Source: Monocercomonoides exilis PA203 (taxonomy: Eukaryota > Protista > Preaxostyla). Taken from it: a stretch of DNA of 64,000 nucleotides. Below are positions 1 through 64,000 of the stretch, in pieces; the first letter of the stretch is position 1; every line of letters begins with the position of its first letter. The stretch spans positions 1-64,000 of the forward strand of contig LSRY02000075.1 in the NCBI GenBank assembly GCA_001643675.2, given 5' to 3'. The notes beneath the pieces are model-generated. The model was given only the letters and a program-made list of their open reading frames with translations. It ran no database searches and had not been told where the DNA came from. A program made the translations under genes and the position numbers.

Positions 1-2477
1 CATCGCATGTGCGACTGAGAAGTGGATGCATGATGGTGATGGACAGCCAGGTGCAAGGGCAAGGGCAAGGACAAATACAAGGTGAGCAGAGCAATGATGC
101 AGCTCACAACTTCTCGTCCTTTTCTCATCGTTCAGCAACATTTCCAGTGCTGCCCACAAGCTTGTCCATATCATACAGCAACAATTGCATCTGTGTGGAC
201 AACTGCTTGTTCGATTCATGCTCATCATCATCATTTGTTTCGGAAGTTTCTTCATCGACTTCAAATATTGGAACAGTGATGTCATTTGTATCATGCACAA
301 ACATTGTGTGCTCGAGTTGTGTTGTTGATGGGGTTGGAGCAACGAAACACAGGGGAATCCTCTTGAGCAAGGGGGAGGTCTGCTGGTGGAACGGATCGCA
401 GATTTGTGGGGTCAACAGCACAGTTGTGGTGAAGGATTCGACAATCTGCAACTCAGAGGCTGGGGCACTGTCTGTTGCAGGGGAAGTGCAACGATCGAAA
501 GAGGAGTTTTGGAACAATAAGGGGAGTTCTGCGAAATATGTGTCAGCTCGGCGGAATGTGGTGTGCACAGAAGGTGGGAGAGTGGATGTGGTGAGTCTGA
601 AAGGAGGAGATGGGTGGAAGGAAGATGACTCGCTGTGGATGGTGGAAGAGGGGTGCCAGATGGGAGGGCTTGCCTCGGAAAGGAAGTCGGCATTCTTCAT
701 CCCATCTGAGCGAGGTGGAAACAGAGGAGACAGAGGATGTGGGAGGCATGGTGAAGCTGAGGTTCAAGGGACGGGTGCTGCTGCCGTGCTCCATGGGGTT
801 TGAGGTGGTAGGGGTTGTGGGGGATGTGGAGTTTGTGGAGAAGCACATGTTTGAGGAAGGGGATTTCGAGAGCGAAAGGGAGGTGAGGCGCTGGGCAGAA
901 ATGGAGAAGGTGGGATGGGGAGGAGAGGAGGCAGAGGTGAGGGTGAGCATTCTGTTTGGGAACATGTCTGCGCCGTCGCACACAGAGGCATTCATTTTGC
1001 AGAACAGAAGCGAGCCGAAAGGAAACGGAGACGAAAGGACTGTTGAAGGAGGAAAAGATGGAAAATCATTTTGGCCAATTATTGTGATTGTTATGGGAAT
1101 TGTTCTGTTTGTCATTCTTATTATTGCAGTAATTTCAATAGTCAGATGGAGGAATGTGAAGAATGAAGCAGAAGACTTGAGAGAGATTGTGAACGATAAC
1201 ATCAGAAAGGATCCGAAGGCGTTTGAGATGGTGACGATGGAGATGTCTCCTGAGGAGCAGTGGAGGAGAAGCCGAGAGGGAGGCTGAGAAGAAGAACGAT
1301 GAAAGGATCAAGAAGAGGGTATGAGAAAAGCTTGGGGCATTCTGAGTCATCAGAACATTTATTGAGCGAGAGTGGATCAACAGAATACATTTTGGGAAGA
1401 GACTCAGACAAGATCCCTCAATGGATGCTGGAGAAGGTTGATGAGGAAGAAGATGATATATCGAGAAAGCGAACACCATCACCATCCATTTCATCCACTT
1501 CTACCACAGACACATCAGACACAGAATCCACATTTGTTCGATCGGAAAGTCTGTACCCAACCACATCGTCGATGTCGAATCTGGTGGATGCAATGGCCTG
1601 CTCGTCTCCCCATGAGAAGCTGATTGTCGACTTGAGGGATTCGCTGTTCATGCTTCTTCATGGAAAGAATGAGAAGAAAGAGATGGCAATCGGAACTCTC
1701 CAGGAGAGGGAGGTGACGGCTGCTCAGATCCTGTTCTGGGTGGCCAATCTTGCACTCCACTCGTTTGATGAAATGAACAATCCACTTCAATCTCTTACCA
1801 ATCTGAGTCCCCACATTGTGTTGTTCTCAGAACATATGGTCATCTGCATTGCGATGCACTCGGACTGCTCTTCTTCAGATTCTGATTCATCCTCCATCTC
1901 TTCATCAACTGTTGTCACATCAACAAGTGATGATGATGATGACAGAGACTCTCTGCCCTCATCGGCATTTGAGGATGAGGAAGACAACAGGAAGGAGTGC
2001 ATGAGGTGGAAGGCGCCAGAGCTGCTGAATGGAACAACGAAGCATGCGACGAAAAAGACGGTTGTGTTTTCTGTTGGGATGATGGTGTGGGAGTGTGTGA
2101 CGCTGCAGATCCCGTTTGGGGAGTATTCGGGAGAGGCAGCAGGGAGCATGATTGTGCGAGGAGAGAAGGTGGGGATGGGTGTTGCGAAGGGGTCGCGTGT
2201 GAGAGGGGTTGTGGGTGGGTGCCTGCGTTATGAGGCAGAGGATCGGATGACGCTGGGAGATGTGAAGCGGGAGCTGATCAAGCTGTTTCCTCCGGGTGCA
2301 GCAGTGCTCACGATGACAGATGCGATCGGGTACGAAGAGGAGTCGGAGGAGGCCTGCAGCACCAGCATGGCCATCATGGCCAGCGGAGCCAGCATGACCA
2401 GCATGACAGACATTGGCAACAGATCCAGAGACATGAAGAAGCAAGAGGAAGTGAAGGATGAGGCGAATGGCAAATGA
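1..2477 (+). pseudogene. 3' part of a giant receptor-pseudokinase gene; inverted copy of the 7735-20218 gene with about 17 nt of small deletions (frameshifted pseudogene or consensus error)
   Basis: ORFs 9..803, 610..1287 and 1260..2477 reproduce consecutive pieces of the C-terminal ~830 aa of ORF 7735..17034 in shifting frames. The differences in 1-1330 are small indels, often in short runs. Confidence 0.85.
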
Positions 2478-4998
2478 TGAGGAGAGCAGAGCAGAACAGA
2501 GCAGAGCAGAATAATGAAATAAAAAAATCAGACAAGGGAAGTTGGAGCATTCATTGGAAAACTTTGAATGTGTTCAACATTTTTGAACAGCACAGAAACA
2601 GAGTTGGTTTTGAACAGAAAAATGAAAAAGAAAAAAGAAACCCTGGTGCAGACAACACAATGGCCATTGGAGGACGAGTGAAGCCAGAAGGCTTCTCTGA
2701 ACCCGTGGGAGCAATGATTGGTTGTTGCCCATTGTGTTGTGGATGCTTGGCCAGGTGCATGCTGCATGGTGCATGCTGGGAAAAGCGGCAATGCCCACAT
2801 GGCCGAACTCTGATCAGCACAGCATCGCTTCAGACAAAACATTTCATATTCCATTTTCAGTTGTTGTTGGAATAATTTTATTTATTTTATGTGTGTATTT
2901 TTGTATGGTTGTATCCATCTTCACAATATGAAGCATTTGCAGGATGGGACAAGTACTGCCCAGTTGCTGCTGTTTCATTTCCTCTTTTTTTCCTTTTCAA
3001 AGAAAAACAAGAAGAAAACTCGATATTCAGCATCTGTAAAAGCATCCGAAGTCATTCATGATTTTGTGGTGCTTGGTGTCTGGAGTGCCCATTGACCACG
3101 AAAGAAGCACAGGGAGGGTAAAAGACTTGGATGTATTTGCCGGAGAGCTGTCGTGCTGCTGTTTCGGTGCTGTCAGCCAAGTCTGTTTCTGAGTAGCCAG
3201 GCAAGGCTCAACACATTCCCACAAAAGTTGGGAAAGATATTTTCTGCATCTTGTCTCCTCCTGATGAATGGCCATCATCAGTCATCCAACTGCTTCAAAT
3301 GCAGCTCCAATCAAGAATGCAATCGAATTAACATGAGAAAGAAAGAAATGCTCTTTTATTGGCATTTCTTCTTCTTCTTCTTCTTTTCCCAGCTGAGAGA
3401 GGATATTCTTTTTCCAGAGCAGGAAAACATCTTGTTGTTTGTGCCATTGCACACACACACATACACACAAAATTGTGAGTTGTTGAATCTGTGGTTGATT
3501 GTGTTTGTCTGCATGAGATTCTTGTCAAAGGCCACTGAGCGTTGGAATGCCAGATGAAGGTGAATGATTGCTGCGTTTGTTGATTTTGTGGGAGTTGCAT
3601 CGCTAACACCATGGAACAAATACTCATGACCAAGCAAAATTAGCACACACAAAAAATATGGATTGAAATATTAAGGATTTGTGATGGTTCCCAATGATAT
3701 TGATTTTTGTTCCAATTTCTTTTATCGCTTCTGAGGGAAAAAAAACATTGGCAAAATTTTGTTATTCCATTTCTTCAACTGAAGAGACAATTTGACAAAG
3801 CGTTTTCAATGTGGGATAAGAACATCTTCCTCAACAGTCAATGTGTTTGTTATAATGTCATAGCATTAATTGGCTGAAAAATGTTCTTCCAATGGCAGCA
3901 TTTGTCAATGGAAACACATTCAAAAAACACCACATTTTGCTTCATATGCCCACAACAGGGAAGTGCAGTTGAACTTCGATCTCAACTGTTTGAGGGCAAT
4001 CACCAATATATGTGTAGTACTTTTATTTGTCTTCTTTTTTCATTGGGGCCCTTGTTCTAATTTATTTTTTTATTCAAACCGATTCAAACAATAAAAAAAA
4101 ATATTTTTTATAAATTATTTGTGATTTTTAATAAAAGCTGGACTTCGACAAAATCTTTTTATTTTCAAAAAAAGACGAAAATACCTCTTTTGAAGAAATA
4201 ACTGAAAATTTTCCACTCTTTGTTTTTTGACGATGATTTTCTTGTTTATTTTTTTTTTTCTTTTCGAAGAACGTCTGAGACAAAAACATAGCACTTCAAT
4301 CATTTTCTTCAAAATTAACTGCACTGTGGATAAACTTTTTGGTTAATTTACAATAAATAAAAAATACCCGTTTGATGGATTGATTTTTTATAAAAAATAT
4401 ATAATGAATGAGACAAATCAACAAAATTACTGCATCAATGGAGTTTTCAAACAAATGGGACAAATTTTGATTGATTCACTGCAATTTGTTGGTGTTGCCA
4501 TTTTATTGAAGGAAATGACATATTTATGCATCAAGAAAAGAAGCTTGAAAATCCATTTCCTTTTTCAACATATTTGTTGTTGTGTTTTTCTTTTTCACAC
4601 TGTTTTTTTGTTATTCTTCGCTTGATTCTTTTCATGTTTGGTGATTGGTTTTGAAATCATAACTGTTTTCGGAATGCGAATAATCTGTTCTATCTCTTTT
4701 ATGATGAGCACATTTTTTTTTGAATTCTAAATATTCAATCCTCTGAATTCAGAGTTGCAAGAAACAAACAAACAAGTGTTCAACAAACTCCACAAAGTTT
4801 TGCATTCACTTTAGGGAAAGAAACATTTGTGAAATATCTTCAGATAATTATTGTCATTATTTTTCTGATTGAATAATAACGATTATAATAATATTTGACA
4901 ATGTCATTATTTGTGTTTTGAAAATTCAAAAACAATTCTCTTCACTTTGTTTTTCTTTTTTTTGATTACAATTTCAATTTCAAAAATTCATGGATATG
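1..4998 (+). repeat. Palindrome P1, left arm (cut by window start); inverted copy of 5219-10229
   Basis: Mirror ORF pairs, e.g. 4380..4625(+)/5592..5837(-), sum 10217, and 3153..3557(+)/6654..7058(-). The window start catcgcatgtgcgactgaga is the reverse complement of 10210-10229. The inner end ...catggatatg(4998) pairs with catatccatg(5219). Confidence 0.97.
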
Positions 4999-5218
4999 GC
5001 TTTCTTTTCAAAAATCATTTTTTCATAACTTTTCAAAGAAAACAATGATTGAAATTTAAGTCAATTCTATTTGAATAATAAGTTATAAACCTGAATATCA
5101 CACAATTTAATTTTCAAAAAGAGAAATTGTTAAACCACACTTTGGAAGAACAAATAATCAGTATTGACCTAAATAAAAAAATAAAAATATAAAAAAAAAT
5201 AATTCCAAAAATCAAAGT
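4999..5218. other. P1 central spacer (220 bp), homologous to the P2 spacer at ~55945-56155
   Basis: Blocks atcattttttcataacttttcaaagaaaacaatgattgaaattt, ataaacctgaatatcacaca and gttaaaccacactttggaagaacaaataatcagtat occur in both spacers in the same orientation. Confidence 0.92.
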
Positions 5219-8200
5219 CATATCCATGAATTTTTGAAATTGAAATTGTAATCAAAAAAAAGAAAAACAAAGTGAAGAGAATTGTTTTTGAATTTTCAAA
5301 ACACAAATAATGACATTGTCAAATATTATTATAATCGTTATTATTCAATCAGAAAAATAATGACAATAATTATCTGAAGATATTTCACAAATGTTTCTTT
5401 CCCTAAAGTGAATGCAAAACTTTGTGGAGTTTGTTGAACACTTGTTTGTTTGTTTCTTGCAACTCTGAATTCAGAGGATTGAATATTTAGAATTCAAAAA
5501 AAAATGTGCTCATCATAAAAGAGATAGAACAGATTATTCGCATTCCGAAAACAGTTATGATTTCAAAACCAATCACCAAACATGAAAAGAATCAAGCGAA
5601 GAATAACAAAAAAACAGTGTGAAAAAGAAAAACACAACAACAAATATGTTGAAAAAGGAAATGGATTTTCAAGCTTCTTTTCTTGATGCATAAATATGTC
5701 ATTTCCTTCAATAAAATGGCAACACCAACAAATTGCAGTGAATCAATCAAAATTTGTCCCATTTGTTTGAAAACTCCATTGATGCAGTAATTTTGTTGAT
5801 TTGTCTCATTCATTATATATTTTTTATAAAAAATCAATCCATCAAACGGGTATTTTTTATTTATTGTAAATTAACCAAAAAGTTTATCCACAGTGCAGTT
5901 AATTTTGAAGAAAATGATTGAAGTGCTATGTTTTTGTCTCAGACGTTCTTCGAAAAGAAAAAAAAATAAACAAGAAAATCATCGTCAAAAAACAAAGAGT
6001 GGAAAATTTTCAGTTATTTCTTCAAAAGAGGTATTTTCGTCTTTTTTGAAAATAAAAAGATTTTGTCGAAGTCCAGCTTTTATTAAAAATCACAAATAAT
6101 TTATAAAAAATATTTTTTTATTGTTTGAATCGGTTTGAATAAAAAAATAAATTAGAACAAGGGCCCCAATGAAAAAGAAGACAAATAAAAGTACTACACA
6201 TATATTGGTGATTGCCCTCAAACAGTTGAGATCGAAGTTCAACTGCACTTCCCTGTTGTGGGCATATGAAGCAAAATGTGGTGTTTTTTGAATGTGTTTC
6301 CATTGACAAATGCTGCCATTGGAAGAACATTTTTCAGCCAATTAATGCTATGACATTATAACAAACACATTGACTGTTGAGGAAGATGTTCTTATCCCAC
6401 ATTGAAAACGCTTTGTCAAATTGTCTCTTCAGTTGAAGAAATGGAATAACAAAATTTTGCCAATGTTTTTTTTCCCTCAGAAGCGATAAAAGAAATTGGA
6501 ACAAAAATCAATATCATTGGGAACCATCACAAATCCTTAATATTTCAATCCATATTTTTTGTGTGTGCTAATTTTGCTTGGTCATGAGTATTTGTTCCAT
6601 GGTGTTAGCGATGCAACTCCCACAAAATCAACAAACGCAGCAATCATTCACCTTCATCTGGCATTCCAACGCTCAGTGGCCTTTGACAAGAATCTCATGC
6701 AGACAAACACAATCAACCACAGATTCAACAACTCACAATTTTGTGTGTATGTGTGTGTGTGCAATGGCACAAACAACAAGATGTTTTCCTGCTCTGGAAA
6801 AAGAATATCCTCTCTCAGCTGGGAAAAGAAGAAGAAGAAGAAGAAATGCCAATAAAAGAGCATTTCTTTCTTTCTCATGTTAATTCGATTGCATTCTTGA
6901 TTGGAGCTGCATTTGAAGCAGTTGGATGACTGATGATGGCCATTCATCAGGAGGAGACAAGATGCAGAAAATATCTTTCCCAACTTTTGTGGGAATGTGT
7001 TGAGCCTTGCCTGGCTACTCAGAAACAGACTTGGCTGACAGCACCGAAACAGCAGCACGACAGCTCTCCGGCAAATACATCCAAGTCTTTTACCCTCCCT
7101 GTGCTTCTTTCGTGGTCAATGGGCACTCCAGACACCAAGCACCACAAAATCATGAATGACTTCGGATGCTTTTACAGATGCTGAATATCGAGTTTTCTTC
7201 TTGTTTTTCTTTGAAAAGGAAAAAAAGAGGAAATGAAACAGCAGCAACTGGGCAGTACTTGTCCCATCCTGCAAATGCTTCATATTGTGAAGATGGATAC
7301 AACCATACAAAAATACACACATAAAATAAATAAAATTATTCCAACAACAACTGAAAATGGAATATGAAATGTTTTGTCTGAAGCGATGCTGTGCTGATCA
7401 GAGTTCGGCCATGTGGGCATTGCCGCTTTTCCCAGCATGCACCATGCAGCATGCACCTGGCCAAGCATCCACAACACAATGGGCAACAACCAATCATTGC
7501 TCCCACGGGTTCAGAGAAGCCTTCTGGCTTCACTCGTCCTCCAATGGCCATTGTGTTGTCTGCACCAGGGTTTCTTTTTTTCTTTTTCATTTTTCTGTTC
7601 AAAACCAACTCTGTTTCTGTGCTGTTCAAAAATGTTGAACACATTCAAAGTTTTCCAATGAATGCTCCAACTTCCCTTGTCTGATTTTTTTATTTCATTA
7701 TTCTGCTCTGCTCTGTTCTGCTCTGCTCTCCTCATCATTTGCCATTCGCCTCATCCTTCACTTCCTCTTGCTTCTTCATGTCTCTGGATCTGTTGCCAAT
7801 GTCTGTCATGCTGGTCATGCTGGCTCCGCTGGCCATGATGGCCATGCTGGTGCTGCAGGCCTCCTCCGACTCCTCTTCGTACCCGATCGCATCTGTCATC
7901 GTGAGCACTGCTGCACCCGGAGGAAACAGCTTGATCAGCTCCCGCTTCACATCTCCCAGCGTCATCCGATCCTCTGCCTCATAACGCAGGCACCCACCCA
8001 CAACCCCTCTCACACGCGACCCCTTCGCAACACCCATCCCCACCTTCTCTCCTCGCACAATCATGCTCCCTGCTGCCTCTCCCGAATACTCCCCAAACGG
8101 GATCTGCAGCGTCACACACTCCCACACCATCATCCCAACAGAAAACACAACCGTCTTTTTCGTCGCATGCTTCGTTGTTCCATTCAGCAGCTCTGGCGCC

Positions 8201-10229
8201 TTCCACCTCATGCACTCCTTCCTGTTGTCTTCCTCATCCTCAAATGCCGATGAGGGCAGAGAGTCTCTGTCATCATCATCATCACTTGTTGATGTGACAA
8301 CAGTTGATGAAGAGATGGAGGATGAATCAGAATCTGAAGAAGAGCAGTCCGAGTGCATCGCAATGCAGATGACCATATGTTCTGAGAACAACACAATGTG
8401 GGGACTCAGATTGGTAAGAGATTGAAGTGGATTGTTCATTTCATCAAACGAGTGGAGTGCAAGATTGGCCACCCAGAACAGGATCTGAGCAGCCGTCACC
8501 TCCCTCTCCTGGAGAGTTCCGATTGCCATCTCTTTCTTCTCATTCTTTCCATGAAGAAGCATGAACAGCGAATCCCTCAAGTCGACAATCAGCTTCTCAT
8601 GGGGAGACGAGCAGGCCATTGCATCCACCAGATTCGACATCGACGATGTGGTTGGGTACAGACTTTCCGATCGAACAAATGTGGATTCTGTGTCTGATGT
8701 GTCTGTGGTAGAAGTGGATGAAATGGATGGTGATGGTGTTCGCTTTCTCGATATATCATCTTCTTCCTCATCAACCTTCTCCAGCATCCATTGAGGGATC
8801 TTGTCTGAGTCTCTTCCCAAAATGTATTCTGTTGATCCACTCTCGCTCAATAAATGTTCTGATGACTCAGAATGCCCCAAGCTTTTCTCATATACCCTCT
8901 TCTTGATCCTTTCATCGTTCTTCTTCTCAGCCTCCCTCTCGGCTCTCCTCCACTGCTCCTCAGGAGACATCTCCATCGTCACCATCTCAAACGCCTTCGG
9001 ATCCTTTCTGATGTTATCGTTCACAATCTCTCTCAAGTCTTCTGCTTCATTCTTCACATTCCTCCATCTGACTATTGAAATTACTGCAATAATAAGAATG
9101 ACAAACAGAACAATTCCCATAACAATCACAATAATTGGCCAAAATGATTTTCCATCTTTTCCTCCTTCAACAGTCCTTTCGTCTCCGTTTCCTTTCGGCT
9201 CGCTTCTGTTCTGCAAAATGAATGCCTCTGTGTGCGACGGCGCAGACATGTTCCCAAACAGAATGCTCACCCTCACCTCTGCCTCCTCTCCTCCCCATCC
9301 CACCTTCTCCATTTCTGCCCAGCGCCTCACCTCCCTTTCGCTCTCGAAATCCCCTTCCTCAAACATGTGCTTCTCCACAAACTCCACATCCCCCACAACC
9401 CCTACCACCTCAAACCCCATGGAGCACGGCAGCAGCACCCGTCCCTTGAACCTCAGCTTCACCATGCCTCCCACATCCTCTGTCTCCTCTGTTTCCACCT
9501 CGCTCAGATGCGGGATGAAGAATGCCGACTTCCTTTCCGAGGCAAGCCCTCCCATCTGGCACCCCTCTTCCACCATCCACAGCGAGTCATCTTCCTTCCA
9601 CCCATCTCCTCCTTTCAGACTCACCACATCCACTCTCCCACCTTCTGTGCACACCACATTCCGCCGAGCTGACACATATTTCGCAGAACTCCCCTTATTG
9701 TTCCAAAACTCCCCTCTTTCGATCGTTGCACTTCCCCCTGCAACAGACAGTGCCCCAGCCTCTGAGTTGCAGATTGTCGAATCCTTCACCACAACTGTGC
9801 TGTTGACCCCACAAATCTGCGATCCGTTCCACCAGCAGACCTCCTCCCCTTGCTCAAGAGGATTCCCCTGTGTTTCGTTGCTCCAACCCCCATCAACAAC
9901 ACAACTCGAGCACACAATGTTTGTGCATGATACAAATGACATCACTGTTCCAATATTTGAAGTCGATGAAGAAACTTCCGAAACAAATGATGATGATGAG
10001 CATGAATCGAACAAGCAGTTGTCCACACAGATGCAATTGTTGCTGTATGATATGGACAGAATGCTCGGCTTGTGGGCAGCACTGGAAATGTTGCTGAACG
10101 ATGAGAAAAGGACCGAGAAGTTGTGAGCTGCATCATTGCTCTGCTCACCTTGTATTTGTCCTTGCCCTTGCCCTTGCACCTGGCTGTCCATCACCATCAT
10201 GCATCCACTTCTCAGTCGCACATGCGATG
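5219..10229 (-). repeat. Palindrome P1, right arm
   Basis: Reverse complement of 1-4998, nearly free of substitutions. Confidence 0.97.
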
Positions 10230-13200
10230 CCGAATAATTGAACAGCATCATCGAAACATCGTCTGCCACGCTTATCCCATCTGCCTCGATGTCTGTGTTT
10301 TGCACAGCAAGATGCGACACATTCAGCGAGCTGTTCCGGCATGCAATCAGCTTTTGCGCCCTCGTGTTTCTTATCTTGCATTGATCAAAAGTGCATCTCG
10401 TATTTTCGCACTCCATCAAAGTCATGCATCTCCCCTCTGAGATACCACTGCTCGACTCAAAACTGCACAACACCAAAGACACAGTCCCCATCCCTATCCG
10501 CATCAGGGTTTCGTGTGCCGACGGGAATGGCACGGGATACGAAAACAGGATGAGCTTCACCCCCACTCTCCCATCGATGCTGAGCACATGCTCGCGCGTT
10601 TGCGTTGCGATGCTGTCAAATGATATCGTCGAATGCGTCTCCCACCTGGACTTCAGCTCCACATCCCTCAGGTCGCATTCCCCACCTGCTGCACTTTCTT
10701 CGTCCACAACAGCCGTCAAGAACATGCCCCCTGACAAGTGGCCCAGCCCATAGTCCAGCGAACGGCATGGCAGCTCTGCTGCGCCACACTGCCTTGTGTT
10801 TGCCCCTTTGCCGCTGCTCGACGACACAACCACAGTCGAAGAGTAGTGCACAGTAATCAGCGACACCAAATCCACCGGGCTCGTGCTCACTGTGTCGATC
10901 CCGTAGATCGCGTTGATCCGGTTGTACACCCCTTCCTGCACATCCATCTTGAACTGGCTCTCGTTGATCTGCTTGTCGATCCGATAGCACTCGATAAACA
11001 CATCGTTCCCCACATGTGCTGCATTGCCCTTGAACACCACCCGCGAAAACAAAAACGGAAGATCCCCGTGGTTCTTCGTTCTGATGCACACGCCACCGCC
11101 CCTCCCGCTGTCCAGGCTGCAGCTGCACTGAAGCAGCGTGCTGTCCCTTATCGTCAGCCTCCCTTCTTCGTTCAGCCCAAACAGCACTGCCCCTCCGTTT
11201 TGCGAGCCGCTTGCTTTGCACAGCTCAAACACACTTTCATACACCTCCACACTCCACACCCCCTGCCCTCCACACCACACCACACTGCTTTTCTCTCCCT
11301 CTGCCCCCACCGACGACACTTTCGATCCGTTCACTCTCACCCCTATCTTGCTGTTCATGCTGACTCCTGCTCCTGCCCCATCAACCGCGCTGAGCACACA
11401 CCCACTTTGCATCCCAATCGAGTTCACAACTACATTCTCCAGAACACAATCACACCCACCGCCAACCTGCACAACACACCCTTCGAACTTCACTTCGCAC
11501 ACCTCGAGCCCTGCCACATTCAGTGTCCCCTCTCGCATCGCCACATAGTTGAACCGGCTCTTGTGCTGGCCTTCTCCCGCGCTCGCCGAAGTCATCTTGC
11601 ATCTGCGAATCCAAAGGCTGCCTTGCTCGTTCACAACCACATTTGCTTCCCTTTCCTCGCCCATCTTCTGCACACTCATGCATATTCCATCAAACACCAG
11701 CTCTCCCTTGTTGCACATGACACCATCCCGCTCGCTGTCTCCCTCCATGTCGAATACCATGTTGCATGCTGCATCTTCCCCTGCCGCGCTGCCCTCGCAT
11801 TCGACACTGCAGTTCGTCAGATCAAATCCATCTGCAATCCTCAGCTCTCCCTGCACCCTCACCGATCTCATTTTCGTCTCCTTCTCCAACTTCTGCATCC
11901 CCATCCAGAATGTGCTGCACGGCTCTGCTGCACTCCCACACCGCATCACATCGTATCCCCCAACTGACGAGATGTGCATCACTGTGCTCATGTACTCCCT
12001 CACAAACCGATACAGATCCGTCTCCCCAAACACCCCATCCCTCCCCACAAAGTCATTCCCTTCTTCTTCCCCTCTGCTGCTCTTAAACCCGAACGTTGCT
12101 CTCGTTATCGAGCTGTTCAGGTCTCTTGCAACAACAAACGCATTCACACCCATGTGTGCAGCATTCAGGGACACTTCAACATCTGTGAACAAAAACGGCT
12201 CATCCTCCTCCGATTCGCTTCCATCCACAAACAGCCCACCCCCTTTTCCTTCCTCCGCTGAGCAGCTGCAACTGCTCATCTTGCACTCGCTCATCACAAG
12301 TCTCCAGTCTCCTTTCAGAACCGCATGCACAGCCCCTCCTTCCTTGCTCTCGCTGCACTTGATCTCCTTTATTGTGCACTTCAACATTGCCGTGTCGCCA
12401 CACGAAACAATCGGCGGTGCTGCTCCGGTCACGCGCTCCATTGTGCAGTTGCTCATCGTCATGTGCCCGCCGTTCACTGTGATCAACGAAAACGATATGC
12501 ACTTTGCATGCTCTGCAGAAAACGAGCAATGACTGATGTTCAATGCGCCAGATGGTGCCGCGCAGCATATCAGTGTTCTGTGGGGCTCACTTAGCGATTG
12601 TGGCACACACAAGTGCAACAGGCTCAGAACAGTTTTGCTGCTTGTCCCCAGGACCCATTCCACCTGGCCGTCTGCCCACTGCTCCGAAAACGATAAGGCA
12701 GCCTCCACTTCTGCGCTGGCTGATTCCACTGTCATCGCCGAAACATCAAACTCGCCTGCAATCTCGCACCCGTTCTCAACAACCATCTTCCGCTCTTCAT
12801 AATCTGCTCCCAAGTTCCGATACCCTTGCCAGAACGAAAAACACGGATGCTGCTCCCCTCCGCACCCAATCATGTCGTATCCTGCATTCGACACAGCAAC
12901 CACACAGCCATCGTATCTGACCAGAAACAGCTCCAGCGTGATCAGCTCAAATGTGCTGTCTGCCCCAACATATCCGTTCCCATCATCTTCCGCTGAGCCC
13001 CACCTCAACACCATTCGGTCTGCTGTGACACTCTCGTTCAGGCTCAAGCACTCCACAAACACATTTCTCCCAAAGCATGCATCGTTTCCCTCAAAACTGA
13101 CATCCCGCACCAGATACTTCTGCACCCGCCCGCTCCTCATGTCCATCAACATCCCACCCCCTTTTCCTTCTCCTTCCTTTGTGCATCGGCATCCGCTCAT

Positions 13201-16200
13201 TTCCGTCTCTTCAACACAAAACTCCATGTCCCCTCCTATCTTTCCGCTCACACATGCACCATCCGACATCGACGAGCAATCTGTGAATGTGCAGTTTGAT
13301 ATCGTTGCATTCCCAATCCCGCTCCAAATTGTCGCAACATGCCCGCTCTCAAAATCGCATTCGGCAATGCTCACATTCAACATCTCCACAATCCTTCCTT
13401 CCTTCCCAGCAATCATCCCATTCCCTCTCCCACACACCCCACTCGCACAGCTGTCCTCCATCTTCAGCGACCCTCCACACACCAAAAACAATTCCCCTTC
13501 TCCAATCACATCCATCTTCCCGATGTTCACCCTGCTCATATCCAGCTCTCCCCCATGTATCGACGCGATCCTCCACCCGCCTCCCTGCCCTGCTGCGCTC
13601 TCATCCACAATCGCGCTGTCAATCACCACAGCCATCCCACACCTCAGCTCCACCAATTCTGCCTCTGCCAGCCCTTCCCCAAGGGCAACAACAACATTCG
13701 ACAGCATCAGTGTTGTTCGTGCCACACCCTCTGTCACCTCCAGGTGCGCCCCGCTCCCAACGCTCATCTTCCCCTTCTCGCTGTTCCCTCGGATCGTCAG
13801 CGGCTCGCTCCCTCTGTTCACTGTCCCGTTCAGCGGCGCCTCCTTCTTGATGTGGATGATCGACTGCGCTGCTTCCATCTGTCCAAGCCCCGTTTCTACA
13901 CTGCTGCACGGCGTGTCCTCGAACCCGCATTCGCTTTCGCTCCACCCGTCCTTGTTCACAAACACAATTTCTGCAACACTCGCAAACAAGTACTCAAACA
14001 GGCTTGTGCTCACATATTCGTGAGGCTCCTTGTCCACCACCCACAGCCGCTTCTGCTCCTCGCTGCTCTCCTCGCTCGACGCCGTCCCGCTCCAGTATAT
14101 CGCATTCATCATCAGCCGCGGCTTTTCGCACACCACATACACATCCCGCCCTTGGTACGCACTGTTCTCGCTGAACTCCAAATCCTTCATCGAGTACACC
14201 GCCTCCAGCCCTCCAAACCACAAATACACCCCTCCCCCAACTCCGCTCGCTCCCGGCGTCTTGCACCACCCCACCTTGTTCTTCTCAAAAATCATCGTGC
14301 TCCTTCCGCTTGTCTTCACCCACACCCCGCCTCCCTTCGACCCGCTTTCCTCGCAGCTGCTGTTCCAGAACGTGCAGTTCCGCATTCTCCTTGTCTCCCC
14401 TTCCCCAACCATGCACACCACAACCCCGCCATTCCCCCTCGTCCTCTGCAGCTCCTCAACCGTCACATTCCACACCTCAACCAGCGTCCCTCCACTTATC
14501 TTCAGCCCACTGCTGTCCTCCTGCATACACCCGCTCATTCTCCAGTGCTTCAGCTCCACCTTCTTTGTGTGCTTTATCTCCACCAGGCTGCCTCCTCCTC
14601 CTTCTTCTTCGTTTTTCGATCCATATATCTCCAGCCCCTCCATCACCCCTGCACACTCATCTCCGTCAATCACCACAAGCGGCTCTCTTGTGGTCACCGA
14701 ACTCATGCTCAGCCCGCTGATGCTCAGTGTGCCCCCAACACATCTGATCAGCTGTGCATCCAGCACTGCATCTGCTGTTTTCATCCGAACCGAGCAGCTG
14801 CATATTGTCAGCGAAGACCCCGCACACACAAACACACATTTGTGGCCACCTGTGTTGGGCGTCCCTTCGTGTTCCGCTCTTTCTGCTGCAACATCGGTGT
14901 GCTGATTCAGCCCCGCACTCGAGCAACGGGCACCTGAAGAACTCACCGAGAAGTGTATTCGCGAGAATGATATGGTGCTGCTCGTCTCGACCAACCACCC
15001 CTCTGCCCCAATCCCAGATGTGTCTATCTGGATGGCCTCTTCCGCCACAGCTGCTTCAAACTCGATGCTCCGCTCAGCCAGCGTGAGCTTGCTGTTGAAG
15101 ACAAACGTGGGCATCAGCCTCACCGATGCCTGTGCTGCCCCAAACCTCAGCGCGCACCCATACCCGATTGTCGAGCATGGATACACCTCCAGCCCGCACA
15201 TCCGATAATCCACTCCGCTCTCTCCCCCAACATGCACACTTCCTCTGAACTCCACCACAAACACAGCCAGCGGCACAAAAGCGCTCACCTCCCCTCCCTC
15301 CCCCACCTCCTCCCCTTCCAGTTCCCTGAACGTGGCCTTCGTCTCTCGGTCAAACTCAAACTGCATCGACTCGTCTGTTATCAGCCGCGACAGATTCTCT
15401 CCCCGGACAAACACATTGTCCCCGCCTTTCGATGCGTGGTTTGCCTTTTCGTTCACCCCAAACACAACATCGGCAACAACAAACGACGACAGGTTCCCCT
15501 TGCTGACCAGCGCCACCCCGCCTCCATATCCCCCAATCTCATTCCCATCCCTTGCACAGCACCCTTCGAACAATGTCTTCATCCCCACTTTCCCCACTTT
15601 CCCAACTTGCACACAGCCGTCTCCCTCCATTTCCACATGAATTCCTCCGCCATTCCCACGCTCTGTCCAGCACCCCACCACCTGCACATCAAACATCTCC
15701 AGGGCACAGCCCCCCGACACCACTCCTCGCACACAGCATCCGTTCCCCTTTGTTGTTGTCACCTCGCTCATCGTGCAATTCCTCACAACCATGTTTTTCC
15801 CCCCACGGTCACATATCCCGCACCCCTCTGAAAGAGACAGCCCCGACATCGTCGTGTTGCTCACTTCACACACACCCTGTGCATCACACAAAATCAGCCC
15901 ATCAGCATGTGCCTTGCCCACCCCACTGAACAGACACTGCTCAATCGTCCCACATCCTGAATCCTCAACAACAACAACTGGCACCGATGCTGCGGCAATG
16001 GCTGTGAGCTCGAACTCCTCCAGCACCAGCCGGCCACCCGAGACGCGCAGGAACGTGTGCTTCAGCTCTCTGCTCTGCTCGCTGCTCCCGCCACTGCAGA
16101 CACCCACCGAGCACAACCGGATGTTGATCTCCCCACCCGTCGTGTGGATCAGCGCATCCTTCGCCTTTTTCTGCGCTGGAGCCACAAACACCACTTTTTC

Positions 16201-19200
16201 GATTGTCACTTGTGCGCTGCTCTCCACAGTGCCCTCTGCCCCAGTACCCTCGCTCTGCATCATTTCCACCTCACTGCCCATTCCCATTCCTCGTATTCTG
16301 TATTCTCCTTCTTCCAGAACCATCTCTCCTTTCACACATGAAGGCGATGTCACCACGCAATTCACACCTGCTCCTCTGCCCCACAGCCCCACCCCATAGT
16401 CCACTGACTGGCACTCAAACCCTTCATACCCACATCGGCCAAAGTCCCTGCTCCTCTCGCCCCCCACCCGTATTTCCTCTGGGGCATCCCGCAAGTACAG
16501 AACAACCGGAACCACCCATGTCTCGTCCCCGTCTTCATAACCCCCAATCTCTTCTGTGTTCTCATACGATTCCACAAAACCAAACTTTGCTCTTTCAATC
16601 TCCCGCGAAAAGTCTTCCCCACACACAAACACATTCCTTCCCCCAACACTCGCCTGGCACCCGCTGAACCTCAGTCTCTCCAGCTTGAAGTCTCCATCCG
16701 ACCCTTCCATTCTCATCATCAACCCTCCTCCATGCCCTCCTGCCCCGTCCTTCCTCTGTGCACTGCACCCCTCAAAACCCACACTCTCGCTCTTCCCCAC
16801 CTCCACACGCCCCCCGCCTTCCATCACCACCATCATCCCTCCCCCATCCCCTTTCTCACACACCCCTTCCAACACGCTCCCATCCACTGTCAGCCTGCAC
16901 CCATCCTTCACAACTGCTTCCATCACTGCCCCGCACCCTTCCCTCACACACACCCCGCTCGCATTCATCTTCTTCACCTTCATCTTCTTCGCCCCTTTGC
17001 TCACAATCACCCCCTTTCTGCTCCCCTGCCCCACCCGTCACATTCAGCCCCACAATCGTCCCTTCCGCTGTCTCCCCACTCACCTCCACAAACCCTCGCT
17101 CTGTGAACCCCAGCCCATCCAGCACCACATTCGTCACTGTCACACCCCCTCCACTCACACAGAACACCCCATACCCCACCTTCTCCACTGACCCATCTCC
17201 ACACACTCTGCACTCATCCACCGACAGATCTCCACTCCCCTCCACATGGAACACACACCACTCATCCCCCTTCAGCCCCTCTTCCATCACCAGCTCCACC
17301 ATCGCCACCACTCCTGTCCCACTCACTTCAACCATCCCATTGCCCCCGCTCCCGTCCCCTTTCATCACCATCCCACACTCCTCACCATCCACTCCCCCAA
17401 TCATCAGCTCCTCCCCTGGCACAACCCTCACGCTCTCAACAAAGTCGTATCGCCCTTTCACCCTCACATCCCACCTGCTCTTCGCCTGCCTCTTCGAGTA
17501 TCCCACACTCAGGCACTCATACTCGTAAAACCCACACGCCGGCACATCATGCCCATTGTTCCCCACACTCACCTTCCCCTCTCGCTCCTTCAGATAATAC
17601 ACCAGCGGGATCACCACCGACCCCCACCTCGTGTCAACCCCTTCTGCACACTCCTCACCAAACGGATTCGCCACACTGAAGAATCCAAATCGCTCTCGCA
17701 TCACACACTCCCCCAGCAACGGCGACACCACAAACACATCTTTTCCATGTGCTGCTTCATTCCCCACAAACTCCACATTCTTGAACCCATATTCTGCCTT
17801 CACGCCTGCCACACACGTGTGGATCCCTCCCCCTCGCCCTGTGCCTGCATCTGTGCCAGTGTTTGCGCACTCACTCCCATCCCCTCTCTCTGCTCGGCAT
17901 CTGGTCAGCCTTGTTGGTGCTTCTCCCTCCCCAACCACAAGTCTGCTCCCTTCCTCCACCTCCACACTCATCCAGCCTCCATTCCCACACATGGCGCTGC
18001 AGTCTTCCACCACAACCCCCGACACAGCCATTTTCCCATTCCCAGACAGCACCCCTTCCACCACCGCCCCGCTCCCTGACACCCTCCCCATCGACGTCAT
18101 GTTCACCTCCTCCATCCTCATCTGCCTCGCACGGTTCACCCACACTGCGCATTTCCCGTCCATCTGCAGATCTCTCATCGAGCTGTTCCTCAGCACCGCC
18201 TCCCCCTCCAAGATCTCCATCACACACTCCTTCACCACTCTTCCTGCCACACCCCCACTGATCTCGCATCCACTCACTTCCAGCTGCCCACTGGCCCCGC
18301 TCACACAGCACACTCCACTGCTCGACCCCTCTGCCCCATCATCCACAATCGCCAGATCCAGCAGCCCCAGCCACCCATTCCCAACCCAGAACAGCCACCC
18401 TCCGCAGTCCCTCGTGTGCACCACTCCTTTCCTCTCTGCTGGCACACTCCCAATCCTCAGCCTCTTCCCTTCGATCCTCACCCCCTCCTCATAATACTCC
18501 CCTTCTTCAACAGACACATTCCCCACTGTCTCGCCGTCTCCTCTCACCACCCCAACCGTGAACCCTATTGTCCTGCACTTCGCATATGACCCTTCATCCC
18601 TCCCGTGCCCACATGTCACATGGTCTGTCCCTGTGCTGCTGCTCACCACAATCGGGTTGTGGCACGGCTCCAGCCACTTGCTCTTGTCTCCCAGATCTGA
18701 CAGATACAGCTTCACTGCTCCCTCACTCACAGACACACAGTGTCTGAAGTCTCCCTCTTTCACAAACCCATTCCAATCTCGTGACCCATACACATCGCAT
18801 CCTCTCACACTCAAATCTCCATTGTTTCCTGTATTGCTTTCAAAGAAACAAAATTCAACATCAACTGAGCAGCTCGACGATTTGTTCATATAATTTCGAA
18901 GGATCACACCACCTCCTCCAATGTTTGCCTGAGTGGTGCACCCTCGAATTATTGTTTCATGAATATTTGAATTGACATTTTCCCCAACCATCAACCCACC
19001 ACCGCCAATTCTTCCAATGCAACCAGCAAATGAGCAATTATTGATTTCCAAATTCGGAATTGATTTGCATAAGCAAATACCTCCTCCGCAGGCATTTGCT
19101 TCACAGCTTTCATATTTGCATTTTGAAATAAAAAGGACCGAATTTATATTCTGAGTGAAAACAAACAACCCTCCTCCCCAGCTTGGATTTGAAGAACAAT

Positions 19201-20218
19201 AATCGAAAGCATTGTTTTCAATAATAATATTTGAACAGTATGAGATGTACAAACCACCTCCGTGCCACCCAGAACATTGATAAAACAAACAGGATTTGAT
19301 TGAAACATTATTTGCATTTTGAATAAACAGAGCTCCAGCATTTTCACCTGTTTTGATGGAGTTCCATTCGACATTTTCAAAACTCACTGTTTCGTTGTTT
19401 GTAATCCTTTCCTTTTTTCCTTCACTGTATTTCTGTTTGCATCTGAAGAATGTCGAGTTGAAAACACTTGTCGAGCCACCAGCATTGAAGTCTGCCAGAA
19501 TGCCTCCATTGATCGGGTTCCACACCTCTTCAAAACTGCATCCACAAGCAGTTGTGCTTTTGCCCCCACCCTCTCTCCTTGTCCCTTGCTCATCACGCCT
19601 CCCTTCCCATGTGATGTTTCTGAAATGGCAGTTGTCAAGCCTCACCCATTCGCATCTGCACGAACCAATCAGCGGCTTGCTGCCTGCCACACAAAACGAT
19701 GAAAATGAAGTGCAACCCAGAAACAGGCAACTTCCTTCACACGAGCACAGCGATCCCATCTGCCATTGTGCCAAGCCAAATGGCTGCAGCAAGCAGTTCT
19801 TCATCTCCAGCAGCCCACCCTTCACATCGAACAGAGGAACATCCAAATGCAAAACATCAATCACACAAGCACAAAATGAACACATCGAAAGCTCATCAAG
19901 CTGGGCAATGTGTGTGTTTTCAATCACTGTAACTTGCACATCCCTCAAACAGAGAGTGGAATTGATTGAATCAAAGATGACCTGGTGCATGTCAGGATGG
20001 AAAGTGCAGCTGTTGGATTGGATGCGGGAACGGTTGTCTTCAGACAGCGGGGATTGTCTGTTGCCTTTTTGGGATTGCATCACTCCAATTCCAAATGCCG
20101 TATCACTTCCATTTTCATTCTGAGAAAGAAACAAGTTGAGGTGTTTTGTTTGTTCTGAAACAACAAAGCCAATTTGGACAACAAGGCAAAATGTGATCAT
20201 TGGCTGAATTGCTTCCAC
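7735..20218 (-). CDS. Giant type-I membrane receptor-like protein (~4160 aa): signal peptide, GGG-rich beta-helix-like repeats with ~8 'D-x(2-3)-CG-x5-(P)C-x-S/T' modules, single TM, Ser/acidic linker, kinase C-lobe-only pseudokinase. One frameshift near 17035.
   Basis: ORFs 16856..20218 (hydrophobic N-terminus MITFCLVVQIGFVVS) and 7735..17034 join at ...GLNVT/VGQGSRKG across the G-run acgggtgggg. TM is FWPIIVIVMGIVLFVILIIAVISIV-RWR. Kinase motifs are RWKAPE (VIII), VVFSVGMMVWE (IX), IPF and EDRMTL (XI); HRD, DFG and the N-lobe are absent. Confidence 0.85.
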
Positions 20219-21157
20219 TTTTGAAATATGTTTTATTTGATCTTATAGAAAATGTTGAATAACTTTTATTATTATTTGTCAATATCATTTTTCAAAAACA
20301 TTTGCAAAGATATCTCACAATCATGTTCAGTTCGACAGCAATCTATCATAATATTCATCGAATGGAAATTGCACTATATACGACCGTTAATGAAAATTTG
20401 TGTGGATGATAATGACGTTATAGTTGACTGTTTTATAAAGTTATTCTGACTTTCTTTTGTGCAGAAACTTTTATTTTTGAATGAATCAAATTTCAATTTC
20501 CCTCAAAAAATCAAATTGAACAAAATTTTTGACATCAATATCATTTAACAACAATCTTAATAAACAGATTGATATTGAAATTCGACTTGCGGACACTCAA
20601 ACATGATATAAATATGTTCAATTTTTCTTGCCCCCAATTGAAATTGAGCTTTATTGATCAGTAGATAAAATGTGAAATAAATTGGCTATTTCAAATTAAA
20701 TGTATTATTTCAAGTTTCAGCCACGAATTTTTAATTAACCCAGTTATTTTGATATAACCGAGAAAAACTTAAATCTACTGGACGTTTTTAAAAAATCATT
20801 GAATTGAAATGTTTCTGATAGAATTATGGTTGTAGCCATGCACGTAAATGTTTTTGTTTATTTAATTTTATTTCTAAATTTTAAATGTTTCATTTTAAGT
20901 TTAAAAAAAAAATCGGAAAACTTTGTTTGTTTCATCCTCAATTTTTTGAAATTGAATTTTCAAAAGAAGATATATATTATGTTTCTTTCATAACACTGTT
21001 TGTTTATATTTCATTTGAAGAAAAATCTTGAATTGTCACATCTTCATGTTTTGAAATATATTTTCCAATTATTTTATTCAAAATCGCAAAATGATGAAAA
21101 AATTTAATAAAATAATAAAAATTTCATCAAAATCAAAAGTTCGTCGCTTCATAAAAC

Positions 21158-23029
21158 TTAATCGTTGATCACATTTTGTGGAATGTCAGAGTTTGATCGA
21201 TTGAAGCTTTTTCTCACTCGTTTCCTTTCTGTATCCGCTCTCATATTTATTTCCCTAATTTTCTTTCGCTCTATCTCCTTTATTGAAGAAAAGGCAATTT
21301 CTTTATTAAAAAAAGTTTCATCTTCTTCAGTCAAGCAGTGGGAATCGATAACAACGTTTGTCAACCAACATGCAATCTTTGCATCCATTGAGAGATTTTC
21401 TCTTCCTCCTGTGTATTTATTTGAAAGTCGAAGCCATAACCTTTTCATCCTTCCAAAGAACCACTCAACAGGGATTCAATTTCTGGCCCAAATAGAATTA
21501 AACGTTTTGATATTTTCTTCCACTTTTCTGGAAGACAATGTGGAGGAGGAAGCTTCGTGAGATAAGTGATTAATGTTTTAGCAAAGAGTCATCTGTGTTT
21601 GCAGGTGATATTTCAGATAATGAGTCTGTGGATGACATTGCAGAAGCAGAAGAGGAAGAATAAGATGGCAAAGAAGAAGAAGAAGAAGAAGAAGAGGAGG
21701 AGGAGGAGGAAAGAATAGCACAAGAATTGAAATAATGAGAATTGATTTTCGGAAACTTGTTTGTTGGGTAATTCTTTCGGATTGGTGTAATTATATTCAG
21801 CTCGGGAAAATAGCCTTGATATCCTTTATCGGCAAGAATAGCCCAGCTTTCGTTTTCATTATAAATACAACTTCCGCTTTTTTCCTTGTCTGTTTTCTTG
21901 AGATACACAATGAATCTTTTCATCCCTTGTCTGAAAAGAGATACATCATGAATACCTCCTGCAACAGCGTCTGACACAAACAGTGCTTTATGTGGCGGCC
22001 ATGCTGAAACGGCCACTTCGAACTTCATACAATAAACATAATGATGACCATCAAAAAGTTGCTTTGAGTCATCAGATGCTATTGGTGGGCAAGGAACATT
22101 CGCTGTCGTAGCATCTACCAACAAAGCAACAGATGGGAAATCTCGGAATGGGCTAAAGGGAGGCCTTGGAGGCTCTGAAAAGAGCTTCTCTAAAACGTGA
22201 AATAGATGTGGTTTATTTCCTCAATGCTGTTCGAAGCCATTGTGCTCGATATTTTTAAAACATCAGCTATCTTTTTCATGGTGGTTCTGCTTGAAAGCCA
22301 CTCAAGATAGATTTTTATCTGATTGTGAACTGTTAATGTCTTTCGGGGTCCCCTCTTTGGAACAGAACTCGTATCCGATTTGACAAGATTTCCAAGTTCT
22401 ATCAAAAACATTATTGGCAAACTGAATTGTTAATCAGTATTGACATCGATTAATGATAAAATCAATTCACCAAACGATTCTTCTTCTTCCTCTTCTTCAA
22501 GTGATTGGACTTCACTTTTTTCAATACGAGAAATCTGCATTTCCCTTCTTATTTGGAGCGTTTTGAAATCAGGATGCTTTTTTTCTTTCTTGGTTCTTTT
22601 TTCATTTAACATTTTCATTGGCAGTGGAGAAGAAGAGTTTGACGAATTTTTTGTTTGGGAAGGAAATGATTGAAATGTTTTTGGTATTCGATGTGAAAAA
22701 TCGACGCAATCAGTTTCATCATCGCTGTGCGGACTATCTCTCAGCGAATTGTGCGAAAATTGATCGCAACTCCTTTTTTCTTTACGAAGAACCACTTCAG
22801 TGTGATCAGACGAAGATATTGAATTTTCATCACTCAAAATGAAACATGTTTGATTTCCTTCCAATTCTGCTGTTTCAAAATGAGAATATGATAAAGAAGT
22901 TTCTTTTTGTTTGCTTTGGCTGAAAACATTCACAAAGAAAGTATGAAAAGTTTTGAAGAATTGATAATGCAAACCTTTCATTTCTGTGATCATTTCTAGC
23001 ACATCCTGATCCAAAGAATACAATTCCAT
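21158..23029 (-). pseudogene. DDE transposase pseudogene of PIF/Harbinger-ISL2EU/IS5-like type (HTH + DDE_Tnp_4-like)
   Basis: ORF 22430..23029 continues in frame past a TAA into the HTH-like TMKKIADVLKISSTMAS (22190..22420). After a frameshift near 22200 come FPSVALLVDAT (D1), FDGHHYVYCMKFEVAV, GGIHDVSLF, WAILADKGYQG (D2) and IITPIRK. After a second frameshift near 21580 comes WARN*IPVEWFFGRMKRLW (E), where TGA at 21477-21479 replaces the expected Arg. Confidence 0.85.
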
Positions 23030-24799
23030 AGAGAAAAGTTGGATATGTTTCCATGATAAGTTTTTCGATAATTGAAATAAAGGGAGTTTTATCCTGGAAT
23101 ATTGATAATAAAGAAACAGAAATGTGAGTTTTTTTGTGAAATAGTTTAATACGTTGGAAACAAGAAAAAAGAATTGACAAAAAGAATTTAGAATTATTTA
23201 TTTTATTGAATATCAATAAATATTTCAAAGCAATAAAAATCTTTGTTTCAAAAACGAATAATGATTAACAAGATAGACAGAATTAATTCTTGGAAAGGTA
23301 TTATTAAAATTTCAAACAGATTCTAAAAATTCAACACAAACAAGGGTTTATGTTTTATGTTGTTCAATTCCACAGTGAGTTGTTGTTCACAAAGTGACGT
23401 TTATGAATCTTTGAACTTCCAAAATAAATGGGACAAAATATTTGACTTCAGGCTTTTTCATTGAAAAATTATGAATCAAAGATGATCTTTTTGTGATCAA
23501 AAAATTTGAAAAAAATGGGTTTATTTTTTGAAATACATGTGATGTCACACAACATGATGTTATTATATCAATGGCGTTTGCTTTCAAAAATGAAAATCAA
23601 ATTTATTTCGAAATCTTTTAAAATTCAAAAATGTTATAAGTTAAACAATTTTTCCATGCTTTGTGCAAAAAAAGCTTGAAAGTCCATATTTTCCCCCAAA
23701 TGTTAAAAAAATTCCATCAATTTCAAGCGCTAACAAAGGCTGTATTTGAGATTCGCATTTTGGAAATATTGAAACTGCGGATGAGTTTCAGAACAAGAAA
23801 TGAACATGAAGATAAGAAACACATGATATTCATTGTTTTGAATTCATTATTTTCAAATGAAAACTTTTGATTTTTTCTCTGCAAGCTTTGAGATGAAAAA
23901 CGATCTTTATCAACAGTTCAAAAAATGAGCAAGTTAAATAACATAAAAAAACCAGCACTGACAACACAAATAACATAAATACAACCTTGTATCGATTGTT
24001 TCAACATAATTGAAATTTTTAACATCCATGAAGAAAGTTTGAGAATAAATATACTCCAGTTGTTCTTGTGAAAATTGCATTGCACTTATTTTTGAATATT
24101 CATGTGTTCCTAAAGATGTCTCTTTCAATCATAACTCGCACAATTCAATCATTAAAGAACGATTGTTCAAAAACGAAAAGAACAAACAGATTACGATTTC
24201 CCATAACTGAAGCAACTCTGATCAATCGTATAACAAATGTTTTTTTTATCAAAAATGATTTCCTAATTCACTAGATTGAAATGGAATCATCTTTGAAGAT
24301 CAATGATTTTGTTTGCACACAATGCAATACATTTTTTATTTCACAACAAACATTTTTCGTTTGACATTCTTTTTTTTATCATGACTTTGTTTTGAAATGA
24401 ATAAATAACACATTATTTCGTTTGTAAAAGTTGTAATTCTTTGGAATGTTTCAAAAAAGAAAACACTTTTTGCAACTGTTTATTTTTTTTAAAAAACATG
24501 ATAGATTTTTATTTACTTGTGAATGTTCTAAATGAAAAGTTTCACATCACAAATTTGAAACATGTTGTTTTAATGAATTTTTGAAAATGTCCAATTCTTT
24601 AATAAACTGGTATTTTTTTTTATTTTTAGTTTTTGAACTGACGATTATTAATAAAAAATATCCCTCAAAAATTCAATCAATCGAAAGTTCTTCTAAAATC
24701 AAATGAAAAGAAAAATTAAAAAACTATTAACTCAATGACAAACAAATTAATATTTCGTAACTTGTATTAAAAACAAAGAAAAAATAATCAATTAGCCAA

Positions 24800-25730
24800 C
24801 AAACCTCCATCCACATAAATGCAGTCTTCAAACACATCTTATTTCATCTTTTTCAATAACCGTCTATTCGGAACTTTTTGTTTTGCGTTGAGACTTTCAT
24901 TCTCCGTCTTTTCTTTCTGTATTTCACAAAGTTTTCAGAAATACTTTATATCATCCAGAAGAAACTTTTTTGTTCATCTGATCAAATCATTTCCTCCAAA
25001 ACTGCATCAACGACTTCTCAGATTTCTGACATGACTTCAGCTTCAGATCTTGATTATCAGCTGCGCTTAGAATAAAATTCATGCATTGCCAGCTGATTTC
25101 TCCATCATTCCACTTCACTTCCCTGAATTCCCTCGCAATGATGCATGAAAGCACTCCAAATTCTTCATTCTTCTCACAACATAAGTGGACATCAGGGTTC
25201 AATGCAACAATCCATCTCGATGATAATCTTATCATTTTTTCCCCCATTCGCTTTCACCTTCCTCTTCAAACCCACTCGTTTCATCAGCTCTTCCAGCTCT
25301 CTTGTTGCTTCTCCAACAAAATGCAATTCGTTCACAATGACGCTCTTTGGGCATGTGTCATTAATCCATCTGCACATCAAAAACATCCAAGCTGATTGAC
25401 AGGCGAGTTTGATTAGGTTGAGATTTTCCTCACGAAATTGAATGATTTCTGTCATATCCTTCAAATGCAATTCTTGTTCAACATGCTTTCTAACAACTGG
25501 AAAGAAATCAATAAATGAACAAAAGTAATTCAATTACAAACTTTCCACATATAAAAAATGCTCAATTTCAGCTTTGATAATTCCATTTCTTTTTGAGTTT
25601 AATAATTTTTTTCTTTCTTCGAAGGCAACTTTCAAAAAACGAACTTCGCAAATCAATATATATACTAATTTGAATATGCAGCTCAGATAAATGAAACATA
25701 CACAAAAATCAATCAGTCCTTTCATTCTGA
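24800..25730 (-). pseudogene. Decayed copy of a repeated hypothetical helical-protein family of Monocercomonoides-like genomes
   Basis: Fragments in changing frames: LIDFCVCF..ICEVRFLKVA, ELHLKDMTEIIQF..LACQSAWMFL..VIVNELHFVGEATRELEELMKRV, VDAVLEEM, KKMK*DVFEDCI. These match my recollection of a large M. exilis family (LAYQSAW..VIVNELHFAREA.RELEEL..DAVLEEI..EEEGYEDC); not verified by search. Confidence 0.5.
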
Positions 25731-27185
25731 AAACTTTCTGTTATTGCTGTTCCTTATTTCAAAGTTCAAACTCAAAAAGCTATTGTCTTCGAAAAAAAGA
25801 AAGAATGATTTATTAGATTCAATATTTCATGAAATAACTGTTTCACACCAGCTGAATATTATGTATTTTGAATATCTTATATTTTGGCAAAAGCGTGGCA
25901 TTCAGAATGATTCAAAATCTATTTTCAAAATCAAAATGAGAGAAATCTTGAAAGAAAGAAAACGACATTAATAGAAAATATTTACAATAGATTTAGGCAG
26001 TTGTTGTCACTCAGTTTCTGAATGTATTTATGTTTTCATCCAATATATTTTGAAAAATATTGAAAACAATTTGATCATTTACATAAATAAATATTTATCA
26101 ATGAAAATTTCGCACAATAAGTTTTATATGTTTATAATGAATTTAAATGTTGTTTCGAATTAAAATTGAACCAATCGTGAATGATTGTATTATCGTTTAA
26201 AGCAAAAACTTAAATTTCTGAATTCCGAAATAGTGTATTTCAACAAAAATAAGATAAACCTGAAAATAAATGGCAACAATTGTTTGTTGAACTTTTGTCT
26301 TTATGATTGGATTCATAATTTTTGGAAAACAAATCGTTTTCCAATTCCAAGAAAAATGATCATAATTTTTTGTAACACTTCTTAAAAATGCTATTAAAGC
26401 ATAATACACAACATAATCTTTAATATGCATGCGTTTTTGACTTCCACACTCAAAACATTGTTTTTTGATAAATGCAAGACTGTCAGGTTTCAATTGAAAA
26501 AAACTAGTTTTTCTAAAAAACACTGCCTTTAATTTTAAATTACTGGGGGATCTTGAAATAAGCAGTTTATTTCGAAATATTTTTTTATTTCACAATTTAT
26601 CTAGTGTCAAAAAATGATTTTAATTTTATAATTAGTAATTTATTCAATAGAATTCAACCCCAACAAGTTAATTAGGGATAAAACCCTAACAAAAAAACTG
26701 TGATAAAAAAGTTAACAAATAAAAGCCCTTTAAAAACTCAATCATTTCATTTAAATTAGAACCGGATTTTTAATTTTCACAAAAATTGAAAATTACATAT
26801 TTCACAGTTTCCGCACGCAATCGACAGAAAATAACCAACGTGCAAGATATGGTATAATCAAAGCTGTGACATTTGACTTTTTTGTGACCAGTTGTATCTT
26901 GTGCATTAACCCATCGAATCTTTCTTTCTCTTTTATTCTGTATTTATATTAATTAAATATACACTAATTCCAACTCCTCTATATATATGACATGAAAAAT
27001 TTCCAATTGCTCATAAAGAAAAAATTGAAGTGTTTAGTATTATCATGAAACTTTCTTCAGAAATTTGAGGATTTGAAATTTCAAAAATCAATCATATTCA
27101 TAATTCAAATAATAAATACTATAATACATACTTCAAGGAATGAGAAATAATTATTAGTAGTATCTTTCACATCGCAAAAGGATCA

Positions 27186-28180
27186 ACTTTAAAATGGGAC
27201 TATTTCCCTAATTGGCACTTTTTTTGTTTTTGCTTGCCAACAACCGAAAAACGCTGGATGACTTTCAGCACTTTATAAATCCTTTTTAACAAGTTTAATT
27301 CTATTTATATACTGTTTTCTTATTGAATTTTTGTTTTTTACACATCGAGAAATTAAGTTTTTTTGCTTAATTAAATAGGACTTTTACCAGCCAACCAGGC
27401 AACTCACAAGAAATTGATGAGTTGTTATGTGTAGCATAAACGATAATCTATCTTTTTTTAAACACTTTTTTCAACAAACAATTTTTGTGTGATATTTTTT
27501 CATTTCATTTTTTTCATTACATGCAAGAACAAAACTGATTATTTCGTTGTTGATATAATGAAATGATACAAATAAAAATATGATATGAATACAAATACTC
27601 AAATTACGAAGCAATGAATATATAAATAAATTTGTTATTTCTTTTCGTCAAGAGCTCAACTTTGTTACTAAATTGTGATCTCAGATCATTTAAAGATGGT
27701 GCCATTTGTCCGAAAGAGACATATAGAAAAAATATGTGTTTTCTTTTCATAACATATCATTATTAAAGTGTTCGTTTGCGTATCATATTTTTATTTGTAT
27801 CATTTCATTATATCAACAACGAAATAATCAGTTTTGTTCTTGCATGTAATGAAAAAAATGAAATGAAAAAATATCACACAAAAATTGTTTGTTGAAAAAA
27901 GTGTTTAAAAAAAGATAGATTATCGTTTATGCTACACATAACAACTCATCAATTTCTTGTGAGTTGCCTGGTTGGCTGGTAAAAGTCCTATTTAATTAAG
28001 CAAAAAAACTTAATTTCTCGATGTGTAAAAAACAAAAATTCAATAAGAAAACAGTATATAAATAGAATTAAACTTGTTAAAAAGGATTTATAAAGTGCTG
28101 AAAGTCATCCAGCGTTTTTCGGTTGTTGGCAAGCAAAAACAAAAAAAGTGCCAATTAGGGAAAAAGTCCCATTTAAAAGT
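27186..28180. repeat. Palindrome P3 / foldback-like element: 400-bp near-perfect arms (27186-27585, 27781-28180) and a 195-bp spacer
   Basis: actttaaaatgggactatttccctaattggcac... pairs with ...gtgccaattagggaaaaagtcccatttaaaagt. The coordinate sum is 55366 at both the outer and inner ends. No credible ORF. Confidence 0.93.
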
Positions 28181-29505
28181 CGACCCCACAAAAAATATTA
28201 AATTTTTTTTTTATATTTTGTCTATGGTTGATTATTTTAGAAATCATTATTTTTTTCGTGATGTTTTCTTTTCGAAACTTGTTTGTTTTTTGAAAGAAAA
28301 TTTTGATTCAAAAGAGAAGAAGCATGATAATTGCTTTTCATAACAAATGTTTTCACCGAATAAAATATTAAAATGCATTCAATAAGCCTTTTCACTTCCA
28401 AAAGTTCTTTTGAAATTATTCATGAGAAATTTTCGAACCGAAATATTTTGATTGAAAAAATATGATATCAAAAATAATCACACATATCACAGAAATAAAA
28501 GCCTTGCACTTATGAAATATCAATTTATCTCTTTGATCATTTTATACCACAATAGTATTTATTTCTTTCAATTTTTGATCTTTTTTTGTGATATGGTAGA
28601 TCCTTTTTGAAATCACACTTTCGTTCGAGTTTTGATCAAAATTTCTTTCTCAATGGGATTTGTGTCAATATTTGTTATCACAATAGAAGTATCATAAACA
28701 ATAAGTGTTTACTGTTTCAACTCATTTTTTTCAAAATCATATTGATAACAAAATTTTGATCAACACTCGAACGAAAGAATGATTTTAAAAAGGATCAGCC
28801 AAATAAGGATTATGCATTTGGGACTTCTCAGACAGAATAACACATATTTGTTGTCTACATTTGGAAATAATCCTTTAAAACAAAAGAGATTAATTTCTAT
28901 ATAAATTTTCATTCTTTCAAAAATTCGGTATTTTTTCCCTCTATTTTCGTGAAATTCAATCAGTTTGTTACAAAAATCGATCAAAGAAGGAAACGTCAAA
29001 GTTGATTTAAAGTTATTTCATTTTCGGCTAATTATGGAGATAAACCACAAAAAGTTTTTTCTGAAATCTTCCGATTGACCAGTGGAAAAAAAAAATCATT
29101 TTCAGCATTTATTTTGATCAAACATTTGCGAAAATCAGTTTCAGATATCTTTTTGTGTAAATAATATTTATTTTTGAAGTTGATGGTTTATATTTTTTTA
29201 TAAAAAAATTATCAAAATTAAAAAACATATGTTCCAAATCAAATTATCTTAATCTGAGACGATTAAATTAACAGAACTAACGAAAACAATTAGATTTTAA
29301 AAAAGACTTCTCCATTACGCAAAAATTAATACTTTTTTTAAGCATCAAAAACACTCATTCTTATAACATCAAAAGAAAAAACAAAGATTTCAAAATATCA
29401 TAAAAATTAAAATTTTAATACAAAGAGATAAAAATTGTATATAGAAATTCATTTTTCATAAAACATCAGAGATTAATTCTGAAATATTTAATAAGAAACA
29501 ATAAT

Positions 29506-32500
29506 TCATTCAAATCTTCTTTTTGCAGTTATTAATGATGCAAATAAACAATCAAAAGAAGGACATGAAGAATACAGAAGGTAAGTAAGCTCAGTTTTGT
29601 TAGTTGGAGTTACTGTGAGAGAAGCTGTTTGTCTCAAAGAAATGATAGCTTCCTCATCAAAAGAGAAAAGAGGATGAAAATCAGTTTGATTACTATTTGT
29701 TAAATGTTCTTTTGAAGCAGAATCACAAATATTTTCAGAGAAAGCTTTTTTCGAGCAAACAGCAGATAATGGTTGACAAGAATCAGATGGTTTTGACTCT
29801 GAACAGCTCGTTATTGCTTCTGACTTTGATTGAATAATCTTTGATTGATGAGAATATATCTCCCTAATTCTATCTCTTTCCTTATAGAGTTGCACTTTCG
29901 CAGCAATCTGAGCAAATGATTCTGTTTCCATCCAAGAGTAAGAATGGAAGAAAACATCGCATAAAAGCCGATCTTCTTGGAGTGCTGCTTGCAAATATGC
30001 ATTTCGACGAGAAATGCTTAAGGCCTTTTGAACTAAGAACCATGACAAAAATATTTCCTGTGAAACACGAGAAGCGAATTTTAACAATTGTTGCTTTCCA
30101 CGGGAATGAGACGGTTGAAGCATGAAAGGTGTGAAAATCAATGGATGCGAATGCATAGACGCACATTTTTCAAGAAAAGAATGAGCAGTTGTTGAAAAGG
30201 ATGGAAGCAACAGCAATGAACAAGATGAAAGAAGAGGTTGAGTAAAGAAATGTGTATCTGTAAGAGGTGAGGGTTCATTTGGGTGAAATGAGAACAAAAA
30301 CGAAGTTGACTTGCAGAGAAGCAAAGGAAGTGATACATCAAATGCAAGATGAGACAGAATCGAATCATCGCTTGATAATAGCATTGATGGATCATCAAGA
30401 AAATCATTTAGCACAGCACTTAAATCATCACAACGCGTATCATCCACATGAGACAAATGGACAAGTATTCGAAGCATTGGATAGTGAATCAAGTTTTGAG
30501 GTAATTTTCTTGGAAGCGAAGTCGAGCAACGACTAATCTCACGAACAAGAGGAGTGTCTCTTCGTTTTCTTCTTCCACAACGTGAAGTGTTAACTTTCTT
30601 TTGAACCAAGGAACTTAAGATACCTTTGGAAAAACGAGTTGAAGTAGATTGAGAAGAGACTGATGATGAAGAAGAACCATCAGCAAGTGTTTTCATGAAT
30701 AAAGAGTGATGAAGATTTCTGTTTGGTAAAAGTGCTGAAAGAAGCGCAGGAGAAGATTTGCAGTTAATAATTTCTTCGTCCCTCTGAGTAATCCGTGATG
30801 CAGGATCAATTGACGCTTCACAAATTGGGCAATCACAACCATATAGATGGCCCATTAGTAGATGGTGGGATGTCTGAGCCGAAGAAGGATGCGAAATCTG
30901 ATCGTAAGTTGGATGATAGTCCACTGCATTGATAAGTTTGGATTCCTTCGATACGCACGTTGGTTTTGGCTGCAAACAAGATGAATTGTCATTATTTTTC
31001 GCTTCTTCCTTCGACACATTTTTCTCAGAATTACAATTTGAAATGGAAGATGCATATCCTTTTCTAAGCATTGTTGGTTCAATCGACTGCGATCTTTCTC
31101 TTGTTTCTCCTGTTTGAGACAGCATTAATGATGAATTTCCCAAATTTCGCTTAAATGGATCTATTTGCTCCGAACTGCTTTGATTACCTTCAAATAGCAT
31201 TTTCTTTCTGCTATTGATGTTTTGGGTGAGAGATCGAGAATTGATTGTAACAAGAGAATCCAGTTGATATTCGTGAAGCAGAATAGAAAGGGAATGAGTT
31301 GATGAACGATACATAACAGCGCGCGACAAGGGAATTGCAAACAACAATTTCAGGTTAAACATCGATCCCTTCAGCGCAAGATGTTCTTTAAGGACTGGCT
31401 TTCGCTTTTTTCTCTCCTTCACATCAACAGAAGAGATAAGGGCGCCAGCAGAATAGCACGCAGTCCTTGAGCGATAGGCAGCATTCCTTGCACCAGAATC
31501 ACTGATATCAATGCTATTCGTAACAGGAGGAGGTGGCATTGGTCTCCAGCTTCTTTTAGGAGCATCACGTTCTGCAGGAACATATGCACAAAGAAAGAAT
31601 GCTTCAAATCTGAAAAAGCAAGCAAGTCGTTGCGAATTGAAGTTAATTTCACAAGGAAAGAAATTTGAAGGCTCATCAGCAAAAGGAGAAGCGCTCAAGT
31701 TGCCTGACGGAGGAAGCAGAAAATTCTGCACTGGTTTTGTTGAGAGATGCGAAAAGAGTGTTGTAAGAGGAACAGAAATCAGCGTGCCTGGCTTTGGTAC
31801 CTGTGGAGCAAATGGAACAGACGGTGGGATGGGTGTAGCTGTTGTAGGAAAAGATATCACCTGCTTTTTATCATTTGGATCAAAACGGAGAAAATGCTCC
31901 GAAAAAGAGACAGATTTTGTTTCTTTTGTGAGAAGTTGATCAACAAAGAAGTGCTGTGCAATAGTCGGATCTTTTGCCGATATCTTTTCTCTATTTTCTG
32001 AATTTGGATCAATTTCTTCTGCTCCATCATCAAGAATGCAGCATCTGTTCAGTGTCCCTCCCATGATTATAACCTCCTGAACAGCCAAACGGAAGCATTC
32101 TATTTCTGTTGTACCAAAACGGAACTGAAGCGGAGAAAGCGTGGAAGAAGGATAAGGAATTGCAGCTGGGCGTTCAAGGTTAACAGGCTCGGATGAAAAA
32201 ATAGATTCTGCTGAAACAACCGCAGCAGCTGAAGGAGTTGAAGGTACTTGTGCTGAAAAGGGCGCGAAAGGTGAAGGAGAAGGAGACAATGGAGTGCCAG
32301 GGGGTGTTTGCTGTGAATCAGCAGAAACCATTTCGACGGCATGGCTCAAAGGCGATGGTCTAGCTGGAGCTAAAGGAGAAGGAATCGACTGGCTAGGAAC
32401 GATACCTCCCACCTGAGTGAATGAATGGCGGAGGGGAGATCTAGGAGTTGGAGAAGGCGAGTGGTGCGATGTTTTTGGAAGAGAATTGATGGATTGAGGA

Positions 32501-35500
32501 GAAGAGGAAGCAGAAGCAGAAGGAGAAGAGGATGGGACGCAAGAACGAGGAGATGAATCACCTCGAGAAGATGCATCTTGCTCTGTTTGTTTTTGAGGTG
32601 ATTCAGACAATTCTTTAAGAGATTTAGTCGAAAATAGTCCATCATCATCGTCATCATCAAACAATGAAAAACGCTTTGAAGGCGGTTTTGTAGCAGAACT
32701 TTCTGGTTTTGTAGTATCAGCTTTTTCTTCGGTTTCTTTCTCATCATCATCATCATCATCATCATCAAACAATCCCTTTGCCTTCTTCTTCTTCACATCA
32801 GCCGACTTAATCACCTTCGGCAAAAGCGAAATCTGCTCTTTCATCAGTTTGTTAATTTGTATTTGAATCGATTTCAGAATCTCCAGTTCATCTTTTTCTT
32901 CGAGTGCCACTGCCTCTTTGTGCGCCTTCCACTGGCGCTTCTTTTCAGCTGCTGCCTCAATACGCGCCTGATCCAGTTGCGATTCTTTGTATTTTTCTCC
33001 TCTTTCTTCAGCCTCTCGCATCATCGCTTGATGCTCCTTGAACCAATGCTTGAATGCCTTTTCTTCTGCGTGCCTTTCGTGCTCTTTCTGCTTCTCTGCC
33101 TTTCGCCGCTTGTACATACTGATCTTAATCTCATGTCGTGTCTCTGCAAACAGCTTCTTTAGCCTATCGATTTCTTGTGAAATCTCTTGTCTTCGCTTGT
33201 CTTCTGGTGTTTTTGGAATCACAATCTGTTCAGCAGGCGAAGGAGCATCAGAATCTTTCGCAACGACAAATGATGGAATGAGAATTGGCTTGCTTGATTC
33301 TTCGGATGATGGAGGCGAATGTGAAGGAACAAGATGTGAAACAGAAGGGGAAGATAACGGAGATGGAGATGGTGATGATGAAGGTGACTGTGAAGAATTC
33401 TTTCTCTTTATAGCAAAAGCAGATAAAAACGATAACCCTTTTGGATCTTTGTCAAGTGAAGAATTCTGAGGGCGGCCTGAAATTGTTGCAGAACGAGTGA
33501 TTCTTGTTGTTCCAAACAAAAACTTGTTCTGTTGTTGCTGCTGTTGTTGCTGCTGTGATTTTTCCTCTTTTTCCTTTTCGTCTTCAGCAGACTTCATTTC
33601 AAATGCTGGTGAGCCCGATCCATCATCGACTGCTTTCAGTTCTTCTCTCTTTGGCGGCTTCCACAGTGGCAGTTGGTACTTCATCGGAGGCAGTGGCTCA
33701 ACTTTCTTTGGCCTGCGCTCATTTGTGAACAACCACGAATAGTCGTCTTCTTTGTCTTCTTTATCGGATAATCGAGAAGATGAAGAAGAAGATGAAGAAG
33801 ATGAAGAAGAAGAAGAAGATGCAGACGCAGAATCTGAAGATGTGTGTGAAATAGACAGTGGAGAAGAAGACTTGCCTCTGTGCTTCTTTTCCGTTGCAGC
33901 TGAAAAGATAGAAGTTGGCTCGAGATTTATATCTCCATCAAATAATGAAGAAGAAGAAGAAGATGATGATGAAACAGAAGCAGAAGTGGAAGAAGAAGAA
34001 CTTTGCCATGAAGAGTTGTCAGCACGAACAGATATTGGATTTCTGATGAATTGTCCAGATGAATTTACTTTCTGCTGAGAGAAAGGATCATCAGCATAAT
34101 GAAGAAACTTGATGTCCATTTTCTGTGTGGGAAGGAGCATTGCAGGCTTGTTCAGGATAACTTCTAGCTCAAGCGGAGCATTCACTGGGCATCCAATCAC
34201 AGAGGTTGACGAATCAATTGAAGAAGAAGAGAAATGCGATGAAGGAGGCGAAACATCAGAAAACACAGATATGTCTGTTTGTTGAGCAGACGATGCAGCA
34301 GCAGCTGATCCCAATGCAGAAGGCGGAGGCAAAGCGAACGGAGATGACTCAAGCTCCTGAACAACAACATCAGCAAGATGAGGCGCAAAAGGAGATGGAA
34401 CAGGAATGGAGACGTTGTTTGCTTCTTCATCTGGAATAACAGCACTTTCTTCAGCTTTTTGATCGCTTGAAGATTTATTTGAAAACAAGGTGACGGTAGG
34501 AGATGGGACGCGAGAAGGAGAAGGAAGGCTTTTAAGCTTTTGGAAAATCGAAGGTGCAAAAATACGCAGAAATGCAATGGAAGGCGTTGAGGAGATGGCA
34601 GCAGAGTTCGAATATGATGCAAAATCATTCAGTGCTGCTGCAGTTAGCAGAGATGATACATATTGCACATGTGCAGGTGAGGAATAAGCAAGCAGCGTGC
34701 TTACGAGAGATGAATAAACCTGCTTCAGCTTCATCGAATGCCACCACGAAAGCTGAGCAGCTTCGACTGGAAGCAAAACACTCGTTTTGTCAACACTGTT
34801 GGCTTTCCCTTTCTTTTTCGCTTTTTCTTCTTCTCTCTCCTTTTTCCGCTTTGCGAAGGCAACATTTTTCTCAGTCACTTTATTGAGGATTTCGAGGATG
34901 ACTCGGCAAGCAAGCTCCAAAGCAATTGGTCTAAGCACAGCCTGTGAGAGGAGAGTTTGAGGAACAGAAAGAGGATTGGCATTTGAATTTGCGTTTGAAT
35001 GGGAGAAAAATGAAGAAGGAGGAGAAGGAGAAGAAGAAGAGATCGAAGAAGAGCGCAATGAAGAAGAAGCTGATGAAATATCGTGCGATGATTTTAAAAA
35101 TTCTTTGTCAATTTTTGTTGATGTTGTTGAGCACAGGAATGAAACAAGGCAATCCATCATTCTGCAGTCATATTCATACGGAAAACCAACTGAAATCTCT
35201 TTTCTATGAGAAGATGTGTCATTAGCACCGACTTTCAATGATTTCATTTTACCTTTGCTTTCTTTGTTATTCTGTTCAATGGAATCATTTGAGACTGAAT
35301 TCAATGAATTATGCTGTTTTGCTTTTGCTGTTTTCTTCATTGACTTCCGCAATCTCACTCTTCTAATGATAGGCCTGCTGAATGAAAGGTATTTGTGACA
35401 TCTTCCGCTTATTATTGGTTTTTGTTGAGTGGAATTCTGTTTCTGATTGTTTTTCTCTTCTTGTTTTGTGCTTTGTTTATTCAAATATTCGCATTCTGAT

Positions 35501-38500
35501 GAAGAGTCGGTCACTTCCATGTCTGAAAACGCCAAGTCGAGCTGCTCTGGTTCATTTGCACATTCTGAATCATTGTTATCTTTATCCTTCTCTATCATTT
35601 TCTGATAGTTTGAAAGCGAAGTTCCAAAACCTTCTTTTTCGTCTATCTTTTTGGATTTTTTCTCTTCAGAGCGTTTTTTCTGGCTCTTTGAAAGGAATAA
35701 GTCATCGTCTTTGTCATTTTCTTCATCAAACAAAGAAGATTCGTGTTTGATTTCCTTTTCTTCCTTCTTTTCTTTCGATTTTTCTTTTTTCTCCTTCTTC
35801 TCTTTCTTTTCTTTCTTCTCTTTTTTCTCTTTCTTTTCCTTTTCCTTCACTTTCACCCCAGAAAACTCTGCTAAAATATCTTCAACAACAGACAAATTCT
35901 TGCTCTTTTCTTTGGAAGACTCCCCTCTTTTCTTCGAAGACGACGACGAAGAGTAATGAGCTTCCTTTTTGACAACAAAATTTTCTTTATTTGAAAGATA
36001 TTCAATAACACTCACAGGTACAATTCTGCCTTCGGAAACATCTGAATTTGAAGGAGGGGGGAGCGGATGCATTTCAAGATCTTCCTTTGAAACAGGTTCT
36101 GGTGACGCTTCGATGATAGATTTTACTTCTTTGCTCTCAACGCCACCTTCACCAGGTACAATGAAATACGACAAAAAGCATTTTCCCTGATTCAATGGCA
36201 AGATTTTGCTCAAAAGCTCGCCCAATGCAATTGTGTTGTCTTCCACTCCATATGAGCAGAACTCAGCTGTCGCATATGGCTTATACTCCAACGGAACACC
36301 ACGGCAATCACATCCACCAGCTGCTGAAAGCGAATACGGCATTGATGTATCTGGTGAAGGAGATCTGGAAGGAGTATTAGCATCTTCTCGTTTTTTCCAT
36401 CTTTTTGAGTAAAGAGGATGTGCAAAGTCAATGTGAGGTACTGAAAAATGTGATTTTACTGAAGTTATCTGACCACTTCCTCCTCCTTCTCCTCCGCCTC
36501 CGCTGCTGCTTCCTTCTTTCTGTTTGGAGAATCCTTTGTTGAATGTTGATCTTCCATCGCTTTTTGAGTCAACATTCATAATATTTTGAAGGTTCTTTGT
36601 GAGAGTGGCATCTTTGCCCTCATCAATTGTCGGGCACAAGTTGACTGCCACACGCAAAGTCAGCGTTTCTGGCAAGTTCCATTTCGACAAGCATTTTGTT
36701 ATCACTCGCGAAATCGGAGCAGAAAAGGGGAAGAACATGTGAATACGTGTATCCAACACACGAGCGCGCTGGATAGTTCTCGAAAATGGATTGAGGGGAG
36801 ACAAATGTACATACAAATAAGGTTGGAGCTGCGGTGTCTCGCGAATGGGGCACGCTCCAAGTGCAAGCTGGTTGGAGTCTGAAAACGCGATGATTGAAGA
36901 AGAGCCCTCTTTTCTGTCTGCTTCATCGGAAGAATCGCCTTCTTTGCTTTGTCCACTGCTGTATTGTGAAAGCTTTCCATCAGTAGGTAAAGGCTTTCCG
37001 AAGGATGTGCTTATTCTGAGAAGCTCTTCTGTTGTGATTGGCTTTGCTTGGAATCCTCCCATTCGCATCGTCTTCGAGAGAGGCATCACTTTTGGCATGG
37101 GAGCATCTGTCCAGTTGTCTTCCTCAGTTTTTGATGTGTTTGAACTGCCAATGGAAGAATTATCAGGTCTCTGGGCATTTCTAAAGAGTGAATTGGCTCC
37201 TTTTCTTTTCATCATTTTCTGCTCGAAAAAATCATCTGTAAAATCAATTGGGCTGTTGTTGCTTCCATTCTTCACAACTTTGGATGTTGGAGGTGGAGGA
37301 AGGAAAAACTCGTCGTCAATATCTTTTTGCCTTATTTTCTTTGTTATATTTGGTCTCTTTTTCTTTTTTTTCAACAGCATCGCCTTTCGGAATATTCCAT
37401 TTTGCCCAGCTTTTTGTGCTTTTTCACTGTTTTCATCAGACTTCTTGCTGTTCACACCGCATATCATCTGCGCAGTTTTTGCAAAGTCTCTTCGGAAAAT
37501 AGGAGCCAACCCAATTTCTTTGAGGAAGAACTCGGGTGTGTGCGGGCATTGGAGAAGGGTGTGGAGGAAGAGAAGCATCGAAAGCGGGAGACAGTCATCA
37601 ACTAGGCAGGAAGATGTGTGCGACTCAGGAAGAGGCAGATAGCAAGGCTCAGACGAAGAAGAAGAAGCAGCAGCACTTGATGCAGCAGACAACACAGTCG
37701 ATGCTTCAAAGCCAGTAGACGGGAAAGGAGAACTCATTGAGGGAGACACAACATTAGAATGAACATCGGCTGAATCACTTGATACATTAAATGAATCTTC
37801 GCCTTGTCTTGCTCCTCCCAATAGGCGTTTTGGTGTTGCAAATGAAGTTTCATTCTGTGAGAACCGCAGATGATTCGTGCTGACTGTTATTCTTGAAACA
37901 GGTGTCAGCAGCATTCTTGTGAATAGCGAGCAGACAAGGTCAGTTCTTGAATGGAGCTGAGTGAGGTCTTTATACCACGAAAGCGCAAACACATTGCAAA
38001 TTCGAGGCGAAGCAAAGGAAGATGTGTCGACACCAATAAACGTCGAAGTCGAAAGCAGTCCATCTGCATCGCCTTCAGAATCGGTTGTGTTGTTTGAGCT
38101 GTTCTCGTCAAAAAGAAGCGATGAAGCTGCAGAAGATGAAGAAGATGAGGAGGAAGAAGAAGAAGATGATGATGAACCTTTAACAAGCCATTCTTTCTTT
38201 ATCTTTTCCATCGCAATTTTCTCCTTTGCCTTCTGTACTTTCTTCTCCATCCTTGCTTTTTGTTCCTTTTGCTCCTTTTCGATCGTCCCAAGAACAAAAT
38301 TTTCCTTCAAATTCAGCCATCTCTGGACAATCCCTTCTGTTAGCGCCAGATCCTTCAGTGATTCGCACAGAGAAGCACGTGGTGCGTCGCCACTATCCAT
38401 CAGAAAAGAGAAAAGAGAGACGAGCTGCTGGGGAGAAAGAGAAGGCATCACACGAGGCGACGGGATGGTCATCAGGGGATTTGAGAGTGTGGAGAGTGAA

Positions 38501-41500
38501 GTGGTATATTTATGGTGAGATGAGGGAGATTCTGAAGTGGAAGCGGAAGAATTGGAGTGAAGTGAAGACGAACGAGAGGGAGGTGCAGCCGAAGATGGGG
38601 CTGTTGAAGCAGAAGAGGATGAGATGGAGGTGGTGGAGGAAGTGATTGTTGAAGATGATGAGTGTTGTGCAGGTTCCACAGAAGGTGAAGCAGAGGCAAT
38701 GGAGACAGCTGCAAGTTTCAGTGAAGTGAGAGAAGCCAATGAAGTGGAGCGAGATGAAGCAGCAGTTGGGGTGTGAATGCCTTCTGATCGGATGCTCTCT
38801 TCTTTGCTCAGCTGGCTCTGTTGATTCTGCTGCTGCTGCTGTTGTTGTTGTGTCGATTGGGCAGAGTTCCTTTTGCGTCTGTCATCTGTCCGCACTGCAT
38901 TCAGAAGCGGGTCAGCAGCAATGACAGAACACAGCGTCTGCAGAGCAGAGATCTTCCCGTTCATAAACAGCTGCATGTCTGACACTTTCTTTTCAAATAG
39001 AGAAGGCGCCGGCGGCTCCAACTCAACGCGGCGAGGCGGAATGTACCGCACCATCGACATCAGCTGCCTCCGCTCTGCCTTCAGATCTTCCTCATTTTCG
39101 AGCCACGGCTCAGCGGCAAGGTCGTCTCCATTGTGCCGTGCACTGGATTTGAGCAGACGGTTCTTCGCTTTGCGTGATTTTCTGGTGTTGTTTCCTTCTG
39201 CTCCTTCGTTTGCGTCTCCATCTTCTTCCTCTTCTTCCTCTTCCTCTTCGTATTCCACTTCCTCCTCTTCTGCTTCTTCGTATTCCTCAATTACTTCTTC
39301 GCTTTTTTCCTCTTTTCCTTTTTCCTTTTTTTGAATTTTCTGTCCATTTGTGTTACAAAGAACATCACTTTTGCAATCCTCTCCTGTTTTCGAATCTTCA
39401 GTTCCATTTGAGCTTTGAAAATTCTTCCATTTCTGTTTGTCCTCCAAAATTGCGTCTTCGATCGACTCCAGCACCTCCAATGCCTCATCTTCGAGAGTGT
39501 GATCATCTTCTTCCTCTTCGTTCCAAGGGATGTCATCCTTCCGCATCTTCCTCTCTGCAATGATCTGCTTTGCATCAATGCCCAAATGAATGAACAAGGA
39601 CGACGCAATTTCAGGAAGATACAAAAGGGCTGATGATGTTGATGCATCGATAGCTGACTCGTCTATCTTCGTCTTGGCGAGCTCTTCTGCCTGCGAAAGT
39701 GTGAGCGAAAGCGGAAGAGGAAAAGACGAAGAGGCGAACGGGTTGTGGTATTCCTCCTGTGACAGAGTGGAAGAGCCGAGGAAAGACAGCTGCATCCGCA
39801 TTGCTCTCTCTTTCTCTTCGCGTTCTTCGCGCTTCTTTTTGATCTCTGCGCGCTGCTGCGGAGTGAGGAACGTGGTTGGCTTCGAGTCTACGTCAAAGAG
39901 AGAGTCCATGGCAGGGGAGTAGTGTGTGGGAAGGATGAACTCGTCGGCGTTTGACAGCGAACACAGCAAAGTGAATGGAGGAAGGCTGATCGTCTGCAAA
40001 CGCTCAGGATGAGCCAGTTTGGCGTCTGGCGCAGCGTCGCGGGGAGGGACAGCAGTGGCAGATGGAGAATAAACCACGATACCCTTTGGAGAATAGGAAA
40101 GGCACTGGCAAAGCGCCTGTGTGATTATTGGCGGGAGAGAAGAAGAGACAATCACTGAAAAGATAAACACGCAAATTGAAGTGGGAATGTTTGGCAAAGG
40201 AGGAAGCTGCGGAATGAATTGAGGTGCAGAATTGATAGAGGCAGATGACGATTGGGGTGACAGACGAGGAGAAAAAGACGAGGCAGAAGATGAAATGGAA
40301 AGAGGCGATGGCGAGTGCAACGTGGACGGAGACGACAAAGAAAAAGAAGGCGAAACTTCTCGAAGTGGAGTAGATCCAGTCGCAGCAGTAGCAGAAGAAG
40401 AAGAAGGGTCATAAAGAGGGAGTGTAGGTGTTGATAATGAAGAGGCAGATGAAGGTGCAGTTTGAAAGATAACAGGAGAATCCATCCATTTCTGGTCCAT
40501 TCGCAGCAAAGAGCCGCTTTGCGACGAAAACGACTCTGAAGTTGAAGATGAGTGTGGAGTTTTTGTGGCAGTCGGGGAACGTGTGCGTTTGTTGACATGA
40601 ACACGCCAGAACTGCTGGGTGAGGGGAATGATGGTGTGCGTGATGAGAGAGCGAGACAAGGAATGAGAGAGCAGCGGAGATCCGATTCGGAAGATGTCGC
40701 AGATAAACATGATGCTCTCGGAGAGATCATTGAGCAGGTCGTCGATGGTCACAAGCGAATGGGCAAGCTCAGACTGGCAGTGCGAACAAGGCGCATGAAA
40801 CGCTTTGTGCAACGGGAACACATTCTTTGTGGAAGGAATAGGTATCACAGCAGGAAGCGATGCAGGCAGCTCGGTTTCTCCAAACAAAGCACAGAACACT
40901 TCGTGGGTTTCTGGGGAATGGTAATAGTCTGGCGACGAGAGGAGCTCAGAGACATGAAGTGAGTATGGCTTCCTCTTTTGAGCACGGCTTGTTCTCTTTT
41001 GCTTAACTCCTGCATCTTTTGATTCGGTTCCTTTATTGTTTCTATTCAACTCGTTTGAGTTCAATGTTGCCATAGCAATATCGAAACATAGTGCAGTAAT
41101 ATATATGGACACATTTTTAAAAAAAGGTGTCGTGTCTTTGCACAAATATTTGTGAACAATGTCTGTTTTCACCCTCATCATTGTTAAAAGTGTCGTTCTC
41201 ATTGCTGTTTTTGACAAATTATCTGGATGGGCAAAGTATTGAGCAGCCAAAGATGCTATTGCAAAATTTCCAACGTCATCCTGGAATACATAGATAAAAA
41301 ATAATGATTAAAAAAGCAAAACGTATATTTCAAACCTCAAAAAACACGACATTTTCAGGAGTCATTTTAAATGCAAGTGATCTCAAAATTGAAGTGTAAT
41401 ATGATAAAAGCTCAGTATCATCTAAGTCGAATTTGACACATAGAAGATCAGTTACATTTTTTGACAAAAAAGTGTGATAATTCAATTCAGTTTTAATATT

Positions 41501-41896
41501 TTGTATCATCATGTTCAAAGATTGATAAATCTCAATTTTGAGTTCAGTAGGCATAGGTCCATCAGACGAAATGACATCTTTATACATTTGAAACAATTCT
41601 TTAACCAGCAGAGAGAATCTTTTATTTTAAAATTATTGTAAAATTTAAACCAAAAACAAAATATCGCTTATAAACAATATTTTATAAACAGATGCACACT
41701 CCATAACGTTAGCTTCATCTTGTTTATCAAGAGCTAAGAAAGAATGAACAAGTTTTTTTGAATCTCCAATAACCGCATCGTCAAATGGTTTTATTCCTTC
41801 TGTTACTGCCTTTATAGATTGTATATATTCATAGACTTCTCTTCCTTTTTTCGAAAAAAGTGATAACTCTTCTGGCAAAAGGGAAAAACGATTCAT
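29506..41896 (-). CDS. CLEC16A: CLEC16A/GOP-1/Ema/TT9-family (FPL domain) endolysosomal trafficking protein, 4084 aa, 3 exons (41700-41896, 41336-41618, 29506-41280)
   Basis: The spliced N-terminus ..IYQSLNMMIQNI..KFDLDDTELLSYYTSILRSLAFKMTPENVVFF..AQYFAHPDNLSKTAMRTTLL aligns with the FPL consensus (QTLNILFENI..KFDFSDEEIMAYYISFLKTLSLKL..HFF..KFFNHPESMVRIAVRTITL). The exons total 12255 nt, in frame. The remainder is largely Ser-, Glu/Lys- and Gln-rich low-complexity sequence. Confidence 0.8.
41281..41335 (-). other. Spliceosomal intron 2 of the CLEC16A-like gene (55 nt)
   Basis: GAG|GTTTGA...TTCCAG|GAT; removal joins VVFFE to DDVGNF in frame with ORF 29506..41250. Confidence 0.85.
41619..41699 (-). 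other. Spliceosomal intron 1 of the CLEC16A-like gene (81 nt)
   Basis: ATGGA|GTGTGC...TAAAAG|ATTC; removal gives NVMEFSLLVKELFQM in frame. Confidence 0.75.
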
Positions 41897-43925
41897 TGAA
41901 GATCAATAATAATTATGGGTGTAAAACAAATTTTAATAAAAAAATTTTCTCAATGATTTTGAAATGAACCTTAATGAAGTTATTAATAGTTTCAAAAGAA
42001 ATGAACAGAATTATATATGTATATTTTATTCAAAGAATTTTGTTTCCTTTTTTTTTATTCACAATTTGGTTTCTCATTTTTCTGTAAACAGTGATGGAAA
42101 ACTAATGTTTGTTCAAAAATCAAAATACAAAATTTATTAAAATATAACAATTTATTTGATAAATTTATTTTTTGCGATCGTCTTATTTTTTCTTTGAAGT
42201 GAAGTGACTAAAAAAAGATTTCAGCCTTTTTTGAAAACACATTTTTTAATCTTTCTTTTATCTATTTTTTAACTCATCTTTCATCAATAAATATCTGTTT
42301 TTTACTTTAATATTGATACCCATAACAAAACATTCATTCTTGCATTTTAAATTTACTGTTTTTTCTGTGTTTATGGCTTTAATGAATTTGCATGCAGTTT
42401 ATGATTAAATTTACTTTATATTTTTGAGCATGCAGCAGCAAAAAAGAATGTGTTTTATTTGACCTTCGTTGGTAATTCACGAAGGAGAAAAATGTGCAAT
42501 TATGAAAGCCGGTTCGGCAAATGACAGTTATTTGATGGACGTTCAACACGCCAGAAAGTGTTTGGAAGACTACAGAAATCCAAAAATATTGCGATTCATT
42601 TCGTTTTGAAGGAGTGATTTTTTACCAATTTCATTATTTGAAGCCATACAAAGCAGTGTTGGATGCAAAACGAACTTGTTTTCTGACTTGAATTCTTTTT
42701 CCAAAGATTCTTTTATAACAACAATATGTTCATCGAGAAAAGAATGTATTGCCAGAAAATGGAAAAGAATATTAACTTAGTTTTTGATACAAAAACTGAA
42801 TGGAAAGCAAGTCCTACAGCAGTGAAAGCAGCAATGCAAAAAATGTTAGATGGTCTGGAATTTTTCATTTTTTCAAAAATGATATTTTGTAAATTTCCTT
42901 CAGTGAGACATCAATAAACCGTCAATGATACAAAGCTTGATTTCATTTAAATGTGAAGCAAAAAAAGGCCGGAATTCAGGAAAAGAACCGAATCACTTGA
43001 GCATTTATTTAAGAGAAATGTCTTCGTTTCAATTGACTTTAACATGCAATTGCCATTTTGCAACACAATCATGGAAGCTTGAAATCAATCCTTTTCGAGG
43101 ATTCCACAAAATTTCAACAAAAGAGAAGCACAAAGAAGGATTGACCGAGGAATCTCTGAAGCAAAAACAATTTTCAATCTGATAGGACGGAAGATAATCA
43201 AGAATAAAGATTCAGCTTGTTGGGAATGTTGAATGACTCAAAGATGAGGTGTGATCGACAAAAAAAGGAGGAAAAGGGAATAACAAGGGCTATCCTGTTG
43301 ACAAACAGACAAGAAGGAATAAAAACCATGTTCATAGAGAGTGGAATGCGAAATAAATAAATAAATAAATATTTCAATGGTTGCTCGAAAAGATGGAATC
43401 AAAGAAAAGCTTGATCTGATTTATAATATTTTGAAGGAGAAAAAGCAAGAAATATCACAAAATAGAAACACTTCTCGCAATGTTTTCGAAGATCAACTTG
43501 CATCAGATGTTTGTATTTATTTTTGTGCATTTATTATTTATTTATTCTTGATATACTATTTTCCATTTCCATTTATTCAAACAGAAGAAATCAGTTCATT
43601 TTTATTCTGATAATTTATACCCAACGCCAATATTTCCTCGAAGATATCCAAATTGAATATAAAACTTTTAGGATTATATTCATCGTTTTTGGGGGGTGTT
43701 TGTGAAGACAAAGCGATTCAAGGATTGAAAAAAAGAGGAAAACATTTAAATATTGTTTTTTTAAGAGTGATTATGAGACTGGTTCTGAATATGACTTTTT
43801 TTCAAAGTTATTGATTCAGAAAATGGAAGTTGAATGAGAAGAGTTGTTGTTGAAAAGGGAAAAATAATATTTTGCGAATGCTTCTGCTATAATGGTTTTC
43901 TACAACCCATTATTATCTTATTGAA

Positions 43926-46900
43926 ATGATTCCTTTTGTTTTGGTTTTGTGCTTGAGTTTATCATTCTGTGGCAATGATGAAAATGAACTGCTGCGCAAC
44001 GGAAAAGTCACCTTTTGCATTCCTGTTGCGAAGAAGAGTGTTGTTTTTACCAAGGGAAGTATTGTTCATGTACTCGGTAAGATTTACAATTCAACTGTTA
44101 AATTGAAGGGAATATTGGTCGAAAAGCGCGATGGCTGCTTAGCATTCGATATCTTCACAAGATCAATCCTTGTTGTTGAAAACTGCCATCTTTTGGAAAA
44201 GAGTGATTCTTATCATCATTATGTCAAAAATGAAGGAACATGCGAAATGATCAATACCTCCTTGTATTTTGAATACAAAGAAAAAAATGAGCTGATGAAA
44301 AGCGTTGTGCAGATGAATGATGAAGATTCATTGTTGCTTGTGAGAAAATGTGTTTGGAAGAATATTGCATTTTGTGGGAGTGGAAGCCTTTTGAGAGAAG
44401 GTTCAGGATGTTTTGAAGGAATTAAAAACTGTGAATTTGTGAATATCACAAAGAAACATAGCGAAAGAGAGACGAAGCAAATTGAAAAAGAGTTGATGAT
44501 GAAAATGAGCGTAATGGAAGATTGTCAAGTTGAAAGTTCAATGAATGTGCTTGAAGGAGGGATTGTGAGCGGAACGGAAGGATCTATTTTCTTTTCCTGC
44601 AACAATTGCACATTCAAGCACAACGAAAGAACTGATCGGAAAGTTAAAAATACAGAAAGAAATTCAACTACTGAGACACAGAACTTCATGAACGCTGAAT
44701 GGAATGGATGTTCTGCTCCATGTGGTGGAGCACTGTATGTGCATGATAATTCGAATGCAACGCTGACTGTTGAGAATTCATCTTTTGTGAAATGCAAAGC
44801 AACTTCAACGAGAGGAGGAGGAATATTTGCTCTGAATATTGCCGAATGCACAGTGAAACATTCCAAATTTGTTGAATGCAGTTGTATAATCACAGATAAT
44901 TATGGGGGAGGTGGAGCAGAAATTGAAGGATTGACAGTTCAAGTTTTTTTTGAGAATTGCTTTTTCAAAGATGATATTTCAGGGGACGATGGAGGTGGAT
45001 TGGGAATTTGGAGTTCAAAAACAACAAAATCAAAAGATTGTATTTTGGACTGTTCATATATTAATTGCACAGGGCTTAATAACACTGATTCTTATGGAGG
45101 TGGTATTATAAGTTGGGGCCCAGTTGATAAAATAGTTACTAAAAATTGTTTATTCCAAAGCTGTGATGCTATTTATTGTGGAGGCGGTGTTGCAATGAGG
45201 GTTCAGACTTTTGGAGGAGAATTAATTTGGTTTTGCTTTTTTCACAACAACGCTGCACAAAATGGTACTGACGTATTTGTGCATGATAACTCTTCGAATT
45301 CTCAACTCGTATGGTGCTGTTCAACACGAACAGAAGGAGTGAGATATTATGCTGGAGGCGATAAAAGTGAATGGCTTCCAAATGGAGGAAGAAGCAGATT
45401 CGTTTCTTCGAAGGAAAGTCAAGCCAATGCAAAAGACACATTCAGCTGCGGATTGAATGAATCCTGTGCATGTTTGACCATTAGCCATTGTCTATCCCAA
45501 ATGATTGTGGGGTTTGTGGAAGAAATAAAAGTGCTAGCTGGAATGGTTGTTGAAGGAAAAGGAATTGATGTTGGAGAGAAAACGATCTCTGTAAATGGAG
45601 TTTCGCCATCTGGGTCTGCCATTGCAACAAAATTTGAGGCAAATGGGTTGAGTCTGTTTTGCGTTGGAACAGGAGGATTGACTGTGAACGATCTATCAGT
45701 GATTCACAACACCTCATATGAAAACAACAGGCAATGCAGGCTGTTTGAGGTTGAGGGAAGTGGGTTGATGGATGTGAAGAGAATGAACATTTCGATGGAT
45801 GCAGCTCATTCAGAGGAGAGGTGTATTCAGAACTCACTCGTGAAACTGGAAGTGGGGCAGTTGAAGATGAAAGATGTAATGTGGGAACAAACATTCAGCT
45901 CCACAAGTTTGATATCACTTTCTCAGGAGGCAGCTGTGACATTGTATCTGGACAACTGCACATTCAACAATATTGTGAGAACAACAGCCGGTTCATCGTT
46001 GATGAGTGTGGGTGAAAGGTCATATTCAATAACTCTTGAGGGATGCACGCTTGATGGTTGTGGAAGTGAGGAATCTGAATTTGGAGGGGGAATGATGATT
46101 GAAATGGGAAGTTGGAGTTCATTGACGATAAGTGGAGGCATCGTGAAAAATTGTTTTGCTTCGATCACTCAAGGAAAAGGAGGTTGGATTGGGTTGAAAG
46201 TGGGAGATATAAATGCAGAGTTTCTTATTTCACCAGCATTTGAAGGGAACAGGGCCAAATGGGGAAGCAGTATTTTTGTTGACTCGATTGATTTGGAATC
46301 AACAGCAACAAGTGGGAAGATCACTTCATTGACAGCTTCAAATCCGTTGTTGGATGAAATTCGAGGATTCGATAAAGGCGATGATTCAATTCCGATTCCT
46401 TTGTGCGCTTATCTGATTTCAATTCCAGATGAGATTTATGTGAGCAATGTTGATGCATTTAATCACTTTCTTTGTGGATTTGCTGAATTTCCCTGCATGA
46501 TTCTGAAGCACTCACTGAAAAGGCAAGAAGAAGAAAAGAAGATTGTTGTCGATGGGATGATTGAAATGCAAGATGAGCTGGTATTCGACTCATTCAAGCA
46601 CACAATCAGAGGGAAAGATGGAAATAGTGGATGGAAGGTGAGCAATGATCCGAATAGAAGTGACGGAAGCATGATAACAGTCAGTGCAAATGCAAATATC
46701 AGTTCACTAATTCTCTCTGTTCCTTCTGTTCTTCCAAATTACGAAGCATTCTTCAGTTCCGCCTCACAATCATTTTCACTTGAAGATTGCTCGCTGACTT
46801 TTCAAGACTCCAAATCAGCGTTGTCTTATGTGTTTTTGTCAGTAACAGCAGGAGAGGTTTCTGTTTCATCGTTGAATGTCTTGTCTTTGGTTATTGGAGA

Positions 46901-49900
46901 TCATCCATTGATTTCTCTTGATGGAAGCAATGCTGCTGGTTCATTCACTTCTTTGAGTGCCGATGATATGAGCTCGACAGGAAATAGTGTTTTGTTTGGG
47001 GTGGCGAATGGAGCATCTTTTTCGATTAAAGATTCAACACTTTCAGTGAAAGCATCTTCACAAACAGATTTGCCATCAGGTTCAATTCGAGTTATTTCCA
47101 CAAATTCAGCCAAGATTTTGAAGCTCACAAACAACACGATGAATAGATTCAGAGGGATTGGGGAAAATGGAGGAGCTATAGAATGCACACTTGGGAGAGA
47201 TTGCTCTCTGGAAGTAGTTGGAGGGCTGATATCTGGGTGTGAGAGCAAAGGAGGAAATGGAGGAGGGCTGTGGGTTGAGATGAAAGAAGAATCATCCTTC
47301 ACTGTGGGAAACATGACAGATACTGACCAAGTGAATGCAATAACATCAAATGATGTCAGCGATTTATTTCAACTTGTGGATTGCAAGGCAAAGCGAAACA
47401 CATATGGAGAGCATGGATATGGAGGAGGGATTTATCTTCATTTGGATGATGGAGCTCAGTCATTCATTTTGGAGAAAATGTCATTTACTGGATGTGATGC
47501 TCAAGAAGGGAAAGAAATCTTCATCAATGCAAATGATCTTTCGAGTGCGATTAGCAGAAGCTCGATTGAATTTGAAGTTGATTTGAATAACTTCACAAAA
47601 TTGAATGGGTTTGAGAGATCAACATCAAGCGAGACATTTGCCATTCCACTGGTATTGTATCTGTGGAACAACTTTTCTGTGCAAGCATTTGTTGGAGGAT
47701 CATTGAGTCATGATTTTTCGAAGTGTGGATTTGAAGAGTTTCCATGCTCCACAATCACGAAGGCGGTGTCAATCTATTTTGAAGGGAAGAAAAAAGATAT
47801 CTCAATTATTGAGCCATTTGCCTTTAAGGAGGAATTGAGCTTGAGTACAGATGAATGGGGGATCAGAGCAAAGGACAATGAGATGAAATGTGGTGTTGTT
47901 GATCAGGCAGAAGGAGCACAAAGTGGATTGATAGAAAGCTCAGTCAGTGTGTCTGTGACCGGCATTGTATTTTCTTTGATTCAATCGCTGACCTTTCATG
48001 AAAGTGTGTTTGAGTGCTATTCAGGGAAGCTTACACTAAATGAATGTGGGATGGAAGGAGGCTCTGAGGCTATAACAACAGTGTTTGTGAAAGCTATTGG
48101 AGGGGTTGTGGAAGTGATTGAGTTTGGATCAAAGAATATGAAAAAAGGGGATACGTCGTTTTTCATTGTTGAGGGAAGCGCTGAAAGTGTGCCTTTACTA
48201 AATATGACGAAAAGCAATTTTGCTGAATTCACATTTGGCGATGGATGTGTTGTTGAGAGCTGCAATGGAAACATTGAAGAGATGTCAGGATGCACATTTT
48301 CATCGATTACTCGTTCGAAGGGAAGTGGAGGGTGCATCAGCATCACGAACAAGAATGATAACAATGGAAGAAATTTCAAAGTGGAAATAAATGACTGCAC
48401 ATTTGATGGATGTGCTGTTGAAGAAGAGGAAAATGAGATTGGAGGAGGTGCTCTCTTTTGTGAGGCATCTTCGAAAACGAGTCTGCTTATTAACGGGTGT
48501 AAGTTTTATGGTTGCACAGCACCATATGAAGGGGGAATTTCTGGATATGGAGGAGGGATGATGCTGAACATGTTAAATGAGGAAGAAGAGGAAACGTTTG
48601 TGATATCCTCACCAACTTTTTCTTCTGACAAACCAAACAATGCAAAATATGGGCAGGATTTGTTTATTTCGTCTCCATCGCTCGTCAAGAGCATCAAGAA
48701 CGAAACGCTTCCATTTGTGAAAGATAGACTGGAGAAACTGACAGAAGACTCGATGAGAGGGTTTGATGGAGAAAACAGGGAGCGTGCAATCCCACTGATC
48801 TATTTCTGGAAATCTGTTGGATCTAGTGTGTATATTGCAGAGGAAGGAAACAATGTTGTTGTGTGTGGGTTGTTGGAGTATCCATGTAGGTCTATTGATT
48901 ATGGGATGAATCGGATAAACAGTTCAACAGTTGAGCAGATGACGATTCATGGAGTTTGTGATGTGATGAGTGTGATAGAGATGAGTGGGATGAAGCTGGA
49001 AGGAACAGATGGAAAGTCAGACAAAATCCGATTTGTTCAATCAATTAAAGAAAATGGGAATGCTGTTGTTGAATGCAAAGGAGTTGTTCAATTCAATGAA
49101 TTGGGGATTCTGATTCCCAGTGCCTTTGATAATGGAGCAAACATCCTCATCCGGACAGGTTCAGATGCAGTCAAAACAAGTATTGTGAGTTGCACAGTTC
49201 ATAAAATTGAAAATGTGAAAGATGAGGTGTCATTTGTTCTGATCAGTGCTTTAAAAGGAATTTTTTCTATTGAAAAGACAAACATTGTTGGATTCTCAAC
49301 GATGCATGAGATAATGAGCACATCAGCTGATTGTGTGACAACCATGAACAATGTGATATTTAAAGATATTTCATTGGGCGGGAAAAGTGCAATTATGATG
49401 AGTGAAAGTGTGATTTCTGGATGTGGAAATGATTATTCAGAAGAAATGTGGAATATTCTATTTGAGCAATGCACTTTTGTGAATGTGAAGAACAATGAAG
49501 CAAGTTACCCTTCGTTGTTTTACTGTGATATTTCAAATAAAATGAGATTGAAAATGGATAATTCAACAATTGATGGGTGTGGGTCGACAAGTTCAAATGA
49601 AGGAGGAGGAATGTTCTTCCTCCTCAATGAGAGGGAGAGATTGGAAATGAATCACACAAATGTGACAGAATGCTTCTGTTCGAACACTGGAAGAGGAGGA
49701 GGATTGTTTTTTAAATCACAGAGTGTCTCACAGGAAGCATTGCCATTTGTGCTGTCGAACATCACCTTCCGAGGGAATGTTGCTTCAAAGGGGAGAGACG
49801 TGTTTGTGAAGTGCACTGATCTTGACTCACAGATAAGTGAATCTCAATTTTTAATTGATTTCAGAGAGCCATTTGTGAAGGATCAAGCGATTTGGGGATG

Positions 49901-52900
49901 CACAGCAGACAATTATGGGGATGAAGAGGATCTTCTGAAGAGGGTGTTTGTGTTCAGGAGCGAATTCATATTTGTTTCATCGATTGTGGGGAACAACAGC
50001 GACAGTAAGAACTGTGGGGAAATGAAAGGCGCATGCTCATCGCTGAATGTTGGGATGAGCCACATCATTCCCTCAAGCTATTCACAGCTGTATATTTGGA
50101 ATGAAACGACTTTAACTGGTTCGTGCTCTGCTCAAAAGGTGACCATAAAATCGATGGAAGCGAACAGAAATGCAGAGATAAAAGTGATTGAGATCAACTT
50201 GGCTGGTGAAGGAGCTGTGACAACTTCTGAGTTTGTTCGATTTGAGAATATTTCATTTGGTTTTGGTGGAATACAGAATGTTGCCTGCTCGTGTTTATTA
50301 CATCAGCTGAATGGATCTCTTATTCTCGAATCTGTTTCATTTCAATCTGAGTCGAGAACAACAGAGAATTCACAGACCATTTTTGATTTTTCTCTGATTA
50401 TTGTTGAAGAAGGGATATTTGAGGTCGATAAGTGCAATATTGGTCATATTGGTTTCTCGAAGCCTGTGTTTCAGATATTGCATTCAGAAATGGCAACATT
50501 TGAGGATGTGGGAGTGGATGATGTGGATTGCAAAAGTTCGATGATTGAATGTGATGAAAGCGAGAATTTGGGCATCATAAAGTTGAAAGCATCTAATATC
50601 ACCCTGCAAGATAAAAGCCTGTTTGCATTTGAAAATATCCATTCGTCTCTGTTTGTTTCATCATTGGTACAGTCGTCGTTCACAAACATCAGCCGATCAA
50701 CTTCTGGATCAAGCATTATTTGCACAACACATCCAATGAGTGGATTTGAGATTCGTAACTGCTCTTTCCATGAATGTGTGTCAAAATCGCTTAAAGGGAG
50801 TCAAGTGGCAATAGCAATGAGTGAGAATATTTTGATGAAGTTGTGCAAGTTTGAAGGAAATGCAAATGCTGATGCAGAATTGAATGAAATAACTAATGAG
50901 ATCTGTCGGTGGAATGGATCTGTTGTTGATTTTTCGAACTGCTTCGTGATGATGAAAGATACAATAGTTTGTAATTCCTCAAAAGGAGGAATGAGTGTAA
51001 GTGAAGGATCAACAATAGTTATTCAAGAAGGAAGATTTGAGAACAACAGCCCATCCATTGAGAATTATCCATCGGTGCGGAGAAACATGTTGTGTTCTGA
51101 TTCAGCTGAGGTGAATATTATGAGTCTGAAGGGAGGAGATGGAGTGTTGCCAGATTCATCGATGTGGATTCTGAATGATGGATGCACGCTGAAGGGGATT
51201 GTTGAGGAGCGAGCATCACCATTGTTCATCCCAGTGCTGGAGGATGTTTCTGTGAATGAAAATGGAAGAAATGCCATGATAAAATTCAAGGGCTCTCTTT
51301 TTGTGCCATGTGACTTATCTTTCAGAGTTGTGCATAAAACAGGGGATGTGGAGGTGATTGAGACATATCCTTTTGAGGAAGACAGTTTTGTATCAGAAAC
51401 GGAAGTTGGTGGGATGATTCCATCAGAAAATATTTCAACGATTGCAGACGAAACGGAGGTGTCTGTGATGATATTGTATGGAAAGCAATTGGCTGCAACT
51501 TCTTCTCAGATACTGAAGAACAGAACAGAACCAAAGACAGGAATTGATAAAGTGGTTGAAGGAGGAAAGGAAGGAAAATTCTCATGGATATTGATTGTTT
51601 GCATTGTAGCTGTTGTAGTGCTATTAATTGTGTCGATAATATTCATTGTTCGATGGAAGAAGGTGAAGAATGAAGCAGAAGACTTGAGAGAGATTGTGAA
51701 TGATAACATCAGAAAAGATCCGAAGGCATTTGAGATGGTGACGATGGAGATGTCACCAGAAGAGCAGTGGAGGAGAGCAGAGAGGGAGGCTGAGAAGAAG
51801 AATGATGAGAGGATAAAGAAAAGGGTGTATGAGAAAAGTTTGGGACATTCCGAGTCATCAGAGCATCTTCTCTCTGAGAGTGGATCAACAGAATACATTT
51901 TGGGAAGAGACTCAGACAAGATCCCTCAATGGATGCTGGAGAAGGTTGATGAGGAAGAAGATGATATATCGAGAAAGCGAACACCATCACCATCCATTTC
52001 ATCCACTTCTACCACAGACACGTCAGACACAGAATCCACATTTGTTCGATCGGAAAGTCTGTGCCCAACCACATCGTCGATGTCGAATCTGGTGGATGCA
52101 ATGGCCTGCTCGTCTCCCCATGAGAAGCTGATTGTGGATCTGAGGGATTCGCTGTTCATGCTTCTTCATGGAAAGAATGAGAAGAAAGAGATGGCAATCG
52201 GAACTCTCCAGGAGAGGGAGGTGACGGCTGCTCAGATCCTGTTCTGGGTGGCCAATCTTGCACTCCACTCGTTTGATGAAATGAACAATCCACTTCAATC
52301 TCTTACCAATCTGAGTCCCCACATTGTGCTGTTCTCTGAGCACATGGTAATTACAATTGCCCTCCACTCTGACTGCTCTTCTTCAGATTCTGATTCATCC
52401 TCCATCTCTTCATCAACTGTTGTCACATCAACAAGTGATGATGATGATGATGATGACAGAAACTCTCTGCCCTCGTCTGCCTTTGAGGATGAGGAAGACA
52501 ACAGGAAGGAGTGCATGAGGTGGAAGGCGCCAGAGCTGCTGAATGGAACAAGGAAGCATGCGACGAAGAAGACGGTTGTGTTTTCTGTTGGGATGATGGT
52601 GTGGGAGTGTGTGACGCTGCAGATTCCGTTTGGGGAGTATTCGGGAGAGGCAGCAGGGAGCATGATTGTGCGAGGAGAGAAGGTGGGGATGGGTGTTGCG
52701 AAGGGGTCGCGTGTGAGGGGGGGTTGTGGGTGGGTGCCTGCGTTATGAGGCAGAGGATCGGATGACGCTGGGAGATGTGAAGCGGGAGCTGATCAAACTG
52801 TTCCCTCCGGGTGCAGCAGTGCTCACGATGACAGATGCGATCGGGTACGAAGAGGAGTCGGAGGAGGCCTGCAGCACCAGCTTGGCCATCATGGCCAGTG

Positions 52901-53010
52901 GAGCCAGCATGAACAGCACGACATGCATGACCAGCATGACAGACATTGGCAACAGATCCAGAGACATGAAGAAGCCAGAGGAAGTGAAGGATGAGGCGAA
53001 TGGCAAATGA
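43926..53010 (+). CDS. Second giant receptor-pseudokinase (~3030 aa): signal peptide, ~5 CG..C modules, TM, and the same cytoplasmic pseudokinase tail. +1 frameshift in the G7 run at 52717-52723.
   Basis: ORF 43926..52748 (MIPFVLVLCLSLSFCG; TM WILIVCIVAVVVLLIVSIIFIV) plus ORF 52726..53010 supply the same C-terminus as the P1 gene. P1 has gtgagaggggtt where this copy has one extra base in a G run. Confidence 0.88.
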
Positions 53011-55841
53011 TGAGGAGATCAGAACAGAACAGAGGAGAGCAGGATAATGAAATAAAAAAATCAGACAAGAGGAGTTGAGCATTCATTGGAAAACTTTGAA
53101 TGTGTTCAACATTTTTGAACAGCACAGAAATAGAGTTGGTTTTGAACAGAAAAAAGAAAAAGATAATGAAAAATGAAAAAGAAAAAGAAACCCTGGTGCA
53201 GATAACACAATGGCCATTGGAGGACGAGTGAAGCCAGAAGGCTTCTCTGAACCCGTGGGAGCAATGATTGGTTGTTGCCCATTGTGTTGTGGATGCTTGT
53301 CCAGGTGCATGGTGCATGGTGCATGCTGGGAAAAGCGGCAATGCCCACATGGCCGAACTCTGATCAGCACAGCATCGCTTCAGACAAAACATTTCATATT
53401 CCATTTTCAGTTGTTGTTGGAATAATTTTATTTATTTTATGTGTGTATTTTTGTATGGTTGTATCCATCTTCACAATATGAAGCATTTGCAGGATGGGGC
53501 AAGAACTGCCCAGTTGCTGCTGTTTCATTTCCTCTCTTTATTTTTTTTTTTTTTTTTTTTCATTTCAAAGAAAAACAAGAAGAAAACTCGATATTCAGCA
53601 TCTGTAAAAGCAGTCGAAGTCATTCATGATTTTGTGGTGCTTTGTGGCTGGAGTGCCCATTGACCACGAAAGAAGCACGGGGAGGGCAAAAGACTTGGAC
53701 GTATTTGCTGGAGAGCTGTTGTTCTGCTGTTCGGGTGCTGTCAGCCAAGTCTGTTTCTGAGTAGCCGGGCAAGGCTCAACACATCCCCACAAAAGTTGGG
53801 AAAGATATTTTCTGCATCTTGTCTCCTCCTGATGAATGGCAAGCATCAGTCATCCAACTGCTTCAAATGCAGTTCCAATCAAGAATGCAATCGAATTAAC
53901 ATGAGAAAGAAAGAAATGCTCTTTTATTGGCATTTCTTCTTCTTTTTTTTTTTCCAGCTGAGAGAGGACATTCTTTTTCCAGTGCAGGAAAACATCTTGT
54001 TGTTTGTGCCATTGCACACACACACACACATACACATTATTGTGAGTTGTTGAATCTGTGGTTGAGTGTGTTTGCCTCCATGAGCTTCCCGTCAAAGGCC
54101 ACTGAGCATGAGAATAGCAGATGAAGGTGAATGATTGCTGTTGTTTGTTGATTTTGTGGGAGTTGCATCTCTAACACAATGGAACAAATACTCATGGCCA
54201 AGCAAAATTAGCACATATAGGGTGGTCCATATTTCTTTGCAAAAATAATAAAAAATGGGAAATAAAAAATAAAAATATCAAAAAATATTCGATAAAACTG
54301 AATTTTGTTCGTCAATCGGTTTGTGAGCTGATCAAATACATGATAAGCTTCAATTTGTTAAAGTTTGGAGCTTCCAGATATTCGAACAATTCGTTCCTGG
54401 AATACAAAAATTTTTCTAATAATTTCAACAGATATGATTTTTCAATGGTTTGATAGTTGGAAAAGGTGATTGCAATTTGTAACGACTCATAAATGTGATT
54501 ATTATTATGAAAAATGTTTTTTAATAAAATTTTAATACCATATTTAATAATTTAAACAAAATATTTTGGACCACCCTATACTACAAATATGAATCGAATT
54601 ATTCAGGATTTGTGATGGTTCCCAATGGTATTGATTTTTGTTCCAATTTCTTTTATCGCTTCTGAGGAAAAAATAAACATTGGCAAAATTTTGTTATTCC
54701 ATTTCTTCAACTGAAGAGACAATTTGACAAAGCGTTTTCAATGTGGGATAAGAACATCTTCCTCAACAGTCAATGTGTTTGTTATAATGTCATAGCATTA
54801 ATTGGCTGAAAAATGTTCTTCCAATGACAGCATTTGTCAGTGGAAACACATTCAAAAAACACCACATTTTGCCACATATGCCCACAACAAGGAAGTGCAG
54901 TTGAACTTCGATCTCAACTGTTTGAGGGCAATCACCAACATATGTGAGCAATACTTTTATTTGTCTTCTTTATTCATTGGGGTCCTTGTTCTTATTTATT
55001 TTGTTTATTCAAATCATTTCAAACAATAAAATAAAATATTTTTTTTTTAAATTATTTGTGATTTTTAATAAAAGCTGAACTTCGACAAAAATTTTTTATT
55101 TTCAAAAAAAAAAAAAAAAAAAACGAAAATACCTCTTTTGAAGAAATAACTCAAAATTTTCCACTCTTTGTTTTTTGATGATGATTTTCTTGTTTTTTTT
55201 TCGAAGAACGTCTGAGGCAAAAACATAGCACTTCAATCATTTTCTTCAAAATTAACTGCACCATTCATGAACTTTTTGGTTAATTTACAATAAATAAAAA
55301 ATACCCGTTTGATGGATTGGTTTTTTTATAAAAAATATATAATGAATGAGACAAATCAACAAAATTACTGCATCAATGGTGTTTTCAAACAAATGAGACA
55401 AATTTTGATTGATTCACTGCAATTTGTAGGTGTTGCTATTTTATTGAAGGAAATGACACGTTTATGCATCAAGAAAAGAAGCTTGAAAATCCAATTCCTT
55501 TTTCAACATATTTGTTGTTGTGTTTTTCTTTTTCACACTGATCTTTGTTATTCTTCGCTTGATTCTTTTCATGTTTGGTGATTGTTTTTGAAATCATAAC
55601 TGTTTTCGGAATGTGGATAATTTGTTCTATCTCTTTTATGATGAGCACCTTTTTTTTTTGAATTCTAAATATTCAATTCACTGAATTCAGAGTTGCAAGA
55701 AACAAACAAACAAGTGTTCAACAAACTCCACAAAGTTTTGCATTTCCTTCAGGGAAAGAAACATTTGTGAAATATCATCAGACAATTATTGATTGAAATT
55801 TTTCTGATTGAACAATAATGATTATAACTATATTTGACAAT
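52718..55841 (+). repeat. Palindrome P2, left arm (the part whose mirror lies inside the window)
   Basis: Mirror ORF pairs 52726..53010/63708..63992, 54802..55029/61694..61921 and 55309..55581/61142..61414. Confidence 0.96.
54218..54578. mobile_element. MITE, Tc1/mariner-type (361 bp; TIR TAGGGTGGTCCA; TA target duplication)
   Basis: ta|TAGGGTGGTCCAtatt...aatatttTGGACCACCCTA|ta. Absent from the homologous P1 site (tagcacacacaaaaaatatgg, ~3641-3661). Confidence 0.9.
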
Positions 55842-56230
55842 ATCATCATTTGTGTTTTGAAAATTCAAAAACACTTCTTCCCACTTCATTTTTCTTTTTT
55901 TGATTCAAATTCCAATTCATTATATCTGTAAGTATCTTCATTTTTTAATATCATTTTTTCATAACTTTTCAAAGAAAACAATGATTGAAATTTCAGTCAA
56001 TTCTTTTTGAAAAATAAATTATAAACCTGAATATCACACATTTCAATCTGCAAAAAGAAAAATTGTTAAACCACACTTTGGAAGAACAAATAATCAGTAT
56101 CATCCAAAAAAATGAAGCAAAAAAATTAAGAAATTATTCCAAAAATCAAAGCCATATCCATGAATTTTTGAATTTGGAATTTTAATCAAAAAAAGAAAAA
56201 TGAAGTGGAGAGAATTGAAAGAGAAAATGG

Positions 56231-56299
56231 TTATTTCACTTCCTTCTCTTATATTTTTGAGAGCGCCACGTTATGGGTCAGTCACCCAGCTGATCAAAA
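56231..56299. repeat. DIRS 3' inverted terminal repeat
   Basis: ttatttcacttccttctcttatatttttgagagcgccacgttatgggtcagtcac..gctgatcaaaa is the reverse complement of 60746-60815 with few mismatches. Confidence 0.93.
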
Positions 56300-56550
56300 T
56301 GGCACTTAATGAAATGGTGAACAAACGTGCAAATGGGAAAATATAAAGAATTGAAACTTGGCAAATTGAAAATTATAACAAATGCAGTGAAAACACATGT
56401 TAGAAACAAGAAAGGTATTATTTAATAAATTTGAATGTTTTGAAATATAAACTTTAAAGAGAAGGTATTATTAGTGTTTAATTTTCACATCATTGTTATT
56501 CAGCAATGATTGATTCATAAGGGGATGTGATGTCTAAGTTGTGGAGGGAG

Positions 56551-56658
56551 TAAGAGAAGGAAGTGAAATAACCATTTTCTCTTTCAATCAAAACACAAGC
56601 GTTTTGATTACATAGAAAACATTTATTTCACTTCCTTCTCTTATATTTTTGAGAGCGC
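56551..56658. repeat. DIRS internal complementary region (ICR)
   Basis: 56551-56588 is the reverse complement of the element end 56214-56251, and 56585-56658 is the reverse complement of the other end 60780-60853. The two halves overlap at caat. Confidence 0.93.
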
Positions 56659-56687
56659 AGATAATTGGGAAGGTTTGATAATGTTAA

Positions 56688-58409
56688 TCAGCTTGAACTT
56701 GAATCCTTTTCTTCGTGTTGTTTCTTTTCCAATTCTTTTCTTCTTTGAGATCTTGTTCGGATAATGAATTCAATCTTAGCCTCGCTGATAACTGTCTGTA
56801 CAGTATTGTTTTCTTCGGTGTCCTCTGGTTCCTCAACTTTATCTGAGTATGCAAATATTGCTTGTTGTTTTTGATCTCCGCTTTTACATATTTTCTTTGT
56901 TGGTGTTTGTTCCTCGGATTTTGAACTGGAATTTGTTTCGGAATCGGATTCCGCCTCAGAATCTGAATCGGATTCTGACTCAAGCCCACTTTCTTCAGGT
57001 GGAAGAATAGTTGAATTGCCTCTTGCTATCACGTGGGCCAGCTTGCTTGACACATCTGATCGGACGTAATGCTTTGTGATAGTGTTGCTTCTAGGAGAGA
57101 GTCTGGCAAACTTAGCAATTTGGGCTAAGGGAATTCCTGCCATCGGTAGCGCAGTGATAGACGCATGTTTCAATGAGTAAGGCCCGAAACACCTCGGAAT
57201 CCCGGCATCCTGTAACATTTCAGCTGCATAGTTACGAATCCTTCTTGCAGAAAGTGTTAGATGAGTTTTCTCATCAATGAATAGTGAAGTTGCATTTGGC
57301 TGAGATTCTTTGATTCTGTTCCAAAGTTCCTTTACGGAAGCTGCTGGGCACACAAGCGGCTGTTCTTTTAGAAACGGGATGATAATATCTGTCCGTTCTG
57401 TCGATGTTTTTAATGATGAATCAAGTTTTATTTCATCGTCTCCAATTGTTGAATTATGGAGGTTAATCCTTTCCAACTCCGTAAAGCGACAGGCGGAGAA
57501 CAACATACATGTGCAAATAACCTTTTTTGTCAATTCGTGAAAATCAAGGTTCCTGTTCTCACCTAATGATGTTATTTTCAGCAGTAGGAGTTGTGGGTTC
57601 CAGATGTCTGGTTTGTCTCTTTTCTTCCTGTTTTCTGATCTTCTGAATGATTTTAATAGCCTTTGCATGAGAGCAGATTCTCCAAGGCCTCTTTTGTACA
57701 GTAATTCTGAGATAAGAGAAAATGCGGCACATGTTTGTTTGAGCGTCGAAGCTTTCGTCCCTTTGTCCTTCAGGCTTATGAAGATGTGAGCACATTTTTC
57801 AACCCAGGTACTCCAAGCTTCCGGTGGGTCTCCATTTCGATTATCTTCCCATATTTCACTGAAACGTGCATAACTATATGAATATCCTTTCCATGTGTTT
57901 TCAGCAACGCTATTTTTGCATTCATCGATTACCCTTTCGGAATATCCCTTTGAAAGAAGCATTCTCCGAAACCATTCTTCTCCTTGTGATACTAAGGATT
58001 GATTAGGACTATTCTCATTCTGCCTGGTGGTAGACTTGCTTCCATCCGTTTCATCCATCTTCCTTCCTTCAAAACCTGGTTCAGTTCTTTCCATCTCCAT
58101 TCGCAGTGTCTCGACATTCTTATCAGTGGTTCCCATATCTGCCCTCTCCAATCTGGCATCAGAAGAAGAACATGTGCATTTTCCTCTATTGATTTCACAA
58201 TCGTTGGAACTATTGACGGAATCGGAGGATAGGCTAAAATAACGCCTCTTTGCCATGATTGCTGGAGTCCGTCTTCGTTTAGCGTGCTTCCTGGACCGCA
58301 CCATCTGTCCGCTTTCGTGTTCTCGTTCGTTGCGAACGCATCCAACGTTATTATGAGATTGAGGTTTTCGGTGATCTCGTTTAGCTCTTCTTGTTTTATG
58401 GAGTAATCT
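56688..58409 (-). CDS. DIRS tyrosine recombinase ORF (fused to RT-RH in the ORF track only because of the frameshift at 58410-58414)
   Basis: FSACRFTEL (catalytic R, 57486-57488), LKT, VCPAAS, PYSLKHASITAL (HxxRH position, 57165-57182) and KHY (Tyr, 57066-57068). Acidic/Ser tail; TGA at 56688. Confidence 0.88.
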   Translation of the reverse strand, partial: RLLHKTRRAKRDHRKPQSHNNVGCVRNEREHESGQMVRSRKHAKRRRTPAIMAKRRYFSLSSDSVNSSNDCEINRGKCTCSSSDARLERADMGTTDKNVETLRMEMERTEPGFEGRKMDETDGSKSTTRQNENSPNQSLVSQGEEWFRRMLLSKGYSERVIDECKNSVAENTWKGYSYSYARFSEIWEDNRNGDPPEAWSTWVEKCAHIFISLKDKGTKASTLKQTCAAFSLISELLYKRGLGESALMQRLLKSFRRSENRKKRDKPDIWNPQLLLLKITSLGENRNLDFHELTKKVICTCMLFSACRFTELERINLHNSTIGDDEIKLDSSLKTSTERTDIIIPFLKEQPLVCPAASVKELWNRIKESQPNATSLFIDEKTHLTLSARRIRNYAAEMLQDAGIPRCFGPYSLKHASITALPMAGIPLAQIAKFARLSPRSNTITKHYVRSDVSSKLAHVIARGNSTILPPEESGLESESDSDSEAESDSETNSSSKSEEQTPTKKICKSGDQKQQAIFAYSDKVEEPEDTEENNTVQTVISEAKIEFIIRTRSQRRKELEKKQHEEKDSSSS

Positions 58410-60089
58410 CCCCCTTTCTAGCCTGGATAGAGCATCTGCTCTGACATTCTTCATCCCTGGCAAGTGTTGGGCTTTTATCTGAATGTGATTGTTCTTAACA
58501 AATGTCCACATTTTCATCAGCAACTTCCTGAGGTTTGTTCCTGCATTCCATCGATTGATATTGAAGACCGCTGTTGTTTTGTCTGATCTGATTAGCAAGC
58601 TGCAGACTTTGTTCGCTTGAAGAAGGTATCTGAAATGATTGAGTGCTCGATTGATTGCATATAATTCCCTGAAATTCGAGCTCTGGCCTTTCATCTTCCC
58701 TGGAAGCGATTGATGGAAATCGTATTTCTTGTTGTTCATCAATAGAAAAGCTCCCACGGCTCTCTCTGATGCATCTGTCGTCAAGGTTGCTTGTGGTTGG
58801 AATATTGGACAAATCTGTCTCGGTTTGTTCGCATTCAGTCTCGATATCCATTTTTGAATGCTCGGAAGGATTGATGGGTTGATTCTCATCCTTCCTTTCC
58901 ACCCCACTTTTTTGACCATTCTGTTCAGCAGCATGTACATTGATGGAAGAAGGAGTGAAGCTTCCTTGAAAACGAAGCGAGTTGCACTAAGCTTTCCAAT
59001 GAACGACGCGAAATCTCTCACTCTTGTTTGCTTGCATTTCAGTGCTCGGCGCCTCCATCTGTAACATTCTGTGAGCAATTCTTTCTTTCTGTCTTTCTCC
59101 AGAGTTACGGTGAAGTTGGAAGTGTCCCATGAATATCCGAGGAATGAAAAACGATTTGATGGTTCTGTGTGGCTCTTTTCCAGGTTTACAATTAGTCCAA
59201 GCTTTTGAAATAGACTTATAACTTCTTGTGCGATTCTCTTTAGTTCTTGCTTGTCTTGATGGAGCAAGACAATGTCGTCTAAATATGCGACAGCTTTCAC
59301 CTTCCATCTTTCCCGAATGAACGAAATGACCTTTCTCATAACTTTTGTGAATATTCTTGGAGAGTCCTTGTAACCGAAAGGCATGCTGGTGAAGCAATAA
59401 AATTCTTTGTTGAATTCGAAGCTTAGAAAAGGAGTGAAATCCTCTGAGACCTTGATGAGGTAGTAAGCTTGGCTTAAATCCAGTGTAACTGCGAAATCCC
59501 CATTCTTTATAATTCTTTCCACAGATCGATGATCCTCTTGTTTGAAGTGAATTGTTTTTATCGTATTGTTTAACCTCCTGCAATCCACAATCTGTCTCCA
59601 GCTCCCATTTTTTTTCCTGACAACAAATATTGGATTGAGAAATTTCACTTCGTTTTTGGTGGTTTTCCTGAGAATTCCAGTTTTCACTTGAACTTTGATT
59701 AACTCCGCCAAGGCTTCCCTTGCTTCTTGTGATTGCTTCGGTCTCCTGCAATTTACCTGAGAGTTGATAAGGGTTTTACGAGCTTTGGAACTCCTCCAAA
59801 CCGGAACTACTCCTCTTTTGATCATCTTTTCTCCTCCCACAATTTTCCATGCATCGGAAAATAACGCTGTTCTTCCACCAATTGTGAGGTTGTGTTCTAT
59901 TGAGACTTTGCTTTGTCCCCGGAACTCCCTCTTGAGTAATTTCTTGGAGCGCTGCTTGTGATGAATGATCGTTTTGTGCTGGGCGTCCGGGGCCAATCTC
60001 GAAAAAACCGATAATTCTTTGTTCCACTTTGAAATCCCCTGGTTTGTTTCTTCCTTGTATATAAATTTGTGATACTTGCAGACCCCCAT
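57992..60089 (-). CDS. DIRS pol: reverse transcriptase - RNase H - Dam-like adenine methyltransferase, with one frameshift at the C5 run 58410-58414
   Basis: RT: IFVVRKKNGSWRQIVDCRRLN, LDLSQAYY, MPFGYKDSP, AYLDD (59274-59285), FLG. RNase H: TTDAS, NFRELYA, HLPGMKNVRADALSRL. The shifted frame continues DYSIKQEEL..LDAFATNENTK..AYPPIP..MPDWRGQIW..LPPG to TAG at 57992. Confidence 0.92.
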
Positions 60090-60739
60090 CTTTGTTTCGT
60101 GGATATCTTCTTCGATTCTTCTAAAATTTCTTTTTGTCTTTGAGTTAACAGCGATGATGAGAACTTGTCTTTCATTTTTTCTGATTCAGAAAATCCATAT
60201 CTTGCTTGTATTCTAACGTGTCTAACTTCTTTCAGTGCCTGGGCTAAAAGTAAACATGAATCTGCTATCATTTCTTTCGTCGTATCTCCTGACTTGATTG
60301 TTGAACATGCCGAGATAAGTAACTTTATTGCTGGATAAAGATATGTTTCCGTCCTTTCCCCCGCACGATCGAGCGCGTCTTTCCATTATTCTTTGGATCT
60401 TGTAAATGGTGGAGGAGCATTCTGGATAAAAGGAATCAAATCTTTATCTTTAAAAAATGATTAAGTTTTGTTAATTTTATTCTCTGGTGGATGCATATCA
60501 TGAAATGAAATTTCTTGTGGCTGTCCAAATATTTCCATGAAAGCTTGCTGCAATGAAGACTCTCCTTCATCTTCTTCAATTCGTGTTAAATCTGTCCTGC
60601 CATCAAGTGCAGACTGAAAGATTTATTGGGAAGCGGAATAACTCCCTGCTATTGAAGGAATTGCACTCGGAGGGCCGCCAGTCAGCGGAGCTGCGCAAGG
60701 TTCGGTCGCGAGTCCGGTTCCCACGCAGATGGTCGACAT
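59897..60739 (-). pseudogene. DIRS ORF1 (gag-like), 281 codons with three in-frame TAA
   Basis: ATG at 60739, just inside the 5' ITR. A single frame runs to TAG at 59897, interrupted only by TAA at 60623-25, 60461-63 and 60386-88. It overlaps the start of pol, as in DIRS elements. Confidence 0.75.
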
Positions 60740-60745
60740 GTTTTC

Positions 60746-60853
60746 TTTTGATCAGCGATCGTGACTGACCCATAACGTGGCGCTCTCAAAAATTTAAGAG
60801 AAGGAAGTGAAATAAATGTTTTCTCTGTAATCAAAACGCTTGTGTTTTGATTG
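60746..60853. repeat. DIRS 5' inverted terminal repeat (60746-60815) plus terminal extension with a hairpin (60829-60852)
   Basis: Reverse complement of 56231-56299 and of the ICR half 56585-56658; hairpin aatcaaaac-gcttgt-gttttgatt. Confidence 0.92.
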
Positions 60854-62143
60854 TTCATGAATTTTTAAGACAAATAATGACATTGTCAAATATAGTTATA
60901 ATCATTATTGTTCAATCAGAAAAATTTCAATCAATAATTGTCTGATGATATTTCACAAATGTTTCTTTCCCTGAAGGAAATGCAAAACTTTGTGGAGTTT
61001 GTTGAACACTTGTTTGTTTGTTTCTTGCAACTATGAATTCAGTGAATTGAATATTTAGAATTCAAAAAAAAAAGGTGCTCATCATAAAAGAGATAGAACA
61101 AATTATCCACATTCCGAAAACAGTTATGATTTCAAAAACAATCACCAAACATGAAAAGAATCAAGCGAAGAATAACAAAGATCAGTGTGAAAAAGAAAAA
61201 CACAACAACAAATATGTTGAAAAAGGAATTGGATTTTCAAGCTTCTTTTCTTGATGCATAAACGTGTCATTTCCTTCAATAAAATGGCAACACCAACAAA
61301 TTGCAGTGAATCAATCAAATTTTGTCCCATTTGTTTGAAAACACCATTGATGCAGTAATTTTGTTGATTTGTCTCATTCATTATATATTTTTTATAAAAA
61401 AACCAATCCATCAAACGGGTATTTTTTATTTATTGTAAATTAACCAAAAAGTTCATGAATGGTGCAGTTAATTTTGAAGAAAATGATTGAAGTGCTATGT
61501 TTTTGCCTCAGACGTTCTTCGAAAAAAAAACAAGAAAATCATCATCAAAAAACAAAGAGTGGAAAATTTTGAGTTATTTCTTCAAAAGAGGTATTTTCGT
61601 TTTTTTTTTTTTTTTTTTTGAAAATAAAAAATTTTTGTCGAAGTTCAGCTTTTATTAAAAATCACAAATAATTTAAAAAAAAAATATTTTATTTTATTGT
61701 TTGAAATGATTTGAATAAACAAAATAAATAAGAACAAGGACCCCAATGAATAAAGAAGACAAATAAAAGTATTGCTCACATATGTTGGTGATTGCCCTCA
61801 AACAGTTGAGATCGAAGTTCAACTGCACTTCCTTGTTGTGGGCATATGTGGCAAAATGTGGTGTTTTTTGAATGTGTTTCCACTGACAAATGCTGTCATT
61901 GGAAGAACATTTTTCAGCCAATTAATGCTATGACATTATAACAAACACATTGACTGTTGAGGAAGATGTTCTTATCCCACATTGAAAACGCTTTGTCAAA
62001 TTGTCTCTTCAGTTGAAGAAATAGAATAACAAAATTTTGCCAATGTTTATTTTTCCTCAGAAGCGATAAAAGAAATTGGAACAAAAATCAATACCATTGG
62101 GAACCATCACAAATCCTGAATAATTCGATTCATATTTGTAGTA

Positions 62144-62504
62144 TAGGGTGGTCCAAAATATTTTGTTTAAATTATTAAATATGGTATTAAAATTTTATTA
62201 AAAAACATTTTTCATAATAATAATCACATTTATGAGTCGTTACAAATTGCAATCACCTTTTCCAACTATCAAACCATTGAAAAATCATATCTGTTGAAAT
62301 TATTAGAAAAATTTTTGTATTCCAGGAACGAATTGTTCGAATATCTGGAAGCTCCAAACTTTAACAAATTGAAGCTTATCATGTATTTGATCAGCTCACA
62401 AACCGATTGACGAACAAAATTCAGTTTTATCGAATATTTTTTGATATTTTTATTTTTTATTTCCCATTTTTTATTATTTTTGCAAAGAAATATGGACCAC
62501 CCTA
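62144..62504. mobile_element. Mirror copy of the 361-bp MITE in the right arm of P2
   Basis: Same TIRs and TA duplication (62142-43, 62505-06); the coordinate sum with 54218-54578 is 116722 at both ends. Confidence 0.9.
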
Positions 62505-63707
62505 TATGTGCTAATTTTGCTTGGCCATGAGTATTTGTTCCATTGTGTTAGAGATGCAACTCCCACAAAATCAACAAACAACAGCAATCATTCACCTTCA
62601 TCTGCTATTCTCATGCTCAGTGGCCTTTGACGGGAAGCTCATGGAGGCAAACACACTCAACCACAGATTCAACAACTCACAATAATGTGTATGTGTGTGT
62701 GTGTGTGCAATGGCACAAACAACAAGATGTTTTCCTGCACTGGAAAAAGAATGTCCTCTCTCAGCTGGAAAAAAAAAAAGAAGAAGAAATGCCAATAAAA
62801 GAGCATTTCTTTCTTTCTCATGTTAATTCGATTGCATTCTTGATTGGAACTGCATTTGAAGCAGTTGGATGACTGATGCTTGCCATTCATCAGGAGGGGA
62901 CAAGATGCAGAAAATGTCTTTCCTGACTTTTGTGGGGATGTGTTGAGCCTTGCCCGGCTACTCAGAAACAGACTTGGCTGATAGCACCGAAACAGCAGCA
63001 CGACAGCTCTCCGGCAAATACATCCAAGTCTTTTGCCCTCCCCGTGCTTCTTTCGTGGTCAATGGGCACTCCAGCCACAAAGCACCACAAAATCATGAAT
63101 GACTTCGACTGCTTTTACAGATGCTGAATATCGAGTTTTCTTCTTGTTTTTCTTTGAAATGAAAAAAAAAAAAAAAATAAAGAGAGGAAATGAAACAGCA
63201 GCAACTGGGCAGTTCTTGCCCCATCCTGCAAATGCTTCATATTGTGAAGATGGATACAACCATACAAAAATACACACATAAAATAAATAAAATTATTCCA
63301 ACAACAACTGAAAATGGAATATGAAATGTTTTGTCTGAAGCGATGCTGTGCTGATCAGAGTTCGGCCATGTGGGCATTGCCGCTTTTCCCAGCATGCACC
63401 ATGCACCATGCACCTGGACAAGCATCCACAACACAATGGGCAACAACCAATCATTGCTCCCACGGGTTCAGAGAAGCCTTCTGGCTTCACTCGTCCTCCA
63501 ATGGCCATTGTGTTATCTGCACCAGGGTTTCTTTTTCTTTTTCATTTTTCATTATCTTTTTCTTTTTTCTGTTCAAAACCAACTCTATTTCTGTGCTGTT
63601 CAAAAATGTTGAACACATTCAAAGTTTTCCAATGAATGCTCAACTCCTCTTGTCTGATTTTTTTATTTCATTATCCTGCTCTCCTCTGTTCTGTTCTGAT
63701 CTCCTCA

Positions 63708-64000
63708 TCATTTGCCATTCGCCTCATCCTTCACTTCCTCTGGCTTCTTCATGTCTCTGGATCTGTTGCCAATGTCTGTCATGCTGGTCATGCATGTCGT
63801 GCTGTTCATGCTGGCTCCACTGGCCATGATGGCCAAGCTGGTGCTGCAGGCCTCCTCCGACTCCTCTTCGTACCCGATCGCATCTGTCATCGTGAGCACT
63901 GCTGCACCCGGAGGGAACAGTTTGATCAGCTCCCGCTTCACATCTCCCAGCGTCATCCGATCCTCTGCCTCATAACGCAGGCACCCACCCACAACCCCCC
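63708..64000 (-). CDS. 3' end of a fourth receptor-pseudokinase gene copy (continues beyond the window)
   Basis: ORF 63708..63992 is identical to 52726..53010 (GGCLRYEAEDR...DEANGK). Confidence 0.85.
   Translation of the reverse strand, partial: GVVGGCLRYEAEDRMTLGDVKRELIKLFPPGAAVLTMTDAIGYEEESEEACSTSLAIMASGASMNSTTCMTSMTDIGNRSRDMKKPEEVKDEANGK

Follow-up and report, generated by a model that had tools for sequence, protein, structure and literature searches.

Identical paralogues arranged as inverted pairs are known from the VSP genes of Giardia, a metamonad. In Giardia lamblia there are 14 identical inverted VSP pairs, of which 10 are tail to tail, and no identical pairs occur in other arrangements (PMC2996952). 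In G. muris, five of the seven identical inverted VSP pairs are tail to tail (PMC7641422). Here we describe near-perfect tail-to-tail palindromes of giant receptor-like genes in another metamonad, Monocercomonoides exilis (the first eukaryote known to lack mitochondria), for which such structures have so far been unreported. The initial annotation of this DNA held that nothing similar had been described in metamonads, and the Giardia pairs show that claim to be wrong. In both organisms, a large multigene family of surface proteins contains identical paralogues solely as inverted pairs, mostly tail to tail, with a few kilobases between the ORFs, an abrupt end to the identity of the flanks, and pairs that terminate assembly contigs. 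The families themselves are unrelated: the VSPs are Cys-rich, whereas the M. exilis proteins have a beta-helix-like ectodomain and a kinase-like tail. The identical units also differ in size (about 2-3 kb for the VSP pairs, reaching 15 kb in M. exilis), and some arm boundaries in M. exilis fall inside genes, unlike those of the VSP pairs. The Giardia study put forward recent duplication, with no discussion of conversion, whereas in M. exilis related palindromes that are ~5% apart provide comparative evidence for concerted evolution.

The M. exilis structures also resemble the palindromes of mammalian sex chromosomes, in which arm-to-arm gene conversion keeps the arms alike (PMC8327919; PMC8600007; bioRxiv 10.1101/800185). 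In both, the arms reach 8-15 kb or more at >99% identity, enclose a unique spacer, and carry multi-copy gene families; the arms of one palindrome are closer to each other than to those of related palindromes, the spacer or centre is less stable than the arms, and the GC content of noncoding arm DNA may be raised. M. exilis differs in being a unicellular protist without known sex chromosomes, in having one giant convergent gene per arm, and in having many loci of one family (>1,000 tail matches), and the case for conversion comes from paralogous palindromes rather than from orthologues or pedigrees.

Short inverted repeats can also give rise to palindromic amplification by fold-back, as in Tetrahymena rDNA, in yeast and mammalian amplicons, and in the inverted-repeat amplicons of Leishmania. 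The products, too, are large inverted duplications that meet across a short spacer, and fold-back is a possible route for the first formation of the M. exilis palindromes. However, fold-back amplicons are terminal or extrachromosomal and are seeded by short inverted repeats, whereas the M. exilis palindromes are interstitial, have unique flanks on both sides, contain spacers without an inverted-repeat signal, and, where related, share what appears to be an inherited centre.

Structure of the two palindromes and their genes

The DNA analyzed (the window) comprises the initial 64 kb of the 107-kb contig C75. Self-alignment and ORF analysis confirmed the layout proposed in the initial annotation, in which each of two palindromes runs from a gene 3′ end through ~2.5 kb of noncoding DNA to a spacer and then into the mirror arm; in both, the giant ORF stops about 2.5 kb short of the centre. 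The first palindrome (P1) was detected as an inverted repeat with arms at 1-5003 and 5214-10229 (99.44% identity). C75 starts at window position 1, and the left arm of P1 is therefore cut by the contig start. The missing sequence was found at C30:1-14643. Because this segment continues the left arm, P1 is a 2 x 15-kb palindrome (arms of 15.0 kb), whose outer ends are sharp and whose flanks on C30 and C75 are unrelated. The arms differ by one mismatch in the 5,023 nt on C75 and by 15 in 14.7 kb in the comparison with C30.

The truncated left gene of P1 occupies 1-2477 on the forward strand (stop at 2477) and encodes a predicted TM helix and kinase-like tail. It is followed by the left noncoding arm (2478-5003, forward; 2.5 kb, GC 0.35), part of which is probably 3′ UTR, as an RNA contig spans about 2574-3744. 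The 210 bp spacer (5004-5213; GC 0.20) is unique and not self-complementary, and it has homologues in the centres of P2 and three other palindromes. Beyond it lie the right noncoding arm (5214-7734, reverse strand), which mirrors 2478-5003, and the right gene (7735-20245, reverse strand), which encodes about 4,170 aa in open frames at 7735-17034 and 16856-20218 with one frame break between them and extends to the sharp arm end at ~20245. A short-read contig from an independent run passes from the left arm into the spacer without differences; the read check used only short Logan contigs, which are about 80-350 nt long in this repetitive region. We also considered hairpin RNA produced by convergent read-through. 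One RNA run had no contigs over about 4140-6270, and the idea is unsupported, although contigs cannot show absence.

The arms of the second palindrome (P2) lie at 52718-55873 and 60852-64000 within the window (99.05% identity by self-alignment), and the full arms on C75 (47686-55873 and 60852-69033) are 8.19 kb long and 99.57% identical. Their 23 mismatches in 8,191 nt are clumped, with none in the outer 6 kb and 11 within one 125-nt patch. The left gene (43926-52748, forward strand) encodes a 2,940-aa protein with a predicted signal peptide, beta-helix-like ectodomain, TM helix, and kinase-like tail. The palindrome does not include the first 3.76 kb of this gene, and the outer boundary of the left arm (47686-55873, forward) falls within the ectodomain coding region. 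The right arm (reverse strand) runs from 60852 past the end of the window at 64000 to C75:69033, and the right gene, of about 2,600 aa, has its own N-terminus and a signal peptide near C75:71500. We rejected a further candidate, a single palindrome formed by the right ends of C75 and C46, as the overlapping ends are only 93.9% alike.

Two mobile elements distinguish P2. A 369-bp nonautonomous element at 54216-54584 in the left arm (forward strand) has a 100% identical mirror copy at 62138-62506 in the right arm (reverse strand); no other palindrome contains it, and its nearest other copy is 97% identical. The second is a 4.64-kb DIRS-type retroelement (56214-60853, reverse strand) with a 1,133-aa ORF (56688-60089) for RT, RNase H, and tyrosine recombinase. 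It lies 70 nt inside the right arm, has no counterpart in the left arm, and has been neither copied across nor removed. Three parts make up the P2 centre (55874-56213): the inner edge of the left arm in decayed form, a spacer homologous to that of P1, and the 70 nt at the inner extreme of the right arm (56148-56217), which the DIRS element severs from the remainder of that arm. The initial annotation had given both palindromes a spacer of ~220 bp; this is borne out for P1, but the arms of P2 are 4,978 bp apart with the DIRS element between them. The window also contains a 1-kb foldback element (27180-28186) with 430-nt arms, which is dispersed in at least 40 copies.

The genes of the palindromes belong to the known “tyrosine kinase-like” expansion of M. 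exilis, the largest family of the organism. Published analyses predict 332 tyrosine kinases and report that this largest family overlaps “unclassified repeats”; the strings “palindrom” and “inverted” are absent from the main text of both papers (PMC6759080; PMC8767320). Without exception, the database matches were M. exilis proteins carrying PF07714; the matching models, within a length limit of 0.55-1.75 times that of the query, are 200-650 aa long, compared with open frames of 2,500-4,200 aa. A first look at the nanopore assembly gave about 1,300-1,400 tail matches. Each arm is predicted to carry one giant gene for a type I membrane protein with a signal peptide, a beta-helix-like ectodomain, one TM helix, and a degenerate kinase-like tail. 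Family members scored 33.6-46.4 bits against PF07714 (cut-off 23.1) over only about positions 160-257 of the 258 in the profile, which correspond to the C-lobe, and the left gene of P2 fell under the cut-off at 21 bits. In an alignment of 39 sequences, the Gly-rich loop, the VAIK Lys, HRD, and DFG were not recognizable by eye, conservation being limited to the APE motif and subdomains IX-XI; for these reasons “pseudokinase” is a reasonable, though not proven, description. An AlphaFold2 model of the 448-aa cytoplasmic domain built from this alignment (pLDDT 46, pTM 0.24) was too poor for a fold search. Pfam searches with the ectodomains and with a neighboring 3,914-aa ORF, which is unrelated to the palindrome gene family, gave no matches.

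A shared centre and the relationships among arms

One homologous cassette, comprising the tail, 2.5 kb of noncoding 3′ DNA, and the spacer, is common to P1, P2, and three further centres. As the initial annotation had claimed, the spacers of P1 and P2 are homologous and have the same orientation: they are 84% identical over 327 nt, and the reverse orientation gives only a 60-nt arm edge. When the centre was used as a query, the genome yielded matches at these five palindrome centres only, and no solitary progenitor copy was found in the genome. Matches to the 2.5-kb arm DNA were confined to the same palindromes and one 0.4-kb fragment, apart from repeat-like matches of <100 nt. We considered whether the spacers could be decayed inner arms and rejected this, because no spacer (93-1,943 bp) was more self-complementary than shuffled sequence (z -2.3 to 1.8). 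The GC content is 0.35 in the noncoding arm, 0.20 in the spacer, and 0.29 in neighboring intergenic DNA, and the raised value in the arm is compatible with GC-biased conversion.

For P1 and P2, the arms are closer within each palindrome than between palindromes, which upholds another claim of the annotation. When only substitutions are counted, the arms differ by 0.00% in P1 and 0.72% in P2, whereas P1 and P2 differ by 4.8%. The arm differences of the palindromes are mostly homopolymer-type indels, and the frames of otherwise identical arms are broken at differing places, which indicates that the indels are residual nanopore errors. A tree of the arms contained the groups (A1L, A1R), (A2L, A2R), (A3L, A4R), and (A4L, A5L), each with 100% bootstrap support, and substitutions between groups amounted to 4.7-6.5%. 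The expected pairing of arms by palindrome thus held for P1 and P2 but failed for the centre at C46:558.9k, where the arms as assembled differ by 3.5% in substitutions and cluster across loci, each being near-identical to a partner at another locus. Formally, this is an outcome that the initial annotation had named as refuting its interpretation. Reverse-complementing the centre at C46:558.9k, however, gives exactly the centre found at the end of C46, and the assembled palindrome there therefore probably reflects a mis-join or inversion rather than a biological exception.

The arrangement extends beyond the five related centres. At least 10 other loci of the family, with other spacers, are palindromic or have equal-scoring tails placed tail to tail. 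Six other tail-to-tail pairs were compared in sequence, and all of them were palindromes: five have 0-7 mismatches over 2.1-4.9 kb, and the sixth has 33 over 2.9 kb, these arm lengths being minimum values. Same-contig pairs with equal tail scores, judged in three samples of 111 hits, were always inverted and never direct; most were tail to tail, and two were head to head. The spacers of the other family palindromes are unrelated and range from about 0 to 1.9 kb, with that of locus L021 almost absent. The arms of most palindromes differ by 0-0.3%, and those of L021 differ by 1.1%.

Proposed maintenance by conversion and its alternatives

As read from the assembly, the palindromes are genuine and chromosomal. 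The possibility that they are artefacts of fold-back chimeric nanopore reads or of collapsed or mis-joined repeats seems to us scarcely credible. P1 lies at the very start of a contig, two further centres are 0.4 and 1.2 kb from contig ends, the centre at C46:558.9k looks mis-joined, and the Canu assembly was built from reads with an N50 of 8.9 kb, which is shorter than the arms (PMC8767320). However, P2 and at least six other palindromes are internal to contigs of 0.1-2.3 Mb, with distinct unique sequence on either side; the outer flanks of the P1 arms are unrelated; and the contig from the other run crosses the P1 junction. A homologous unique spacer at five centres is not what random read chimeras would give, and real palindromes themselves cause contig breaks at identical inverted pairs, as reported for Giardia (PMC2996952). 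Insertion between convergent genes of a foldback or long-TIR transposon, consisting of the inner arms and spacer and seeding larger palindromes, is also very improbable. The genome does hold a dispersed foldback element, but the centre and the 2.5-kb arm DNA have no dispersed copies, arm identity is unbroken from the spacer via the 3′ DNA into the genes over 8-15 kb, and other family palindromes carry unrelated spacers.

The pattern of the P1 and P2 arms is that of concerted evolution, and we consider long-lived palindromes homogenized by arm-to-arm conversion the best reading (probability about 0.65), on the comparison of paralogous palindromes in one genome. The mirrored 369-bp element and the clustered mismatches of P2 are indirect signs of conversion, whereas the unhomogenized DIRS insertion counts against it. 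The near-zero divergence of most palindromes is equally expected from very recent inverted duplication, and multi-mapping short-read polishing may inflate the apparent likeness of arms. An unlikely alternative is that young palindromes formed independently by recent inverted duplication, for instance when a break close to the gene 3′ end led to fold-back priming or template switching, and then decayed without conversion, the shared centre being a recurrent breakpoint or seed. Such an origin fits the essentially identical arms of most palindromes and the DIRS insertion, the more diverged pairs (L021 and the assembled C46 palindrome) could form a decay series, and recent duplication was favored for the analogous VSP pairs (PMC2996952). 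Yet it requires four or five palindromes to have arisen separately at one identical nucleotide and with one spacer in a common orientation, although no progenitor survives anywhere in the genome. Mismatches fall in tight clusters instead of being scattered evenly, no spacer is an inverted repeat able to seed a hairpin, and the element mirrored in P2 alone could be explained only by insertion before P2 formed.

Under homogenization by conversion, the palindromic state would be inherited, and the arms would be repeatedly homogenized by intrachromosomal recombination, either arm-to-arm gene conversion or break repair templated by the other arm. Homogenization would spread outward from the spacer over a variable distance of 2 to 15 kb, and a stop inside the ectodomain would leave two genes with differing N-termini and an identical C-terminal part, as in P2. 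The grouping of mismatches into patches suggests that sequence is now and then exchanged with other members of the family, and the tails, being highly conserved, could serve as anchors when an entire inter-tail cassette passes from one tail-to-tail pair to another. Selection for the arrangement, as copy correction or as a source of new receptor chimeras, is speculative, as is the dedicated maintenance or diversification system put forward in the initial annotation. A wider proposal, which we advance tentatively and regard as rather unlikely, is a genome-wide palindrome regime in which repeated centre-out overwriting of the partner's C-terminal part and mobile tail-spacer-tail cassettes would protect copies from decay and keep generating new N-/C-terminal chimeras. 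This would be a protist counterpart of Y-chromosome palindromes and perhaps a metamonad strategy shared with the Giardia VSP pairs.

Implications for the M. exilis genome and its receptor-like family

In the M. exilis reference genome, part of the “unclassified repeat” fraction and several of the contig breaks can be explained structurally by the palindromes. The palindromes also suggest two repairs to the assembly: C30 can be joined to C75 via P1, and the stretch of C46 from 558.9 kb to 690.4 kb is probably mis-joined or inverted. The rule seen in Giardia, that identical surface-protein paralogues occur only as inverted pairs, is extended to a second, distant metamonad lineage and to an unrelated protein family, with arms five times longer than those of Giardia and with comparative evidence that identity is maintained rather than merely recent. 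If this is confirmed, M. exilis, being unicellular and culturable, would lend itself to studies of how large palindromes stay alike and of whether palindromes shape the repertoire of a huge receptor-like family.

Layout and extent of the two palindromes

Self-alignment revealed two inverted repeats in the window, P1 and P2, both of which are tail-to-tail palindromes of giant receptor-like genes on contig C75 (LSRY02000075.1, 107,145 bp long; the whole assembly comprises 101 contigs and 82,301,135 bp). The two are laid out alike: a giant ORF points at the centre (the inner arm edges and the spacer), and its stop codon lies about 2.5 kb short of it. The arms of P1 occupy C75:1–5003 and 5214–10229 around a 210 bp spacer and are 99.44% identical. 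Inside the window, the arms of P2 run from 52718 to 55873 and from 60852 to 64000, where they are clipped by the window end (99.05% identity). When the remainder of C75 was included, the full P2 arms covered 47686–55873 and 60852–69033 (8.19 kb each, 99.57% identity) with a separation of 4,978 bp.

The left arm of P1 is truncated at the start of C75. The first 14,643 bp of C30 (another contig of the assembly, as are those named similarly below) match the right arm of P1 at C75:5557–20245 (15 mismatches, 37 gap openings), and the start of C30 also overlaps C75:1–4660 in reverse orientation. Past C30:14643 and C75:20245, the two flanks are unrelated. P1 is therefore a palindrome of 2 × 15.0 kb plus 210 bp that links C30 (reversed) to C75. 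Each of its arms carries one complete gene encoding about 4,170 aa. The P2 arms have their outer end within the ectodomain coding region; the left gene has 3.76 kb of N-terminal sequence that the right gene lacks but a solitary paralogue on C30 shares, and the right gene has another N-terminus with its own signal peptide. The solitary, nonpalindromic paralogue (C30:95001–104793) is 95% identical to the P2 left gene over 9.8 kb and 97.4% identical to the shared arm part, and its homology stops 680 bp past the stop codon.

Counting substitutions only, we found 1 mismatch in 5,023 nt between the P1 arms on C75, 15 in 14.7 kb between the C30 and C75 arms of P1, and 23 in 8,191 nt between the P2 arms. 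The arms differ chiefly by short indels, many of them in homopolymers, and arms free of substitutions have their reading frames interrupted at different positions; the two copies of the P1 arm (window 7735–20218 and C30:1–14643) contain 1 and 5 breaks, respectively, again at different places. The most reasonable view of these breaks is therefore that nanopore errors were left over in repeats beyond the reach of short-read polishing, not that the genes are pseudogenes. For the PA203 nanopore assembly, reads with an N50 of 8.9 kb went through Canu 1.8, Nanopolish, and ten Pilon rounds (PMC8767320). Polishing evidently left indel errors in repeats, and gene models of the receptor family are therefore unreliable. 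After a local change of frame, the P2 left gene (window 52600–53010) stops about 70 codons ahead of the P1 right gene and other family members; the cause is an indel in the assembly or a genuine truncation that affects the last kinase subdomains.

The read evidence consisted of short Logan contigs, which speak to local junctions and not to long-range structure. A 267 nt DNA contig matches 4777–5043 with no differences and passes from the P1 left arm 40 nt into the spacer, and in a second run depth was present across the spacer bins. At approximately 2574–3744 lies an RNA contig of 1,177 nt, which makes a long 3′ UTR a probable part of the P1 arms; RNA contigs leave approximately 4140–6270 uncovered, and gaps of this kind cannot show absence of RNA.

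Two further features lie in the window. A 1 kb foldback-type element (27180–28186; 430 nt inverted arms of 97% identity, 147 nt spacer) has at least 40 copies of 70–86% identity across many contigs and no relation to the giant palindromes. An open frame of 3,914 aa on the minus strand (29506–41250), with low-complexity runs of Ser, Lys, and Glu, has no Pfam match and no likeness to the receptor family.

The receptor-like genes

The family has been described as protein tyrosine kinases of the TKL group; it is the largest in the genome and overlaps the "unclassified repeats" (PMC6759080; PMC8767320). The P2 left gene begins with a typical signal peptide. Pfam gave no match for its ectodomain, whose resemblance to right-handed β-helix, Chlam_PMP, and DUF1565 proteins in language-model features is offered as a lead only. 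A single TM helix is followed by a cytoplasmic domain of about 370–450 aa that is 65–80% identical across the family. PF07714 and PF00069 match the kinase C-lobe only (profile positions ~160–257), PDB matches are weak and confined to the APE-subdomain IX stretch of TAK1, TNNI3K, and ILK, and no Gly-rich loop, VAIK, HRD, or DFG motif is recognisable in family alignments. Given the C-lobe-only match and the unrecognisable catalytic motifs, "receptor-like pseudokinase" appears to be a reasonable, if unproven, label. The structure model of the cytoplasmic domain was too poor in quality for use. Database matches to the tail (the conserved C-terminal kinase-like part) were M. exilis proteins in every case.

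Shared centre and recurrence across the genome

Besides P2, the genome holds three more places with matches to the P1 centre: C75:~105.9k (1.2 kb off the contig end), C46:~558.9k (internal), and C46:~690.4k (0.4 kb off the contig end). This search found no solitary copy of the centre in the genome. The 2.5 kb noncoding arm matches these loci, the C30 arm, and one 0.4 kb fragment, other matches being repeat-like and shorter than 100 nt. The initial annotation had described the P1 and P2 spacers as homologous and co-oriented, and alignment bore this out (84% over 327 nt, with only a 60 nt arm edge aligning in reverse orientation).

Maximum-likelihood trees, one set built from the inner 4 kb of the arms and another from the outer 9 kb, resolved four pairs with 100% support each: the left and right arms of P1 (A1L,A1R), those of P2 (A2L,A2R), and, among the arms at the three further centres (A3–A5), (A3L,A4R) and (A4L,A5L). 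Substitutions amount to 4.7–6.5% between pairs (inner 4 kb) and 0–0.7% within them. The expectation that sister arms pair by palindrome thus held for P1 and P2, but the other two pairs cross assembled loci.

As assembled, the palindrome at C46:558.9k has arms that are 3.5% apart. Its centre recurs in reverse complement, with 2 mismatches, as the final 486 bp of C46, and the C46-end spacer is its spacer reverse-complemented (99%). Outside the spacer, the sequence at the right end of C75 follows that of the right arm at C46:558.9k, with about 3 mismatches over 1.1 kb, and probably leads into that arm. As the simplest reading, we moderately favor, over a true hetero-palindrome, two ordinary like-arm palindromes (alpha–alpha and beta–beta, after the two arm types at these centres, which differ by 4–7% in the inner 2 kb) combined with a mis-join or inversion of C46 between 558.9 kb and 690.4 kb, in which case the broken ends would all fit one path of C46, inverted C46, reversed C75, and C30.

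The 369 aa tail gave approximately 1,300–1,400 first-look genomic matches, of which 111 were scored per search. All six other close tail-to-tail pairs examined (L017–L022) are palindromes: C32:~697.8k (spacer 653 bp, arm mismatches 3/4,135), C29:~715.2k (756 bp, 1/4,613), C21:~851.5k (93 bp, 0/4,919), C36:~540.8k (1,943 bp, 7/2,094), C18:~1,031.0k (about 0, 33/2,905), and C18:~1,183.3k (118 bp, 4/4,919). Their spacers show no kinship to the P1 spacer and no self-complementarity. Among the matches listed, tail scores are equal or nearly so in additional pairs at C26:390k, C26:433k, C22:982k, and C6:727k, two equal-score pairs (C70 and C9) are head to head, and no equal-score pair is in direct orientation on a single contig. 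Several contigs start 6–8 kb from a minus-strand tail (C60:~6.7k, C40:~6.3k, C11:~8.2k, and C70:~6.1k), a geometry shared by C75, which suggests that the assembler broke more palindromes at these starts. Palindromes of the receptor family probably often cause contigs to break.

Probable homogenisation, possible recent origin, and known counterparts

Four to five palindromes have a common oriented centre and arm DNA that are about 5% apart, and the two arms within each lie nearer to one another by a factor of 10 to more than 100. A 369 bp nonautonomous mobile element occupies mirror positions in both P2 arms (54216–54584 and 62138–62506; 100% identical) and is absent from the other palindromes; elsewhere the genome has about 20 near-full-length copies of 77–97% identity. 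At 3647 and 6564, where P1 has empty sites, short-read contigs derived from other copies extend into this element. Mismatches between the P2 arms are clustered, with 6 in the innermost 30 nt, 11 in one 125 nt patch, and none in the outer 6 kb, and the alpha and beta pairs have similar patches near 10.1–10.6 kb and 13.6–14.2 kb. Such clusters look like conversion tracts, not even decay. The noncoding arm has a GC content of 0.35, compared with 0.20 for the spacer and 0.29 for intergenic DNA close by; the raised arm value is no more than suggestive as a sign of homogenisation.

The shared centre and arms without a progenitor, the mirrored element, the mismatch clusters, the P2 boundary inside a gene, and the arm GC together argue that the palindromic state was inherited and the arms homogenised. 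Long-lived palindromes whose arms would be kept alike by arm-to-arm homogenisation, as initially proposed, are the best explanation of these sequences (probability roughly 0.65). The evidence against homogenisation is a full-length DIRS-type retroelement (56214–60853; 4.64 kb, with an intact 1,133 aa ORF for RT, RNase H, and tyrosine recombinase), which is present in one P2 arm only, 70 nt inside the right arm, and has about 15 full-length copies elsewhere in the genome (88–95%; the closest, at 95%, is C1:1998525–2003166). Because it sits at the spacer edge, it may simply have enlarged the P2 spacer. The main rival, that each palindrome arose by recent, independent inverted duplication, would accommodate the one-arm insertion, but it has to contend with the features that point to inheritance, and we consider it unlikely. 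An assembly artefact, for all the suspected mis-join on C46, is very improbable; the palindrome structure is real and recurrent.

The belief that nothing comparable had been described in metamonads proved wrong. In Giardia lamblia, VSP genes form 14 inverted pairs of identical members, of which 10 are tail to tail and 4 head to head, with 2–4 kb between ORFs; contigs stop at the pairs, to which identical VSP genes are confined (PMC2996952). Seven such pairs occur in G. muris (PMC7641422). These pairs are the closest precedent for the M. exilis palindromes, and the mechanistic model is that of mammalian sex-chromosome palindromes. The strings "palindrom" and "inverted" are absent from the main text of PMC6759080 and PMC8767320; palindromes of this family are unreported there and new for M. 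exilis. We speculate that they may have a selected role in maintenance or diversification of the receptor family.

Follow-up and report, generated by a model that had tools for sequence, protein, structure and literature searches.

How a family of membrane receptors keeps almost the same cytoplasmic tail beneath strongly divergent ectodomains is the question raised by a locus of Monocercomonoides exilis PA203, of which we analyzed a 64-kb stretch (contig LSRY02000075.1, positions 1 to 64,000; hereafter the window). It holds two long receptor-like genes, A and B, plus a partial mirror copy of each. An earlier note on this DNA proposed a variable sensor joined to a constant signaling tail, with a fixed switch at the inner face of the transmembrane (TM) helix and with the tail and 3′ flank serving as a homology cassette for ectodomain exchange. 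We consider it probable instead that A and B belong to a large family of receptors predicted to span the membrane once, and that purifying selection acts with frequent ectopic gene conversion between neighbors to keep the tails similar. The features of the window are:

1..10229: palindrome P1, with its spacer at 5034-5183; the left arm is a partial copy of B, here B′ (1-2477).
20200..7735, minus strand: gene B, ~4150 aa, with eight CG..C modules, a GC-rich ectodomain and a tail of the same type as in A.
43926..53010, plus strand: gene A, with a hydrophobic N-terminus, an ectodomain of ~2540 aa, five CG..C modules, a TM helix and a predicted pseudokinase tail.
49866..51530, plus strand: membrane-proximal ectodomain of A, predicted to be almost all-β (pLDDT 86.9).
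51480..51662, plus strand: stalk and TM helix (TM at ~51585-51650), differing between A and B.
51663..51875, plus strand: juxtamembrane tail, identical in protein between A and B and 89% identical in DNA (23 of 213 positions differ, including a Ser TCT/AGC codon).
51876..53010, plus strand: putative recent A/B coding tract, 98-99% identical, covering a kinase C-lobe and two N-lobe strands, with no HRD and no glycine loop.
53011..56217: non-coding 3′ flank and palindrome spacer, common with the B locus (~95% to 55850) and of low copy in the sequencing-run contigs.
54216..54585: MITE-like insert of 370 bp, with short terminal inverted repeats between TA.
56220..60826, minus strand: DIRS-like retroelement with reverse transcriptase (RT), RNase H, tyrosine recombinase and ~70-bp inverted terminal repeats, located close to the P2 centre.
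60852..64000, minus strand: right arm of palindrome P2, 99% identical to 52718-55873 and running off the window.

An extra G in a G-run near 52719 breaks the frame of gene A in the window, and a one-base break lies near 17023 in gene B; the in-frame form of A is present in run contigs and in the protein P0001, B is in frame in run contigs, and both breaks are probably assembly errors. The module counts of the earlier note hold (eight in B; five in A, four by pattern and a fifth near residue 860 from direct reading), as does the difference in ectodomain GC content, which per 150 codons is 0.47-0.59 in B versus 0.36-0.44 in A. Its statement that the ectodomains share only scattered motifs was wrong: they are collinear homologues, blastp placing A 1454-2946 on B 1501-3014, with 15-45% identity per 100 aa. 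The ectodomain of A is 69% identical to that of P0017 over 2091 aa, and the A tail is nevertheless closest to that of B. GC3 is mostly 0.57-0.76 in the B ectodomain (9230-17037, minus strand) versus 0.22-0.49 in that of A. None of the 118 named proteins listed is closely related to the B ectodomain (best ~32%), a second B-type ectodomain at 98-99% was seen in run contigs, and P0005 does not match gene B of the window letter for letter. P0121, a second A-type protein, agrees fully with A from about residue 1250 onward and carries another N-terminal ectodomain, absent from the window; it may correspond to the gene on the far P2 arm, beyond the window, and its composition suggests that crossovers occur inside ectodomains too. 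Between B and A lies a low-complexity open reading frame of 3933 aa (29506-41307, minus strand) with no Pfam match. Contigs from bulk RNA runs cover both A and B.

The step between the two genes is sharp in protein and less so in DNA. gtgaagaatgaagcagaagac was found where reported, at 51663 and 1156 and, in minus orientation, at 9057, and in a codon alignment the A/B protein identity jumps at 51663 from 43% (last 236 ectodomain codons, pS 0.70) to 99% (350 tail codons from VKNEAEDL, pS 0.166, dN 0.013, dN/dS ~0.07). Synonymous sites in the tail are thus not saturated in this single pair with DNA, the rest of the family having been compared as protein only. The stalk and TM differ, as had been noted, with DNA identity at 0.587 over 51450-51662, and tail segments reach 0.892-0.989, except for one 42-bp patch at 0.69. 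The claim of near-identical DNA from 51663 onward stands for the protein, but the DNA of 51663-51875 differs and near-identity begins only at 51876, with 5 mismatches in 453 positions at 51876-52328, 13 in 42 at 52329-52370 and 13 in 616 at 52371-53011. Judged from these mismatches, 51663-51875 appears to be an older or re-converted segment beneath a recent A/B tract that would begin ~70 codons into the cytoplasmic part; the first residue private to the A/B pair lies at 51954. Over the first 71 tail residues A and B are identical, which is true of only 4 of 6670 other pairs, and it may be that their tract at one time extended to the TM, as the earlier note said.

Past the stop codon the near-identity continues, as had been seen: the non-coding 3′ flanks of A and B match at 0.952 (1166 sites) and 0.945 (1242 sites), that is, at ~95% across 2.4 kb of aligned non-coding DNA into a common palindrome centre. 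Because the A/B similarity extends into non-coding DNA, selection on the protein is insufficient by itself to account for it. In this window A and B each lie tail-to-tail around a palindrome centre. The partial copy B′ at 1156 differs from B in tail and flank only by small deletions, in a sequence that is unproven by reads, and the right arm of P2 carries the 3′ end of a second A copy. The 370-bp MITE is identical in both P2 arms (its mirror lies near 62140-62505) and absent from P1, a distribution that points to arm-to-arm copying; run contigs suggest that related copies of this element exist elsewhere. The DIRS-like element, whose RT, RNase H and tyrosine recombinase lie within one stop-to-stop frame of 1165 aa (56688-60185, minus strand), is inserted ~90 bp into the right arm of P2, and the 94 bp of the arm that it cut off have drifted to 83% identity. 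The P2 arms differ in short patches at 53650-53850 and 55350-55450 (7, 4 and 4 mismatches per 100 bp). A further inverted repeat in non-coding DNA lies at 27180-28186, its 430-bp arms matching at 97% around a spacer of 147 bp, and a weaker one at 28591-28804. RNA cover is missing beyond ~53850, which was not counted as evidence.

The shared tail has the fold of a kinase C-lobe with APE/αF motifs. It matches the Pfam Pkinase/PK_Tyr families at E ~1e-4, below the curated cut-off, and TNNI3K (TKL-type C-lobe) at E 1e-14, and Foldseek also returns kinase matches. Since HRD and the GxGxxG glycine loop were each found in 0 of 118 tails, the positions aligned with the catalytic HRD and DFG motifs reading S-x-x-N-L-S-P-H and x-H-S-D, and since the structural model places only two strands before the hinge, short of a complete N-lobe with glycine loop and VAIK lysine, and with residues 65-141 disordered, the tail is a predicted pseudokinase; 7 of the 118 contain a loose DFG-like pattern at some place in the tail. 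Of the 118 members, 98 share an identical block of 36 tail residues. Contrary to the earlier note, the tail varies, its median identity across the family being 84% and its last 90 residues being only 15-48% identical. On the outer side of the membrane, the best fold matches of the proximal ectodomain are mostly right-handed β-helix tailspikes and polysaccharide lyases, all weak (TM-score ≤0.31); PF13229 was found on 2 of the 120 tail matches listed, and a Pfam search of the A and B ectodomains gave no match. It is likely that in these predicted receptors many ligand-binding surfaces feed one non-catalytic scaffold. The family corresponds at least in part to the annotated "protein tyrosine kinases" (TKL) of the same organism: the tail matches carry PF07714, and some are named putative tyrosine or serine-threonine kinases. 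According to the sections of the two genome papers that treat kinases, tyrosine kinases are the largest family of M. exilis, 332 in number and 320 of them TKL (PMC6759080, PMC8767320), and overlap unclassified repeats (PMC8767320); those sections make no mention of ectodomains, loss of catalytic motifs, palindromes or conversion.

The tail, used as a query, returned 521 matches, in proteins of 1612-5130 aa; the 120 listed comprise 118 named M. exilis proteins, the best 118 of the 521, and the two genes of the window. A reading of the window as a species other than M. exilis, with a tail common to that whole species, was set aside, since among these 120 there were no other near-identical tails and the window's proteins are listed under the same sources as the named ones. 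The family-wide comparisons are at protein level, from automatic gene models of which some contain false introns, and DNA was compared for one pair; P0019 and P0078 were dropped as duplicates from the trees and linkage analysis, the A/B private-residue counts and the motif counts. That variable ectodomains sit on a conserved tail was borne out among these 118-120 members, median identity being 84% in the tail versus 49% in the proximal ectodomain, with hardly any correlation between the two (Spearman 0.10, 7140 pairs). A second sample of 62 cluster representatives, at least 42 of them new, gave 83% versus 44% (ρ = 0.04) after 13 of 75 proteins without a full TM and tail had been dropped. Comparison of trees, which the earlier note had suggested, revealed incongruence: of 31 supported ectodomain splits, 4 recurred in the tail tree and 20 conflicted with it, supporting recombinational exchange, whereas in a control with the two halves of the ectodomain 9 of 17 splits recurred and 5 conflicted. 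Neither outcome that the earlier note had named as refuting its view, saturated synonymous tail sites (judged from A and B) or congruent trees, was thus observed. Linkage between variable sites decayed within ~10-30 residues in the stalk, TM and tail and persisted in the ectodomain; r2 fell from 0.22 (1-3 aa) to 0.016 (>80 aa) in the tail and only from 0.175 to 0.074 in the ectodomain.

By contrast, in Blattamonas the tail and ectodomain diverge together. Among 24 proteins of the same architecture, kept after 6 of 30 weak matches had been dropped, median identity was 48% in the tail and 45% in the ectodomain (ρ = 0.72). The Blattamonas tails are 20-29% identical to that of B, with no one-to-one orthologues, and are distant relatives only. 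One pair of Blattamonas nauphoetae proteins, P0278 and P0279, has identical tails, 48% identical proximal ectodomains and different contigs, a combination that is rare in the sample.

To what extent exchange follows chromosomal position was analyzed with contigs told apart by their length, as a proxy, and gene order taken from accession numbers, 10 proteins without a contig being left out. In 59 of 110 genes the tail had its nearest neighbor on its own contig (shuffled mean 2.6, maximum 13), and in 27 of 110 the ectodomain did. Pairs with tails at least 94% identical and ectodomains below 60% were all same-contig pairs (10 of 10, and 9 of 9 when A and B are left out), compared with 142 among all 5995 pairs, and none of 5000 shuffles reached the same-contig excess among pairs with unlike ectodomains. 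Tail identity fell with gene distance (0.935, 0.908, 0.877 and 0.862; ρ = −0.67), from the first of these values within 10 genes to the last beyond 150, and was 0.84 between contigs, while ectodomain identity showed no fall over the same 61 pairs of 20 genes, which are non-independent and come from three hand-chosen contigs. P0038 and P0094, two genes apart, have a tail identity of only 85%. A strict polarity of tracts anchored at the 3′ end was only weakly supported, the same-contig excess being 0.13-0.44 along the tail and 0.24-0.26 at −150 to −30. Chimeras alone give no direction, since an overwritten tail and an imported ectodomain look alike; the pattern appears better read as tails overwritten between neighbors. 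From the decoupled histories, the dependence on proximity and the contrast with Blattamonas, we conclude that the tail evolves in concert. Of the signs by which gene conversion is recognized, we observed a region-specific tree conflict, dependence on proximity (by contig and by order, both by proxy) and, for one pair, low divergence within the tract (pS 0.166 versus 0.70, with the flank at 95%).

The switch did not prove to be fixed at the inner face of the TM. VKNEAEDL, the motif proposed to mark it, is present in 31 of 118 tails (7 of 62 in the second sample) and is the commonest of several juxtamembrane alleles, which are combined in various ways with the blocks next to them. Linkage breaks down as early as the outer stalk, 60-90 residues before the inner face: at 10-40 residues it is 0.18 in the window that starts at −120, 0.05 in that from −90 and 0.02 in that from −60. 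Among 25 pairs whose tails are similar and whose ectodomains are not, the best shared tracts begin at points from −46 to +266. The stalk and TM are a patchwork of short alleles common family-wide, and would mark where the recombining zone ends on the outer side; in recent duplicates of whole genes, similarity is often lowest around the TM. Since seven long tracts among the 25 pairs start within −37 to +9, however, the TM region is a frequent limit of long tracts, and the earlier note is partly vindicated.

These seven tracts, together with the sharp A/B step at 51663, are what would be expected if ectodomains were exchanged in the style of antigenic variation, by a programmed or cassette mechanism that joins them, at one set position next to the TM, to a fixed tail and 3′ flank. 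P0121, which is A from about residue 1250 under a different N-terminal ectodomain, also fits such an exchange, as do P0071 and P0127, which lie on different contigs and have ectodomains mostly 86-97% alike above less similar tails. We nevertheless hold it to be improbable. In VSG cassette conversion, homology on the 3′ side ends the tract near the membrane anchor, and upstream repeats and an expression site are needed. The M. exilis genes resemble Trypanosoma VSGs in a tract-ending 3′ homology near the membrane, but, unlike in VSGs, no homology block was found upstream of the ectodomain between A and B (best match 52 bp). The flank, moreover, is no family cassette: paralogous contigs pile up only at ~51500-52710, while the C-terminal end and the flank are of low copy, a statement that rests on the contrast between that interval and its flanks and on the depths of single pieces, summed contig depth not being taken as copy number. 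Since the pile-up is limited to this interval and the upstream block is missing, the flank appears to be part of one local event, with nothing enclosing the ectodomain. Homology on both sides of the variable part, as in a VSG-type cassette, was thus not found (no 5′ A/B block, flank not family-wide), nor was a narrow 3′ junction, the 25 pairs starting at −46 to +266 and the junction motif, in 31 of 118, being one of several alleles; other tracts start 50-266 residues inside the tail. Finally, the RNA runs, which are bulk and not single-cell, hold A-specific and B-specific contigs and many tail variants.

Purifying selection alone, with A and B sharing one chance segmental duplication, could account for the low dN/dS of their tails, for the deep synonymous differences under an identical protein at 51663-51875 and for the 36-residue block, but it does not predict tail similarity that depends on contig and distance, nor the tree conflict or the short-range decay of linkage, and the same fold tolerates ~50% divergence in Blattamonas; it is already largely refuted, and we rate it a little below programmed exchange. 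Collapsed or mis-joined repeats and palindromes might also have produced false chimeras. Small deletions are all that separates the left arm of P1 from B, the depth of one arm unitig is close to single-copy (49 versus 36-42), one-base frame breaks occur in both genes and no run contig spans a whole junction. Yet the A/B flank differs by 5%, with a MITE and a retroelement besides, P0001, from another source, has the same A junction, and the pattern recurs in at least nine other same-contig pairs with tails of 94-98%, so that an assembly artefact is the least probable of these explanations.

Under the preferred reading, selection plus conversion between neighbors, selection on the scaffold tail would keep ~330 codons (~1 kb) of DNA similar enough to pair. 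Repair tracts would form in this pairable tail and end where homology fades, in the stalk and TM on one side and the variable C-terminus on the other; short tracts of ~10-30 codons would shuffle alleles across the family, and occasional long tracts between near neighbors would overwrite the whole tail. A and B would represent one such long tract, running from ~51876 through the 3′ flank to the palindrome centre, with ~5% neutral divergence. On this view, what looked like a switch at the TM would be the passive edge of convertible homology and not a programmed site. Palindrome centres can act as break sites, and breaks there would give long tracts covering tail, flank and tail. In a bolder extension, which we think unlikely although less so than the rival explanations above, the family would be a receptor repertoire driven by recombination: tail-to-tail palindromes would break at their centres and be repaired from neighboring pairs, the tail-flank-tail core would act as a mobile cassette, ectodomains would stay wired to one dead-kinase scaffold, and new chimeras, both between ectodomain and tail and within ectodomains, would arise fast enough to differ between clones, in an immune-like or prey-recognition system of this unicellular gut protist.

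The mechanism is of a known kind, at an unusual scale and with a natural control lineage. In Plasmodium var/PfEMP1 genes exon 2 is conserved and expression is mutually exclusive. They likewise join a variable ectodomain to a conserved cytoplasmic part, whereas the M. exilis family has no intron at the boundary and its tail exchange tracks chromosomal proximity; for var genes, the relevant sections of one study describe ectopic crossovers in short identity blocks and multiple template switches within exon 2 (PMC4270465). Mammalian TLR1 and TLR6 are neighbors with divergent N-terminal ectodomains and a C-terminal region of ~300 aa homogenized by gene conversion (PMC2077338). This resembles the present case in that the converted C-terminal region of neighboring paralogues lies beneath divergent ectodomains, but there only two genes are involved and the converted tract, whose limits are fixed, takes in the TM and four LRRs, while the M. 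exilis family is large, with scattered limits, a decay with distance, a predicted pseudokinase tail and palindromes. Trypanosome receptor adenylate cyclases are an expanded group of receptors that cross the membrane once and couple a variable ectodomain to a single effector domain, and conversion in trypanosome arrays is common within arrays and rare between unlinked loci (PMC7719234, PMC1855330). There the effector is an active cyclase and the arrays are head-to-tail, whereas the M. exilis kinase is predicted to be dead and its genes are interspersed, and tail-to-tail in the window. Neither the architecture nor conversion in this family is described in the portions of the literature covered, including passages of three M. 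exilis or Preaxostyla genome papers, whose supplementary kinase tables may bear on the point.

Part of the largest annotated "kinase" family of an amitochondriate model eukaryote is hereby recast as predicted receptor pseudokinases with β-rich variable ectodomains, which may explain a portion of the unclassified repeat content reported, in the sections noted above, to overlap kinase genes (PMC8767320). Whether a boundary between a conserved tail and a variable head stems from a dedicated mechanism or is the edge of homology becomes testable in one genome. The family would thereby offer a case of domain-restricted concerted evolution at family scale, with a measurable decay over distance, found in one oxymonad and largely absent in another.

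What the first reader, a model, noticed from the sequence alone, without database searches (positions are those of the whole stretch)
54216..62506. The same MITE insertion is in both arms of P2 and in neither arm of P1, while the DIRS is on one side only
Seen: 361-bp MITEs at mirror positions (54218-54578, 62144-62504) with the same TA site, and empty sites at ~3647 and ~6565. Because P1 and P2 share the spacer, the palindrome probably predates the MITE. Inference: a single insertion was copied across arms by conversion, or was erased from both P1 arms. The 4.6-kb DIRS next to the centre was not copied. This provides an internal marker for the reach of conversion.
Basis: partly seen in the sequence, partly recalled or inferred. 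Interest (0 to 1): 0.75.

Follow-up and report, generated by a model that had tools for sequence, protein, structure and literature searches.

The report
Transposon copied across kinase-gene palindrome arms
In a gut protist, two mirror-image (palindromic) gene pairs each keep their arms nearly identical; a small transposon sits in both arms of one pair, likely copied by arm-to-arm DNA repair as known from Y chromosomes, while a large retroelement near the centre likely blocks that copying rather than measuring its reach.

Summary
Observation confirmed. Identical 361-bp TA-flanked MITEs sit at mirror sites in palindrome P2; both P1 sites are empty; a 4.6-kb DIRS retroelement is single. The palindromes carry tail-to-tail 3' ends of kinase-like genes of an oxymonad family and share a spacer. 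Of 2,708 four-way columns, 122 are fixed P1-versus-P2 differences, 23 are private to one P2 arm, and none follows arm position. The MITE is therefore the largest of many co-copied differences, most likely inserted once in P2 and copied by arm-to-arm repair. Contigs of one sample hold the exact MITE junctions and no listed MITE-skipping joint; depth fits two copies in two deep runs but not clearly in two shallow runs. The 'reach of conversion' reading fails. The DIRS lies inside the right arm, about 65 bp from the inner edge, so size and position are confounded. Arm differences pile up on both sides of it, so it behaves as a barrier. The process is known (Y/X palindromes, Giardia VSP pairs); my searches found no report of it in oxymonads.

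The parts
54218..54578 (+). MITE copy in P2 left arm, 361 bp, 12-bp TIR, TA on each side (54216-17, 54579-80)
   Evidence: junction contigs (mirror coordinates)
62144..62504 (-). MITE copy in P2 right arm, identical to the left copy
   Evidence: 0 differences in 361
52718..55873 (+). P2 left arm as far as it can be paired inside the window (kinase 3' end plus non-coding tail)
60852..64000 (-). P2 right arm, cut by the window end; 23 substitutions against the left arm in 3,149 columns, clustered
55874..56217 (.). P2 centre: diverged inner-arm remnants plus spacer homologous to the P1 spacer
   Evidence: exact left junction contigs in X1 and X4
56214..60853 (-). DIRS1-like retrotransposon inserted at ATTG inside the right arm; gag with three in-frame stops, RT-RNaseH, Dam in another frame, tyrosine recombinase
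56551..56658 (-). DIRS internal complementary region (38/38 to one terminus, 72/74 to the other, overlapping at the junction)
1..4998 (+). P1 left arm (cut by window start); empty MITE site near 3647
4999..5217 (.). P1 spacer
5218..10229 (-). P1 right arm; empty MITE site near 6565; empty DIRS site 5281-5284
43893..53007 (+). Kinase-like large gene whose 3' end lies in the P2 left arm (frame break near 52719 is likely an assembly error)
7735..20242 (-). Kinase-like large gene whose 3' end lies in the P1 right arm
53700..53824 (+). Patch of 11 arm differences: 6 private to the left arm, then 5 private to the right arm; likely imports from a further paralogue
   Evidence: right-arm alleles in X1, X2, X3 contigs

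Best explanation
P1 and P2 are two diverged copies of one tail-to-tail kinase-gene palindrome whose arms are nearly identical within each copy, likely because breaks in one arm are repaired from the other; the MITE likely inserted once in P2 and was copied to the second arm by such repair, and the DIRS likely stayed single because it lies only about 65 bp from the arm's inner edge, where it would block copying. Shown: the anatomy, the concerted pattern, and the exact MITE junctions in contigs. Inferred order: (1) the palindrome with its spacer was duplicated; (2) each copy homogenised its own arms; (3) the MITE entered a TA site that P1 lacks; (4) a synthesis-dependent repair tract starting in the empty arm read through the 363-bp heterology; (5) the DIRS cut off the inner arm remnant, which stayed diverged while P1 homogenised the same stretch; (6) short patches came in later from other paralogues.
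For: Four-arm alignment: 122 fixed P1-vs-P2 columns, 23 single-arm columns, 0 columns grouping left-with-left, out of 2,708. 20 of 28 gap events are shared within a palindrome. P1 arms have 0 substitutions in 2,692 columns, while P1 vs P2 differ at about 130 of 2,680. The spacer is more diverged than the adjacent arm (23/207 vs 66/1,237, Fisher p=0.003), as in human P6 (PMC3723533 passages). The MITE lies in an 875-bp substitution-free run. Contigs: the P2 arm-spacer junction is exact in X1 and X4, and the DIRS-right-arm join appears in X2 with 28 letters on the short side. The inner MITE junction is exact and bridged in 4 of 4 runs; outer-junction pieces are exact in 3 of 4 runs but hold only 27 MITE letters. 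None of 13 listed joints skips the MITE, and one search lists no joints. MITE pieces give 28.8-31.9 per copy in X1 and 94.7-115 per copy in X4 if two copies are assumed, against baselines of 32.6 and 111. Next to the DIRS: 6 substitutions and a 2-bp gap in the outer 32 bp vs 17 in about 3,119 (p=4e-8, window chosen after looking), and 11 substitutions in 68 columns on the inner side where P1 has none. The named relative species lacks NHEJ but has homologous recombination (PMC6759080 passage). Fly gap repair copies 322 bp of non-homologous sequence (PMC3887531 passage).
Against: No single molecule spanning an arm-specific marker and the MITE was available. All four runs are contigs of one sample, possibly the window's own source, and the tool warns that depth is not copy number. 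In X2 the three MITE pieces look single-copy (4.8-6.1 vs 6.5-9.8). In X3 two pieces fit two copies and two do not. Two X4 arm pieces away from the MITE also look single-copy, and one X4 MITE piece is far deeper (509.8). Only 8 pieces per run were shown, and 283 loose ends were hidden. X2's DIRS-arm contig differs from the left arm at 16 letters where the window predicts 7, so it is a mosaic or another locus. The left-arm private patch 53700-53733 was not seen in the displayed contigs. Short-tract conversion cannot be told from one whole-arm re-synthesis. There is no outgroup to polarise events.
Confidence: 0.72

Rival explanations
1. One arm was rebuilt wholesale in a single event (fold-back or break-induced re-synthesis primed at the inner arm), so the MITE was carried as part of a whole-arm copy and not by a local conversion tract.
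For: P1 arms show one substitution-type column and otherwise only indels over about 5 kb. P1's left inner edge carries right-arm sequence where P2 has about 25 bp of unrelated spacer sequence. Only 2 of P2's 23 arm differences are isolated.
Against: Both palindromes keep the same spacer with homologous junctions. P2 keeps diverged inner-arm remnants older than the homogenised arms. It is still arm-templated repair, differing only in tract length.
Confidence: 0.14
2. Assembly collapse: only one P2 arm carries the MITE, or a palindrome is a fold-back artefact, and the assembler or polisher wrote the same arm twice.
For: P1 arm differences are nearly all small indels of error type. The window has uncorrected frame errors. 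X2 depth and two X4 pieces look single-copy.
Against: Two loci about 5% diverged share the same centre. P2 arms differ at 23 sites, and right-arm alleles sit in contigs with P2-specific flanks in 3 runs. Centre junctions appear in contigs. No P2-type MITE-skipping joint is listed. Deep runs fit two copies.
Confidence: 0.08
3. One reading: the MITE was ancestral and was erased from both P1 arms.
For: Cannot be excluded without an outgroup; donors outside the palindrome seem to exist.
Against: P1 has CA where the TA target would be and no footprint. One X3 loose end shows a third empty-site variant, also with CA. The two copies are 361/361 identical while family relatives differ.
Confidence: 0.03
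4. Two independent insertions of an active MITE at the same TA.
For: The family has other copies with TA next to the termini (2 of 3 loose ends).
Against: Same site, mirror orientation, identical sequence. No other copy in 64 kb. Exact interior pieces are mostly near two-copy depth. 122 point differences were co-copied anyway.
Confidence: 0.02
5. Separate question, first reader's claim: the DIRS was within reach of conversion but too large (or too recent) to be copied, so it sets a limit between 0.36 and 4.6 kb.
For: It is 13 times larger than the MITE and is single. RT and recombinase frames are open.
Against: Only about 50-65 bp of imperfect inner homology, so size and position are confounded. 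It does not look brand new: three in-frame stops in gag, 2 mismatches between ICR and terminus, and raised arm divergence on both flanks. Kb-scale indels inside primate palindrome arms are documented between species (PMC8327919 passages).
Confidence: 0.12

Closest known systems
Arm-to-arm gene conversion in human/ape Y and X palindromes (PMC3723533, PMC8327919; passages read)
   Same: Arms closer within a palindrome than between homologous palindromes; spacer more diverged than arms; change concentrated near the centre; genes in the arms; multi-kb tracts reported.
   Different: Here the comparison is between paralogous palindromes 50 kb apart in a protist, not orthologues on sex chromosomes. 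Arms are kb-scale with a 0.2-kb spacer. A 363-bp MITE is the marker. No GC bias is visible in the 23 private changes (8 toward GC, 11 toward AT; these are unconverted differences, so a weak test).
Giardia muris identical VSP gene pairs, five tail-to-tail and two head-to-head (PMC7641422; passages read)
   Same: Metamonad gut protist; identical inverted pairs of a large gene family; conversion suggested for the family.
   Different: Different family (tyrosine-kinase-like large proteins here); no TE markers or paralogous-palindrome test in the passages read.
Homology-dependent gap repair in Drosophila (PMC3887531; passages read)
   Same: Copies a few hundred bases of non-homologous sequence (322 bp in about 10% of events) when flanked by homology.
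   Different: Experimental, P-element-induced, sister-chromatid template; here natural, and the template is inferred to be the opposite arm.
DIRS1-like retrotransposons (PMC3266345; passages read)
   Same: ITRs, two overlapping ICRs with a junction matching the target, gag, RT-RNaseH-MT and tyrosine recombinase.
   Different: Terminal motif reads AAT in the sense direction, not the usual NTT; this copy has stops in gag and a frame switch before the MT domain.

Membership tests
Palindrome under arm-to-arm concerted evolution | Palindrome predates divergence of the compared copies (shared spacer and junctions) | tested here: met
   Spacer 184/214 columns match, both junctions homologous
Palindrome under arm-to-arm concerted evolution | Arms closer within than between copies | tested here: met
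   122 fixed, 23 private, 0 arm-position columns of 2,708
Palindrome under arm-to-arm concerted evolution | Spacer more diverged than arms | tested here: met
   11% vs 5.3%, p=0.003; spacer is short and AT-rich
Palindrome under arm-to-arm concerted evolution | Structure exists in native molecules (both arms on one read) | tested here: inconclusive
   Junction contigs in several runs of one sample; no spanning read available
Palindrome under arm-to-arm concerted evolution | Individual non-reciprocal events seen across individuals, with tract lengths | not testable with these tools
   One sample only
Tc1/mariner-type MITE (superfamily rule recalled) | Short, non-coding, terminal inverted repeats | tested here: met
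   361 bp, 12-bp perfect TIR; no ORF of 150 aa or more
Tc1/mariner-type MITE (superfamily rule recalled) | TA target-site duplication | tested here: met
   363-column gap against P1; TA kept at 2 of 3 other-locus loose ends
Tc1/mariner-type MITE (superfamily rule recalled) | Dispersed multi-copy family | tested here: met
   Contigs with other flanks at both termini
Tc1/mariner-type MITE (superfamily rule recalled) | Autonomous partner transposase sharing the TIR | not tested
   No whole genome held
DIRS1-like retrotransposon | RT, RNase H, Dam methyltransferase, tyrosine recombinase | tested here: met
   RVT_1 6e-29; RNaseH 7.7e-6, Phage_integrase 1e-5 and Dam 4.8e-5 are below Pfam's curated cut-offs
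DIRS1-like retrotransposon | ITRs plus two overlapping ICRs with circular junction | tested here: met
   ITR 81 bp at 90%; ICR 38/38 and 72/74, overlapping on the junction
DIRS1-like retrotransposon | Integration at a sequence equal to the junction | tested here: met
   ATTG once in P1, at both ends in P2
DIRS1-like retrotransposon | Terminal NTT trinucleotide (usual, not universal) | tested here: not met
   Sense-strand termini read AAT vs PMC3266345

The most novel reading that the evidence does not exclude
The oxymonad's largest gene family is built on dozens of small self-repairing tail-to-tail palindromes. With no NHEJ, breaks are mended from the opposite arm: mid-arm insertions are doubled or purged, insertions at the inner edge push the arm boundary outward, and arms creep into the spacer. 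This would give many replicate Y-like palindromes in one protist genome, with transposons as dated markers, and make insertion co-conversion bias directly measurable.
Probability: 0.25. Interest if true: 0.65.

Novelty: new member of a known kind. Interest (0 to 1): 0.4.

Why it matters
It extends Y-chromosome-style palindrome conversion to an oxymonad gene family and gives a clean natural case of a whole transposon copied between arms. It also shows why an uncopied insertion cannot be read as a size limit unless it has homology on both sides. If such palindromes are common in this family, they would allow a count of how often insertions are doubled versus erased, which is hard to obtain from the few known palindromes.

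Tried and rejected
Three look-ups in earlier scan notes returned nothing. A TATA-target, 357-bp element model was rejected: it needs an extra 2-bp indel to fit the P1 site length. Zero depth over 60965-61414 in X4 and over most of it in X2 is not taken as absence; these contigs appear to merge P1 and P2 variants. C-terminal all-vs-all of 120 cluster representatives plus 3 window ORFs gave few pairs at 96% or more and cannot show orientation. A ploidy search gave no usable paper, so haploidy is not claimed. PMC13688818 (passages) describes a palindrome without conversion and gave no TE precedent. No paper explicitly reporting a TE copied into both arms turned up or 39 (listings only, library incomplete). 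Private patches match nothing else in the window. No supplements were consulted.
Full report
Observation. Self-BLAST shows two long inverted repeats: P1 (1-10229, cut by the window start) and P2 (52718-55873 paired with 60852-64000, cut by the window end), 90-92% alike including gaps. The MITEs at 54218-54578 and 62144-62504 are identical (361/361), with a 12-bp perfect TIR and TA on each side. Against P1 the gap is 363 columns, element plus one TA. P1 has CA at the target and no footprint. The DIRS occupies 56214-60853 on the minus strand. It has ATTG at both ends, 81-bp ITRs, an ICR matching both termini (38/38 and 72/74), and RT, RNase H, Dam and recombinase domains (the last three domains score below Pfam's cut-offs).

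Context. The arms hold the 3' ends of convergent large genes with a C-terminal kinase-like domain. A search with the last 452 residues found 531 relatives; 118 of the 120 listed carry Monocercomonoides names and two are marked as the window's own. I infer an oxymonad. Tyrosine-kinase-like genes are that species' largest family, and it lacks NHEJ but has homologous recombination (PMC6759080 passages). Its long-read genome paper has 0 hits for 'inverted' or 'DIRS' in the main text (PMC8767320 term search). A library search for Monocercomonoides plus palindrom* listed one unrelated review.

Concerted evolution. In the four-arm alignment, 122 of 2,708 ungapped columns separate P1 from P2 with both arms agreeing. 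23 columns are private to one P2 arm and none groups left with left. 20 of 28 gap events are shared within a palindrome, the MITE being the largest. P1 arms have 0 substitutions in 2,692 columns. The spacer is shared (184 matches, 23 substitutions in 214 columns) and more diverged than the neighbouring arm (11% vs 5.3%, p=0.003), as reported for human P6 (PMC3723533 passages). The palindrome therefore predates the split and each copy has homogenised its own arms since. The MITE sits 394 and 122 bp from the nearest arm substitutions and about 1.3 kb from the DIRS site.

Is it real? Four contig runs, all of one sample and study and possibly the window's source, hold the region. The P2 left arm-spacer junction is exact in X1 and X4. 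An X2 contig joins the DIRS end to right-arm-type sequence (28 letters on the short side). An X4 joint reproduces an inner-arm mirror. The inner MITE junction is exact and bridged in 4 of 4 runs; outer-junction pieces are exact in 3 of 4 but hold only 27 MITE letters. None of 13 listed joints skips the MITE, and one search lists none. The displayed loose ends at the site are P1-type (X3, X4) or a third variant (X3); 283 loose ends were not shown. Assuming two copies, MITE pieces give 28.8 and 31.9 per copy in X1 (baseline 32.6) and 110.8, 115 and 94.7 in X4 (baseline 111); one X4 interior piece is much deeper at 509.8. Against this, X2's three MITE pieces look single, X3 is split two and two, and two X4 arm pieces elsewhere look single. 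Depth is weak evidence by the tool's own warning, and only 8 pieces per run were displayed. X2's DIRS contig has 16 differences from the left arm where the window predicts 7, so it is a mosaic or another locus.

The DIRS is a barrier, not a ruler. P1's arms are identical inward to 4998/5218, and the DIRS site equals P1 5281-5284, about 65 bp inside the arm. In P2 the remnant on its inner side differs from its partner at 11 of 68 columns. The outer 32 bp carry 6 substitutions and a 2-bp gap against 17 in about 3,119 elsewhere (p=4e-8, window chosen after looking). Two-ended repair needs homology on both flanks (established knowledge), so position alone explains non-copying. The element does not look brand new: three in-frame stops in gag, 2 ICR mismatches, and a frame switch between RNase H and Dam that may be real or an assembly error. 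No size limit can be read from it. P1's left inner edge carries right-arm sequence over about 25 bp where P2 has unrelated sequence, suggesting P1's arm crept into the spacer (inference).

Arm differences in P2 are clustered (17 of 22 neighbour gaps at 40 bp or less; null mean 5.6, none of 20,000 shuffles reached it). At 53700-53824, six left-private changes are followed by five right-private ones (runs P=0.004). The right-arm alleles lie with P2-specific flanks in contigs of X1, X2 and X3; the left patch was not seen in displayed contigs. I read these as short imports from other paralogues, or polishing errors for the left patch.

Generality. I picked 10 multi-member clusters from the 120 hits (not a random sample). 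All 10 hold a second locus on a contig of the same length, 2-37 accession numbers away, at 91.7-99.9% identity. Three pairs are 99% or more identical, at 2, 3 and 8 numbers apart. Orientation is unknown, so these are only candidates for further palindromes.

Mechanism and comparison. Most likely a single MITE insertion in P2 was copied by repair templated on the opposite arm (inferred). Fly gap repair copies 322 bp of non-homologous sequence in about 10% of events (PMC3887531 passages). Whole-arm re-synthesis is the main rival and differs only in tract length. It works like Y/X palindrome conversion and resembles Giardia's identical tail-to-tail VSP pairs (PMC7641422 passages). The sequence criteria for membership are met; single-molecule and population criteria could not be tested. 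DIRS features follow PMC3266345 (passages). The TA-target assignment to Tc1/mariner is recalled.

Verdict. Real, partly reinterpreted, a new member of a known kind; interest 0.4.

Noticed in passing
window 27180-27599 and 27767-28186: A third, small non-coding palindrome: 420-bp arms, 411/420 identical, with differences only near the two ends, around a 167-bp spacer. Either a long-TIR element or another homogenised palindrome.
   Followed up: partly
window 21570-23197: ORF with a weak DDE_Tnp_4 (Harbinger-type) match, E=4e-4, next to a 255-aa ORF with no family.
   Followed up: no
window 4975-5003: P1's left inner arm carries right-arm sequence where P2 has about 25 bp of unrelated sequence: possible creep of the arm into the spacer.
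   Followed up: partly
window 52719 and 1-1320: Likely assembly errors: a one-base excess near 52719 contradicted by contigs in 4 of 4 runs and by protein P0001; several small indels in the far P1 left arm.
   Followed up: partly
window 54585, 60932, 61464, 61544 (loose ends): Contig ends unlike both P1 and P2 point to at least one more paralogous arm outside the window.
   Followed up: no
window 56214-60853: A structurally complete DIRS1-like element with many diverged relatives in the runs; a 2011 survey treated DIRS1-like elements in excavates as unconfirmed (PMC3266345).
   Followed up: partly
window 55420-55691: Very high summed contig depth and loose ends at 55577-55609, suggesting a short high-copy repeat motif inside the arm.
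   Followed up: no
window 29506-41307: A 3,933-aa ORF on the minus strand with no Pfam family at E 0.01.
   Followed up: no
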